In this document: one piece after another, positions 1 through 64,000 of the stretch
Position numbering within the stretch: the stretch's first letter is position 1
Layout: each line of letters begins with the position of its first letter
Assembly: GCA_046292385.1 (NCBI GenBank)
Contig: JBKBRF010000018.1
Coordinates: 1 to 64,000 of the forward strand
From: Armatimonadota bacterium
GTDB lineage: Bacteria > Armatimonadota > SYMT01
Reading direction: 5' to 3'
DNA: 64,000 nt
The notes under the pieces: model-generated
The model's input: only the letters and a program-made list of their open reading frames with translations
Told to the model about the DNA's origin: nothing
The model's database searches: none
Position numbers and translations under genes: made by a program

Positions 1-109
1 TCCTCATCGGCGGTGAGAGGGAAGAAGAGGTCTTCTCCAAACGTCCGTCCCCGAAGGGCGGCAAGTGCGGGTGACCTTCTTCTTCCTTCCCACCTGGAGC
101 TAACATACA

Positions 110-248
110 AGTGCGGGAGCTCGCTCCCGCTTTCGGCTGCCGGCTCCGCGCCAGCTACCCGTCTGCGGCGGATCGTCTCCGCGGGAAGAAAACCTTTCGA
201 GTAAACGCAATGCACCACAAAGCGGCAGCAAGCTGCCGCGCTCCAAAG
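110..248. repeat. REP/REPIN-like palindromic pair (AGTGCG..CGCTTT / AAAGCGGCAGCAAGCTGCCGC.CTCCAAAG)
   Basis: Two short hairpin units in inverted orientation; the 3' unit is nearly identical to the one ending at ~20000. Confidence 0.65.
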
Positions 249-396
249 TCAGTACCGGCGGATGGTCCCGTTCTACGATTGGGCAAGACCGGCCGGGTGT
301 CAGCCAGCACGCCTCATCGGGGCAGGATTGCCGGGGGAGCGGCCGAAACTGGACCAGGTGAGCGTGTGAACGTGGAAAGGAGACCGGGACGAAACG

Positions 397-1389
397 ATGC
401 GAGCGATGAGAGTAGGCTGCCTGCTGCTGCTGGCGCTCGGCGCCGCCCTGGCGCCCCGAGCGGCGCTGACCGCCGCCGGGCCGGAGATCGTGGACGTGCG
501 GAAGATCTGGGACCGCGCGCCGCACAACGCGTTTACCGACCTGATCCGCTTTCAGGACCGCTGGCTCTGCGTCTTCCGTGAAGGTCGCGGCCACGTCTCG
601 CCGGACGGTGCCCTGCGCGTGATCGAGTCGCCGGATGGCGTCCGCTGGCAGTCAGCCGCGCTCCTCACCTCCCCCACGTCCGACCTCCGCGACGCCAAGA
701 TCACCCTGACGCCGGAGGGCCGCCTGATGCTCTCCGGGGCGGAGGCGACCCACCCGCCGGCCACCGCCTCGCACCACTCGGTCGCGTGGTACTCCCGCGA
801 CGGGCGCGAGTGGGGCGAGCGGCGGCGCATCGGCGACCCGGACATGTGGCTCTGGCGTACCGAGTGGCATGACGGCGCCGCCTACAGCATCGGCTACAGC
901 ACCTACGCGGAGCCCGACCGCAACTTCGTGCGCCTCTACCGCAGCAAAGACGGCGGGCGGTTCGAGCCGCTGGTGGAGCGCCTCCACGGCGAGGGATATC
1001 CGAACGAACATTCCCTCGTCTTCGAGCCGAACGGCACGGCAAAATGCCTGCTGCGCCGCGACGGGACCCCCAACTCCGGCCTGCTCGGCGAGTCCCGCCC
1101 CCCGTATACGCAGTGGCGCTGGCGAAACCTCGGCACTCGGATCGGCGGACCCGAAATGATCCGCCTCCCCGACGGCCGTCTCCTCGCGGCGGTGCGCCTC
1201 TACGACGGCAAGGTCCGCACCTCGCTCTGCCGCGTCCACCCGAACCGGATCGAAGAGCTCCTCCCCCTCCCATCCGGAGGCGACACCTCCTACGCCGGCA
1301 TGGTCTGGCACGAGGGGCTGCTCTGGATCAGCTACTACTCCTCCCACGAGGGGAAAACCAGCATCTACCTCGCCCGCGTGCGCGTGTAA
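397..1389 (+). CDS. Secreted sialidase-like/BNR (Asp-box) beta-propeller protein
   Basis: Signal peptide; HNAFTDL start motif; Asp-box-like SPDGxxW, SRDGxxW, SKDGGxF; C-terminal GDTSY..SYYSSHEG; start could be 406. Confidence 0.8.
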   Translation: MRAMRVGCLLLLALGAALAPRAALTAAGPEIVDVRKIWDRAPHNAFTDLIRFQDRWLCVFREGRGHVSPDGALRVIESPDGVRWQSAALLTSPTSDLRDAKITLTPEGRLMLSGAEATHPPATASHHSVAWYSRDGREWGERRRIGDPDMWLWRTEWHDGAAYSIGYSTYAEPDRNFVRLYRSKDGGRFEPLVERLHGEGYPNEHSLVFEPNGTAKCLLRRDGTPNSGLLGESRPPYTQWRWRNLGTRIGGPEMIRLPDGRLLAAVRLYDGKVRTSLCRVHPNRIEELLPLPSGGDTSYAGMVWHEGLLWISYYSSHEGKTSIYLARVRV

Positions 1390-1416
1390 TCTCCGACACA
1401 TCGGCAAGCACAATCC

Positions 1417-1579
1417 GAAGGGCCGGGAGGCAGCCCGTGAGCTCTGCCGATGTGGGGATCACGGCTGCGGGGAGGGAAGAGCGGACCGTTACCAATTCCC
1501 GGAGCGGCCCGCTAACGAAGCGAAGCGGAGGGCCCGCGTCGCGGGAGGGCTGCCTCCCGGCACAAGGGCACGGGGTCGG
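1417..1579 (+). repeat. Structured intergenic repeat element, copy 1 of 4 (candidate ncRNA/MITE)
   Basis: 15-bp stem 1422-1436/1547-1561; shares CCCGTGAGC, GAGCGGCCCGCTAAC and ACAAGGGC.CGGGGTCGG motifs with copies at 35.4, 61.3 and 61.65 kb. Confidence 0.8.
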
Positions 1580-1627
1580 CCTCTCCTGGCGAGCGTCGCT
1601 ACCGAACGCCTCCGAAACCGTGGCCAC

Positions 1628-2113
1628 CTACAGCAAATACGAGTCGATCAACTCCCACCGCACCTCCCCACTCGACCCCAGCCGGTAGCGGAGCAGGGCC
1701 ACTCCGGCTACGTGGCCGTCCTCGAATGGGGCGACCACCCACTTCGGTCCCAGCACCCGGACTTCGTCCTCTAGGAAGAACATCCTGCCGCCGAGGACCG
1801 GCTTCGCCGGAATCAGCTCCGGGTGCTTCACCAGGTCGGCGATGATGCGGGGATACTCGCTCTCCGGCACCTCCTCGGCGATCTCCGGCTCGCGCTTCGC
1901 ACCGCCAGCGGCCGAACCCTCCGGCTCTCCACTCCCCGCCCGGGCCGCCTGCAACTCGGCGGCAAGCCGGGCGGCCTCCGCTCGCGCGACCCGCTCACCG
2001 AGAACGGCGGACGCGGCCCGGCCCTGCAGGAGATACAGCCCAAACGTGCCGCCCACCACCAGGAGCGCTACCAGCAGTCCAAGAACCCCAAACCTCGCTC
2101 GACCCGACATCAC
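1628..2113 (-). CDS. Hypothetical protein with N-terminal membrane anchor
   Basis: N-terminal hydrophobic helix, coiled segment, compact beta-rich C-terminus (FEDGH). Confidence 0.7.
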   Translation of the reverse strand: MMSGRARFGVLGLLVALLVVGGTFGLYLLQGRAASAVLGERVARAEAARLAAELQAARAGSGEPEGSAAGGAKREPEIAEEVPESEYPRIIADLVKHPELIPAKPVLGGRMFFLEDEVRVLGPKWVVAPFEDGHVAGVALLRYRLGSSGEVRWELIDSYLL

Positions 2114-2187
2114 CCGCCACCTTTCCGTGGGACCACACGCCCGCGGCGACCACCCCGAATGCGGATCGTCTCACGGGCAACCCAGGA

Positions 2188-2727
2188 TCACACCGGCTTC
2201 AGCCTCTCGTGCGGCTCCTCCGGCAGCTCCACCCGAATGGCATCGCCGGGGCGCACCTCGCCGCCGGTCAGCACCACCGCCATGATGCCCGCCTTTCGGA
2301 TCAACGTGCCATCCTCGGCGTGGTCGAGCACCGCCGCCATCAGGCCCGGCCGTAGACCGTCGAGCTGCGAGCAGGGATTCCGCAGTCCGGTCACCTCCAG
2401 CACCGCCGCGTTTCCCACGTGGAGACGGGTGCCGCGCGGCAGCGCGAGGAGGTCGACTCCTCGCGTGGTGACGTTCTCCCCCATCTGCCCGGGCGAAAGG
2501 TCAAAGCCGCGCCCGCGCAGCTCGTCGTGCAGCTCCGCGTGGATCAGGTGGACCTGCCGCAGGTTCCGCGGCAGCGGCCTGCGGGTCCACCGGGAGCGGT
2601 GCTGCACCGTCTCTCCGTAGTGCGCGTCGCCCTCCACCCCGCGCCCGGCGACCAGCCGGATCATCTCCCGACTGAGCTTACCGACCCCATGCTTGGGACT
2701 GGAGCTGACCGCGATCACTTCTCCCAT
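2188..2727 (-). CDS. MOSC domain protein
   Basis: GVEGDAH, RQVHL, GENVTT, RNPCxQL, GDAIRV motifs typical of MOSC. Confidence 0.9.
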   Translation of the reverse strand: MGEVIAVSSSPKHGVGKLSREMIRLVAGRGVEGDAHYGETVQHRSRWTRRPLPRNLRQVHLIHAELHDELRGRGFDLSPGQMGENVTTRGVDLLALPRGTRLHVGNAAVLEVTGLRNPCSQLDGLRPGLMAAVLDHAEDGTLIRKAGIMAVVLTGGEVRPGDAIRVELPEEPHERLKPV

Positions 2728-2772
2728 CTCAGCTCTCCCAGGCCGCAGCGTCTCCGCCTCCGCGCACGCGGA

Positions 2773-3384
2773 TCAGAAATGGAAGTGGTACTGACGCACC
2801 TTCACGCGCCAGTCGCCGTCCACCCGCTCCAGGTAGAGGAGCGCGTCGGCACCGTGGAAGTTGCTGCTCCAGGTGAAGGGCAGCCACACCATCGCGCTCT
2901 TGCCGTCTTGCGCATAGCCGGGCGGCAGCGCCGCGAAGTGCTGATGCCAGTCGCCGCGCTCTTCGCGAGTAACTCGGATCACCCGCGGATTCGCCGGACG
3001 GAACTCGGTTGGACTCTCCCCCGCGGCGGCCCGCTCCGCGAGGTGTCGCTCCGCCTCTTTGAGCGCCGCCTTCTGCTCCGGCGTCAGGGGGTCCACCCGC
3101 TTTTGGTCCGTAAACTTCGGCATCAGCCCCACGCCCCGGGGCTCAGGGGGCGGAACGTAGAGGGCGATCACCGGCTTCCTCTCTCTCGTGACTTCCAGGT
3201 GGGCCTCGGAGTCGTCGAGAATGTACGCCAGCGCGGCGTTCAGCACCGCGGCATCCCGCGCCTGCTTTTGCCTGACCGACAGCTCGTCCGGCTTCGACGG
3301 AGACCGGACCGAGGCGCTCGTCCGGCAGCCGATGCTCCCGGCGAGAATCAGGATCAGGATGGTGAGGGCTCGGCTCCGGGGCAT
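2773..3384 (-). CDS. Hypothetical lipoprotein
   Basis: Hydrophobic leader ending in lipobox-like SIGC; RBS GGAGG upstream. Confidence 0.7.
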   Translation of the reverse strand: MPRSRALTILILILAGSIGCRTSASVRSPSKPDELSVRQKQARDAAVLNAALAYILDDSEAHLEVTRERKPVIALYVPPPEPRGVGLMPKFTDQKRVDPLTPEQKAALKEAERHLAERAAAGESPTEFRPANPRVIRVTREERGDWHQHFAALPPGYAQDGKSAMVWLPFTWSSNFHGADALLYLERVDGDWRVKVRQYHFHF

Positions 3385-3423
3385 CGTGCGAACCTCCGTG
3401 TAATGCTGGTCTCCCCGTGGGGG

Positions 3424-5724
3424 TCAGAATGCGAGCGCGTTGGTGTTGCCGTTCACCTGGAAGGCGGCCCAGAAGTACGGCGCCGGCTTCGTCTGCTTCA
3501 CCGCGAGCATCGCCTCTCGAAGGGCCTCGTCCTTGCGCTTTCCTTCTTTCAGCGCGCCGTAGAACGCCGCCATCAGCCTTCCGGTGGCTGCGTCGTCCAC
3601 ACTCCACAGGCTGGCGACGACGCTCGGACACCCGGCCGCGCGGAACGCCCAGGTGAGTCCCAGGAGGCCCTCTCCGCCGCTCTTCTGACCCTGGCCCGTG
3701 TCGCAGGCGGAGAGCACCGCCAGGCGCGCCGCGAGCTGCATGTTGACCAGCTCGGCGGCCTCCAGGAACACCTCGTCCTCTCCCTTCTCCGGGGCGAGCA
3801 GCAGCCCGGAGCAGAGTCCATCCTCCTCGTCGAGCAGGCCGTGCGTGGCGAAGTGGAGGATCGCGGACCGGCTGAGCTCCGCCATCACCTGCCGCCTGGT
3901 GGCGGCGGCACCCACCAGCACCCGGGCACCTGGGACCAGGGCGGCCACCGCCCGGGCTTCTTCCCGGGCGGCGGGCAGCGGCGTGGAGCCCGGCACCTCC
4001 GGATCGGCGGCGATCAGGAGCGGGGTGGAGGCGTTCGGCCGCTCGTCTGGCCAGAGCAGCACGGAAAGCGACACGGAGACCGCCACCGGAAACCGCTCGA
4101 CCAGCCGCTTTCCCTCTCCGTCGAGGATGGCGCCGTAGGGCACTTCCAGCAGCGGACCATCCCCGATCAGGACGAGCCGGCTGTGCCGTCCGGGCGCCAG
4201 CAGACCTGCCTTTTCCACGGCAGAGAACAGCGACGTGTAGAGCGCCTTTGCCGCGGCCGCTTCCGGTCCGGCCTGCTCTTTCTCGATCGCGCTCCGCCAG
4301 GAGGCGGCCTGCCTGTGGATCGCCTCCTCACCCACGCCGAGCACGAAGCTCTGGATTCCGTCCTTCTGGCTGACCGCGAAGAGGAGGGAAGTCTTCTCCG
4401 CACCGACCGCCCACTGCAGGTAGAGGGTGTCCGGGTTCTTCTCCGCCAGCTCTTCGAAATCGGCCGGCTGGGGCGGTGTGGCCCCGCTCATGCGGCGGTA
4501 GGCCGGGTACCGGTTCGCCAGATCGGCCCGCAGCGCGGTTAGCTGCCGGTCGGCTTCTTCGTAGCGGCGCCGGATCGCCAGCACCTGCTGCTTCAATCCG
4601 GTGGCAGGACCCTCATCCGCCAGCGCCTCCAGCCCGTCCACCTGCCGGAGCGCCTCACTCGCCGCGTTGAACGCCGCCAGGGCGGTCTGGAGCCGCCGCG
4701 CATCGATACCGCCCAGCACCCGCGCGTAGTCGGCCCGGTTCTGCGCCGCCTGCCGCGCGAGACCCTGCGCGCGGCCCCGCTCCAGGATCGCGAGCGCCTC
4801 CCCCGGCTTGCTCTGATTGACCAGCACGTGCGCATACCGGCGGTAGAGGGAGGCGCGGAACCAATCCTGGTAATCTCCGACTTTGCTGGCATCGCGGACT
4901 TCGCGACTGATCGCCTCGTGGTGCAGGATCGCCTCCGCGAACGCCGCGGCGGCGGGCTCCAGCTTGTTCTGATCGAAGTAGATCAGCGCCAGGTTAGTGA
5001 GCCGCCCCGCCAGGGTGTCCCGCGAGGCAAACTGGCGCTCCAATTCCAGCGCCTGGGTGAGGTAGCGGGTGGCGAGGTCGTAATCGCCCTTGGCCTTCCC
5101 CGTAACCCCCAGGTTCCCCAGCACGCGGGAAATCTCCCGGAGATCCCCGGTGGCTCGGATCACCTCCAGGGCCCGGAGCTGCACTTCCAGGGCTCGATCG
5201 AACTGCCGCTGCCGGGAGAAGACCTGGCCCAGGCCATCCATCGCCGCCGCGTAGCCGCGCCGGTCCCCGCGAGCCTCCTCGATCTTCGCCGACTCGCTGA
5301 AGTACTGGAGCGCGGACCCGAGCTGACCCGTCTTGGCCGCCAGGGTGCCGAGACTACTCAGGATGTTACTCAGGGCCGGCAGGTCGGATTCGTCAGTCAG
5401 CGACAGCGCGCGCTCGTAATAGTCGAGCGACTTCTTATCCTGGCCGAGAGTCCGGGAGACCAGACCGAGGTTCATCAGCGCCGTCCGCACGCCGCGCGCG
5501 TCCTGCAGGCGCTGGAACAGCTCCAGCGAGTCCTGGAAATACCGGGCCGCCTGGTCGTAACGTCCGGCCTGGAACGCCTTGGCGCCGAGATCGTTCAGGG
5601 AAGCGGCTGCGGCACGCGGATCCTGCTGTGCGCGCACGGACCCACCTGCCAGGAGCGAGAGGAGCACGAGAACGAAGAGCAGACCTCGAGGTGCCCGGGC
5701 GAGCAGTGTCATGACGATCCTCAC
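3424..5724 (-). CDS. Secreted TPR-repeat + CHAT (caspase-like) domain protein
   Basis: Signal peptide; several TPR repeats; CHAT motifs HFATHG, LSACDTG, SLWSVDD, PYFWAAF. Confidence 0.9.
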   Translation of the reverse strand: MRIVMTLLARAPRGLLFVLVLLSLLAGGSVRAQQDPRAAAASLNDLGAKAFQAGRYDQAARYFQDSLELFQRLQDARGVRTALMNLGLVSRTLGQDKKSLDYYERALSLTDESDLPALSNILSSLGTLAAKTGQLGSALQYFSESAKIEEARGDRRGYAAAMDGLGQVFSRQRQFDRALEVQLRALEVIRATGDLREISRVLGNLGVTGKAKGDYDLATRYLTQALELERQFASRDTLAGRLTNLALIYFDQNKLEPAAAAFAEAILHHEAISREVRDASKVGDYQDWFRASLYRRYAHVLVNQSKPGEALAILERGRAQGLARQAAQNRADYARVLGGIDARRLQTALAAFNAASEALRQVDGLEALADEGPATGLKQQVLAIRRRYEEADRQLTALRADLANRYPAYRRMSGATPPQPADFEELAEKNPDTLYLQWAVGAEKTSLLFAVSQKDGIQSFVLGVGEEAIHRQAASWRSAIEKEQAGPEAAAAKALYTSLFSAVEKAGLLAPGRHSRLVLIGDGPLLEVPYGAILDGEGKRLVERFPVAVSVSLSVLLWPDERPNASTPLLIAADPEVPGSTPLPAAREEARAVAALVPGARVLVGAAATRRQVMAELSRSAILHFATHGLLDEEDGLCSGLLLAPEKGEDEVFLEAAELVNMQLAARLAVLSACDTGQGQKSGGEGLLGLTWAFRAAGCPSVVASLWSVDDAATGRLMAAFYGALKEGKRKDEALREAMLAVKQTKPAPYFWAAFQVNGNTNALAF

Positions 5725-5887
5725 GGAGAGCGGCGACCAGCCAGGCCGGAGTAAGACCGCTAACAGGTTCTGCTATCCGTCGGAGAGTCCTGCGCTGCGG
5801 TAGAGTCGCCAGCGGGGTGCGACCAGCAGAGGACGGCACGCCCGGGTGTTGAACGGGACCTCAGCCCCTGTCGCCCCGAGGTCCCGC

Positions 5888-7213
5888 ATGCACGCCCTCA
5901 AGTTGCTCCTCACCCTCCTCGCCCTGGCGTTCCTCACGCTCGTGGGCGGCGCTCCCCTACCCGCCGGCGCGGGCGGCGCCCGGCGCCCGCCGAACATCCT
6001 GTTGATCGTCTCCGACGACCAGGCGTGGACCGACTACTCCTTCATGGGGCACCCGCAGGTCCGGACGCCCCACCTGGACCGCCTCGCTTCGCAGAGCCTG
6101 CAGTTCACGCGCGGGTACACGCCCTCCAGCCTCTGCTGCCCCAGCCTCGCCAGCATCATCACCGGGCAGTACCCGCACCAGCACGGCGTTACCAGCAACG
6201 ATCCGCCGATCCCGCCCGGCATGGCCGCCGCGGAGTTTCCGCGGAGCCGGGCGTTCCGGGAAGGCCGGGAGGCGATGAGCCGGCTGATCGACCGCGCGCC
6301 GACCCTGCCGCGGCTCCTCGGGGAGAACGGCTACCAGAGCCTCCAGACCGGCAAGTGGTGGCAGGGCGACTTCCGCCGCGGCGGCTTCACGCACGGCATG
6401 ACGCGAGGACAGCGGCACGGCGATGACGGCCTCGCAATCGGGCGGGAGACGCTGCAGCCTGTCTACGACTTCATCGAGGACGCGCGCCGCCGGGAGAAGC
6501 CGTTCTTCGTCTGGTACGCCCCGATGCTCCCGCACACGCCGCACAACCCGCCGGAGCGGCTGCTGGCGAAGTACCGGGACCAAGCGCCCACCGCGGCGAT
6601 CGCGAAATACTGGGCCATGTGCGAGTGGTTCGACGAGACCTGCGGCGCGCTGCTGGAGCACCTGGACCGGCAGGGGCTGGCCGAGGAGACGATCGTCGCC
6701 TACGTGACCGACAACGGCTGGATCCAGGACCCGGATGCGGAGCGGTTTGCGCCGCGGTCGAAGCAGTCGCCGTACGACGGCGGCCTCCGCACCCCGACCC
6801 TGCTCCGCTGGCCCGGCCGGGTCGAGCCGCGCCGTTCCGAGCGGCCGGTGCTCTCGATCGACCTCGCCCCCACCCTGCTCCAGGCCGCGGGGGTGAAGCC
6901 GCCGCGCGAGATGAGCGGGATCGACCTGCTCGACCGGAAGAAGGTCGAGACCCGGAAAACGCTCTTCGGCGAGTGCTTCACGCACAACGCGGTCGACCTG
7001 CAAAACCCCGCCAGCAGCCTCCGCTGGCGGTGGGCGCTCCGGGACGGCTGGAAGCTGATCCTTCCGGCCCCGCAGAACGAGCCGGACGGCAGGCCGGAGC
7101 TCTACCGCGTCGACCGCGACCCCCACGAGAAGCACAACCTGGCCGAACGGGAGCCGGAGCGCGTGCGGGCGCTAACGCGCGCCCTCGACCACTGGTGGCC
7201 GGGGGCGCCGTAG
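5888..7213 (+). CDS. Sulfatase family protein (variant CxPxL motif)
   Basis: PNILLIVSDD, RTPHLDRLA, LCCPSLASIITG, GKWW, TDNG, DPHEKHNLA; signal peptide. Confidence 0.9.
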   Translation: MHALKLLLTLLALAFLTLVGGAPLPAGAGGARRPPNILLIVSDDQAWTDYSFMGHPQVRTPHLDRLASQSLQFTRGYTPSSLCCPSLASIITGQYPHQHGVTSNDPPIPPGMAAAEFPRSRAFREGREAMSRLIDRAPTLPRLLGENGYQSLQTGKWWQGDFRRGGFTHGMTRGQRHGDDGLAIGRETLQPVYDFIEDARRREKPFFVWYAPMLPHTPHNPPERLLAKYRDQAPTAAIAKYWAMCEWFDETCGALLEHLDRQGLAEETIVAYVTDNGWIQDPDAERFAPRSKQSPYDGGLRTPTLLRWPGRVEPRRSERPVLSIDLAPTLLQAAGVKPPREMSGIDLLDRKKVETRKTLFGECFTHNAVDLQNPASSLRWRWALRDGWKLILPAPQNEPDGRPELYRVDRDPHEKHNLAEREPERVRALTRALDHWWPGAP

Positions 7214-7228
7214 TCCAGACTGGTAGGG

Positions 7229-7328
7229 ATTCTCCGCCGCCCCTCCGGGGCGGAGGGTCTTCGGGCGGGAATCCGGGGGCTGCGCTGCGCATTGCCCCCG
7301 GCTAATCTCCTTCGCCCCTCCGGGGCTA
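7229..7328 (-). repeat. REP-like element (GCCCCGGAGGGGC..TAGCCGGGGG..CCCCCGG..GCCCCGGAGGGGC)
   Basis: Three hairpins; same architecture as 46194-46281 beside the IS200-like TnpA remnant. Confidence 0.65.
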
Positions 7329-7456
7329 ACGGGTTGCGGGAAGTCGCTGACACGTTTTTCAGTGGAGTTCTCAGCCGCGCAAGCGGGCTTCGCTCCGTGT
7401 AGCCTCGACTTTAGTCCGAGGCGAAAGCGGCCAGTCACTCCAGCGTACCCCCTAGC

Positions 7457-8386
7457 TTACGGTTTCGGATAGTCGCGCCACAGCCAGCGCATGATCTCCG
7501 GCAGGAGGGAGCCGCCGTGGTCGTCCGAGTGGCCGCCTTCGCCGAAGACGGACTCCAGGTCGTAGCCCTTCTCCTTGAGCGCAGCGACCATCGCCTGGTT
7601 CTGCAGGTACCAGTCGCGGTCCGGGCGGTTCGGGCTGCGGTTGTCGTGGATGCCGTCCTGCAGGTAGATCCGGATCGGCTTCTTTTCGGACTGGCGCACC
7701 AGCTCCGGGTAGACGTGACCGCCCCGCAGGTTGGTGAAGCTGCCGATCAGGGAGATCACCTTACGGAACTCGTTCGGCCGCTCCCACGCCACGGTGAAGG
7801 CGCAGATGGCGCCGCTGCTGGCGCCGCCGATGGCGCGGCCCTCCGGGTCTTTCGTGAGGTTGTAGCGCTTCCCGACCTCCGGCAGCATCTCCTCCACCAG
7901 GAAGCGCGCGTAGGCGTCGCCGAGGGAGTCGTACTCCACGCTCCGGTTGTTCGGGTTGCGCAGGCCCAGCTCTTCCGGATACTCCTCCCCGCGGTGGCCC
8001 GGCGTAATGAAGATCCCGATCGTGACCGGCATCTCCTTCCGATGGATCAGGTTGTCCAGTACGTTCTGCACCCGGAGCACGCCGTTCGGGTTGGTCGCCC
8101 GCTGTCCGTCCTGGAACACCAGCACGCAGGCCGGCTTCTCCGGGCGGTACTGCGCGGGGACGTAAGTCCAGTACCGTCGCACGGTACCGGCCAGCACCTG
8201 GCTCTTGAACGGAAGCGGCCCCTCCAGCGTACCCTTCGGCACCCCCTCCTGCGGGAAAGAGTCCGGTCCCAACTCGTACCGCTTCGGCTGCGGCGGGGCA
8301 TCCTGCGCGGCTGCCGCGGCGGGCAGACAGGCGGAGGCGGCGCCCCCGAGCAGGAGCGCGGCGGCGGAGCGGCGGGTGATCTTCAT
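7457..8386 (-). CDS. Enterochelin esterase-like alpha/beta hydrolase with Tat-like leader
   Basis: Leader MKITRRSAAALL; VFQDG, nucleophile GASSG, GEGGH; the ORF-track extension to 9055 overlaps the MBL gene. Confidence 0.85.
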   Translation of the reverse strand: MKITRRSAAALLLGGAASACLPAAAAAQDAPPQPKRYELGPDSFPQEGVPKGTLEGPLPFKSQVLAGTVRRYWTYVPAQYRPEKPACVLVFQDGQRATNPNGVLRVQNVLDNLIHRKEMPVTIGIFITPGHRGEEYPEELGLRNPNNRSVEYDSLGDAYARFLVEEMLPEVGKRYNLTKDPEGRAIGGASSGAICAFTVAWERPNEFRKVISLIGSFTNLRGGHVYPELVRQSEKKPIRIYLQDGIHDNRSPNRPDRDWYLQNQAMVAALKEKGYDLESVFGEGGHSDDHGGSLLPEIMRWLWRDYPKP

Positions 8387-8469
8387 CGTCGTGGACCTTT
8401 CCAGCACCGGTGCAGGGTCTGTCACCCCTCCTGGGAGGAGGTTCCACGACCTCAACGAATCCTCCTCGC

Positions 8470-9354
8470 CTACGAGGCCTTGCGATAAGCGCTTCCGTCT
8501 TCGGCCCTGGTCGGCTGCTCCGCGTAGCGGCCGTGCTCCGGAACGGCGACCTGCCGGAAGTCCCGCGCCAGCGCCGTCAGGGCGGCCCGCAGCGCCTCGC
8601 CCTGCATCGCGCGGCCGTGGCCGGTGACCGCCACCTCCGGCGACAGCGCGGCGAGCGCTCGCACCGACTCCTCCGCCTGCTCCCAGTTCTGGGTGTAGTA
8701 CATCGGCGGACCGTGCATCTCCGGCTCCTGCGTGAGGGCGGCGTACGCCGACTCCTGCCGGGTGGTGATGAAGGCGTCGCCGGCGATCAGCAGCCGCCGC
8801 TCCGGGTGCCAGAAGGAGACGTGACCGGGCGTGTGACCGGGTGTGTGCAGCCACTGCCAGCCCGGCATTAGCGGCAGCGAGCCATCCTCCGGCAGCGAGA
8901 GGAGCCGCTCGCCGACGTTCACCGGTCCTCGCGGGTAGAGCGGCGAGAGCGCCGCCATCATGCCGCCGCCCACGCTGGGATCCGGCGGCGGATACGAGGC
9001 GCTGCCGTTCAGGTACGGGTGCTCCAGGTCGTGCGCGTAGACGGGGACATTCCACTCCTCCGCCAGCTCTTCCAGCGCGCCCACATGGTCGAAGTGCCCG
9101 TGCGTCATCACGATCGCCGCCGGGCGGGTATCGCCGAAGCGCGCCTTCACCGCGGAGCGGAGCATGGCGGTCGTGCCCATCACCCCGGCGTCGATCAGCA
9201 CCCAGGAGCCGTCGCCCGCGTGCGGCAGGCCCCAGTAGACCACGTTCACGATCGCCAGGCGCTGGTAGGCGAGGTCGGGCGCCAGCTCGTGCACGCCGTC
9301 CGTCTCGTGCTCGGCGGCGCGGGCAGAAGCGTGGAGCGGAATCTGGTGACTCAT
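8470..9354 (-). CDS. MBL-fold metallo-hydrolase
   Basis: LIDAG, THGHFDHVG, TPGHTPGH, GDA, GHG motifs. Confidence 0.9.
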   Translation of the reverse strand: MSHQIPLHASARAAEHETDGVHELAPDLAYQRLAIVNVVYWGLPHAGDGSWVLIDAGVMGTTAMLRSAVKARFGDTRPAAIVMTHGHFDHVGALEELAEEWNVPVYAHDLEHPYLNGSASYPPPDPSVGGGMMAALSPLYPRGPVNVGERLLSLPEDGSLPLMPGWQWLHTPGHTPGHVSFWHPERRLLIAGDAFITTRQESAYAALTQEPEMHGPPMYYTQNWEQAEESVRALAALSPEVAVTGHGRAMQGEALRAALTALARDFRQVAVPEHGRYAEQPTRAEDGSAYRKAS

Positions 9355-9452
9355 CGCGGACCTCAGAAAGCTATTCTGAGGTCCGCTCTACCCGGTCCCA
9401 TCCGCCGCGCAAACGTCGAGTGACTGTTTCGAAGGGCGCTCCGGATCCGGGG

Positions 9453-20000: not shown

Positions 20001-20125
20001 GTCGTCGAAGGGTGGTCCTGCTGGTCCTTCCGCGCTCATTAACACAGCAGGCAGCCCCTCTCCGGCTCGCGCAGCCGTGGGCGCCGGGCAGATGAAATCT
20101 CCACCCTGATGCAGGTTTGGTGGTC

Positions 20126-21592
20126 ATGGCAAGAAGCAAGCATTCGTTAGGATTGGAATACCTGGGCGACGAGATCCGGATGGTGCTCGTGGAGAGCACC
20201 GAGGAAGGCGTCGAGGTGCGGCACATGCAGACGGTCCGCGCCACGGAAGAGCTGCCTCGCGTCTTCCGGGCGCTGCCCCGGCGGCCGTCGTCCGTCACCT
20301 GCGTGGTCCCGCTGGAGCAGGCGGCGCTCCGGATCCTCGACCTGCCGCCGACCACCGAGGAGAACCTCGACCGCGTGGTGACGATGGAGGCGGAGACGGT
20401 GCTGCCGCTCTCCGCGGAGGAGCTGGCGCTCTCCTACCACGTGCTCGGCATGACGGAGCAGTCCCGCCTGGAGGTGATGCTGGCCGCGGCCCGGCAGAAC
20501 GTGGTGCAGAACCTGCTGAAGCGGGTCAACTGCGCTCCGTGGGTGTCGGCCACCGTTACCGTGACTCCGGTGGCGCTCTACAACGCGGTGCAGCAGCTCC
20601 GCGGTCCCAGCAGCGAGCCGGTCTGCGCCATCCTGAAAGTGGAAGAGCGGCACAGCGAGTTCCTGGTGATGGACCGCGCCCGCATCATCCTGGCCCAGCC
20701 GATTCCGGTGGGCTGCGCCAGCGAGGTCCCCGCGCCGGCCCCGGAGCCGGTGAGCGTGGGGGGCGGCGAAGGGTCCGCGCCGGCGGTCGCCGCGGCGCCG
20801 GGTTGGGCGCGCACCCTGGCTCAGCAACTTCGCTATGCCGTGCAGGCACTTTCTTATGAACGCGGTCTCCAGATCCAGCGTCTCTACCTATGCGGCAAAG
20901 GCGCCGGAGAGCCCGGTGCGGACTGGGAAGTGAGCGAGGCGCTCGACTGTCCCGTAACGCTCCTCTCCTTTCCCGCCGGCGATCCGGCGGAGGCGGCGAC
21001 CTACGCCACGGCCTACGGGTGCGCGGTGCAGGCCGCGGGCAAGGCGGCGGTAACGCTCAACCTGACCCCGGCCCGCGTGGCGGTGGCGCGGGAAGTAGAG
21101 CAGCGGCGCCAGGCCCAGGTCTCCTGGGGCGCCCTGGCGGCGGCCGTCGTGGCCGCGGCAGGACTGGTATTCGGCGCGATGGTGTATCGAGAGCAGCAGG
21201 GACTGGCGGCGGACCAGGAAAAGCTTCGGCAGGTGCAGGCGCTCGGCGTCCGCGCCCCGGAGGCGCTGCCGTCTCGCGTCAAGAGCTCCGCCCAGGCAGT
21301 GCAGGCCCAGCTCGAGACACGCGTGCCGCCGGCCCGCCTGCTCACCGTGCTGAGCCAGCAGCTTCCCGCCGGCACCTGGCTGGCCGAGCTGAGCTACCAG
21401 TCGGATGGAAACACCGTCCTCCGCGCCCACACCACCGATCCGCGGGGCGCGCAGCAGACGCAGATCCGCCTGCTGCGCCTGCAGATGTTCGACGAGATCA
21501 CCCTCGACTTCAGCAACCAGGAGGCGATCAACAACGTTCCGGTGTGGGCCTTCCAGCTTACCTGCCGGCAGAAGCGGGAGCTGGGGCGATGA
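20126..21592 (+). CDS. GspL-like / PilM-PilN fusion protein
   Basis: Actin-like N-terminal domain (LGLE, MLAAAR, LYLCGKGA, AYG.A); NLTP then TM and PilN-like C-terminus (LPAGTWL). Confidence 0.75.
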   Translation: MARSKHSLGLEYLGDEIRMVLVESTEEGVEVRHMQTVRATEELPRVFRALPRRPSSVTCVVPLEQAALRILDLPPTTEENLDRVVTMEAETVLPLSAEELALSYHVLGMTEQSRLEVMLAAARQNVVQNLLKRVNCAPWVSATVTVTPVALYNAVQQLRGPSSEPVCAILKVEERHSEFLVMDRARIILAQPIPVGCASEVPAPAPEPVSVGGGEGSAPAVAAAPGWARTLAQQLRYAVQALSYERGLQIQRLYLCGKGAGEPGADWEVSEALDCPVTLLSFPAGDPAEAATYATAYGCAVQAAGKAAVTLNLTPARVAVAREVEQRRQAQVSWGALAAAVVAAAGLVFGAMVYREQQGLAADQEKLRQVQALGVRAPEALPSRVKSSAQAVQAQLETRVPPARLLTVLSQQLPAGTWLAELSYQSDGNTVLRAHTTDPRGAQQTQIRLLRLQMFDEITLDFSNQEAINNVPVWAFQLTCRQKRELGR

Positions 21593-22146
21593 TGAGCGGG
21601 ATCTCCGAGCGCGATCAACGGACGCTGAAGCTCGGCGGGATCGCCGTGGTGGTGCTGATCCTCGTCACCTTCGTCGGCGGTCCGATCGCCGACTACTGGA
21701 AGGGGATCCAGGACGAGCGCACCCGGGTACAGGGCGAGCTGATCGCCATCCAGGACGCGCTGAACGACCAGGTCTCGCTCACGCAGACGAAGGCGGGCCT
21801 GGAGAAGCTGGCCACGATCCACGAGACGGAAGCGACTCTCAATAGCCAGACGGCGCGGCTGCTGCAGCAGGTGGAGCAGCTTGCCGGCTACGAGCGGATG
21901 AGGGTCCAGCGCCTGGAAGGACTTCCCGGTCGCGCCGACGAGGAGTATTATCGGAGCGGCGTCTCGCTCCAGTTTCGGGGGCAGCTCACCGACGTCCACC
22001 AGTTCCTCGACTCGGTCGGCAAGGCGGCGCCCGGAATCAAGGTGGAGCGACTGACCGTCACGGCCGCGCAGGACGATCCTTCCCGCGTGGAGGGACAGAT
22101 GGTGCTCTACGGCTACGCGGTAGTGATGCAGGGAGGGAACGGATGA
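21589..22146 (+). CDS. GspM/PilO-like protein
   Basis: SERDQR then TM, coiled coil and ferredoxin-like tail (FRG.L..V.QFL); ATGA overlap. Confidence 0.75.
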   Translation: MMSGISERDQRTLKLGGIAVVVLILVTFVGGPIADYWKGIQDERTRVQGELIAIQDALNDQVSLTQTKAGLEKLATIHETEATLNSQTARLLQQVEQLAGYERMRVQRLEGLPGRADEEYYRSGVSLQFRGQLTDVHQFLDSVGKAAPGIKVERLTVTAAQDDPSRVEGQMVLYGYAVVMQGGNG

Positions 22147-23039
22147 GCCAGAAGCCCAACGCGCCGAAGCTGGATCTGCGCACGATGACGGTAGCGCTGG
22201 CAGGCGGCGGCGTGCTGTTCTTCGTCGCCGCGCAGCTGCTGGCGAAGCCGGACGTGCGGCAGGCCGCGCCGACCGCCAACGCTGCCGGCCGGAGCCCCGC
22301 GGGACAGGAAGCGCCCGCCGCGCGCACCCGCCTGGCCGCCGATCCCCCGCTGCGCCCGCTCTTCCGCCCCCTGGTGAGCAACGAGCGCCCGACCCGCAGC
22401 CCCGGTCTCACGCTCCAGGAGGTGCCGACGCTGCCGGCCAATCAGCCGGAGGTGCCCGTCGTCGCTCCGCCCACCCCACCGCCCACCAGCCCGCCGCCGC
22501 AGGCGGTGCTGCCGCGCGGTCCCCGCGCTTCAGATATCGAGATGCTCGGCGTGGTGGAGCTGGGAGATCAGCCGCAGGTACTGCTGAAGAAGCGCGACAC
22601 CGGCGAGAGCCGGTACTTCGCCAAGGGTGAGGATGCCTTCGGGTTCTTGGTGGAGGAGTTCCGCGACAGCGAAGTGCGCCTGGCCCGCGAGGGACGCTCG
22701 GAGACGGTCCGCATGAGCACCGCGGCGGTGCTGGAAGGCCCTGGTCCGACCGGCAGCACCGGCTCCGGCGGCGGTTTCGGCGGCGGCTTCGGCGGACGCC
22801 GCGACCGGGGCGACCGCGGAGATCGTGGGGACCGCGGTGACCGGGGCGGTCGCGGCGACGCGAGCGGCCCGGCCGGCGGCTCCGGCGGCGGGTTCACGAA
22901 GACCGACATCATGAGCCTTCCGACCTGGACCGAGCGGCTCAAGAAGCTCGAGGAGATCAAGAGCACGCTCGACCCGAAGGAATACGAGAGCCTGAAGAAG
23001 TTCATCAGTGCCAAGGCCGAGGCCGAAGCGAAGAAGTAA
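22143..23039 (+). CDS. GspC/PilP-like protein 1 with RGD/Gly-rich tail
   Basis: TM, PLFRPLVS, Pro-rich linker, MLGVV..QVLL..GEDAFGF.V HR-like core, (GDR)n repeat. Confidence 0.65.
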   Translation: MSQKPNAPKLDLRTMTVALAGGGVLFFVAAQLLAKPDVRQAAPTANAAGRSPAGQEAPAARTRLAADPPLRPLFRPLVSNERPTRSPGLTLQEVPTLPANQPEVPVVAPPTPPPTSPPPQAVLPRGPRASDIEMLGVVELGDQPQVLLKKRDTGESRYFAKGEDAFGFLVEEFRDSEVRLAREGRSETVRMSTAAVLEGPGPTGSTGSGGGFGGGFGGRRDRGDRGDRGDRGDRGGRGDASGPAGGSGGGFTKTDIMSLPTWTERLKKLEEIKSTLDPKEYESLKKFISAKAEAEAKK

Positions 23040-23072
23040 TCCCTGGCCGGGAAGGCCTGGAGGTAAGGTGTC

Positions 23073-24422
23073 ATGCGTCCCATACCTAGCCGGATGGTGC
23101 TGATGTCCGCGGGCGGCGTGCTCGTGGCGGGTGTCGCCTGGGCCGGTACGATCTACAGCGCGCCGTCCGCGGCGCCGGGTCCGGACCCGATCACGATGCG
23201 CGCGCTGGCGGACCGCCTGGAAGCAGTGCCGGCCGAAGACGCGGAGCTGGAGGTCGAGAGCGCCACCCGCACGGTGCCGTTCGGAGGCGCCCGCACCGGT
23301 CTCCCGGAGGGGAGCAAGCTGACCGTCCGCCAGGTTCGGCCGGCTGCCGCGACGCCGGCGGGTGAGCAGCGTCCCGTCGTCACCGCTGCCACGATTACCG
23401 TCCCCGTGGCCGAGCCGGAGGACCCGGTCAAGAGCATCGCGCTCACCGCCGTCGTCAACGAGGACAGCGGCGAGCAGGCGCTGCTGGTGAACATCCGGAC
23501 GCGCGACCGCGAGACGGTGAGCGAAGGCGACCAGGTCTTCGGCTTCACGGTGCGCGACATCCAGCCGGAGGCGGTGCTCCTGGCGCGGGGAGGCGGCGAG
23601 TACACCGTGCGCCTCGGCGATAAGATCATCCCCGCCGGCGATGGAGGTTTCGGCACTGCGGTGACCGCGGACGGTGAAGCCGGGGGACCCGGCGGCCCGG
23701 GTGGGCCGTTCGGCGGGCCGGAAGGCTTCTCCGGGTTCGGCGGCTTCGGCGGCCCGGACGACGCACGCCGCGCCGAGTGGATGCAGCGGATGGCGCAGGG
23801 CGGCTTCGGCCGGGGCGGCTTCGGCGGCGGCAACAACTGGAACCGCGGCGGCGGCAACTGGGGCGGCGGCAACAACGGGAGCCGGGCCAGCTCCAACCGG
23901 AGTCGCAGCAGCAACAACCGGAACTGGAGCAGCGCCAGTCGCAACACCGGCGGCTGGGGTGGGAACCGCGGCGGCTTCGGGGGCGGCGGATTTGGAGGCG
24001 GCGGTTTCGCTGGCAACCGGACGGGCGGCTTCGGGGGAGGCGGATTTGGAGGCGGCGGCTTCGCTGGCAACCGGACGGGCGGCTTCGGCGGCGGCGGTTT
24101 TGGCGGCGGCGGCTTCGGCGGCAATCGCGGGATGACCGGCTCGGCGGCGAGTGCCTCTTCTTCCAACCCGCAGACCGCTCGCCGGAACGGCACGCGCCCG
24201 TCCGGCGGGAGCGGCGCCTCGACGACCCCGCAGCCGATCCAGAACCCGCAGACCGCCCGGCGGACCGGCAGCAGCAGCGGCCCGGCGTTCGGCGAGACCA
24301 CCGGCAGCGGCGGCTTTGGAAACAGTGGTGGGAGAGGAAAAACTGGAAGTGGTTGTTTGGGAAGCACCACCCGAACCGGCCGTGGGGTCACTGGTCCGAT
24401 TGTCGCGTGGGCGGGGTGCTGA
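23073..24422 (+). CDS. GspC/PilP-like protein 2 with long G/F/N-rich low-complexity tail
   Basis: Signal/TM; LTAVV..ALL..EGDQVFGFTV..V.L core; GGFGG repeats; true C-terminus uncertain. Confidence 0.65.
   Translation: MRPIPSRMVLMSAGGVLVAGVAWAGTIYSAPSAAPGPDPITMRALADRLEAVPAEDAELEVESATRTVPFGGARTGLPEGSKLTVRQVRPAAATPAGEQRPVVTAATITVPVAEPEDPVKSIALTAVVNEDSGEQALLVNIRTRDRETVSEGDQVFGFTVRDIQPEAVLLARGGGEYTVRLGDKIIPAGDGGFGTAVTADGEAGGPGGPGGPFGGPEGFSGFGGFGGPDDARRAEWMQRMAQGGFGRGGFGGGNNWNRGGGNWGGGNNGSRASSNRSRSSNNRNWSSASRNTGGWGGNRGGFGGGGFGGGGFAGNRTGGFGGGGFGGGGFAGNRTGGFGGGGFGGGGFGGNRGMTGSAASASSSNPQTARRNGTRPSGGSGASTTPQPIQNPQTARRTGSSSGPAFGETTGSGGFGNSGGRGKTGSGCLGSTTRTGRGVTGPIVAWAGC
23970..24130 (+). repeat. Intragenic 54-bp tandem repeat x3 (GGFGGGGFGGGGFAGNRT)
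   Basis: Units begin at 23970, 24024 and 24078. Confidence 0.85.
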
Positions 24423-24517
24423 TCCCCGCCCACCACCAGCCCGCACGGGCTTCTTTTTTGCACCTCTAGCAATCGAACGCCGGTCCCGCGACCGGTCCCG
24501 ATATTCTCTCCACGCTT

Positions 24518-27076
24518 ATGCCACGCACCCTCCGCGCCCTCACTCTCCTGGCGCTCACCGCGCTGATGGTCCTGACGATCGCCCTCCAGGCGAGCGCGCA
24601 GGTGGTGATCGTCCCCCGGCGGACCGATCCCAGCCAGGAGATCGCGTTCAGCTTCCAGCAGGCGGACATCGATGACGTGCTCCGCTTCCTCGCGGACGCC
24701 ACCGGCAAGATCGTCTTCAAAGACCCGGCGGTGCAGACGCAGATCACCATCCGCAACCAGACCCGGATGCCGCTGCAGCGCGCGATCGGCCTCCTCTCGG
24801 AGATCCTCGCGCTCAAGGGATACGCGCTGATCGAGCGAGAGAATTCGATCATCGTCACCACGCGAGACGAGGGGATCCGGCGAAGAAGCACCAGCGTTAC
24901 CGCCGGAAAGAACGTCGAGGACATCCCGCGCGGCAACCAGATCATCACGCACATCTTCCCGCTGACGAGCGCGGACGCGGTGCGGATCCGGGAAGAGCTG
25001 CAGCCGCTCTTCCCGCAGGGCGCGGGCGGCATCATGTTCGCCAACGCCGCCACCAACTCGCTCGTCGTGATCGATGAGGCCGACGTGGTGCGGCGCATCG
25101 CGGAGATCATCAACCGACTCGACCGCGACCTGGTGGACGAGGTGACGGTGGAGGTGATCCAGCTCCAGTTCGCGGACGCGGCGGAGGTGGCGGACTACCT
25201 GGAAGAGCTCTTCGAGCCGGAAGACATGAACCGCCAGGGCCAGCCGCAGCTGCAGCCCGGCCGCCCCGGCCAGCCGCCGATGCCGGCCACCCCCGCACAG
25301 AGCAGCAGCCTGGCGGCGCTGCGCGGCCGCGTGCGCTTCGCGGCGGACACGCGCAGCAACTCGCTCATCATCCACGCCAGCCCGCAGAACATTGAGGCGG
25401 TGAAAGAGATCATCGCCCAGATCGACGTCAACGTCGCGCCGCGCACGGAATACCGGATCATCAAGCTCGAGTTCGCGGACGCCACCTACCTTGCGGACCA
25501 GCTCACGCAGCTCGTGAATACCGGCCAGGCCGGCTTCGGCGGCTTCTTCGGCGGTTTCGGCGGCTTCGGCGGCAACCGCAACAACCAGAACCGCACCGGG
25601 GCGCTCGTCGACTACCGCGTGGTGCCGGACGTTCGGACCAACTCGCTCATCATCACGGCGCCGCTCGACGCGATCGAGAACCTCGAGGCGCTGGTGCAGC
25701 GTCTGGACCGCCCCTCCAACGTGCAGGACGTGGTCCGCGTCTTCCAGCTCGAGAACGCCATCGCGAGCGAGGTCGCCACCACGCTGCGCAACCTGTTCCT
25801 GGGCGTGCAGCAGACCGGAGGCTTCGGCTTCGGCCTCTTCGGCGGCGGCCAGCGCGGCCAGATCCCGCCGAACAGCCCGCTCGACCAGCTCCGACAGGTC
25901 ACGATCGTGCCGAACGACCAGACCAACCAGCTCCTGATCAGCGGTCCCGCCGGCACTTTCCCGGTGATCGAGACGCTGCTCGACCGCCAGACCGGTCTCG
26001 ACCGGCGCCTGCCGCAGGTCTTCATCGAGGTGCTGATCGCCGACATCACGCTGGACGACGAGACCCGCTTCGGGATCGAGTGGAACGCCATGGCCGGCAC
26101 CAGCGCGCTGGGGACCAACTTCGGCCTCACCTCGCCGACCGCGGACAACACCGGCTTCCGCTACAGCGTGCTGAGCCGGAACATCCAGGCGACCCTGCAG
26201 GCGCTCCGGACGACCGACCGGATCAAGATCGTCTCCACGCCCCACGTGATGGTGACCGACAACAGCCCGGCCATTATCTCGATCGGTGAAAACATCCCCT
26301 ACGCGGGAGAGACCACCTTTACCCAGGGCGTGGCGCAGACCTCGGTGGAGTTCCAGGACGTGGCGATCACGCTCAACGTGACGCCGCACATCTCGCCCGG
26401 CGGTCACATCCTGATGGATATCGACCAGGTGGTAAACTCGCTGATCGGCTTCATCGACGTGGGCCCCAACCAGGTGGCCCCGCGCACCACCAACCGCCGC
26501 GCCGGCACCACGGTGATCGTGCAGGACAACCAGACGGTGGCGCTGGGCGGGATCATCAGCAGCGATGAGATCCGCAGCATCCAGAAGATCCCGATCCTGG
26601 GCGACATCCCGCTCCTCGGGCAGCTCTTCCGGAACACCACCAAGTCGAAGTCCCGCACGGAGCTGGTGGTCTTCATCACCCCCCGCATCGTGACCGACAC
26701 GTTCGCGGCGGAAGACATTCGCGACTACGAGCGGAGCCGGCTGCAGGTCGACCCGCTGAAGGTGCTCGACGCGCCGTTCAAACGGCCGCTCGAGATCGAC
26801 GCGGAGCGCCTGCGGATGCAGCGCCGGCCGGAGCCGCTGGATAACACCCAGTTCTTCTATCCGAACCGCCGGCCGCTGGATGGCGGGCTCGGGACCCCGG
26901 TGGATCCGGGTACCCCGACCGATCCGGTGCCTCCCACCGATCCCGGGCGGGGCGGGCCACCCTCGCCGCCGGGAGGAGGGTCCGGCCGAGCGCCGGAGCC
27001 ACGCGAGGCGCCGAAGTCGAGCGAGTCACCCGAACCGGTCGGGGCTGCGACTGGCGCTCCGGGCCAACAGGAGTAG
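24518..27076 (+). CDS. gspD: Type II secretion secretin GspD
   Basis: Signal peptide; repeated N-domains (TNSLVV, SNSLII, TNSLII, TNQLLI); QVFIEVLI, STPHV, VTPHI, KIPILGDIPLLGQLF, ELVVFITPRIV. Confidence 0.95.
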   Translation: MPRTLRALTLLALTALMVLTIALQASAQVVIVPRRTDPSQEIAFSFQQADIDDVLRFLADATGKIVFKDPAVQTQITIRNQTRMPLQRAIGLLSEILALKGYALIERENSIIVTTRDEGIRRRSTSVTAGKNVEDIPRGNQIITHIFPLTSADAVRIREELQPLFPQGAGGIMFANAATNSLVVIDEADVVRRIAEIINRLDRDLVDEVTVEVIQLQFADAAEVADYLEELFEPEDMNRQGQPQLQPGRPGQPPMPATPAQSSSLAALRGRVRFAADTRSNSLIIHASPQNIEAVKEIIAQIDVNVAPRTEYRIIKLEFADATYLADQLTQLVNTGQAGFGGFFGGFGGFGGNRNNQNRTGALVDYRVVPDVRTNSLIITAPLDAIENLEALVQRLDRPSNVQDVVRVFQLENAIASEVATTLRNLFLGVQQTGGFGFGLFGGGQRGQIPPNSPLDQLRQVTIVPNDQTNQLLISGPAGTFPVIETLLDRQTGLDRRLPQVFIEVLIADITLDDETRFGIEWNAMAGTSALGTNFGLTSPTADNTGFRYSVLSRNIQATLQALRTTDRIKIVSTPHVMVTDNSPAIISIGENIPYAGETTFTQGVAQTSVEFQDVAITLNVTPHISPGGHILMDIDQVVNSLIGFIDVGPNQVAPRTTNRRAGTTVIVQDNQTVALGGIISSDEIRSIQKIPILGDIPLLGQLFRNTTKSKSRTELVVFITPRIVTDTFAAEDIRDYERSRLQVDPLKVLDAPFKRPLEIDAERLRMQRRPEPLDNTQFFYPNRRPLDGGLGTPVDPGTPTDPVPPTDPGRGGPPSPPGGGSGRAPEPREAPKSSESPEPVGAATGAPGQQE

Positions 27077-27094
27077 CGCGCTCCCCCATCGCCC

Positions 27095-27129
27095 CAGAAA
27101 GGCCTCCCGCTGCCGGGAGGCCTTTTCTG
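27095..27129 (+). terminator. Rho-independent terminator after gspD
   Basis: AGGCCTCCCG/CGGGAGGCCT stem followed by a T-run. Confidence 0.8.
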
Positions 27130-27261
27130 TGTCTCCCACCAACCTTCTGCTCCGGCGCCGCATTTCCGGTAACGGGTTTGCAGACACGATCGAACTACTT
27201 TGCCGTGTAAAGCTACTGTAACGGCAGAGCAGACGACCCGGATCGGAAGGAGGCTGAGGAG

Positions 27262-29754
27262 ATGGGTGCTTCCAGGCGCAGGTTCTTCGCGGGAGCGGCG
27301 GTGCTGCTCACCCTCGTTTCGGTCGCGGTGGAGGTAACCACCCGCATCTGCGCTTCCTACTTCTTCGACCCGCTGCCAAACGCGCTGGCGATCGGCACTT
27401 ACCTCTTCCTGGCGGGGATCATCCTGCTCAACGAGCGGCAGATCCGCCGGGCAGAGCAGACGCTCCACACCCTGCACCAGGCGCCCTCGCCGGGGCAGAT
27501 GCGCGCCGCGTTCACCACCGTGGGCCTGGGCCTGGGAATCGCGATCGCGTTCACCCTGCTCTTCCTGCCGCTCCTGCCGATCGCGATCTTCCCGATGAGC
27601 TGGTTCGGCGGCGGCTTCTGCGGCCTGAGCCCACTCCTCAACCTGCTGGTGCTGCTGGCGCAGCTCGGCAAGCTGGAATCACTCCAGGCCGCGGGCGGAG
27701 CGCTCCCCCGGACGCAGGCCTGGACGGCGCTCACCCTGGCGATCCTGGCGGGAGTCGTGCTCTGCGTCGGCCGCCCGGTGGCGGTCGGCTACTTCCTGGA
27801 AAAGGCGCTGGTCTCCCGCTCCGAGCGCGCTAAGGCGATGCCGTGGCTCCGGCGGCTCGACGCGGCCGACGAGGTCCTGCGCCTCTGCTACGGCGTCAAC
27901 AGCTCCGGCTGGGTCTGGTTGGGCCGCACGTTCGGTACCGCGCCCGACCGCGACGAGCACGATCCACGGCGGAACGCGCGGCGGCTCTACTACCTCCTCA
28001 CGGGCAGCTCCTTCCGCAACGTGGAGCCGCCATCCGCCGCCCTGCAATTCACCCGATGGGACGACAGCACCTGGGCGGTCGAGGGCGGGGATGAAGCCGT
28101 GGGCCGCGCGATCGACGGCCTGAGTCTCGCCTCCTCCCGCATCGACGGGGTCCTCGATCCGGAGACGGAGACGGCGCAGTACGAGTGGACCGCCACTTTC
28201 CGGAACGAGAGCTCGATCCCGGAGGAGGCGCGCGCGAGCCTGCTGCTGCCGGAGGGGGCCGTGGTCGACAAGGCGTCGCTCTGGATCGACGGCGAAGAGC
28301 GCCCGGCGGCGTTCGGACGGCGCGACCTGGTGCAGCAGGCTTACGAGGCGATCGCGGTCCGCGAGCAGCGCGACCCGCTCCTGGTGACGGCGCGAGACAG
28401 CGGCGAGGTGATGATCCGGTGCTTCCCGGTGCCGGAGCGTGGGGAGATGAAGATCCGCCTCGGCTTCAGCGCGCCGCTGCGCTGGCATGACTCGCAGGCT
28501 CCGCGCCTGCGGCTGCACCTGCCGGCGCTCCAGCAGGTCAACTTCCGGATCCCCGCCTCGCTCGCGCAGGACGTCTGGCTGGAAGGGGCCTGGCCGGAGG
28601 GCCGCGGACGCCTCTCCGCAGGCGGAGGTTGGGAGCTCTCGAGCGGCACCCGGCGCGACAGGCCGTCCGCCGCGCCCCGCCACTCCGCGCGAGTCCGGCT
28701 CTCCGGCGCCGCGATCCTCGCCCCTCCCCCGCTCGACCTCCTCGACGCTCCGCGCCCGCGGCCGGGCGACCGCCTCTCGGCGGAGCTCGTCCGCCGCTCC
28801 GATCCGTTCGCCCCGGCGAAGAGCCCGCTCGACCTGCTGGTCCTGGTCGAGAACACCCGGGCGGTCAGTGCCGGACTGGGCGAAGACGACCTCCGCCGGC
28901 TCGATGCGGCGCTCGACCGGCTCCCCGCCGGCTCCCGGGTCGCGCTGGCGACTGTCGACGAGCTCGCCCGCCCGAAGCCGGCGGCGCTCCGGTGGCGCGC
29001 GCCGGAAGAGCGGCCCGCCGGCTGGTGGCGCGCGATCGAGTTCGTCGGCGGGATCGACCCGGTCCCGGCGCTGGAGAAGGCCTGGAAGATTGCCGCCGCC
29101 CGCCGCAGCCCCTCCGCCATCCTCTGGATCCATTCCGCCATTCCCGCCGAGTTGGCGGAGGCCTCCGTGCTGTCGGTCAACCTCGAGCGGCGCCGTGACG
29201 GCCCCGCGCTCGTTGGGCTGCAGGTCGGCCAGGGCGAGGACGCGCTGATGCGGGAGCTAGGCGGCAGCCACCGGATCTTCGCGCTGGCCCGGCGAGCGCC
29301 GGAGACCCTGGCGGAAGCAGTCGAGCTCGCCGCCGTCGCCGCCACGGCGCCGCTGGTGGAGGGCGCGGTCCCGCTCGGCGGACGCGAGCCGGCGATCAAC
29401 GGCACCTACGTCGCCGCGGAGACGGCCGGCAAAACCACCGCCTCTCGCCTCGCCGCCTACAGCCGGGTCCTCGCGCCATGGTACCGCGGCGCGCGCGAAG
29501 GCAAGGAGATCGAGGCGGCGCAGAAGCTCGCCATCGCGCGGCGGCTGGTCACCCCGATGAGCGGCGCGGTGGTGCTGGAGAACAGGGAGCAGTACGAGCG
29601 GTTCGCCCTCGATCCGAACGCCGGCGCCGACTCGATCCCCAGCGTCCCGGAGCCGGGCATGCTGGCGCTGCTGGCGGCAGCGGGCGGCATGGCCGCCGCC
29701 GCCAGGGTGCGGGCCCGCCGCCGAAAGAAGGAAGCGGACGAGTGTCTCAGCTAA
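27262..29754 (+). CDS. Multi-TM VIT-domain protein with C-terminal PEP-CTERM sorting signal
   Basis: About 5 N-terminal TM helices; VIT motifs (EAR..L.LPEGAVV...LWIDGEER.A, RDPLLV, CFPV); LVTP.SGAVVLE; SVPEP + hydrophobic stretch + RRRKK. Confidence 0.85.
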   Translation: MGASRRRFFAGAAVLLTLVSVAVEVTTRICASYFFDPLPNALAIGTYLFLAGIILLNERQIRRAEQTLHTLHQAPSPGQMRAAFTTVGLGLGIAIAFTLLFLPLLPIAIFPMSWFGGGFCGLSPLLNLLVLLAQLGKLESLQAAGGALPRTQAWTALTLAILAGVVLCVGRPVAVGYFLEKALVSRSERAKAMPWLRRLDAADEVLRLCYGVNSSGWVWLGRTFGTAPDRDEHDPRRNARRLYYLLTGSSFRNVEPPSAALQFTRWDDSTWAVEGGDEAVGRAIDGLSLASSRIDGVLDPETETAQYEWTATFRNESSIPEEARASLLLPEGAVVDKASLWIDGEERPAAFGRRDLVQQAYEAIAVREQRDPLLVTARDSGEVMIRCFPVPERGEMKIRLGFSAPLRWHDSQAPRLRLHLPALQQVNFRIPASLAQDVWLEGAWPEGRGRLSAGGGWELSSGTRRDRPSAAPRHSARVRLSGAAILAPPPLDLLDAPRPRPGDRLSAELVRRSDPFAPAKSPLDLLVLVENTRAVSAGLGEDDLRRLDAALDRLPAGSRVALATVDELARPKPAALRWRAPEERPAGWWRAIEFVGGIDPVPALEKAWKIAAARRSPSAILWIHSAIPAELAEASVLSVNLERRRDGPALVGLQVGQGEDALMRELGGSHRIFALARRAPETLAEAVELAAVAATAPLVEGAVPLGGREPAINGTYVAAETAGKTTASRLAAYSRVLAPWYRGAREGKEIEAAQKLAIARRLVTPMSGAVVLENREQYERFALDPNAGADSIPSVPEPGMLALLAAAGGMAAAARVRARRRKKEADECLS

Positions 29755-31178
29755 CGCACGAGCTGCCCGGCGCGGCGAGCGCTTCCGGGGCGGGTGCGCG
29801 GAGCCGGCCTGCGACCCTGCTCCCGCTAGTCCTTACCGCCGCGGCGGTGTGGCCGGTCTGGCCCTACCTGCTCCGCGCCTACACCGCGCCCGGCGCCGAT
29901 CCCGCACCGGCGCTGCTGCTCGGCGCGGTCCTGGCCTGGTCGCTGCACCGGGCTGTGCGCGGCGCCGCGGGGACCTCGCCGCTCGTCACCTGGATCGCGC
30001 TGGGGATCTACGCGCTCGGCTATCCGTTTCTGCCGCCGCTGGCGCGGGCGCTGCTGGGGCTGGGGGCGCTCGGCGCGGCACTCGTCTCGCTGCCGGGCTG
30101 CGGTTGGCGCACGCAGAGCGGCATTGCGGCGCTGGCGCTCCTCGCCGCGCCCTCCACCGACACCCTCAACTTCTTCCTGGGCGGACCGCTCCGGTCCGCC
30201 TGCGCCTGGCTGGCGGCAGGGCTCCTCGCCCCGACCGGCGTTCCGGCCGCGGTGGAGGGCGCCACGCTCACCGTCGCCGGGCGCCTCTTCAGCGTCGACG
30301 CCCCCTGCTCCGGCGTCAACGGGCTCTGGGCCGGCGCGGTGATCGCCGCCGTCCTGGCGCTCCACTTCCGGCTGCCGCCCCTCCGCACCGCCGCACTCCT
30401 CGCGACCGTGGCACCCCTCTGCGTGCTGGGGAACGCCTGGCGCGCGGCGGCGCTGGTGCAGATGGAGCGGCTCGCCAGCGCCGGAGCTTCCCAGCCGGAC
30501 TGGGCGCATCCCGGCGTCGGGCTGGTCGTCTTCGCCGCCACCGTCGCGCTGCTCGCGGGCGCCGCCTACCGGCTGCAGCCTCGCTCCCCCGCCTCACCGC
30601 AGTGCGCCCCGGTCGAATCCGCGCGCGGCAGCCGCCTCGGGTGGGGAGTCGCCCTCGCCGCCGCGCTGGCGCCGCTCTGGGGCGCGGGCGCCGCCGGACC
30701 CTCGCAGACGGCTGCGGCGTTCCCCGGCTGGCCGGAAAGCTGGCAGGGCGCGCCGCTCCGCCGGCTGCCGGCGCGCGCGGTCGACCGCCGCTGGGCGGCG
30801 CTGGCTCCCGGTCCGCTGGCGCGCTTCGCCCTGCCGGACGGCTCGGAGCTGCTGCTCGCCTGGGTAGACCGCCCCACGCGCGCCGTCCACCCGGCGGAAG
30901 ACTGCTACCGCGGCAGCGGGTACGAGGTCACGCCCCTCCCGCCGGTCCGCGCTCCCCTGCCCCGTTGGACAGCCGGGGATGCAACCAGCGGCGTCTGGCG
31001 CCGGTTCCGCGTGGAGCGAGACGGCCGGGCGCAGGAAGTGCGCGGCGTGATCGTCTCCGAGACGGGAGAGGCGTACGCCGACCCCTCCTGGTGGTGGTGG
31101 CGCACCGCCGGACCCGGCGCGCAGGACCCCGGCCCCTGGTGGGTGGTCACCGTCTCCCGGTCGGACTCGAGCCGCTAG
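29742..31178 (+). CDS. Exosortase fused to an EpsI-like C-terminal domain
   Basis: GTG start overlapping the upstream stop; multi-TM; Cys (DAPCSG), Arg (GNAWR) and His (WAHPG) triad; HPAEDCYRGSGY. Confidence 0.85.
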   Translation: MSQLTHELPGAASASGAGARSRPATLLPLVLTAAAVWPVWPYLLRAYTAPGADPAPALLLGAVLAWSLHRAVRGAAGTSPLVTWIALGIYALGYPFLPPLARALLGLGALGAALVSLPGCGWRTQSGIAALALLAAPSTDTLNFFLGGPLRSACAWLAAGLLAPTGVPAAVEGATLTVAGRLFSVDAPCSGVNGLWAGAVIAAVLALHFRLPPLRTAALLATVAPLCVLGNAWRAAALVQMERLASAGASQPDWAHPGVGLVVFAATVALLAGAAYRLQPRSPASPQCAPVESARGSRLGWGVALAAALAPLWGAGAAGPSQTAAAFPGWPESWQGAPLRRLPARAVDRRWAALAPGPLARFALPDGSELLLAWVDRPTRAVHPAEDCYRGSGYEVTPLPPVRAPLPRWTAGDATSGVWRRFRVERDGRAQEVRGVIVSETGEAYADPSWWWWRTAGPGAQDPGPWWVVTVSRSDSSR

Positions 31179-31191
31179 CGGGAGCGCGCGC

Positions 31192-31279
31192 CAGGTTCGC
31201 AGGCTGGCACGTTCCAGGTCGAGCTCCCCGGTGGCTGGGGTTCGGAAACCTGGAACCTGTCCACCTGGCACCTGCCAAC
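31192..31279. repeat. CAGGTT/AACCTG palindromic element
   Basis: Degenerate copy of the 15702-15790 architecture between convergent genes. Confidence 0.65.
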
Positions 31280-31340
31280 AATATCGAGGGAGCCGCTCTC
31301 CCACTCCCACCCATCAGAAGTACCCGGAAGCACGGATGGA

Positions 31341-33113
31341 TCACCCCTCCGCGAGGAGCATGTCAGCGACTTCGGTCGTCTCCGCGTCGAGGTTGTCGCC
31401 CAGCTCGTGGAGGCAGTCGCGGATGCGGCGGGCGGCGAGGTGGCAGAAGTAGCGGCCGAGGCGCACCTCTTCCTCCACGCGGCCCGGCTCCGTGTCCGGC
31501 TCCTGCAGGGCGCTGTCCAGGCGCGCCACGACGGCGCTCATCAGGTAGAGCTCGGTGGCGGCGTCCGCGATGCGGGCCTGCACGTACTGGAGCTCCAGGA
31601 TTCCCTCGCGGTGGCGCATGAGCTGGCCTTCGACCGCCCGCCCGAAGGTGCGGACCTGCTCCTCGAGCAGGTGCCCCAGGTCGTCGATCTCCGCGCTGCG
31701 AAGCGGCACGCGGACGTGGTCCTGGCCCGGCAGGTGGCGGCGGGCGAAGCCGGTCAGCTTGCCGAAGCCTTCCAGAGGGGAGCGGAGCGCGTCGAGCACG
31801 TCCTTTAGCGCCAGGCCGACGTCGCGCATGCCGACCAGCCCGACGAAGGTGCGCAGCACGTCGTTGGCACCCTCGCCGATCAGATTGATCCGGGCGTCCC
31901 GCATCATCCGCTCGTAGGGGCGGTCGGTGAAGTAGGCGCGCCCGCCGAAGATCTGGATCGTCTCGTTGATGATCTCCCAGAGCGCCTCGCTGGCGTAGAC
32001 CTTCAGCATGGCGGTCTCCACCATGTACTCTTCCGCGCCGCGGTCGATCAACCCCGCCGTGAAGTAGGTCGCCGCCTCCATCGCGTAGGCCATCGCGCCC
32101 ATCCGCGCGAGCTTCCGCTTCACCAGCTCGAACTCGCCGAGCGGCTTCCCGAACTGGACCCGGGTCCGCGCGTGCTCCAGCGCCTCCCGCACGCACCGCT
32201 TCGCCACGCCGGTACAGGTAGCGCCGAAGGTGGTGCGGCCGTAGTCGAGCAGCGTCAGCGCCACCCGCAGCCCGCGCCCGGGCTCGCCCAGCACGTTCGC
32301 GACCGGCACCTCCATGCAGTGAAAGGCGAGCTTGCTGGTGACGGTGCCGCGGATGCCGCACTTCTCCAGCGCCGCGACCTCCACCTCGAAGCCCGGCATG
32401 TCGGGCGTCACCAGGAAGGCGGTCACCCGCTCCCGCCCCTTCTCGTCGCGGGCGCCGGGGACCTTTGCCATCACCGTCAGCAGCCCCGCGATGGCGCCGT
32501 TGGTGATCCACTGCTTGCGGCCGTTCAGCACGTAGTGCGTGCCTGCTTCATTCAGGACCGCGCGCGTCTCGATCCCGCCGGCGTCCGAGCCCGCGTTCGG
32601 CTCGGTGAGCGCGAATGCCGCCAGCAGCTCGCCCCGGGCCAGCCGCGGCAGCCACTCCGCCTTCTGCTCCGGCGTGCCGAAGAGGAGCAGCCCCTTCAGC
32701 CCGATGCTCTGGTGCGCGTTCACGAAGACGGCGAGGGAGGCGTCGACCGCCCCGATCTTTTCCATCACGCGGCAGTAGGCCTGCTGGGAGAGCCCCAGGC
32801 CGCCGTACTCCCGGGGGATCGACATCGAGAGCACTCCAAGATCCCCCAGGCCGCGGATCACCGGGTCCGGAATGCACGCGTCACGGTCGATCCGGTCCGG
32901 GTCGACCTCCCGCGCCAGGAACTCTCGGACCCGCGCCAGGTACTCTTCCTGCTGGGAGCGCTCCTCCGCACTCGGGACGGGATACGGCAGCGCGCTCGCG
33001 TCGAACCGCCCGAAGAAGAGCTCCTTGGCGAAGCTGCGGCGGGTCTCCGCCCCCAACAGCTCCTCCGCCTCTCGCATCTGGCGCTCGCGGTCCGACTCCG
33101 TGCCGGCCGACAT
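31341..33113 (-). CDS. Acyl-CoA dehydrogenase (ACAD9/VLCAD-like)
   Basis: [44 protein letters not shown]. Confidence 0.95.
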
Positions 33114-33302
33114 CGCTGCCTCCTTTCGTTTCTCCTTCTATAGATACCCCGACGAAGGGGCGCGCACTTCGGTTCTGCCTCGGCACGCCGGGGTTCGTGC
33201 GTTCCACGTGCCGGTACGGTAAGACTGAGGCGTCGGCGCCTTACCGGCAAGCGTGGGCAGCGGAGCGAGAAAGACTTGAGCACAGAGAGCGGGACCGAAC
33301 GG

Positions 33303-35207
33303 ATGGGCTTTGACGGACTGCGGGTGGTGGCCCTGGAGAGCCGCCGCGCGAAGGAGATGGAGTCGATCCTCCGCAGCTACGGCGGCGAGCCGCTGGTAGC
33401 GCCCTCCATGCGGGAGCTGCCGCTCGACGAGAACGCGGAGGCGTTCGCCTTCGCGGAGAAGCTGCTGGCGGGAGAGATCGACGCCGTCATCTTCCTGACC
33501 GGAGTCGGCGCGCAGGCGCTGGTCCAGGCGCTCGAGTCGCGCTACAGCCGGGACGAGATCGTGGATGCCCTTTCCGGCGTCACCACCGTGGCACGCGGAC
33601 CGAAGCCGGTGAAGGCGCTGCGAGAGCTTGGGGTGCCGGTCGGTCTCACCGTCCCGGAGCCGAACACCTGGCGCGAGATCCTGGAGACGCTGGAAAGCGA
33701 GCCGCGCGGGATCGACCTGAAGGGCGCCCGGATCGCCGTGCAGGAGTACGGCCTGCCGAACGACGCGCTGACCGACGGCCTCCGCGAGCGCGGCGCGGAA
33801 GTGACGACGGTCCGCGTCTACCGCTGGGCGTTGCCGGAAGACCTGGAGCCGCTGCGAGACGCCATCCGGGAGCTCGCCGAAGGGCGCGCGCAGGTGCTCC
33901 TCTTCACCAGCTCCAACCAGGCGACCCACCTGCTGCAGGTCGCCGCGGAGATGGGGCTGGAGGCGCCGCTTCGAGACGCGCTCGATCGGATCGTCGTCGG
34001 CTCGATCGGGCCGACCTGCACCGAGACGCTGACCCAGTACGGTATTCCGGTCGACGTGGAGCCGGAGCATCCCCGCATGGGGCACCTGGTGCGCGAAACG
34101 GCGGAGCGCGCCGGCGAGATCCTGAAGCGGAAGCAGTCCGCCCCCGCCGCGCCGCGCGCCTCCGCCCCCGCGGCCGAGCCGTGGAACGACGCCCCGTTTC
34201 TGAAGGCGTGCCGCCGCGAGCCGACCCCCTACACGCCCGTCTGGCTGATGCGACAGGCCGGCCGCTACATGCAGGAATACCGGGAGGTCCGCGCCCGCCA
34301 CAGCTTCCTGGAGCTCTGCAAGAACCCGGAGCTCGTGGCGGAGGTGACGGTCTTCGCCGCGGAGCGGATCAAGGCGGACGCCGCCATCATCTTCGCCGAC
34401 ATCCTGCTGATCGTGGAGCCGCTGGGGCTGAACCTGGAGTACAGCAAGGGGGACGGCCCGGTCATCTCTCCCGTGATCCGGGAGAGCGCCGACATCGACC
34501 GGCTCTGCGAGGTCGATCCCGACTCCCTCTCCTACGTCTACGACGCGGTCCGCGCCACCCGCCAGGCGCTCGATCCGAAGACGCCGCTGATCGGCTTCTG
34601 CGGAGCGCCGTTCACCCTCGCCTCGTACATGATCGAGGGCGGCGGCTCGCGAAACTACGAGAATACGAAGTCGCTGATGTACCGCGACTCCGGCGCCTGG
34701 CACGCGCTCATGGATCGGATCGCCCGGGGGCTGATCGGTTACGTGAACCGGCAGGTCGAAGCCGGGGCGCAGTGCATCCAGATCTTCGATAGCTGGGTCG
34801 GCTCCCTCGGGCCGGAGGACTACCGCGAGTTCGTGCTCCCCCACTCCCGCACCCTGATCCAGGGCATCACCCCCGGTGTGCCGGTGATCCACTTCGGCAC
34901 CGGAACCGGCACCATGCTGCGCGACATCCGGGATGCCGGCGGCGACGTGATCGGCCTCGACTGGCGCACTCCGATCGACCGCGGCTGGGCGGAGGTGGGG
35001 TACGACCGCGCCGTCCAGGGCAACCTCGACCCGCTGATCCTCTTTGCGGAGCCGGAGTATATCGAAAAGCGCGCCCGGCAGATCCTGGACCAGGCGGAAG
35101 GCCGCCCCGGCCACATCTTCAACCTGGGCCACGGCATCCTGCCGAAGACCCCCGTCGACCACGTGGTCCGGCTGATCGAGTACGTCCACGAGTACTCCAG
35201 CCGCTGA
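33303..35207 (+). CDS. hemE: Uroporphyrinogen-III synthase / uroporphyrinogen decarboxylase fusion (HemD-HemE)
   Basis: N-half HemD (LESRR, FLTGVG, ARGPKP, VYRW, FTSS, SIGP); C-half HemE (PVWLMRQAGRY, GAPFTLASY, QIFDSW, QGNLDP, FNLGHG). Confidence 0.92.
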   Translation: MGFDGLRVVALESRRAKEMESILRSYGGEPLVAPSMRELPLDENAEAFAFAEKLLAGEIDAVIFLTGVGAQALVQALESRYSRDEIVDALSGVTTVARGPKPVKALRELGVPVGLTVPEPNTWREILETLESEPRGIDLKGARIAVQEYGLPNDALTDGLRERGAEVTTVRVYRWALPEDLEPLRDAIRELAEGRAQVLLFTSSNQATHLLQVAAEMGLEAPLRDALDRIVVGSIGPTCTETLTQYGIPVDVEPEHPRMGHLVRETAERAGEILKRKQSAPAAPRASAPAAEPWNDAPFLKACRREPTPYTPVWLMRQAGRYMQEYREVRARHSFLELCKNPELVAEVTVFAAERIKADAAIIFADILLIVEPLGLNLEYSKGDGPVISPVIRESADIDRLCEVDPDSLSYVYDAVRATRQALDPKTPLIGFCGAPFTLASYMIEGGGSRNYENTKSLMYRDSGAWHALMDRIARGLIGYVNRQVEAGAQCIQIFDSWVGSLGPEDYREFVLPHSRTLIQGITPGVPVIHFGTGTGTMLRDIRDAGGDVIGLDWRTPIDRGWAEVGYDRAVQGNLDPLILFAEPEYIEKRARQILDQAEGRPGHIFNLGHGILPKTPVDHVVRLIEYVHEYSSR

Positions 35208-35903
35208 TTTTTCGACACAGAGGGACACAGACGAACCAGCAGAGGAACACAGCGCGGCTGATGCCGCAACCAAACTCACGGCGGCGGGAGAAAGAGTCTC
35301 TCGGCGAGATCGTCATCGCTCCGGGAGTCCACCCCGCGCCCTCCCCGCCCTGCGGGCGCAAAGCTGGTCGTGCTGCACCGGCTTGGGGCAACCCGCCGGC
35401 TGCCGACCGCGCCCAGACCCGAGGCGCCCGGAGGGTGCCAGTTGTGACCACCCCTGGCAGGGGTGGTAGCTCGAAGGGTCGGGAGGCAGCCCGTGAGCTC
35501 CCCTGTCGGCACGGGTTACGCTTCCTGGCGCGGGAAGGGCTTCTCGACGAAAGCTCCCGCAGCGGCCTGCTAACGGAGCGCAGCGGAGTGTGAAAAGGCC
35601 GCGGAGGGCCTTCGTCGCGGGAGGGCTGCCTCCCGGCACAAGGGCTCGGGGTCGGGTTACGGGATCGATTCTGCAGCTCGAAGAGAAGCAAAAGCGCCAC
35701 ACAACTGGCACCCTCCGGCTCCGCGCGGCGCAGGCGCGCGATGACCACCAGCAAAACCTGCGCATCCCGGCCCGACTCTCGCGGTGAGTAGTACAGAGCC
35801 TTTAGGATTGGGCGGTACCCGCTGTGGCGTTGGCACGCTGCAGTCCGTGCCGGAGATCTGTGTCTGTTCTGTCGGTTCTTCTGTGTCCCTCTGTGTCGAA
35901 AAA
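35208..35903. mobile_element. MITE-like segment bounded by a perfect 24-bp inverted repeat
   Basis: TTTTTCGACACAGAGGGACACAGA (35208-35231) and its reverse complement (35880-35903); no convincing ORF inside. Confidence 0.55.
35421..35655 (+). repeat. Structured intergenic repeat element, copy 2 of 4
   Basis: Stem 35478-35492/35623-35637; leading CCACCCC..GGGGTGG hairpin; conserved internal motifs. Confidence 0.8.
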
Positions 35904-35911
35904 CTCCACCC

Positions 35912-36442
35912 CTACCGGCCGGGACCCGGCTGGAACCTCCGCTGCCGGGGTGGTCCGAACGGCGCCGCGCCTGGGTCGACGAGGTGATACTCCGCAGCCC
36001 GCTGGACGTGCCAGCGGCCCCACCGGTACCGCAGCCGCATCAGGTAGCGTGTGGTGGCGACGTCGTAGACGCACGCGCTGGCGCGGAGATCGACCACGAA
36101 CGGGCCTCGCCACTGCAGGTCGCCGGCACGGAGCAGCACCCACGGCGGGGCGTTGGCGGTGCCGCTGGTCCAGGCGGGGTCCGCCGACGGGCAGGCCGAG
36201 ACCTCCTGCACGGTGGCGCCCGCTCCCCCGAACCGCGCCAGGAGCGCGCGGGGCGGGTCCACGTCGTCCTCAGGGTGACTCGAAAGGTAGTAGGCGCCCG
36301 GCGAGGGGTTCTGGCGCTCCATGAGGTGCCGCAGCGCCGCCTCGCGGACCGCGGCGTCCTGCATCACGGGCCAGTTCGCGATGTAGACGCAGCCGCCGAG
36401 AACCACCGCGAGAGCGATCCCGAGCCGGACGATACGCCGCAT
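35912..36442 (-). CDS. Hypothetical membrane-anchored protein
   Basis: ATG with GGAG RBS; N-terminal hydrophobic helix. Confidence 0.6.
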   Translation of the reverse strand: MRRIVRLGIALAVVLGGCVYIANWPVMQDAAVREAALRHLMERQNPSPGAYYLSSHPEDDVDPPRALLARFGGAGATVQEVSACPSADPAWTSGTANAPPWVLLRAGDLQWRGPFVVDLRASACVYDVATTRYLMRLRYRWGRWHVQRAAEYHLVDPGAAPFGPPRQRRFQPGPGR

Positions 36443-36527
36443 TGCCTCTCCCCTTAACAGACTAATAATACAAGGGTTTCCGCGCATGCATGAGCGCACG
36501 ATTCTGATCGACTACCGGGTCCCTCCG

Positions 36528-36660
36528 CAGACAGGAGAGGGACACCGAGGGCGCAGGGAAAACACAGACCTCAGGCGGGGTCGCCACCGGTAGATCCAGA
36601 AGCCCAAGAGCCCGGAAGTTCTGTGTTCCTCTCGTCTGTTCTTCTGTGTCCCTCTGTGTC
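36528..36660. repeat. ACACAGAG/CTCTGTGT palindromic element
   Basis: 36620-36660 closely matches 35858-35898; degenerate inverted partner at 36528-36570. Confidence 0.6.
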
Positions 36661-36666
36661 AAGCAA

Positions 36667-38163
36667 ATGAAGCTCCTCGCAATCGACCTGGGTGCCAGCG
36701 GCGGGCGCGTGCTGGCGGCAACTCTCTCCGGGACCGGATCCGGGCACTCGCTCGAGCTGTCGGAGGCGCACCGGTTCCCACACGGGCCGATCCCACTTCC
36801 CCGGGCCGGCGGCGTCACCTACTGCTGGGACGCCGTGCTGCTCTGGAGCGAGGTTCTGAGCGGCTTGCGGAAGGCCGGCCACGAGCACGGACGCGTGGAG
36901 AGCGTGGGGGTCGACACCTGGGGAGTCGACTTCGGACTCCTCGACCGCCAGGGCGGCCTGCTCGCCAATCCGGTCAGCTACCGGGACTCCCGCACGGACG
37001 GCATGATGGAGCTTGCCTTCTCGCGCGTCTCGCGAGACGAGATCTTCCGGCGGACCGGCCTCCAGTTCATGCCGCTGAACACGCTCTACCAGCTCCTGGC
37101 GCTGAAGGAGCAGGACTCGCCCACGCTGCCGCTGGTGGAGCGGATGCTGCTGATTCCGGACCTGCTCCACTACTGGCTCTGCGGCAGCGAGACGGTGGAA
37201 TACACCAACGCGAGCACCACGCAGATGCTCGACTCCCACAGCCGCTCGTGGGACCTGGAGCTGCTCCGCCGGCTGGAGGTCCCCCACTCGTTTCTGCCGG
37301 AGATCGTCCCGGAGGGGAGCCGCCTGGGGCGGCTGCGGGCGGTGGTGGCGGACGAGACCGGCCTCTCCACCCGGGTGCAGGTGATCTGCCCCGCCACGCA
37401 CGACACCGGCTCCGCCGTGGTGGCGACACCCGGAGAGGGTGCCGATTGGGCGTTCTTGAGCGCCGGCACCTGGTGCTTGTTCGGGGCGGAGGTCGACCGC
37501 CCGTACCTCGACCCTGCCGTGCTGGAGGCCGGGTTCAGCAACGAGGGCGGCGTACGCGGGACGACGCGGCTGCTGCGGAACATCACCGGGCTCTGGCTGG
37601 TGCAGGAGTGCCGCCGGTACTGGGCTTCGCAGGGGGAGAGCTACTCGTATGCCGATCTGGCGGCTCTGGCGGCGGGGGCCCGGCCGTTCGCAGCGGTGCT
37701 CGATCCGGACGACCCAGGCTTCGCGCAGCCGACCCGAATGCCGCACGCGATTGCGGACTACTGCCGGCGGACCGGGCAAGCGGTCCCGGAAGGTCCGGGC
37801 GAGCTGGTCCGTGTAGCGATGGAAGGCATCGCGCTTACGGTGCGCCGGCGCTGGGAGCAGCTCCAGCGCATCCTGGGCCGGCGCCTCTCCGTGCTGCACA
37901 TCGTCGGTGGAGGCACGCAGAACACGCTGCTCTGCCAGCTCATCGCCAACGCGCTCGGCTGCCCCGTGCTGGCCGGACCGACGGAGGCGACCGCGATGGG
38001 CAACGCGCTGGTGCAGGCGGTCGGGCTCGGCGCGCTCGATTACTCAGAAGCGCGGCAGGTAGTCCGCCGCTCCGTCACGCTGGCGGAGTACCGGCCGGAG
38101 GAGACCGGCGCGTGGGACGAAGCCTACGGGCGCTACCTCGCGCTGTTCGAGCCGAAGGGCTGA
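36667..38163 (+). CDS. rhaB: Rhamnulokinase family (FGGY) sugar kinase
   Basis: AIDLGASGGR, GVDTWGVDF, YRD.RT, NTLYQL, HDTGSAV, NITGLWL.QE, GP.EATA.GN. Confidence 0.88.
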   Translation: MKLLAIDLGASGGRVLAATLSGTGSGHSLELSEAHRFPHGPIPLPRAGGVTYCWDAVLLWSEVLSGLRKAGHEHGRVESVGVDTWGVDFGLLDRQGGLLANPVSYRDSRTDGMMELAFSRVSRDEIFRRTGLQFMPLNTLYQLLALKEQDSPTLPLVERMLLIPDLLHYWLCGSETVEYTNASTTQMLDSHSRSWDLELLRRLEVPHSFLPEIVPEGSRLGRLRAVVADETGLSTRVQVICPATHDTGSAVVATPGEGADWAFLSAGTWCLFGAEVDRPYLDPAVLEAGFSNEGGVRGTTRLLRNITGLWLVQECRRYWASQGESYSYADLAALAAGARPFAAVLDPDDPGFAQPTRMPHAIADYCRRTGQAVPEGPGELVRVAMEGIALTVRRRWEQLQRILGRRLSVLHIVGGGTQNTLLCQLIANALGCPVLAGPTEATAMGNALVQAVGLGALDYSEARQVVRRSVTLAEYRPEETGAWDEAYGRYLALFEPKG

Positions 38164-38164
38164 G

Positions 38165-38578
38165 CTACCCTCCCTGGCACCCGAGCCAGTGCTCCGGAAG
38201 CAGCTCCCGGAGCGGGACCACGCGGTCGCGCGCCAGCACCACCCCGGTGTCCAGGTTCCCGGGATCGATCTGAACCATCAACTCCCGGCAGCGCCCACAC
38301 GGCGGCACGATCGCAGCCCCGGCGACGGCCACCACCAGCTCGATCGCGGTTTCCCGCGCCTTCAGCATCTCGGCCACCGCGGCGTGCTCGGCGCAGAAGC
38401 CGATGCCGCACGCCAGGTCGAGGCAGATGCCGGTAAACACTCGTCCGCTCCGGGTGCGGAGCGCCGCCGCGCAGGAGCCGGCGGAGAAGTCCCGTCCCAG
38501 GGAAAACTCGCCGTAAACCGCTTCGGCGGCTTTCAGCAGCTCGTCGATCTCGGATGGATCGAGTGGGGCTATCGACAT
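38165..38578 (-). CDS. Cytidine deaminase family protein
   Basis: CAEHAA and PPCGRCRE zinc motifs; ELLP near the C-terminus. Confidence 0.88.
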   Translation of the reverse strand: MSIAPLDPSEIDELLKAAEAVYGEFSLGRDFSAGSCAAALRTRSGRVFTGICLDLACGIGFCAEHAAVAEMLKARETAIELVVAVAGAAIVPPCGRCRELMVQIDPGNLDTGVVLARDRVVPLRELLPEHWLGCQGG

Positions 38579-38774
38579 TCCGTTTCCGTCCTCCTGCCGC
38601 GTCGGCCGGCAGCAGATTCCAATCACTGCCGGAATTCTCCCTGCCAGCGCTGAGGAATTTACCTTCGCCAGCCAAGAATCCGGAACCCGTTCCGGGTTTG
38701 CCGGGTCTGCCACCTGTCCGCGGCGTTTCGAGGAGAGGCGCTGGCGGAAAGACGTAGACGAGGTGACGAGGATT

Positions 38775-39236
38775 ATGAACGCAAGTCTCAGGAAAGTATG
38801 GGCCTCGCTCGGCGCGGCAGTGCTCGGGCTGACGATGCTCACCGTGATAGACGTCAAGCCCGCGGACGCCCGGCCGCCGGCACATGCCCCGGCGCATGGC
38901 TACCGCCGGAAGCAGGCGGCGCGCACCTACCGGACCTACCGGCCGGCTTACTCGCGCACCCGGCCTTCCCAGTACACGGTGTACCGGCGGATGCAGCCGT
39001 ACCGGCGCGACCGCCGCTACTCGACCTACAACCGGTACTCTCGGTACAACCGCTCCAGTACATACCGCACCAACCGGTATCCCCGCGCGAAGGATATCGA
39101 CCGGGACGGCGTCCGGAATCGATATGACCGCGACATGGACGGCGACGGTCGCCGCAACCATTGGGACAAGGACGTCGACGGTGACGGCCGCCGGAACCGG
39201 AATGACGATCACCGACGGAACCCGAAGCGCCGCTAA
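38775..39236 (+). CDS. Secreted Arg/Tyr-rich protein with DxDxDG Ca-binding-like repeats
   Basis: Signal peptide; PPAHAPAHGYRRK; three D(I/M/V)D.DG..N..D repeats. Confidence 0.7.
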   Translation: MNASLRKVWASLGAAVLGLTMLTVIDVKPADARPPAHAPAHGYRRKQAARTYRTYRPAYSRTRPSQYTVYRRMQPYRRDRRYSTYNRYSRYNRSSTYRTNRYPRAKDIDRDGVRNRYDRDMDGDGRRNHWDKDVDGDGRRNRNDDHRRNPKRR

Positions 39237-39484
39237 CCGGCACGATCGGTAGATGCCTGGGGCACTTTCGTCCAGCCCCACTCCAGAGATGAGCCATCCC
39301 GACCCTGGGGTGGCTCATCTCGCATTTGGAGAGCCCTGCCCTTGGGAAATGCTGACCGTCGGGGTCGCATCACCCGCGGGAAGGGCTCTTACGCATCCGG
39401 AGTATGCGTCTCGCTGTACCGAGGGAAGCTGCGATCTCTGCGCCGCCTCGCGGGCGGCCCGGTGAGCTCTCCGTCTCGCGGCGT

Positions 39485-39514
39485 TTGACTTCGCTTTATG
39501 GGGGTCGCTATAAT
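39485..39514 (+). promoter_or_regulatory. Sigma70-type promoter of rpoZ-dnaJ-prmA
   Basis: TTGACT-18 nt-TATAAT about 47 nt upstream of rpoZ. Confidence 0.75.
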
Positions 39515-39561
39515 CGCACGGGCTTTCCCGACCTCCCAGAAGAGAGATCGAAGAAGAGATC

Positions 39562-40020
39562 ATGATCCTCCAGTCCACCGACGAACTCGAAAAGCAGATC
39601 GGGAACAAGTATTCCCTGGTCATCGTGGCTGCCAAGCGGGCACGGCAGCTGAAGGAGGGTCACGCCCCTCTCGCCACCGATCCCTCCCCCAATCCGATCA
39701 GCCTGGCGCTGCGTGAGATTCAGGAAGGGCAGATCGGCTCTATCGCTCCGCCCGTGGAAGAAGTGGCGCCGGCGCCGCGCGATCTGATCTCCGATCTCGT
39801 CACGGGGGCCGACTTCGACCTGGATGAGGACCTCGATCTCGAAGACAGCGACGCGGTGGACGATCTCGCCGCGCTGCTGGTCGGCGAAGACGACGAGACC
39901 GAGGAAGAGGAGGCGGAAGCCGATACCGATGACGATCTCGCGACGGATGACGACACGGAAGATAGCGAGGACGCCGACGAGTCGGACGAGGCCGAGGAAG
40001 AGGACGCTGACGAGGAGTAG
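39562..40020 (+). CDS. rpoZ: RNA polymerase omega subunit with acidic C-terminal extension
   Basis: NKYSLVIVAAKRARQL..NPISLALREI. Confidence 0.9.
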   Translation: MILQSTDELEKQIGNKYSLVIVAAKRARQLKEGHAPLATDPSPNPISLALREIQEGQIGSIAPPVEEVAPAPRDLISDLVTGADFDLDEDLDLEDSDAVDDLAALLVGEDDETEEEEAEADTDDDLATDDDTEDSEDADESDEAEEEDADEE

Positions 40021-40089
40021 TAGCGGAAAGGTCTTCCGCACCGCGTCTGCGGACGGTCGCGTGCCCGGGGAGTGCGGAGTCGCGCAGCG

Positions 40090-41292
<1,203 letters not shown>

Positions 41293-41369
41293 TCCTCCCT
41301 TGTCTTCAGAAGGCGCTGCCGGGTTCCGGCGGCGCCTTCCGCTTTTCGGGTCGAACTTTCGAGGCACCC

Positions 41370-42296
41370 ATGCGCTGGACCGAGATCTCCCTGCACGTCC
41401 CCCGCTCGCTCACTGACGCCGTCTCCGCCGCGCTGACGGAGGGCGGCTGCGCCGGGACCGTCATCACCGATCCGCGCGCCGTCTCCAGCGATCCGTTCGC
41501 GGAGTGGTCCGCACCTGAGGGCTCCGCGGCAAACGGGGACACCTGCCGGGTGTCCGGCTATCTCCCGGTCGACGACCGCCTGGAAGGCACCCTCGACGAG
41601 ATCCAGGGGCGCCTCCGGATCTTGAAAGAAGCCGGGCTGGAGCTGGAGACGGAGCTGACGCTGCGGATGGTGGAGGACGACGCCTGGGCCGATGCCTGGA
41701 AGCGCTACTTCAAGCCGTCGCGGGTAGGCCGGCGGTTCGTGATCAAGCCGTCCTGGGAGGAGTGGGACGCCGCCGCGGACGACCTCGTGATCGAGCTCGA
41801 CCCCGGCATGGCGTTCGGCAGCGGTGCCCATCCCACCACCCGGCTCTGCCTTGGCCTGCTGGAGTCGCTCCCGCTGCGCGGGGCGCGCGTGCTCGACTGG
41901 GGCACCGGGAGCGGAGTCCTCGCCATCGGCGCCGGCCGCCTCGGCGCGAACCCGATCCTGGCGATCGATCTCGACCCGCTCGCTGCGAGGGTCGCCGGGG
42001 AGAACGTGGAGCGCAACGGCCTGGAGGGCGTGATCGAGTGCGGCGTCGGCAGCATCGAGGCGCTGCCTGACAAGCCCGCATACGACCTGATCATCGGAAA
42101 CATCGTCGCCGACCCGATCATCGGCGCCGCGCCGGAGATCCGCCGCCGCCTCGCGCCCGGCGGCCACGCGCTCGTCAGCGGCTTCCTTGAGTCCCGCGAG
42201 CCGGAAGTCCGCGCCGCCCTCGAAGCAACCGGCCTGAAGACCGTAGACTGCACCGGCGAAGAAGACTGGCGAGCGCTCCTCCTCCGGCTGGCGTGA
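41370..42296 (+). CDS. prmA: Ribosomal protein L11 methyltransferase
   Basis: WKRYFKP, IKPSWE, DPGMAFGSGAHPTT, LDWGTGSG, SG; follows dnaJ. Confidence 0.93.
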   Translation: MRWTEISLHVPRSLTDAVSAALTEGGCAGTVITDPRAVSSDPFAEWSAPEGSAANGDTCRVSGYLPVDDRLEGTLDEIQGRLRILKEAGLELETELTLRMVEDDAWADAWKRYFKPSRVGRRFVIKPSWEEWDAAADDLVIELDPGMAFGSGAHPTTRLCLGLLESLPLRGARVLDWGTGSGVLAIGAGRLGANPILAIDLDPLAARVAGENVERNGLEGVIECGVGSIEALPDKPAYDLIIGNIVADPIIGAAPEIRRRLAPGGHALVSGFLESREPEVRAALEATGLKTVDCTGEEDWRALLLRLA

Positions 42297-42303
42297 GGCT
42301 CCC

Positions 42304-42618
42304 TCCGAACCTGATTAACCGCAGAGACGCAGAGGACGCGGAGAGAAGCCGAACCTGATTCACCGCCAAGAACGCCAAGCTCGCCGCGAGGGACCGGAAG
42401 AGACAAACCCCGGGGCCGCTCTACGGTGCTCGACAGGCGAACCAGGCCCGCCCCTTGGTCCCCGCTCTGCGTCCCCTCTGCGCTCTCCGTGTCCTCTGCG
42501 GTAAACCTGGTTCGAACCGGGGCCGCAGTACCGTTTAGGTGAAGCGGTGCAGGCCCCTCCCCCTGGTTCGGGTTCTCTCCGCGCTCTCCGCGTCTCTGCG
42601 GTGAAATCAGGTTCGGAT
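42304..42618. repeat. Nested ACCGCAGAGACGC/GCGTCTCTGCGGT palindromic repeats
   Basis: Inverted repeat CCGAACCTGATT.ACCGCAGAGACGC at both ends plus internal degenerate copies. Confidence 0.65.
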
Positions 42619-42658
42619 TCTGGTTCGGTTCCTCTCGGTGCGCTCTGTAGTGAGATCC

Positions 42659-43369
42659 CTAGGGCGCTCCCAGCCAGCGGGCGAGCTGCACCAGGAGCGG
42701 GGCGTAGAGCAGGGCCGGGAGGAGGTTGCTCACCCGGATCGCTTTCAGCTCCAGCAGGCGGAAGCCGAGGCCGAGCATCATCACGCCGCCGGCGGCGAAG
42801 AGCTCCTGCTGCATCCTCGCATCCGAGAGCACCGGGGCGAGCGCGCCGGCGCTGAGGGTGAGGGCCCCCTGCACCACCAGCACCGTCCCGGCGGAGAGCA
42901 GCACACCCCAGCCGAGTGCCGAGGCGAACGCCACCGCGCTGATGCCGTCCAGCGTCGCCTTCGTGGCGAGGAGGCCGTAGTCGCCGCGGAGCCCGTCGTT
43001 CAGGCAGCCGAGGAGCGTCATCGGGCCGACGCAGAAGAGGATGCTGGTGACGACGAACCCGCGGGCGAAGTCGCCCTCGGCCTTCCCCCGTCCGAGCTTC
43101 CGCTCCGCGAGCTCCCCCAGCCGCTCGGTCCCCCGCTCGATCCGGAGCGCCTCTCCCGTGAGCCCGCCGAGCACCAGGCTGCCGAGGAGCACCAGCGGGT
43201 TGCCCGTCTTGAGCGCCATGTCGGCCCCGATCACCAGGGTGATCAGCGCCACCACGTGCATCACCGTCTCGCGCATCCGCTCCGGGAGCCGCTCTCCCAG
43301 CGCGCGTCCCGCCACCGCGCCGGCCACCACCGTCGTCACGTTGATGAGGGTCCCGATCAAGGCTGACAT
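42659..43369 (-). CDS. DUF554 family membrane protein
   Basis: GTLIN, LFCVGPM..LG, K..LDG, NLLPAL motifs; multi-TM. Confidence 0.88.
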   Translation of the reverse strand: MSALIGTLINVTTVVAGAVAGRALGERLPERMRETVMHVVALITLVIGADMALKTGNPLVLLGSLVLGGLTGEALRIERGTERLGELAERKLGRGKAEGDFARGFVVTSILFCVGPMTLLGCLNDGLRGDYGLLATKATLDGISAVAFASALGWGVLLSAGTVLVVQGALTLSAGALAPVLSDARMQQELFAAGGVMMLGLGFRLLELKAIRVSNLLPALLYAPLLVQLARWLGAP

Positions 43370-43538
43370 CTCCAGCGCGCGCGCCGTATGGGGAAACGAG
43401 GGAGCCGGAACGGCCGAAGGTGGGTCCTAACCGGAGTGCCCCGGGTCGCGGCGCGCCTCGACGCGTGCCCGCGAGCAGGGGTAGAATAGACGCGAGCTAT
43501 CGCCCAGCGCTAGACCATAAGTACGGGAGAGACTGCAG

Positions 43539-44039
43539 ATGATGAACCGATTTGGCCGGTTCGCCCTGACGACGGTCGCCACCCTGGCGATCGCGGCGGC
43601 GGCGCTGGCTGACCCCACCCCCGCCGGCAAGGCGGCTCCCGCCTGGAATGGGAAGACCACGGCCGGCAAGACGATCGGCTCGTCCCAGTTGAAGGGAAAG
43701 GTCGTCCTCGTCAACTTCTTCAACAACTACTGAGGGGCCTGCCGTGAGGAGTATCCTCACCTTCAAGCCCTGCAGAAGAAGTATGCCGCCAAGGGGTTCA
43801 CGGTGGTCTCCGTGAGCAACGACGAGACGGCTCAGGAAGCCGGCAATTTCGCCAAGCAGATCAAGGCGACGTTCCCGGTCGTGCACGATCCGAAGAGCGC
43901 CGTCTACGGCAAGTTCGGAGTCTCCGTGGCGCCGACCAACATCCTCGTAGACCGCAAAGGAAAGGTGGTCTGGAGCCACGAGGGGGTCGACGTCCCGAAG
44001 ATGAACGCGGCGGTGGCGCGCGCAGTCGCCGCGAAGTAG
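43539..44039 (+). CDS. Secreted TlpA/redoxin-family thioredoxin-fold selenoprotein (U-G-A-C active site)
   Basis: ORFs 43539-43733 and 43803-44039 are in frame; TGA 43731-43733 falls at the first Cys position: LKGKVVLVNFFNNY-U-GACREEYPHLQAL..FPVVHD..PTNILVDRKG; 166 aa. Confidence 0.9.
43734..43770 (+). promoter_or_regulatory. Putative bacterial SECIS element
   Basis: GTGAGGA-GTA-TCCTCAC perfect 7-bp hairpin (43744-43760), loop G 18 nt after the UGA; lower GGGC/GCCC pairing possible. Confidence 0.7.
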
Positions 44040-44119
44040 TCCGCCACCGGACGGATGCTGTGGAGAGGGAGCGAGGCGCCGCCTCCGCTCCCTCTTCTGA
44101 TTCCCGGATCCGCCGAGGA

Positions 44120-44263
44120 TCAGGCGACCGGCAGCGAGTGGGCCACGGCCGGTGCCAGCGGCGGCTGCGCCGGGGCGGCGCGGCGCCCCAGCAGGTAGCC
44201 CGCGGCCGACACCAGGGTCGCCGCCGCCAGGGCGCAAAGGAAGGCTCGTCGTACGGGGTTCAT
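44120..44263 (-). CDS. Small protein (47 aa) with twin-arginine-like leader
   Basis: MNPVRRAFLCALAAATLVSAAGYLLGRRAAP...; GGAG RBS upstream; fills an intergenic gap. Confidence 0.45.
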   Translation of the reverse strand: MNPVRRAFLCALAAATLVSAAGYLLGRRAAPAQPPLAPAVAHSLPVA

Positions 44264-44389
44264 CACGGGTGCTCCACCCGGCAGAGAAGCAACCTTCGTG
44301 CCAATCGAGCCGTCGCCCGGAGAAGGGTCGCGCCCGCGCCGGGGCTAACGTGGCTTCAGGACTTTCCCCCAGCCACGGAGACCACCGCT

Positions 44390-45292
44390 ATGGACCGCCG
44401 CCAGTTCCTCACCACCGCCGCCCTGCCGCTCGGCGCGGCGCTCGGCGCTGCCGTGCCCGCGGCGGCGCATATTGACCCTGCCTCCCGCCGCTACACTCCC
44501 GGCGCGCCGTACCGGCTTGGGGTGGCGGCCTACTCGTACCGCCAGTTCCTGCAGGGCGCGCAGAAGAACATGACGCTCTTCGACTTCATCCGCCGCGCTG
44601 CGGAGCTCGGCACCGACGGCGTGGAGCTGACGGAGTACTACTTCGAGAAGCCGGTCATCGACGACTACCTGCTGCGCCTGAAGCACACCGCGCACCTGTG
44701 GGGCCAGACGATCACCGGCACCCCGATCGGCAACACCTTCACCCACCCGGCCGGTCCGGAGCGGGACAAGCAGGTGGAGATTTACAAGAAGTGGGTCGAC
44801 GTCTCCGCCGTCCTCGGGTCCCCCGCCATCCGCACCTTCGCGGGCAGCGCGCCGCAGGGCACTTCCGAGGCGCAGGCGCGGCGCCACGTGGTGGAAACGC
44901 TGGAGGAAGTCTGCGAGTACGCCGGCCGAAAAGGGGTCTTCGTGGCGCTCGAGAACCACGGCGGCGTGGTCGCGGAAGCCGATGGCCTGCTCGAGATCGT
45001 CAAGGCGGTCGAGTCGCCGTGGCTCGGCATCAACCTGGACAGCGGCAACTTCCGCACCGAAGACCCCTACGGCGACCTGGCGAAGTGCGCCCCGTACGCG
45101 GTGAGCGTGCAGTATAAGGTCGACATGCACCCGAAGGGAAAGCCCGCCGAGAAGGCCGACTTCCCCCGGATCGTCAAGATCCTGAAGGACGCCGGCTACC
45201 GCGGCTTCATCACCCTGGAGTACGAAGGCCGGGAAGACCCGCTCGTCGCCATCCCGCGCCACCTGGCGGAGATGCGTGCGGCGATGGGCTAG
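44390..45292 (+). CDS. Tat-exported sugar phosphate isomerase/epimerase (xylose isomerase-like TIM barrel)
   Basis: MDRRQFL leader; DGVELT, ALENHGG, NLDSGNF, GYRG.I.LEYE. Confidence 0.88.
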   Translation: MDRRQFLTTAALPLGAALGAAVPAAAHIDPASRRYTPGAPYRLGVAAYSYRQFLQGAQKNMTLFDFIRRAAELGTDGVELTEYYFEKPVIDDYLLRLKHTAHLWGQTITGTPIGNTFTHPAGPERDKQVEIYKKWVDVSAVLGSPAIRTFAGSAPQGTSEAQARRHVVETLEEVCEYAGRKGVFVALENHGGVVAEADGLLEIVKAVESPWLGINLDSGNFRTEDPYGDLAKCAPYAVSVQYKVDMHPKGKPAEKADFPRIVKILKDAGYRGFITLEYEGREDPLVAIPRHLAEMRAAMG

Positions 45293-45564
45293 CGGCGAAA
45301 GCCGACGTGGTGCCCCGGAGGGGGCTCCCCCGCCCCCCCGGGCGGGTGTATTGGCTCGCGGAAGTCTTCCCCGCCCCGACGTGTCGTGGTGAAGTAGCGG
45401 CCCGAATAGGTCCCGGAGCCCCGGCGCTGCGGCGGTATTCCCGCTGCGCGGGAAGCGATGGCAAGTGTCGGGCGCGGTAAAGTTACGCCGCTGGCGGCGC
45501 CGGCGAGATTTGCCGCCGTCCGGCGCTCGGGAGGGGCGAGAAACGCTCGGCCGGCTTCGATTCC

Positions 45565-45736
45565 CCACCCCAGTCATCCTGAACGCAGTGAAGGATCTCG
45601 GCAGCCGCAAGGGAACGGAGTACGCAGGCGGGTGACGCCGACTCTACCTCCGGTGCCCTTCCGCGCGCGAGGCCTCCCGCTCCGGCGAGAAGGGGGCGAC
45701 GTAGATCCTTCACTCCGTTCAGGATGACTGGGGTGG
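45565..45736. repeat. GTCATCCTGA..GAAGGATCT palindromic (REP-like) element
   Basis: 34-bp inverted repeat, 45565-45598 / 45703-45736, one mismatch. Confidence 0.8.
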
Positions 45737-45989
45737 AGGACGGCAGAGCCGCTCGTCCTCACCGGCAGAACTTACGCTGCGCCTCGGGTGCCTTCCCGCG
45801 TGTGACAGGAGCTAGCGCACTCCGCAGACTGCACCGTGGCAGTCTCCCCCTCGGCGTGAGGGAATCCTTCCCGGGCCGGCGTGTGGAGTGCGAATGCTTG
45901 CCCCCAGTACGGGGGGCTTGCTTTCGCCCCCGCGTCAGCGGGGTGCAAGCCCGTCGATCGCGCGAACAGTTCTCCGGTACGAAGGGAAT

Positions 45990-46167
45990 CGATCGCCAGG
46001 CAGGCCCCTTGGCTGCTACTCTACGTCTCCTGACGCTGCAGGGCCGCGACGTGGTCGAGAATTCCACTGGGCAAGACGAGCATCACCGAACCCGCACGTT
46101 CCAGGAAGAGTACCTCGACCTGCTCCGAGCCCACGGCGTTCAGTATGACGTACGCTATCTCTGGTAG
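45990..46167 (+). pseudogene. IS200/IS605-family (Y1 HUH) transposase C-terminal remnant
   Basis: QDEHHRTRTFQEEYLDLLRAHGVQYDVRYLW* matches the typical C-terminus of short TnpA proteins; upstream part degraded. Confidence 0.7.
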
Positions 46168-46193
46168 CCGGGCGGGCCGATGCACGGCGGGAC

Positions 46194-46281
46194 GTCCTGG
46201 AGGGACGCCGGAGAATAGCCGGGGGTGCTAACCCCCGAAAGGACCGGCGCAGAACGGTGCGCCCCAGCAGGGGCGCCGGAG
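46194..46281 (+). repeat. REP-like element flanking the TnpA remnant
   Basis: Homologous to the reverse complement of 7229-7328. Confidence 0.6.
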
Positions 46282-46284
46282 CCG

Positions 46285-48285
46285 TCACTCCTTCGCGCCG
46301 GCCGCCATCAGGAGCCGGATCACTGCCGCGCGCCTTTCAGGCAGCACCGGGTCCCCGGCTCGTGCGGCGTAATACCTCGCAATCGAGAGTGCTGTATCTC
46401 CACGAAGATCCTTCGCATTCGGATCAGCTCCGGCGGCGAGAAGCATCTGAATGACGTCCTCGTCGCCCGCGAAGGCCGCGTTGGTCAGAGGTCGGTTCCT
46501 CGGCAGGCCGTTCGGATCGGCGCCGGCGCCGAGCAGTAGCTTTACAATCTCCCGCATCTCCGGTGAGCCCCCGATTGCCGCGGACGCAAGCGGCGTAACT
46601 CCGCCGAAGACTGGCGCATTGATGTCAGCCTTCAGTTCCAGCAACGCGCGTACGCGAAGCGGATCGGCATCCTGGATGGCCCAAATCAGCAAGGTTGCGC
46701 CGCGGCGATCGACTCCATTCAGATCGAACCCGCGGTCCCGCAGCGCCTCGTAGAGCGCGCGCTTCTCCGCCAGGTCATTCGACGCGCTCAGCCGCCGCTG
46801 GGTGAGCGTCCAGAATTCCTCGCGCGCGACCCGTTCCTGCTCCTTGGCCTCATTGAAGCGGTCCGTCGCCGCCGGAGCCCCGGGTGGGACCACGAACTCG
46901 AACACTCGATCCTTCCACACCAGGTAGGTGAGGTCTAACCGCTCGGCCGAGGGCGGCACTTCAGGACCGAACTCGTACAACCGCTCCGATCGCGGTGCGC
47001 CGTACGAGTTGTAGCGAGTTTGAATATCGCGTCCGTTCTGGTCCTTCACGATGACCGCAGCACGCGCGGAACCCGGCCCCGCCGTGACGATCCGCAAGTC
47101 CGCTCGATAGTAGGGACTCCCACCACGACCGGGCTCTGACCAACCGGGCCCGGCGATGCCCCTCGCGTGAACGGTAATCCCCTTCCCCTGCTTCTCGGTT
47201 TCCAACAGCTCGACGAGCTCGCGTGCCTTCGGAGCCGCGACATCTCGATGCGTCCAGACAAGATCGGCCGTCTCGCTCGATTCCGGTCCGACGTACTCGA
47301 AGAGCAGGCTCACTTTCCAGGCCGGCTCCCGCCGGCAGAGTGTGGAAGGGAAGACGAGCCACATCCGTCCGTCAGCTAACGCACTCCGGAAGACCGGGCG
47401 ATAGAGCGCGCCGTTTCCGTATCGGTCCTCCAGTCGAACTCCCCTGGGGGCCCAGTGCAGCAGCGCGTTCCGATCTCCCTCGAGCTCGAGCGTCACGCGC
47501 GTCCAAGTGAGAAGCTCGTGGGGTTCATCGACGACTCGCTCGGGCCACGAGAGCGGTTGGAATGGAGAGAGGTCGGGTTGCGAGCTGCGGTGGATCTCCT
47601 CCCAGTCGAGCCCGGCGGTGAGCGATTTCAGCGTCACCGTTAACCGATCTCCCGTTCGCCGGGCCGGGACTGCCTCTGCAGTAAGCTCGTTCGGGGGCGG
47701 CCGAAGTCGGGTCGCAGTCCGGAACTCGTGACGGGAGCCGTCCCGCTCATAGACCCAGATCCGCAGCTGGTCAGTATGCCGTGGGAAGAGCTCGAGCACG
47801 GTGACCACCGTCAGGCTCTGCCGGTCCGAGTTGAGCGTGCCGCTGCTGCTTCCGCCCGGGGTAAAGCGGACCAGCTTCTCGCCATCGGTGACGGTGGTGG
47901 ACGGCCAGCGGCGTGAATCGATCCGGCAGCCATGCTCGTCGGCCACCACGATCCACGGTGACCACTCCGTGCCCGGCTTCGCCCCGGTAATCCGCCACCA
48001 GAGCGCGAGGGTTTCCGGTGCCTCGCCCAGTCGCCGCTCGATCATCGCGCGGTGCGGAAGCGGTACCGGAGGCTGCTCGGTAACGATATCGGCGTCCGGG
48101 AGCACTCCAGGGTTTTGTGCGGCGAAGTCGTGCACCTTGCCGAAAGTTGTCCCCAAAAGGGTCAAGGTAGAGCCGTCCTGCAACCGCTTGCCGACGGCGG
48201 GCTCCGCTCCGAGCCGCGCGTTCCCCACGACGAGGGCAGCAACGGTCGCACCCAAGATCACAGCCGTTCGGAGTGGATAGATCAT
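46285..48285 (-). CDS. Secreted protein with C-terminal ankyrin repeats (paralog A)
   Basis: Signal peptide; TPL..A..G...LL.AGADPN repeats; colinear with 48371-50356. Confidence 0.82.
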   Translation of the reverse strand: MIYPLRTAVILGATVAALVVGNARLGAEPAVGKRLQDGSTLTLLGTTFGKVHDFAAQNPGVLPDADIVTEQPPVPLPHRAMIERRLGEAPETLALWWRITGAKPGTEWSPWIVVADEHGCRIDSRRWPSTTVTDGEKLVRFTPGGSSSGTLNSDRQSLTVVTVLELFPRHTDQLRIWVYERDGSRHEFRTATRLRPPPNELTAEAVPARRTGDRLTVTLKSLTAGLDWEEIHRSSQPDLSPFQPLSWPERVVDEPHELLTWTRVTLELEGDRNALLHWAPRGVRLEDRYGNGALYRPVFRSALADGRMWLVFPSTLCRREPAWKVSLLFEYVGPESSETADLVWTHRDVAAPKARELVELLETEKQGKGITVHARGIAGPGWSEPGRGGSPYYRADLRIVTAGPGSARAAVIVKDQNGRDIQTRYNSYGAPRSERLYEFGPEVPPSAERLDLTYLVWKDRVFEFVVPPGAPAATDRFNEAKEQERVAREEFWTLTQRRLSASNDLAEKRALYEALRDRGFDLNGVDRRGATLLIWAIQDADPLRVRALLELKADINAPVFGGVTPLASAAIGGSPEMREIVKLLLGAGADPNGLPRNRPLTNAAFAGDEDVIQMLLAAGADPNAKDLRGDTALSIARYYAARAGDPVLPERRAAVIRLLMAAGAKE

Positions 48286-48370
48286 CGTCGTTCTCGGTGA
48301 AATGAGGCTACCTCGCATCAACCAGAGGGAAGCATCGCGGAACCTGGGCTCCGAAAACCCGCTCCGGTGC

Positions 48371-50356
48371 TCACTCCTTCGCTCCGGCCTGCTCCAGCAG
48401 CTTGACTACCGCGGCGCCGCTCCGTCCCTTTTCCGGCTCCTCATAGCGGAGCGCCCACTGCTTCGTCGCTTTCAGGACCGACTCGCCCCGGGCGTCCCGG
48501 GCGTTCGGATCGGCTCCGGCCGAGAGCAGCAGCTTCACCATCTCCACGTAGCCGTTGATCGCCGCCCCCATCAGCGGGGGGCTCCCCGCGTTTCCGTTCA
48601 CCCGGGCTCCCGCGCGGATCAACAGCCGCGCCATTTCCACCCCCGTCGTCGAGCCCATCATCGCGACGGCTTGGATCGGAAGCACGTCGCCGTACGACGG
48701 CGCGTTGACGTCCACGTTTTCCGCGATGAGCGCCTGGACGCGCGCCAGGTCACCCCGCTCGATCGCCTGGGTCAGCAGCGTCGATCCCTGGCGGCGCCAC
48801 GGCTCGTTCAGGTCGATCCCGCTCTCCCGCAGGCTCCGCAGCACCTCCCGCACCCCGTCCGCGTCTTTCTCGCGCTGCAGCCGCCGGTCCACGCGGATCA
48901 GCAGCTCCTCCCGGGCGAGGCGCGCCGGCTCGCGGGCTTCGTCGAAGCGATCCGGTGCGGCAGGTGCCTGCGGGCGCACCATGAACTCGAGCCGCCGACT
49001 GCGCCGGACCCCGTACTTCAGATTCAGCCGCTGGGCGCTGTCCGGGACCTCCAGCACGAACTGGAACCGATGCCCTGCCTCGCCCAGGGAGCGGAAGTGC
49101 AGGCGGGCGGGAACAGGGCGGCCGTCCTGATCCGTTGCTTGCAGCGCCGGCTGGATCGCTTCGCCGGCAGGCGCCCCGACTGTGAGATCAGCGACGTAAT
49201 ACGGCGGTCCGGCGCCTCCTCGCTCGGACCACCCGGGTCCGACGACGCCCCGGGTGCTGAGGGTGATCCCCTCCCGCGCCAGGTTTCCGTTCTCGATGCG
49301 CGAGAGCTGCTGCCGCTTGGGCGCCGGCAGGTCGCGGTGCTCCCAGACTACGTCGGCTCCCTCGACCGTCTCCGGGCCCGCGTAGTCAAAGAGAACGGCA
49401 ACCTTCCAGGCCGGCTCTCGGGTGCAGAGGGCGGAGGGAAAGGCGATCCACAACTTGCCCTGCGGATCGACCGCGCTGCGGTAGACCGGTCGATAAAGCA
49501 ATGCGTTCCCGAAGCGATCTTCTACGATCACCCCGGCAGGCGCCCAGGAGCGCAGCATCTCCGGACCGCCCCCGACCCGGAGCAGTACCCGCGCCCACGG
49601 GGTCAGCTCCTCCGGCTCCTGGACCACCTTCTGGTGCCATGGGAGCGACTCCAGCGGGGGGAGTGCCGGGTCGGAGCTGCGGCGGATCTCGTCCCAGTCC
49701 AGGCCGGCCGTGAGCGCCTCCAGCGTCACTTTCACGCCTTGTGATTCTCGCCCGGCCGGCAGCGGCTCCGCTTCGAAGGCGGCGGGAAGCGGTCGATGCG
49801 GAGAGGAGGCGTGGAACTGATGCGGCTTGCCGTCCGCGTCGAAGACGAGCACGCGGAACGTGGGTGCGCTGCGGGGAAAGTGCTGGAGAGTCTTCGCCAC
49901 GATGAGCGTGCGGGGGTTGCCGCCTACCCCGTAGCCGCGGCTGCCTCCGCGGACGAGGTGCTCCACCGAAGCACCTTCCTGCACGTGGGCGTGCCAGCGG
50001 GTGCCGGGAAACCGGCAGCCGTGTTCGTCCGCCAGCACGATCCAGGGCGCCCACTGCGTGCCCGGCTCTCCACCCTCACGCCGCAGCCAGAGCGCCAGTC
50101 CCTCCACCGTGTCGGTGAAGCTGACCACGTTGAACCCCGGCGGAACCTCGATGTCCGGCCCGAGCGACCTGCCCGGGTTGTCGCGGGTAAAGTCGTGCTC
50201 CTTCCCGTACGTCTCGCCGAGCAGCGTGAGCGTAGAGCCGTCTCGCAGCGTGCGCGTCTCCACTGGCCGAGCCTTGGCCGGCTCCGGGGCGGGTGCGCCC
50301 GCGGAAACGACTGCCGCCGCCAATAGAGCTCCGATCGAGTAGGTGTGGTTGATCAT
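48371..50356 (-). CDS. Secreted protein with C-terminal ankyrin repeats (paralog B)
   Basis: Signal peptide; PLM.AA.NG...VKLLL.AGADPN; shares DGSTLTLLG, ADEHGCR, LTAGLDW, REPAWKV and GAKE* with paralog A. Confidence 0.85.
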   Translation of the reverse strand: MINHTYSIGALLAAAVVSAGAPAPEPAKARPVETRTLRDGSTLTLLGETYGKEHDFTRDNPGRSLGPDIEVPPGFNVVSFTDTVEGLALWLRREGGEPGTQWAPWIVLADEHGCRFPGTRWHAHVQEGASVEHLVRGGSRGYGVGGNPRTLIVAKTLQHFPRSAPTFRVLVFDADGKPHQFHASSPHRPLPAAFEAEPLPAGRESQGVKVTLEALTAGLDWDEIRRSSDPALPPLESLPWHQKVVQEPEELTPWARVLLRVGGGPEMLRSWAPAGVIVEDRFGNALLYRPVYRSAVDPQGKLWIAFPSALCTREPAWKVAVLFDYAGPETVEGADVVWEHRDLPAPKRQQLSRIENGNLAREGITLSTRGVVGPGWSERGGAGPPYYVADLTVGAPAGEAIQPALQATDQDGRPVPARLHFRSLGEAGHRFQFVLEVPDSAQRLNLKYGVRRSRRLEFMVRPQAPAAPDRFDEAREPARLAREELLIRVDRRLQREKDADGVREVLRSLRESGIDLNEPWRRQGSTLLTQAIERGDLARVQALIAENVDVNAPSYGDVLPIQAVAMMGSTTGVEMARLLIRAGARVNGNAGSPPLMGAAINGYVEMVKLLLSAGADPNARDARGESVLKATKQWALRYEEPEKGRSGAAVVKLLEQAGAKE

Positions 50357-50508
50357 ACCGCCCTCCCGCAGGATCGCCCGCCGGGCTGCCGGGGCTTTCG
50401 AGCCACGGCAGCGCCGCAGATGGATGCGCAGCCCATCGACGCTTCATTGTGAGAGAAGTTCGATCTGCCGGATGAGAGTCCTTTACATTTGCCGTCCGGG
50501 TCAAAGTC

Positions 50509-50549
50509 AAAAAGCGCCGGCCGGTCCCGCGAAGAGACCGGCCGGCGCT
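50509..50549 (-). terminator. Rho-independent terminator after the DUF1501 gene
   Basis: AGCGCCGGCCGGTC stem followed by TTTTT on the minus strand. Confidence 0.75.
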
Positions 50550-50574
50550 GCAACTGGGGGCGTACCTCGGCGGA

Positions 50575-52044
50575 TTAGCCGAAGATGCCTTCCACTACCT
50601 TGGCCTGGATCAGCTCTCGCGGCTGGTTCAGGTGGTTGTAGACGATCGTGTCCGGCTTGATACCGAGCGAGTAGTAGACGCTCGCCAGGATGTCGGTCGG
50701 GTGGACCGGATCCTCCGCCGGGCTGGAGCCGGTGGCGTCAGACTTCCCGTACTGCACGCCGCGCTTCACGCCGGCGCCGGCGACCAGGCCGGTGTAGCAG
50801 TACGGCCAGTGGTCGCGGCCGTCCGGGGCGTTGCCGTTGCCGGAGGTGCTGACCCCCATCCGCGGGGAGCGGCCGAATTCGCCAATGGCGACGACCAGCG
50901 TGTCCTTAAGCATTCCCCGCTGGTCCAGGTCTTCCAGCAGCGCGGAGAGGGCGCTGTCGAGCTTGGGACAGTGCAGGTCCTTCAGCGGCCCGAAGTTGGA
51001 GGCATGGGTGTCCCACGCGGTCCGGGTCGGATCGCCGTTCGCCACGGAAGGCCAGTTCACTTCTACGAAGCGGGTCCCCGCCTCTACCAGGCGGCGCGCC
51101 ATCAGCACGCTCTGCCCGAAGGTGTGGCGGCCGTAGCGGTCGCGCACCTTGTCCGGCTCCTGGGTGAGGTCGAACGCCTTGCGGGCACGGCCGGAGAGGA
51201 CCAGGTCGTACGCCTGCTCGTAGTACTTGTTGAGGGCGTACTTCTCCACCGCCTTCTGGATCTCCGGCATCTCCTCGTCGAGCGACTTCCGCAGGCTGGC
51301 GCGCCGCTCCATGCGGTCCTCGCTGACGCCGGCGCGCAGCTTCAGGTCGTCGATGCGCACGGCGTTCATCTTGTTCTGATCCATGTCGTCCCCGGGCGGG
51401 AACAGGTAGTACGGATCATACGCCTTGCCGAGGAAGCCGGCGGTGCCGCCCTTGTTGACGACGTTGCTCTCCTGCATCGGCCGCGGCAGCATCACGAACG
51501 GCAGCATCGGCTGGTCCGGCGGCCGAAGCCGCGCCACCTGCGAGCCGGCGTGCGGGAAGTCGGACGGCATCGGCGGGTCGAGCTGGCCGCTGGGGGCCAC
51601 CTTGTCCGGCGTGTAGCCGGTTACCATCTGGTACATCGCCGCCGTGTGGTTGAAGAGGCCGGCCGGCGTGTAGCTGACGGAGCGGATCAGCGTCGCCTTG
51701 TCCATCTGCTGCGCCAGCAGCGGCATCGTCTCGGCGAAGTAGGTGCCGGGGATCTTGGTCGGGATCGGCTTGAACGTCCCGCGGATGTTCTCCGGCGCGT
51801 CCGGCTTCGGGTCCCAGATGTCCAGGTGACTGGGTCCGCCCTGCAGGAAGATGAAGATGACGCTCTTCGCCTTGCCGAAGGCGCCGGCCGAGCTGGACCG
51901 CTCTTCCTGCGCGGCCTGCGCCTCGCGAAGCGCCAGGATATTCGGGAGCGAGATCCCCATCAGGCTGATCCCGCCCACCCGGAGGAGGTCGCGGCGGGTG
52001 AACCCGTCGCAGAGCCGTCCGCGGCTGCCTTCGATCTTCAGCAT
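50575..52044 (-). CDS. DUF1501 domain protein (Tat-like leader)
   Basis: [41 protein letters not shown]. Confidence 0.9.
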
Positions 52045-52102
52045 AGCTGCCTCTCCCGGGCCGTCCTCGGCCCTCTCAATCCGATCCGATCCATGTCACT
52101 GC

Positions 52103-52209
52103 TTACAGGTTGGCGTGGGCGTTATCAGGTTCACAGGTTGCAAGTTGCAGGTTCCGAACCCCGGACGCGGGGGCTCCAACCTGAAACCTGCTAACCTGCC
52201 AACCTGCAA
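52103..52209. repeat. CAGGTT/AACCTG palindromic element
   Basis: Same architecture as 15702-15790. Confidence 0.75.
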
Positions 52210-52219
52210 TAAGCCTCTC

Positions 52220-54745
52220 CTATCGATTGAACAGGAACGCCGGGCTGTTGATGAGCGCCCACAGCAGGTCCTGCGCGCCTTCCGCGCGGTCCTTGGAGCT
52301 GCGGAGGTGCGCCACCGCCTTCTGCTGCTCGGTGCGCGTCGGCTTGCGCGAGAAGGCGGCCAGATAGAGCTCCTCTACCAGCTTCTCGTCCGGCAGGTCG
52401 GACTTCACCAGCCGGGCCACGCGCCCGTTCGGGTCGGAGACCGCGTTCCCGATCGTGTCGCCGTTCATCAGGTTGAGCGCCTGGGCCAGGCTCATCTCGC
52501 TGGTCCGCTCGCACTCGCACGGGCTCTCCCGCGCCGGCCGCCCGAACAGGTCGAGGAAGCCGCCCCCCGCCACCCGGGTGTCCGGAAGCTGCTGCGCGCG
52601 GGTGCCGGCCGGCACACCCGGATACTTCTGCATGCTGCCGGTCGCCTGCGTGATCGCGTCGAGGAGCTGCTCCGCCGTCAGCCGCCGCGCCACCTGGTGC
52701 GAGAAGTTGACCGTATCGTCTGCGTTCCACTTGTTGGTGACGATGCTCGACTGGTAAGTCCGCGAGCGGACGATCGTCCGCATCAGGTGCCGCAGGTCGA
52801 ACCCGCTCTTCACGAAGTCCTGCGTCAGCGCGTCGAGCAGTGCCGCGTTGGAAGGCGGGTTGCTGCCGCGGATGTCGTCGACCGGGTCGATGATGCCCCG
52901 GCCCATGAAGTAGCTCCAGATCCGGTTGGCGGTCGACATCGCGAAGAACGGGTTCTTCGGCGAGGTCAGCCACTCCGCAAGCGCTTCGCGGCGGTTGTCG
53001 GCGTCGTCATCGGCTCCCTGGAAGCTGACCGGGAAGGCCGGCGCCATCACGCGCCCGTCCTTCGGGTGCGTCACGTCGCCGGTGCCGCGGTCGTAGACGA
53101 ACTCGTCCCCGGGGTTGCCCGGCTTGAAGCCGACCTGCGCGAAGAAGGCGCCCAGCTGGTAGTACTGGTTCTGCGTCCACCGCTCGAACGGATGGTCGTG
53201 ACACTTGTTGCAGGAGAACCGCACCCCCAGGAAGAGCTGCGTGACGTTCTCGGTGGCGGTGGAGGTATCCCGGATCACCCGCATGTAGTTGGACGCCGGG
53301 TTCTCGTAGGCGCTGCCCGAGGCAGTGAGCACCTCCCGCACGAACTGGTCGTACGGCTTGTTCTGCGCGATCGAGTCGTGGATCCACGCCCGGAACGCCT
53401 GCACGCCCTTGTCGCCCAGGAACTTGCGGTTCACCTGGAGCAGGTCGGCGAACTTGTAGGTCCAGTGGTCGTCGAACTCCGGCGACTTGAGGAGCGCCTC
53501 GATCAGCTCCGTCCGCTTCACCTGGGAAGGGCGCGGGTCGTCCAGGAACGCGCGCGCCGCGTCCGGCGTCGGCAGCAGGCCGGTCAGGTCGAGGTAGACC
53601 CGGCGGAGGAAGTCCGGGTCGCTTGCCAGCGGCGAGGGAACCGCCTTGACGCGCTGCAGCTTCTGGTCGACGAGGCGGTCGACGTAGTTGTGCTGCGGCT
53701 GCGCCGCCCATTTCCAGCCGGTGCGGTCGCCCAGCACGGTGAACTCGTTGGTCGCGTACTGTCCCTCGTAGGAGACGAGCACCGCGGACTCGCCGCGGCG
53801 GACGGAGGTCACCATCCCGCCGTCGGTGATCTCGGCGACCTCCGGCACGCTGCTGGTGAAGCGGGCCTCGCGGGTGACGTCGCGCGTGGTGCCGTCGTCG
53901 TAGTGTGCCAGCACCACCAGCTCCTGCTTCACCTCCTCGCGCTGCAGGGTGGGGTTCTTCGGCAGCACCTCCAGGCGCGCCACGCGGCTCGTCTTGCCGA
54001 CGTCCGACTTCACCCCCTGAGCGATCCACTCGCGCATCACCTTGTAGGGGCGGGAATTCTTCTCGAAGACGAGGCCGCCCTGGTGGGGCACTTCCTGGAT
54101 CGGCTTCAGCAGGATGAGGCTCTGGTCCGGATCGGCCCGGTTGAACCGGCGTCCGGATACCTCCTCCACCAGCACGTGGTAGTCGAAGTCGGGATCGTAG
54201 CCGCGGAGCGAGAGCTTGAAGCCGTTCTTGCCCTTGGCGGCGCCGTGACAGGTGCCGGCGTTGCAGCCGGCCTTGCTCAGAATCGGGAGGACGTCCCGCA
54301 CGAAGCTCACCGGCGGCTGCGCCAGGCTCTTCACCGTTACTGGCAGGCGGGCGGTCTTGCCCGCCGCCCTCACCAGCACGTGCCCGGCTCCCGCCTTCTT
54401 GGGATGGAAGTAGCCGCCGGAGACCACGGTCACCAGCCCGCCTTCCGGCCGCAGGGCGGCGGAGTTCGTGAGGTCGACCGTCGTGCCGTCTTTCCGGACG
54501 CCGGTCACCAGCACGCGCCGCTCGTCGCGGCCGTTCAGCAGCGTCACCGACTCGGGAAGCAGCTTCAGGGAGACGACCGGCGATTCCGCCGGCCGCGCGG
54601 GAGGCTTCGGCGCCGCTTTCGCCCGGGCCGGAGCGGCGAAGCCGGGGGCCGCCGTCGCGAGGGTCCCGGCGAGCACCGCGGCTGCGGTGAGGATTTTGCT
54701 CAGCTCCATCCGTCGTTTACTCCGTCTCATTGCGCCACCGCTCAT
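52220..54745 (-). CDS. DUF1549/DUF1553 protein with Ig-like domains and heme-binding-type motifs
   Basis: GCNAGTCHG, FLRRVYLDL.G..P, CNKCHDHPF, NRIW..FMGRG, RRLTAEQ, FG.PARE..CECER; start could be 54730 or 54709. Confidence 0.9.
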   Translation of the reverse strand: MSGGAMRRSKRRMELSKILTAAAVLAGTLATAAPGFAAPARAKAAPKPPARPAESPVVSLKLLPESVTLLNGRDERRVLVTGVRKDGTTVDLTNSAALRPEGGLVTVVSGGYFHPKKAGAGHVLVRAAGKTARLPVTVKSLAQPPVSFVRDVLPILSKAGCNAGTCHGAAKGKNGFKLSLRGYDPDFDYHVLVEEVSGRRFNRADPDQSLILLKPIQEVPHQGGLVFEKNSRPYKVMREWIAQGVKSDVGKTSRVARLEVLPKNPTLQREEVKQELVVLAHYDDGTTRDVTREARFTSSVPEVAEITDGGMVTSVRRGESAVLVSYEGQYATNEFTVLGDRTGWKWAAQPQHNYVDRLVDQKLQRVKAVPSPLASDPDFLRRVYLDLTGLLPTPDAARAFLDDPRPSQVKRTELIEALLKSPEFDDHWTYKFADLLQVNRKFLGDKGVQAFRAWIHDSIAQNKPYDQFVREVLTASGSAYENPASNYMRVIRDTSTATENVTQLFLGVRFSCNKCHDHPFERWTQNQYYQLGAFFAQVGFKPGNPGDEFVYDRGTGDVTHPKDGRVMAPAFPVSFQGADDDADNRREALAEWLTSPKNPFFAMSTANRIWSYFMGRGIIDPVDDIRGSNPPSNAALLDALTQDFVKSGFDLRHLMRTIVRSRTYQSSIVTNKWNADDTVNFSHQVARRLTAEQLLDAITQATGSMQKYPGVPAGTRAQQLPDTRVAGGGFLDLFGRPARESPCECERTSEMSLAQALNLMNGDTIGNAVSDPNGRVARLVKSDLPDEKLVEELYLAAFSRKPTRTEQQKAVAHLRSSKDRAEGAQDLLWALINSPAFLFNR

Positions 54746-56127
54746 TTCGCCGCTACTTTCGGCTGCCGCCGGGTGATGGGGACCGGCACGAACTCTTTCG
54801 CCAGCTTGCCGTCCGCCGCGCTGTAGAGCCGGATGTTGCCGTCGAAGCCCACGGTCGCCAGGCGGTCTCCCTTGGGATGCCACGCCAGCGAGTGGATCGC
54901 GCCGGAGTGGCCCTGGATCGTTCCGGCGCGGGTGCCGTCCGCGACTTTGTAGATCCTCACCTCGGACGAGTCCCCGCCCACGGCGAGCAGCGAGCCGTCC
55001 GGGTTGAAGGCGAGGGAGAAGATCGGACCGTCCAGCTTTTCGAAGGTGCGCAGCAGGTTGTAGTCGTCCCGGTTGATCGTCCGCGCCTGCTTCTTGTGGA
55101 TCGAGTAGAGGCGGACCAGCCCCTCTTCCCCACCCACGGCCACTTCATCGACCCCGGGCCGGCGCGCCATCGCGCTGTAGCCGCCGTTGTAGACCTGGTA
55201 ATTGATGTCGTCGACGAAGTTCTTGGTAGCGATCTCCACCAGCTTGACCGCGCGGTCCCGGCTGGTGCTGATCATGTGCTTGCTGTCCGAGGAGAAGGTG
55301 GTGGAGAAGACCCAGTCGCTGTGGTTCTCGAACTTGAGCAGCTGCTCCGCCTGCGGCACCGAGTAGAGGTAGGCCGCCTTCTCCGCGCCGCCGAACGCCA
55401 CCAGCTTGCCGTCCGGCGAGAACGAGACGCCGTAGAGCACGTCGAACCCGATCTCCACGCTCTTGAGCTGCTTCCGCGTCGCCACGTCCCAGAGCTGCAG
55501 CTCGCCGAACTTGCAGGAGGTGCCGCCCACCGCGGCGAGGGTTTTGGCGTCCGGTGAGAACGCGAGCGACTCGATCCGCTGGCTGCGCCCCACCAGCCGG
55601 CCCAGCAGGCCGCTGCCGTCCGCCTTGTGCAGCAGGATCTCGCGGTAGCCGGCCACCGCCAGCGTCTCGCCGTCCGGGGAGTAGGCGAGAGAGGAGATGA
55701 CCGGCGGCTGCGTGTAGACCGGCGGGCGGCTCGGCCCGATCGGGTCGTTGGTCACCGGGGTGTCGTCCCGGGCGCCCTGCTCGATCCAGAGGCGGATCGT
55801 CTCCACCTCCCTGGCGTTCAGCGGCGGCATGTCTTTCGGCATGCTCGGGTTCTTACCGCTGATCAGCTTGTAGAGCGGGCTGTCCGCCGGCTTGCCGGAG
55901 ACGAAGCCCGGGCCGAGGGTGCCGCCGGACTTCAGCGCCGCGTAGGTGACGACGCTCAGCTTGCCGCCGCGGATGGACGGCTGGTGGCAGCCGGCACACT
56001 GCCGCTTCAGGATCGGCTGGACGTCCTTATGGAAGCTCACCGCCGCGGGCGCGGCGGAGGAAGCTCCGCCGAGGAGCGCGAGGAATCCGGCGGTGACGCC
56101 GGTAAGGCTGAGGGTGACGCGAAGCAT
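54742..56127 (-). CDS. Planctomycete-type cytochrome c + WD40 repeat protein
   Basis: VSF.KDV.PIL...CAGCH, MP, WIEQGA; several FSPDG WD40 repeats. Confidence 0.9.
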   Translation of the reverse strand: MLRVTLSLTGVTAGFLALLGGASSAAPAAVSFHKDVQPILKRQCAGCHQPSIRGGKLSVVTYAALKSGGTLGPGFVSGKPADSPLYKLISGKNPSMPKDMPPLNAREVETIRLWIEQGARDDTPVTNDPIGPSRPPVYTQPPVISSLAYSPDGETLAVAGYREILLHKADGSGLLGRLVGRSQRIESLAFSPDAKTLAAVGGTSCKFGELQLWDVATRKQLKSVEIGFDVLYGVSFSPDGKLVAFGGAEKAAYLYSVPQAEQLLKFENHSDWVFSTTFSSDSKHMISTSRDRAVKLVEIATKNFVDDINYQVYNGGYSAMARRPGVDEVAVGGEEGLVRLYSIHKKQARTINRDDYNLLRTFEKLDGPIFSLAFNPDGSLLAVGGDSSEVRIYKVADGTRAGTIQGHSGAIHSLAWHPKGDRLATVGFDGNIRLYSAADGKLAKEFVPVPITRRQPKVAAK

Positions 56128-56245
56128 AGGAGACTGCGTTTCGAAGCCGCGCAGGCAGGACCACAGGACGCCTGTGCCGGCGTACTCTGTGAGAACCCCG
56201 CCCGGTGGCAGGGTTTCTCGTTTCTGACACTTATCGCCCGGGCAC

Positions 56246-57211
56246 TTACCGGCGGCCGCGCGCCGGAGCCTTCGCCGGGCGGACCATCAGCCAGTTCACG
56301 ACCTTCTTGTCGCTCTCGGCCTCTTTCACCGCCTGCTCCGCGATCTTCTGGGCATGGCTGCGCATGAACTGGCTCACCACGTACCCCTTCAGGTAGAGCG
56401 TGTCGCCGTCTTCCACCACGCGGATCTCGTTCCCCGGGCGATCGAGCGTGTCGTCGAAGGCGAGATCGATCTGCACCGCCCCCGCGACGTCTGCGCCCTC
56501 GCCGCCGCCAAAGAGCCCGCCGCCGCCCGCGGCACCTGCCTGCATCGCCTGCCCCAGCAGCCCGGCCAGCCCACCGCCCGCCGCCTTGCCGCTCTCCTCG
56601 ATCTCCTTCTGGAGGTCGAACGGGCGGAGGTCGGTCATCGCGCCGATGGTGCGGACGTTCACCAGCGCCAGCTTCAGTTCGGATTCCTCGGTCATCTTGC
56701 CGCCGCCGCCGAAGAGGGCGCCGAAGTCCGGCTCCGCGTCTTCATCCTCTTCGTCTTCGTCCTCGTCCGCTTCTGCCTGCGCGGCCATCGCGGCGAGGTC
56801 GAGAGTGGGCGCCTCGTACCGGTACGTCACCAGGAAGGTCTCCCCGCCCAGCACCAGCGTCTGGCCGCGCGTGTAGGAAACCGGATCTTCCTTCTCACCG
56901 CCGCCGAAGAGCGAGCCCAGGAGCGACATCCCGAGCATCGCCGCCGCGCCGTCGTCCGCGCCGCCCTCGCCCCCGGCTTTGCCGGCGTTGGCCGCCATGC
57001 CGAGCTGCATGAGCTGCTTCATCATGTCCATGCCGTCGCTTTTCGGCGCGGCATCTTTGATCCGCATCCGGCGCCACTGCGGCCCGAGTTCCTTGAGCTT
57101 GAGCGTGTACGGAAGCTCGGCCCCGAAGACCTGCTGGTCCGGCGAGACCGACTGTGCCGCCGCCGGAGCGGCGAGCGCGAGCGGAAGGAAAAGGAGCAAG
57201 GCGCGCTTCAT
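56246..57211 (-). CDS. Secreted protein with C-terminal BON-like domain
   Basis: Signal peptide; I.V...G..LYLKG.V....A..IA.....VVN.L.V pattern. Confidence 0.65.
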   Translation of the reverse strand: MKRALLLFLPLALAAPAAAQSVSPDQQVFGAELPYTLKLKELGPQWRRMRIKDAAPKSDGMDMMKQLMQLGMAANAGKAGGEGGADDGAAAMLGMSLLGSLFGGGEKEDPVSYTRGQTLVLGGETFLVTYRYEAPTLDLAAMAAQAEADEDEDEEDEDAEPDFGALFGGGGKMTEESELKLALVNVRTIGAMTDLRPFDLQKEIEESGKAAGGGLAGLLGQAMQAGAAGGGGLFGGGEGADVAGAVQIDLAFDDTLDRPGNEIRVVEDGDTLYLKGYVVSQFMRSHAQKIAEQAVKEAESDKKVVNWLMVRPAKAPARGRR

Positions 57212-57384
57212 CGGGAGGTCTCCAAAAGGGTCACACCACTAACGAAGCAGTTCGCAGCGCCGCGAGGGAGTTCCTACCGTGAGCAAGATGGAAGAGGGGA
57301 GATGGGAGAGGAAAGAGCGCTCGTCGGAGGTGTGTGCGGCCGGGCGCGATTTCGGTGGTCGTGAATGGGGTGCAATAATGGGGT

Positions 57385-57430
57385 GCAATAAGGAAGGGCA
57401 GGCGAGTCTTCGCCTGCCCTTCCTTATTGC
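57385..57430. terminator. Perfect 21-bp hairpin downstream of the sulfatase gene
   Basis: GCAATAAGGAAGGGCAGGCGA-GTCT-TCGCCTGCCCTTCCTTATTGC. Confidence 0.6.
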
Positions 57431-57465
57431 GTTCTGGTCTCCGGAATGGAATGGCGGGGTGGGCG

Positions 57466-59028
57466 TCAGTCGTCCCCCTCCGCATCCTTCTCGAGCGGCG
57501 CATTCGGCGCGTTCCGCTTCGGCAGCCACGCGGCGAGCTGCGCTTTCACCTCCGCCAGCTCCTTCCGGTCCGCCAGGTTGGTCCATTCCTTGGGGTCGTC
57601 CTGGTGGTCGTACAGCTCTTCGGCACCGTTGGCGTACCGGATGTAGCGCCAGCGCTCGGAGCGGACGGCGTGGTTATTGCGCCCGTAGGTGGTGACCACC
57701 GGCCGGTCCCATTCGGCATACGGGCGGCGAAGCAGCGGCACCAGGCTTTGCCCCTCTACCCCCTCGCCCGGCGGCAGCCCGCACAACTCGGTCAGGGTGG
57801 GATACACGTCGAGCAGGCTCACGGTGCGCGGGCTCGTCTGCCCCGGGCGCGTCACTCCCGGCGCCACCACCATCAGCGGCACTCGGGTCGCTTCCTCCCA
57901 CAGGGTGAACTTGCGCCAGTGCTGCTTCTCTCCCAGGTGCCAGCCGTGGTCGCTCCACAGGACGATGATGGTGTTCTCCGCGTGCGGGCTGCGGTCGAGC
58001 GCGTCGAGCACGCGGCCGACACAGGCGTCCGCGAAGGTGATGCTGGCCAGGTAGCCCTGCACCGCCTTCTCCCAGTTGCCGGACTCGACGACCTTCCTGT
58101 GGTCCCCCTCCGGCCGCGCCAGCCGCCGGCCGGGGGCGGGCACGTCGTCCAGGTCCTGCGGGTTCACCACCGGCAGTCGGATCGACGCCTCCGGGTACCG
58201 CTCGAAGTAGGGGCGCGGAACGAACCAGGGGAGGTGCGGCCGGTAGATGCCGACCGCCAGGAAGAACGGGTCTTCGTGCTCTCGCTGCAGATACTCGGAG
58301 GCCCAGTCGGCCACCTTCCAGTCGGCCATCGCCTCATCCGGCGCGTCGATGGGACCCCAATCGAAGTGCGCGGTCTTCGGAATGCCGTTGAGCGGGCGCT
58401 GCTTCGGAACGGGATCGCCGGCCGGCCTGGTGTAGTAGTCCCACGAGCGCTCGTCGTTCTGGCCGCCGTGGAAGATCTTCCCCACGCCGGCCACGGTGTA
58501 GCCGTTCCGCCGGAAGTGCTCCGGCAGCATCACCGCCTGCGGCATCGCCGGCCGCCACGCGTGGTCGTTCTCGTAGACGCCCGTGGTCGACGGCCGCAGG
58601 CCGCTCAGCAGCGCCACGCGTGAGGGATTGCACGCGGGAGCCGCCGTGTGTGCGCGCGTGAAGAGCACCCCCCGCCGGGAGAGCCGGTCCAGGTTGGGCG
58701 TGCGTACGCCCGGATAGCCGCCCATGACTCCGACCCAGTCGTTCAGGTCATCGACCGCGATGAAGAGGACGTTCGGACGCGGCGCCGGCGCGGAGGCTTC
58801 GGCGGTTCCGGTGGCTGCCGCCGCCTCCGCGGCGACGTTCGCGCCGGCGCGCGCCCCGGCGCTTAGGGCCAGGAAGACGGCCAGCAGTACCCCCGCCCCG
58901 AGCCGCCGCCCGGGTGCCGGGCTCTCGGCGTCGTGAGCTCGCAGAGGAGCCCCTCGCCCGCTCCGTTTCAGGCGCGAAACGGCCCGGGTAAGGGCCAGAC
59001 GAAGGGGAGGAGGAAGTTGGATGCCCAT
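57466..59028 (-). CDS. Sulfatase (iduronate-2-sulfatase-like)
   Basis: PNVLFIAVDDL, CNPSR, GKIFH, RPHLP, SDHGWHLGEK; true start probably downstream of 59028 because it abuts a divergent gene. Confidence 0.9.
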   Translation of the reverse strand: MGIQLPPPLRLALTRAVSRLKRSGRGAPLRAHDAESPAPGRRLGAGVLLAVFLALSAGARAGANVAAEAAAATGTAEASAPAPRPNVLFIAVDDLNDWVGVMGGYPGVRTPNLDRLSRRGVLFTRAHTAAPACNPSRVALLSGLRPSTTGVYENDHAWRPAMPQAVMLPEHFRRNGYTVAGVGKIFHGGQNDERSWDYYTRPAGDPVPKQRPLNGIPKTAHFDWGPIDAPDEAMADWKVADWASEYLQREHEDPFFLAVGIYRPHLPWFVPRPYFERYPEASIRLPVVNPQDLDDVPAPGRRLARPEGDHRKVVESGNWEKAVQGYLASITFADACVGRVLDALDRSPHAENTIIVLWSDHGWHLGEKQHWRKFTLWEEATRVPLMVVAPGVTRPGQTSPRTVSLLDVYPTLTELCGLPPGEGVEGQSLVPLLRRPYAEWDRPVVTTYGRNNHAVRSERWRYIRYANGAEELYDHQDDPKEWTNLADRKELAEVKAQLAAWLPKRNAPNAPLEKDAEGDD

Positions 59029-59293
59029 AATTAAGAGACGCCTCGATATCTGTGGCCGAGAAAAGTCCTGGGAGTATGTTGTCGAGTCTGCCGGAGAGCG
59101 CTTCGAAGTGACCGCCCGCCAGATCGGCCGGGACGATCCGACCTATCTCTGCTCCTGCGGGGTCTGCGTGGAAGGCGAGAACCCGCCCGAGCTCTTCTTT
59201 TTGCCCGACTTCAATTCTCCGTGCGTGCACATCGCGGAAGCGCAGCGGGACCTCAGCATCGCTCGCCAGGCTGCCGCCCAGATGGTCAACTGA
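59021..59293 (+). CDS. Small SWIM-type zinc-finger protein
   Basis: Strong RBS GGAGGAGG; V.S.G..F.V...CSC....PCVHI (CxC..CxH). Confidence 0.7.
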   Translation: MPIIKRRLDICGREKSWEYVVESAGERFEVTARQIGRDDPTYLCSCGVCVEGENPPELFFLPDFNSPCVHIAEAQRDLSIARQAAAQMVN

Positions 59294-59311
59294 ACGCTCG
59301 AGGGACAGGCC

Positions 59312-59390
59312 GTTAGCAGGTGGACAGGTTGCAGGTTCGGACCCCGCTTAGCGGCGGCAAACCTGCAGCCTGGTTACCGGCAAACCTGAA
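59312..59390. repeat. CAGGTT/AACCTG palindromic element
   Basis: Degenerate fourth copy. Confidence 0.6.
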
Positions 59391-59546
59391 GCCAGTCCCA
59401 GGCTCGCTCCCCTGCTTCTGCTCCCTCGATTCCGCCTTGCGGGCCTCTCCCGCCCTCATCGGATCAGACCCGCGCCTAGCCTGGCGCGTTCCCGGGTTGC
59501 CGGGGCGCGCCACTGTTTGCGAAGATTCTACTCACCCGCGGTTCGG

Positions 59547-59575
59547 TTGACGCTCCCGCGGGGCTTGCCTATACT
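59547..59575 (+). promoter_or_regulatory. Sigma70-type promoter of guaB
   Basis: TTGACG-17 nt-TATACT. Confidence 0.7.
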
Positions 59576-59623
59576 TCCCCAAATACCAGGAATGACACGG
59601 CGAGCGAGATGGCAGGAGGTCGC

Positions 59624-61144
59624 ATGAGCACGCTGGTCGAAGCCCAGCTCGACGGGGTCGACGCGGAAACCTTATTTAGTTCCGGGATCGGCCTGACGTA
59701 CGATGACATCATCATCCTCCCCGGTTACATAGATTTCCCCTACACTGACGTCCGCCTCGAGACGCACCTCACCCGCAATATCCGCATCAAGCGTCCCCTC
59801 GTCAGCTCCCCGATGGACACGGTGACCGAGTCACAGATGGCCATCACGCTGGCACTCCTCGGCGGGATCGGCATCCTCCACTACAACAACTCCGTCGAGG
59901 AGCACGTGGAGATGGTCCGCAAGGTGAAGCGCTACGAGAACGGCTTCATCACCGACCCGGTGGCGCTCTCCCCCAACCACCAGATCCACCACGTCGACGA
60001 GATCAAGGCGCGCCACGGCTTCTCCGGGATCCCGATCACCGAGGATGGGACGCTCTCCACGCGGCTGGTTGGGATCGTCACTAACCGGGATACCGACTTC
60101 ATCAAGGACCGGAGCTGCCCCCTGCGCGAGGTGATGTCGACCGACCTCATCACCGCGCCCAAGGGGATCACCCTGAGCGAGGCGAACCGGATCCTCCGCT
60201 CCACCAAGGTCGGCAAGCTGCCGGTGGTCGATGAAAACGGCCGGCTGGTGGCGCTGGTGGCCCGGCGCGACCTGCTGAAGAACCAGAACTTCCCGGACTC
60301 CTCCAAGGACGCGGGCAAGCAGCTCCTCTGCGGCGCGGCGGTCTCTACCCGGGACGAGGACCGGGAGCGGGTCGACGCCCTGGTGGAGGCGGGCGTGAAC
60401 GTGCTGGTGGTCGACGCCGCCCAGGGGCACTCGATCTACCAGCAGCGGATGCTCGCCTACATCAAGAGCCGCCACTCGCACGTCGACGTGATCGCCGGCA
60501 ACGTGGTGACCACGCAGCAGGCGGAGACGCTGATCCACAGCGGAGCGGACGCCCTCCGCATCGGCATGGGTCCCGGCTCCATCTGCATCACGCAGAACAT
60601 GATGGCGGTCGGCCGGCCCCAGGCGACCGCGGTCTACAAGACCGCCGCCTTCGCCCGCCGCTACGGCGTGCCGGTGATCGCGGACGGCGGCGTGAACGGC
60701 ATCGGCCCGATGTCGAAGGCGATCGCCCTCGGCGCCAGCTCCGTGATGGTCGGCAACCTGCTCGCCGGCACCGCGGAAGCCCCCGGCGAGTACTTCTACG
60801 AGAACGGCGTCCGCGTGAAGCGCTACCGCGGCATGGCGAGCCTCGAAGCGATGGAAGTGGGCGGCGCCAAGCGCTACCTCTCCGGCGAGCGGGACGTGGT
60901 GAAGGTGCCCCAGGGCGTCACCGGCACGGTGGTCGACAAGGGCTCCCTGGTCGACTACCTCCCCTACCTGATGAAGGGCCTGCAGCAGTCGCTCCAGGAC
61001 ATGGGCTTCCGGGACATCCCCTCGCTCCATACCGCCCTCTGGGACGGCCGCCTCCGCATGGAGCGCCGCACCCCGAACGCGGCGGCGGAGGGCAGCGTCC
61101 ACAGCCTGGTCAGCTACCAGCAGCCCCGCTTCGGCATCCGCTAG
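59624..61144 (+). CDS. guaB: IMP dehydrogenase with CBS domains
   Basis: [35 protein letters not shown] pair. Confidence 0.96.
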
Positions 61145-61166
61145 AGTCCGGGGTTTCTTGGGAGTT

Positions 61167-61201
61167 GCAGGGCCGTCCGGTGGGACGGCCCTGTGCTTTT
61201 T
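61167..61201 (+). terminator. Rho-independent terminator after guaB
   Basis: CAGGGCCGTCC/GGACGGCCCTG stem followed by a T-run. Confidence 0.8.
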
Positions 61202-61311
61202 CTGGGTCGAATCGCGGGTTTGTCGGCGGGGCGGAAGGCAGCGATGTCACCGCCGGTTCGCCCCCGCGCCCCCTCACTTGCTCGTCGCACAGCAGCGACC
61301 ATCCCGAGCGT

Positions 61312-61500
61312 CCGACCCCGCGCCCTTGTGCCGGGAGACAGCCCTCACGCGACGAAGGCCCTCCGCCGGCCCTCCCACGCCCTTCGGGCTAACGGGCCGC
61401 TCCGGAAGTGCGCTCCGTTGAGCTCATCCCGCGCCACCCCGCCCTACCACGACAGAGGCTGAGTTCACGGGCCGCCTCCCGGCCCACCCGTACGGGTGGT
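61312..61500 (-). repeat. Structured intergenic repeat element, copy 3 of 4
   Basis: Reverse-complement copy; stem retained with two G-U pairs. Confidence 0.8.
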
Positions 61501-61649
61501 AAACCTTCGAGCGTCCCGAAAGCGTTCGGGACACATGTGGCGCCCTGCGGGCGCCTCGGTTTCTGGCTTCTACCCAGGCGGCGCGTCATCTCACTTGACG
61601 CTGGCACTATCGGCGGGCGGCCTGCCTATGGAGTCCGGAGGCGGTGCCG

Positions 61650-61886
61650 GAGGCAGCGACGGAGGGCTCCACTTGTGGCCACCCCTGGCGAGGGGTGGCT
61701 GCTTGAGCCGAGGGGAGCGGCCCGTGAACCTCGGCATGGTGGAAAACGTGGTTGTCGATCGCGGAACGCAGCATGGCGGGGATCACGCCCGGAGCAGCCC
61801 GCTAGCGGAGCCGAAGGCGGAGCGTGAATGGGCAGCGGAGGGCCAGCCACGCGGGAGGGCCGCTCCCCTCGGTGAGGGCACGGGGA
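61650..61886 (+). repeat. Structured intergenic repeat element, copy 4 of 4
   Basis: 16-bp stem 61708-61723/61857-61872 of different sequence; same flanking motifs and leading hairpin. Confidence 0.75.
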
Positions 61887-62015
61887 GTACCTTCGGAGAG
61901 ATGCCGCAGCCGTAGGCGAATCCATGTCACTCCACGGACACAGGACTCGCTCACAACCTCAGCCAACGAAAGAGCACACCCTTTCCACGCCCTGCCGCGC
62001 CAGAGGTAACCCGAG

Positions 62016-63125
62016 ATGAAGACCCCCGCAGCCGTTCTGTATGGTCTGAACCAGCCGTTCGTGGTGGAAGAAGTGGAGCTGGACCCGCCCGGCTCCGGCG
62101 AGGTGCTGGTGGAGATGGCCGGCGGCGGGATCTGCCACAGCGACTGGCACGTGGTCGACGGCGTGATCCCGAAGCCGCAGCCGATCATCCTGGGCCACGA
62201 AGGCTCGGCGCGGGTGCTGGAGTGCGGGCCGAACGTCTCGCTGGTGAAGGCGGGCGATCCGGTGGTGCTCTCGTTTCTGCCGGAGTGCGGCGCCTGCTAC
62301 CAGTGCATGCGGGGCAAGGCGAACCTGTGCGATGGCTCCATGCAGTTCCGCAGCGGCGTGCTGGCGGACGGCACCACCCGCTTCCACCGCAACGGGACCC
62401 GCATCCACCACTACAACGGCGTCTCGTCGTTTGCCCAGTATGCGGTCGTGCCGGAGCGCGCGTGTGTGCCGATCGATCCGCGGGTGCCGCTCGACAAGGC
62501 GGCGCTGATCGGCTGCGCGGTGAGCACCGGGGTCGGTGCGGTCATCTTCAGCGCCAACGTGCTCCCGGGCTCCACCATGGCAGTCTTCGGGGCCGGCGGC
62601 GTGGGGCTGAACACGGTCCAGGGCGGCGCGCTGGTGAACGCCACGCGGGTGATCGCGGTCGACGTGAACCCGAACAAGCTGGCGATGGCGCGCCAGTTCG
62701 GCGCCACCGACACGGTCGACGCCCGGGAGCAGGACCCGGTGCAGGCGATCCTGGAGCTGACCGGCGGCCGGGGTGTCGACTACGCCTTCGAGGCGATCGG
62801 CCGGCCGGAGACGGTCCGGCAGGCGTTCGAGTCGCTCGGCAAGGGCGGCACGGCGGTCGCCATCGGCATCGGCTCGAAAGACGCCTGCATCGAGATCCCG
62901 CCGCAGCACCTGGTCTACGGCGAGCGGCGCCTCGTCGGCTGCTTCTACGGCTCCGCCCGACCCCGCGCCGACTTCGCCCGCTTTGCCGACCTCTACCTCG
63001 CCGGCCGGCTGAAGCTGGACCAGCTCGTGACCCGGGAGTGGGGTCTCTCCGAGATCAACGAGGCGTTCCGCGCGATGAACGCCGGCGAGGTCGCGCGGGG
63101 GATCATCAACCGGTATACCGCGTAG
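62016..63125 (+). CDS. Zn-dependent alcohol dehydrogenase (class III-like)
   Basis: ICHSD, LGHEG, CxxCxxC...C, GCAVSTG, GAGGVG. Confidence 0.93.
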   Translation: MKTPAAVLYGLNQPFVVEEVELDPPGSGEVLVEMAGGGICHSDWHVVDGVIPKPQPIILGHEGSARVLECGPNVSLVKAGDPVVLSFLPECGACYQCMRGKANLCDGSMQFRSGVLADGTTRFHRNGTRIHHYNGVSSFAQYAVVPERACVPIDPRVPLDKAALIGCAVSTGVGAVIFSANVLPGSTMAVFGAGGVGLNTVQGGALVNATRVIAVDVNPNKLAMARQFGATDTVDAREQDPVQAILELTGGRGVDYAFEAIGRPETVRQAFESLGKGGTAVAIGIGSKDACIEIPPQHLVYGERRLVGCFYGSARPRADFARFADLYLAGRLKLDQLVTREWGLSEINEAFRAMNAGEVARGIINRYTA

Positions 63126-63295
63126 GGTCGGGGGTCGGGGAGAGCTTGCTTCGTCGCTCGGCCGCGAGGCATTGAAATACCTCGCTGGAAGGCCTGCGGC
63201 CAAGCGTCCTCCGGACGCCCAAACCAGGCCTTCTCAGTCCGCGAAGGCGGTCCCCCGTCCGGGGGATAAAACTTCGTGCCGTGGTTGCCGCGGTT

Positions 63296-64000
63296 TCAAC
63301 CGCCCGCCGGAACCCCCTTCCACGGGTCGATCCCCTGCTCCAGGCGCCCCGGCACCGTCTCGATCGTAAAGTCGCCCAGCTCGGCACCGGCCTCCAGCTC
63401 CTCCCACGACAGCGGACAGGAGACGGTGGCGCCGGGCTTAGCGCGGACGCTGTACGGGCTGGCGGCGCTCTTGCCGAGGGCGTTCTGCTCCGCGTCGACG
63501 TAGACCTGACCTTTCTCCCGCTGGGCGAGGGAGCGCTCCACCGTCGCCAGCTTCGGGTTCGCCGCGGCGACGGCGCCCGCGACCTCGACCGCGAGCGCGT
63601 GGGAGGCCCCGTAGGTGGCGCCGGGCTCCAGCCGGACGTAGACGTGCAGCCCGCGGGAGCCGGAGGTCTTGAGATACGGCCGCAGCCCGCGCCGGTACAG
63701 CTCCTCCCGGACGAGCTGGGCCACGCGGACGATCGTCTTCCAGGTCGCGTCGTGCGGGTCGAGGTCGAGCACGAGCCAGTCGGGCTGCTCCAGGCGCTCC
63801 ACCCGGCTGTGCCACGGGTGCTGCTCCACCGTCCCCAGGTTGACCAGGTAGAGGAGCGAGGCCGCGGAGCCGTAGACGGCGTAATCGATCTCCCGCCCCT
63901 GCTCGCTCGTGAGCCGCGCCACCGGCAGGAACTCGGGGCCGGACTCGAGGTCGTGCTGGAAGAACGGCGGGAAGCCGACCCCGCGCGGGTACCGCTTCAG
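63296..64000 (-). CDS. ligD: LigD primase-polymerase domain (NHEJ), 5'-truncated by the window edge
   Basis: [31 protein letters not shown]....PYSVR, VS.P..W.E, DPW; frame open to the window end. Confidence 0.9.

Follow-up and report, generated by a model that had tools for sequence, protein, structure and literature searches.

A lineage-specific family of structured intergenic elements, often arranged in head-to-head doublets, in an Armatimonadota genome

Structured repeats of Bacteria and the present family

Most intergenic repeats of bacteria are either short hairpins or transposon remnants in decay. The closest described systems include the REP and REPIN elements, which are reportedly associated with RAYT (Y1 HUH) transposases, the structured intergenic repeats and MITEs ERIC/IRU, Correia/NEMIS, pneumococcal BOX and RUP and Bacillus cereus bcr1, the IS200/IS605-derived PATEs with the omega/HEARO RNAs, and the orphan large structured bacterial non-coding RNAs (raiA, ROOL, GOLLD, OLE and HEARO), all of which are in Rfam. 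Here we analyze four copies of a repeat in a window of 64 kb (the whole stretch of DNA under study) and their relatives in the 7.04-Mb genome, where nhmmer finds 147 matches, of which 125 are close to full length. The host is an uncultured soil bacterium, and the elements are non-coding.

Like REP/REPIN, the family is intergenic and lineage-restricted, with tens to hundreds of long-persisting copies, a single-strand fold and an inverted doublet as the apparent unit of which single arms are leftovers. In contrast with the 20-40-nt palindromes of REP, however, its arms are multi-helix structures of ~285 nt (61 modelled pairs), nearly all classifiable doublets are heterotypic (27/28), many unpaired nucleotides are conserved, and no RAYT gene is flanked by elements. 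With ERIC, Correia, BOX, RUP and bcr1 it shares a non-coding, modular nature, a size of 100-300 nt, dispersal between genes, foldability if transcribed, and presence or absence among relatives, whereas it generally lacks terminal inverted repeats (5/125), has no visible target duplication in the flanks of 12 young doublets, and displays strong covariation, old copies under purifying selection and heterotypic doublets. The asymmetric ends, subterminal hairpins and ACAG at both ends, as read by eye in the young unit, and a large, putatively RNA-forming structure towards the end recall PATEs and omega/HEARO RNAs, yet there is no TnpA parent with these ends, no TnpB and no Rfam match, and both orientations occur at one locus, which would give two outward RNAs and not one. 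Finally, size, multi-helix architecture, conserved junction nucleotides and a covariation-backed fold are shared with raiA, ROOL, GOLLD, OLE and HEARO, in contrast to the up to 147 copies per genome, the modular and mobile behaviour, the head-to-head pairs, the very narrow taxonomic range and the lack of an Rfam match.

The family stands apart by its large covarying fold, its many conserved unpaired nucleotides, two cognate forms that make head-to-head pairs in two genera, and purifying selection that is seen among young copies as well. Should the arms be transcribed, they would represent a new class of large structured RNA, unusual for its many copies, in a phylum for which, to our knowledge, hardly any experimental RNA biology exists, and a test case for a selfish repeat and a functional RNA being one thing. 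With the alignment and covariance model obtained here, the elements can directly be probed, assayed for cleavage and used to look for protein partners.

Four copies in the window and the fold of the core

An earlier note on this DNA had described a four-copy element of ~170-240 nt. All four copies are present on the strands it gave, extended by nhmmer from 1417-1579, 35421-35655, 61312-61500 and 61650-61886 to 1415-1600, 35416-35690, 61278-61567 and 61636-61920, respectively, and they lie between genes, as it had claimed, according to our own GC3-based ORF calls. The count of four holds for the window, where there is no other copy, but not for the genome, and the size was underestimated, the conserved core spanning ~285 nt and beginning upstream of the CCACCCC hairpin. 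This core, of which two types (A and B) can be distinguished, combines a 5' hairpin and hairpin P1 (the CCACCCC hairpin) with a three-way domain that is closed by a variable, long stem. A module of two stems separated by a GGA/GGA internal loop occurs three times in the core. P1 is indeed found in copies 2-4 and missing from copy 1, but the element also includes another conserved hairpin and a CACTTGTGA motif, both overlooked in the note.

Copy 1 (1415..1600, plus strand; 90.2 bits) is a 5'-truncated type-A core covering model positions 66-271, without the 5' hairpin and P1, and lies between genes called as ending at 1389 (plus) and 1628 (minus). Copy 2 (35416..35690, plus; 218.8 bits) is a full type-A core with P1 at 35448-35466 and a closing stem in which 35478-35492 pairs with 35623-35637; its predicted RNA fold reaches -144.6 kcal/mol (z -2.73), against -121.8 kcal/mol (z -1.93) for the other strand. 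The segment upstream of it (35350..35415, plus), delimited by aligning 16 subfamily members with their flanks, is part of the spacer in doublets of the same subfamily, and no B arm is found at copy 2. Downstream, the young-subfamily alignment reveals a linker and a terminal 'T' module (35691..35796, plus; T-module match at 35774-35796), the module (~35750-35796) being made of a small hairpin and then ...GGTGAGTAGTACAG. Likeness to other copies ends at 35796, and the repeat around copy 2 spans about 35350 to 35796. Copies 3 and 4 form a doublet: copy 3 (61278..61567, minus; 138.5 bits, alignments and typing) is a type-A core making up the left arm, with an additional small hairpin inserted before P1, and copy 4 (61636..61920, plus; 192.1 bits and typing) is a full type-B core making up the right arm. 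Described previously as back to back, they are adjacent but precisely head-to-head, with 5' ends facing each other 68 nt apart across a spacer at 61568..61635. The next gene after copy 4 is called from ~62016 (plus).

The closing stems are as quoted in the earlier note, perfect in copy 1, with G-U-compatible changes in copies 2 and 3 and fully compensated in copy 4, and covariation is strong. In 46 sequences (set A1), 93.1% of 2728 cells are paired versus 81.1% in shuffles and 35-48% with slid partners, 31 of 61 pairs have changed on both sides, and none of 500 shuffles reaches any of the five measures; RNAalifold likewise finds compensatory changes in 22 of 46 predicted pairs. Set A2 brings together 27 homologues that come from two further genera and from metagenomes; 24 of these had no part in building the model. 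It gives 92.1% paired cells and 39/61 pairs changed on both sides, again with 0/500 shuffles. A U-G wobble is retained in 43/46 and 26/27 sequences, GNRA-like junction motifs are present, and many unpaired nucleotides are conserved. The fold is strongly supported by comparative sequence analysis. Among 8875 cells, G-U pairs outnumber A-C by 563 to 130, which indicates that one strand is selected; the excess holds for type A (253:88) and type B (288:33), each on its own sense strand. Covariation, wobble bias and the kept U-G pair agree with the strand-specific selection on a single-stranded fold that had been proposed.

Doublets, young units and distribution

Thirty head-to-head pairs occur among the 147 copies, of which 28 can be classified (27 A+B and one A+A) and two were not typed, and none of the family's pairs in this genome is tail-to-tail. 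In genus g6, all four doublets join two different types, with identities of 0.56-0.60 to the partner arm versus 0.62-0.80 within type, one arm being assigned narrowly; heterotypic doublets are present in two genera. No match to a sigma-70-type promoter was found in the spacer between copies 3 and 4 or upstream of copy 2, the promoters of this phylum being uncharacterised, and no conserved promoter was seen.

The copies are old, judging from the 93 clusters at 85% identity into which the 125 near-full-length sequences fall, yet intact, 114 of the 147 matches scoring above 160 bits. As most old copies are intact, selection at each locus, i.e., a host function, fits better than a purely selfish element. 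Variable sites in two young subfamilies of 13 copies apiece show 0.105 and 0.148 changes per site per copy, compared with 0.037 and 0.026 for paired sites and 0.018 and 0.026 for conserved unpaired ones. Paired and conserved sites hence change 3-6 times slower than variable ones in the youngest subfamilies, and 41/66 and 32/47 of the paired-site changes keep the pair.

The youngest amplified unit is a doublet, of ~810 nt. The ends of this young unit are sharp and asymmetric (CACAG...TACAG), and it bears either B by itself or B together with A. Read by eye, its left end consists of CACAG and GCGGC-TGAT-GCCGC and its right end of an AGAATCT...AGATTCT hairpin followed by ...GAGTAGTACAG, so that both the left junction and the right end bear an ACAG motif; the two ends are not inverted repeats of each other. 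The B tail ends in ...CAGCCGCGCTGTG in 5/8 single B copies and 6/6 aligned doublets, and the remaining single copies have a diverged CAGCCGCGCTGTG tail (two) or a different tail (one). Of the 26 occurrences of the T module, 24 adjoin an element, and defined ends are seen in the young subfamily only (26 T modules versus 147 copies). Terminal inverted repeats are mostly absent: an inverted match to the 18-nt 5' motif with at most three mismatches occurs in 5/125 copies, ~271-275 nt downstream and always in the young subfamily. These rare matches and the non-inverted unit ends do not fit the terminal inverted repeats of a classical MITE derived from a DDE transposon. The flanks of 12 young doublets reveal no common direct repeat beyond ACAG-type tracts.

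Copies number 147, 15 and 8 in genomes of one taxonomic family and are lacking from four of its six other genomes, among them a congener of G006, so that one of these two congeners has none. Element positions are not conserved between genera. At one orthologous site, the spacer between PfkB and NIF3, a doublet is present in G005 (1137 nt) and absent in G000 (~155 nt). Together with the sharp young ends and the patchy copy numbers, this presence/absence site upholds the mobile-element part of the original proposal, and answers its call for empty sites in part, as the orthologous spacers, which do not align between genera, give no exact empty site and no readable target-site duplication. G006 harbours tandem arrays of the element, and in G005 four copies flanked by CRISPR repeats are co-oriented with cas genes and, presumably, with CRISPR transcription, taking the repeats to have the type I-E orientation; these repeats would be cut by Cas6e. 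Location is strictly intergenic, many copies lying 8-140 nt from a gene end, and orientation relative to neighbouring genes is random (35/35/34/32). The spacers used (convergent ~35, divergent ~32, tandem ~69) are near the random 1:1:2 and hence show no preference for 3' ends. Among the flanking genes there is no enriched protein family, the largest cluster comprising 6/221.

The family was called unknown in the earlier note, and no Rfam family matches the elements. At the gathering score, Rfam 15 has a sole match in the whole window, Acido-Lenti-1 at 7273-7327, outside the elements; with E up to 10, the regions of copy 2 and copies 3/4 yield mir-7147 at 16.9 bits (gathering score 90) and HTT-AS1_3 at 12.8 bits (gathering score 70), and nothing else. 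A neighbouring HUH, IS110 or reverse transcriptase gene, for which the note had advised to look, was not found: the five Y1_Tnp (HUH) loci of the genome have other repeat families at their flanks and no match to the element, none of the 26 T modules lies at a Y1_Tnp locus, the two IS110 loci (PF01548) have no element nearby in the nhmmer list, and reverse transcriptase (PF00078) has no match in this genome (98% complete). The TnpB zinc ribbon (PF07282) is also absent from the genome (its control matched in 8/14), as is RRXRR/IscB (PF14239), but the control of the latter matched in no genome. None of the profiles tried thus identifies a mobilising enzyme in the genome. A retron or group II intron-type RNA was dismissed given the lack of a reverse transcriptase gene, and so was a CsrB/RsmZ-type protein sponge, since GGA motifs are frequent in the elements but CsrA (PF02599) has no match in the genome (control 3/14).

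Proposed transcribed mobile doublets and other explanations

We give about an even chance to the family being lineage-specific, modular, non-autonomous mobile elements with a ~285-nt core that folds on one strand, an A/B doublet as unit and selection on divergent arm RNAs. The basic unit would be an outward-pointing head-to-head doublet from which single arms derive; both arms would be transcribed divergently from its centre, selection would keep the folded arm RNAs intact, and the DNA unit would be spread by an enzyme recognising the asymmetric ends with their subterminal hairpins and the ACAG junction. Against this reading stand the lack of sigma-70-type promoter matches, the search for a mobilising enzyme that found none, ends defined for the young subfamily alone, and the intactness of most old copies. 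That the folded strand is likely RNA is suggested by the doublets themselves: the selected sense strand of A lies on one DNA strand and that of B on the other, a requirement that a single ssDNA intermediate cannot satisfy and divergent transcripts can. The same observation weighs against a DNA-level element without functional RNA, whose single-stranded or cruciform form would be the target of a recombinase or nucleoid protein. attC sites and REPINs are indeed strand-specific DNA folds with conserved structure and variable sequence, the inverted doublet recalls a REPIN, Y1 transposases exist in the genome, and G-T wobbles also form in single-stranded DNA, which counts against the RNA reading. 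However, arms only ~56-70% alike would form a poor REPIN-type long hairpin, both the strict retention of a U-G wobble and the GNRA-like motifs at the junctions are features typically seen in RNA, and the Y1 genes are flanked by other repeats, making this explanation very improbable. Slightly less probable still are scaffold RNAs of an RNA-guided mobile system (omega- or bridge-RNA-like), with 3' ends reading guides from the flanks, ACAG as target-adjacent motif and a partner protein that would be unrecognised or lost. Although both arms point to the unit ends, ACAG lies at the left junction and right end, and the asymmetric ends with subterminal hairpins accompany a large conserved RNA-like scaffold, there is no TnpB, no match to HEARO or IS605-orfB of Rfam, and no IscB domain (with the control matching nowhere). 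Exact 10-mers of the core match the copies' own flanks no oftener than those of other copies (60 versus 61.2 of 125 downstream, 91 versus 91.0 of 125 upstream; a guide borne wholly in the flank is outside the scope of this comparison).

An explanation without transposition has more in its favour, namely that the arms are ordinary trans-acting structured RNA genes with their own promoters, multiplied by duplication, the doublets being divergent gene pairs. Old intact copies, conserved unpaired motifs and the 3-6 times slower change of paired and conserved sites all agree with it, as do the fold that persists in other genera with few copies (15 and 8), the conserved heterotypic doublets, the tandem arrays of G006 and the four CRISPR-embedded copies of G005. 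We nevertheless hold it to be rather unlikely, considering the sharp ends and swapping modules of the young unit, positions that differ between genera, a congener without the element and no visible conserved promoter; moreover, 147 copies are far above any trans-acting RNA gene family we know of. A cis-acting punctuation element like REP, ERIC or BOX, stabilising, terminating or insulating neighbouring mRNAs, would explain the strictly intergenic location near gene ends and the very stable fold, and a doublet offers one sense arm whichever side transcription enters. It is hard to reconcile with the unbiased orientation relative to upstream and downstream genes and the lack of preference for 3' ends, the gene before copy 3 already comes with an intrinsic terminator (61166-61195), and a three-way junction with many conserved unpaired nucleotides exceeds what a stabilising hairpin needs; we thus regard it as improbable.

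An extension of the mobile-doublet explanation, which we consider speculative and unlikely, is that the A/B doublet is a new kind of protein-free mobile unit whose two different outward structured RNAs act as ribozymes or as scaffolds/guides, aiding the spread or retention of the unit itself. It would then parallel the omega-RNA systems of TnpB/IscB and the bridge-RNA system of IS110, though with RNA only, and the enzyme served would be host-encoded or still unrecognised. The four copies of G005 lying between CRISPR repeats would, under this extension, have a second route of expression and processing.

Copies in the window and across the genome

An iterated nhmmer profile run over the whole 64 kb locates four copies of the element, at 1415-1600 (+; copy 1), 35416-35690 (+; copy 2), 61278-61567 (-; copy 3) and 61636-61920 (+; copy 4), and no fifth. 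An earlier note had described four intergenic copies with shared blocks in a common order; all are present as described, the blocks are shared in the alignment, and the stem sequences that it quoted are confirmed on re-reading the window sequence. The intergenic placement is upheld by ORF calls from a GC3-based heuristic (not a gene finder) in this window of 69% G+C: copy 1, whose 5' end is truncated (profile positions 66-271 present), is flanked by convergent gene ends at 1389 and 1628, copy 2 by gene ends at 35207 and 35912, and copies 3 and 4 together by a gene ending at 61144 and another starting at about 62016. A canonical intrinsic terminator at 61166-61195, within 61166-61205 (+), with a 13-bp stem and then a T run, directly follows the gene ending at 61144 and precedes copy 3; since this gene has its own terminator, the organism uses ordinary terminators and the element is outside that transcription unit. 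No sigma-70 consensus promoter was found in the spacer between copies 3 and 4 or upstream of copy 2. Over 33300-37300, contigs from four sequencing runs give fragmentary coverage, and a joint of 35236 to 35880 in one contig (side 22, likeness threshold 88) is a candidate element-free allele, too weak in its low support to carry weight.

Across the source genome (7.04-Mb assembly, 91 contigs, of which the window is C18), nhmmer detects 147 matches, 114 of them above 160 bits and only 22 below 140 bits. Near-full-length copies, spanning the profile from position 25 or lower to at least position 260, number 125 and form 93 clusters at 85% identity (greedy clustering), only three of which have 7-13 members; for all their high scores, the copies are old. 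They are oriented at random to the genes beside them (35/35/34/32 among the four possible arrangements; 11 copies have no gene on one side), and the 221 flanking ORFs show no enrichment of any protein family, the biggest cluster having six members. Copies are clustered on contig C8 (159 kb), where 22 matches at 6900-98300 include nine doublets (two arms head-to-head) that split the contig into 2-16 kb segments, while C40:13600-40100 holds eight copies within 27 kb, all on one strand.

A conserved fold under strand-specific selection

The structure was derived from an alignment of 46 sequences, comprising 3 window copies, 40 diverse copies of other contigs and 3 metagenome homologues. RNAalifold predicted 46 pairs, 22 with compensatory changes, and 61 pairs were counted once a 5' hairpin had been added manually. 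From 5' to 3', the element consists of this hairpin (stem-GGA-stem-GGA(loop)-stem-GGA-stem), a conserved CACUUGUGA, hairpin P1 (CCACCCC/GGGGUGG), GCUCGA, the 5' strand of a long and variable closing stem, a junction with CCCGUGAAC, variable hairpins, GCGCGGGAAG, an inner stem flanked by a GGA/GGA internal loop, GCUAGC...GUGAAAG, GGAGGGCC-N5-CGCGGGAGGGC, and the 3' strand of the closing stem, followed by AGGGCNCGGGG. A pseudoknot scan by mutual information was dominated by the signal of two subfamilies, A and B, and gave no safe additional pairs.

The earlier note's proposal of strand-specific selection on a single-stranded fold is borne out by both covariation and wobble pairs. Pairing holds in 93.1% of 2728 cells, and two-sided changes occur in 31 of the 61 pairs (335 cells), among them 10 of 15 pairs of the closing stem (one pair being UA 20, GC 13 and AU 10 times) and 7 of 9 pairs of P1; none of 500 shuffles reaches the observed value in any of five measures, and moving the 3' partners leaves a pairing of only 35-48%. 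Among 8875 cells (71 RNAalifold pairs in 125 copies), G-U/U-G occurs in 563 and A-C/C-A, which is what G-U becomes on the opposite strand, in 130. The complement of copy 2 folds at -121.8 kcal/mol (z -1.93), as against -144.6 kcal/mol (z -2.73) for copy 2 itself. On 27 outside homologues, 24 of which had no part in model building, the structure is 92.1% paired, with double changes in 39 of 61 pairs, although fitting this alignment to the model biases it somewhat towards the structure; here too no shuffle in 500 reaches the observed values, and slid partners pair at 40-47%. A single U-G wobble is conserved in 43 of the 46 aligned sequences and in 26 of the 27 homologues.

Rates of change were obtained from the two youngest subfamilies, A and B (13 copies each), with site classes set from all other copies and changes counted against the subfamily consensus. 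Variable unpaired sites show 0.105 (A) and 0.148 (B) changes per site per copy, values possibly inflated somewhat by misalignment in variable regions, as compared with 0.037 (A) and 0.026 (B) at paired sites and 0.018 (A) and 0.026 (B) at conserved unpaired sites. Changes at paired sites leave a standard pair intact in 41/66 (A) and 32/47 (B) cases. Together with the many intact old copies, the lower rates at paired and conserved sites point to a fold that has been under purifying selection since amplification.

Paired arms, asymmetric ends and patchy distribution

Cores of the source genome fall into 74 of type A (signature GCUCGA-A/C-GG...) and 64 of type B (signature GCUUGAGCC...), nine being untyped. 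Thirty neighbour pairs face each other head-to-head. The distance between their 5' ends, in model coordinates, is 37-83 nt except in three pairs with a partial or truncated copy and one A+A pair (200 nt). Apart from the latter, all classifiable doublets (27/28) combine A with B; two are not typeable. No neighbours are tail-to-tail, and other close arrangements number only four. About 12 doublets are copies of one young unit, and the older ones are likewise A+B. In the window, copies 3 (A) and 4 (B) constitute one such doublet, while copy 2 is an A arm with linker and terminal (T) module, ending at 35796, without a B arm. The same rule extends to G005, a relative of another genus in the same family, in which two different arm types are found in all four doublets, with identities of 0.56-0.60 to the partner versus 0.62-0.80 within type, one arm being assigned by a small margin.

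Young doublets have about 810 nt in common, and similarity drops abruptly at both sides. The T module forms the right end and consists of a small hairpin and then ...GGTGAGTAGTACAG. It occurs 26 times, 24 of them next to an element, where it follows a type-A arm of its own strand or precedes a lone type-B arm of the opposite strand. The B-side end ...CAGCCGCGCTGTG is present in 6/6 aligned doublet B arms and in 5/8 single B copies, the others having a diverged ...CAGCCGCGCTGTG end (two) or a different tail (one). These positions define a unit that reads CACAG...TACAG on one strand and carries B alone or B plus A. Its ends in young copies are not inverted repeats, and a hairpin lies near each. 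ACAGA-type short tandem tracts are frequent in the flanks and abut young-doublet ends (e.g., C8:52800-52830). More generally, short (~7-nt) tandem tracts fill intergenic spacers of the source genome and G005 (e.g., C55:5960-6110 in the former, and locus L144, 8230-8530), sometimes as inverted arrays (CAGGTT..., CGCATCA..., ACAGA...). One gene trio is syntenic between G005 and the source genome (65-73% identity) and includes genes for a PfkB kinase and a NIF3 protein besides a neighbour gene. Between PfkB and NIF3, the spacer measures 1137 nt with a doublet in G005 and about 155 nt with no doublet in the source genome; as the two spacers do not align, the exact junctions are unreadable.

BLAST of copy 2 against 40 relatives gave no match, and a covariance model (301 positions, 61 pairs) later detected homologues in two of these. 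Of 151 genomes searched in the phylum, this model finds the element in 3, namely the source genome and two of six others of its family, with none in the remaining 144 under stricter filters. In full searches, G005 (9.1 Mb) has 15 copies and G006, a member of a further genus, has 8; G001, a congener of G006, has none by covariance-model search. The pattern GGAGGGCC-N5-CGCGGGAGGGC occurs at 26 metagenome loci, six of them further homologues, and at 29 loci in GTDB species genomes, none a real homologue (nhmmer, E 1; one 11-bit partial match); it is absent from viral contigs, and distant BLAST found no match in a plasmid collection. Element positions are not common to the genera: among 71 ORFs beside copies in the relatives, homologues in the source genome (E 1e-30 or better) exist for 33, and only a few of these lie within 3 kb of an element, never at the matching junction.

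G006 has tandem arrays of the element; in one, at L146 (part of contig C47) 3400-5000, three full and two half copies with a period of ~430-600 nt lie downstream of a large AMP-binding/PP-binding gene. G005 has four copies within two type I-E CRISPR arrays beside cas1, cas2 and cas6e (G005:C3:824000-842999, locus positions 6500-13000), each set between repeats as if it were an outsized spacer, at the end of the array where repeats are degenerate, and all on the same strand as the cas genes. Given the usual orientation of type I-E repeats, transcription of the arrays through to their ends would yield sense RNA of the embedded copies, which Cas6e would release. A second sequence of ~390 nt, 'X', is likewise framed by repeats at this locus. 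No CRISPR repeat lies near any element in the source genome, whose arrays at C28:80940-81972 and C58:23081-24117 have 15 repeats each, in opposite orientations, with a common 37-nt repeat ending ATTGAAAC; a solitary match resembling it is found at C13:53245-53281.

Nature of the element and candidate partners

Our preferred reading, with about an even chance of being right, is a mobile element, modular and non-autonomous, that has the head-to-head A/B doublet as its basic form. Both arms would be transcribed outward, the folded RNAs would be the entity under selection, and the DNA would be spread by a putative enzyme that recognises the ends, which are asymmetric and carry hairpins, at an ACAG junction. 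The data establish the fold with its strand bias and selection, the doublet rule, the sharp ends and the patchy distribution, whereas RNA, divergent transcription, the transposition route and any function are inferences. Rather unlikely in our view is an ordinary family of multi-copy RNA genes: the intactness of old copies speaks for it, and the number of copies, their sharp and modular ends and their unconserved positions speak against it.

On their own sense strands the G-U to A-C ratios are 253:88 for A and 288:33 for B. As these sense strands are opposite DNA strands within a doublet, two divergent transcripts fit better than one single-stranded DNA intermediate, and it is chiefly for this reason that RNA is preferred; we regard a structure acting at the DNA level as quite improbable. 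Cis-acting punctuation is only slightly easier to credit, intergenic placement standing beside random orientation to genes. Least probable of all is that the element serves an unrecognised RNA-guided system as its scaffold or guide RNA; the source genome has no TnpB zinc-ribbon domain.

The earlier note did not recognise the family, and indeed no relevant Rfam match was obtained, either at gathering scores over the whole window or at E up to 10 in two element regions; no paper on such a repeat in Armatimonadota was among the entries that full-text literature searches listed. The closest known kinds are REP/REPIN-RAYT systems, structured MITE-like repeats (ERIC, Correia, BOX, bcr1), IS200/IS605-derived elements with omega RNAs, and orphan large ncRNAs. 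The element resembles them in dispersal, inverted doublets, single-strand folding and the asymmetric ends of the young unit. Unlike them, it has a bigger and more complex fold, two cognate arm types, conservation of unpaired nucleotides together with purifying selection acting on old copies, and no cognate enzyme found, four differences which argue that it is not a member of any of those families.

Neither a reverse transcriptase nor CsrA was found in the source genome, and an RRXRR search, like its control, matched nothing. Two IS110 loci were rejected as partners, neither having an element nearby in the nhmmer match list, and core 10-mers match the flanks of their own copy no more often than those of other copies. 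Y1 (HUH) transposase-like genes (C51:25920-26261, C22:55627-55965, C40:62344-62622, C83:9901-10122 and C5:163128-163307) were likewise rejected as the cognate enzyme: all five loci are flanked by other repeats, and such genes occur in 6/7 genomes of the family without tracking element presence. Their repeats are short, multi-copy and spread over many contigs, and these loci look like REP/RAYT-type systems separate from the element. Within the window, Rfam also yields a match to Acido-Lenti-1 at 7273-7327 (+; 40.4 bits against a gathering score of 37, E 1.1e-05), which has no relation to the elements.
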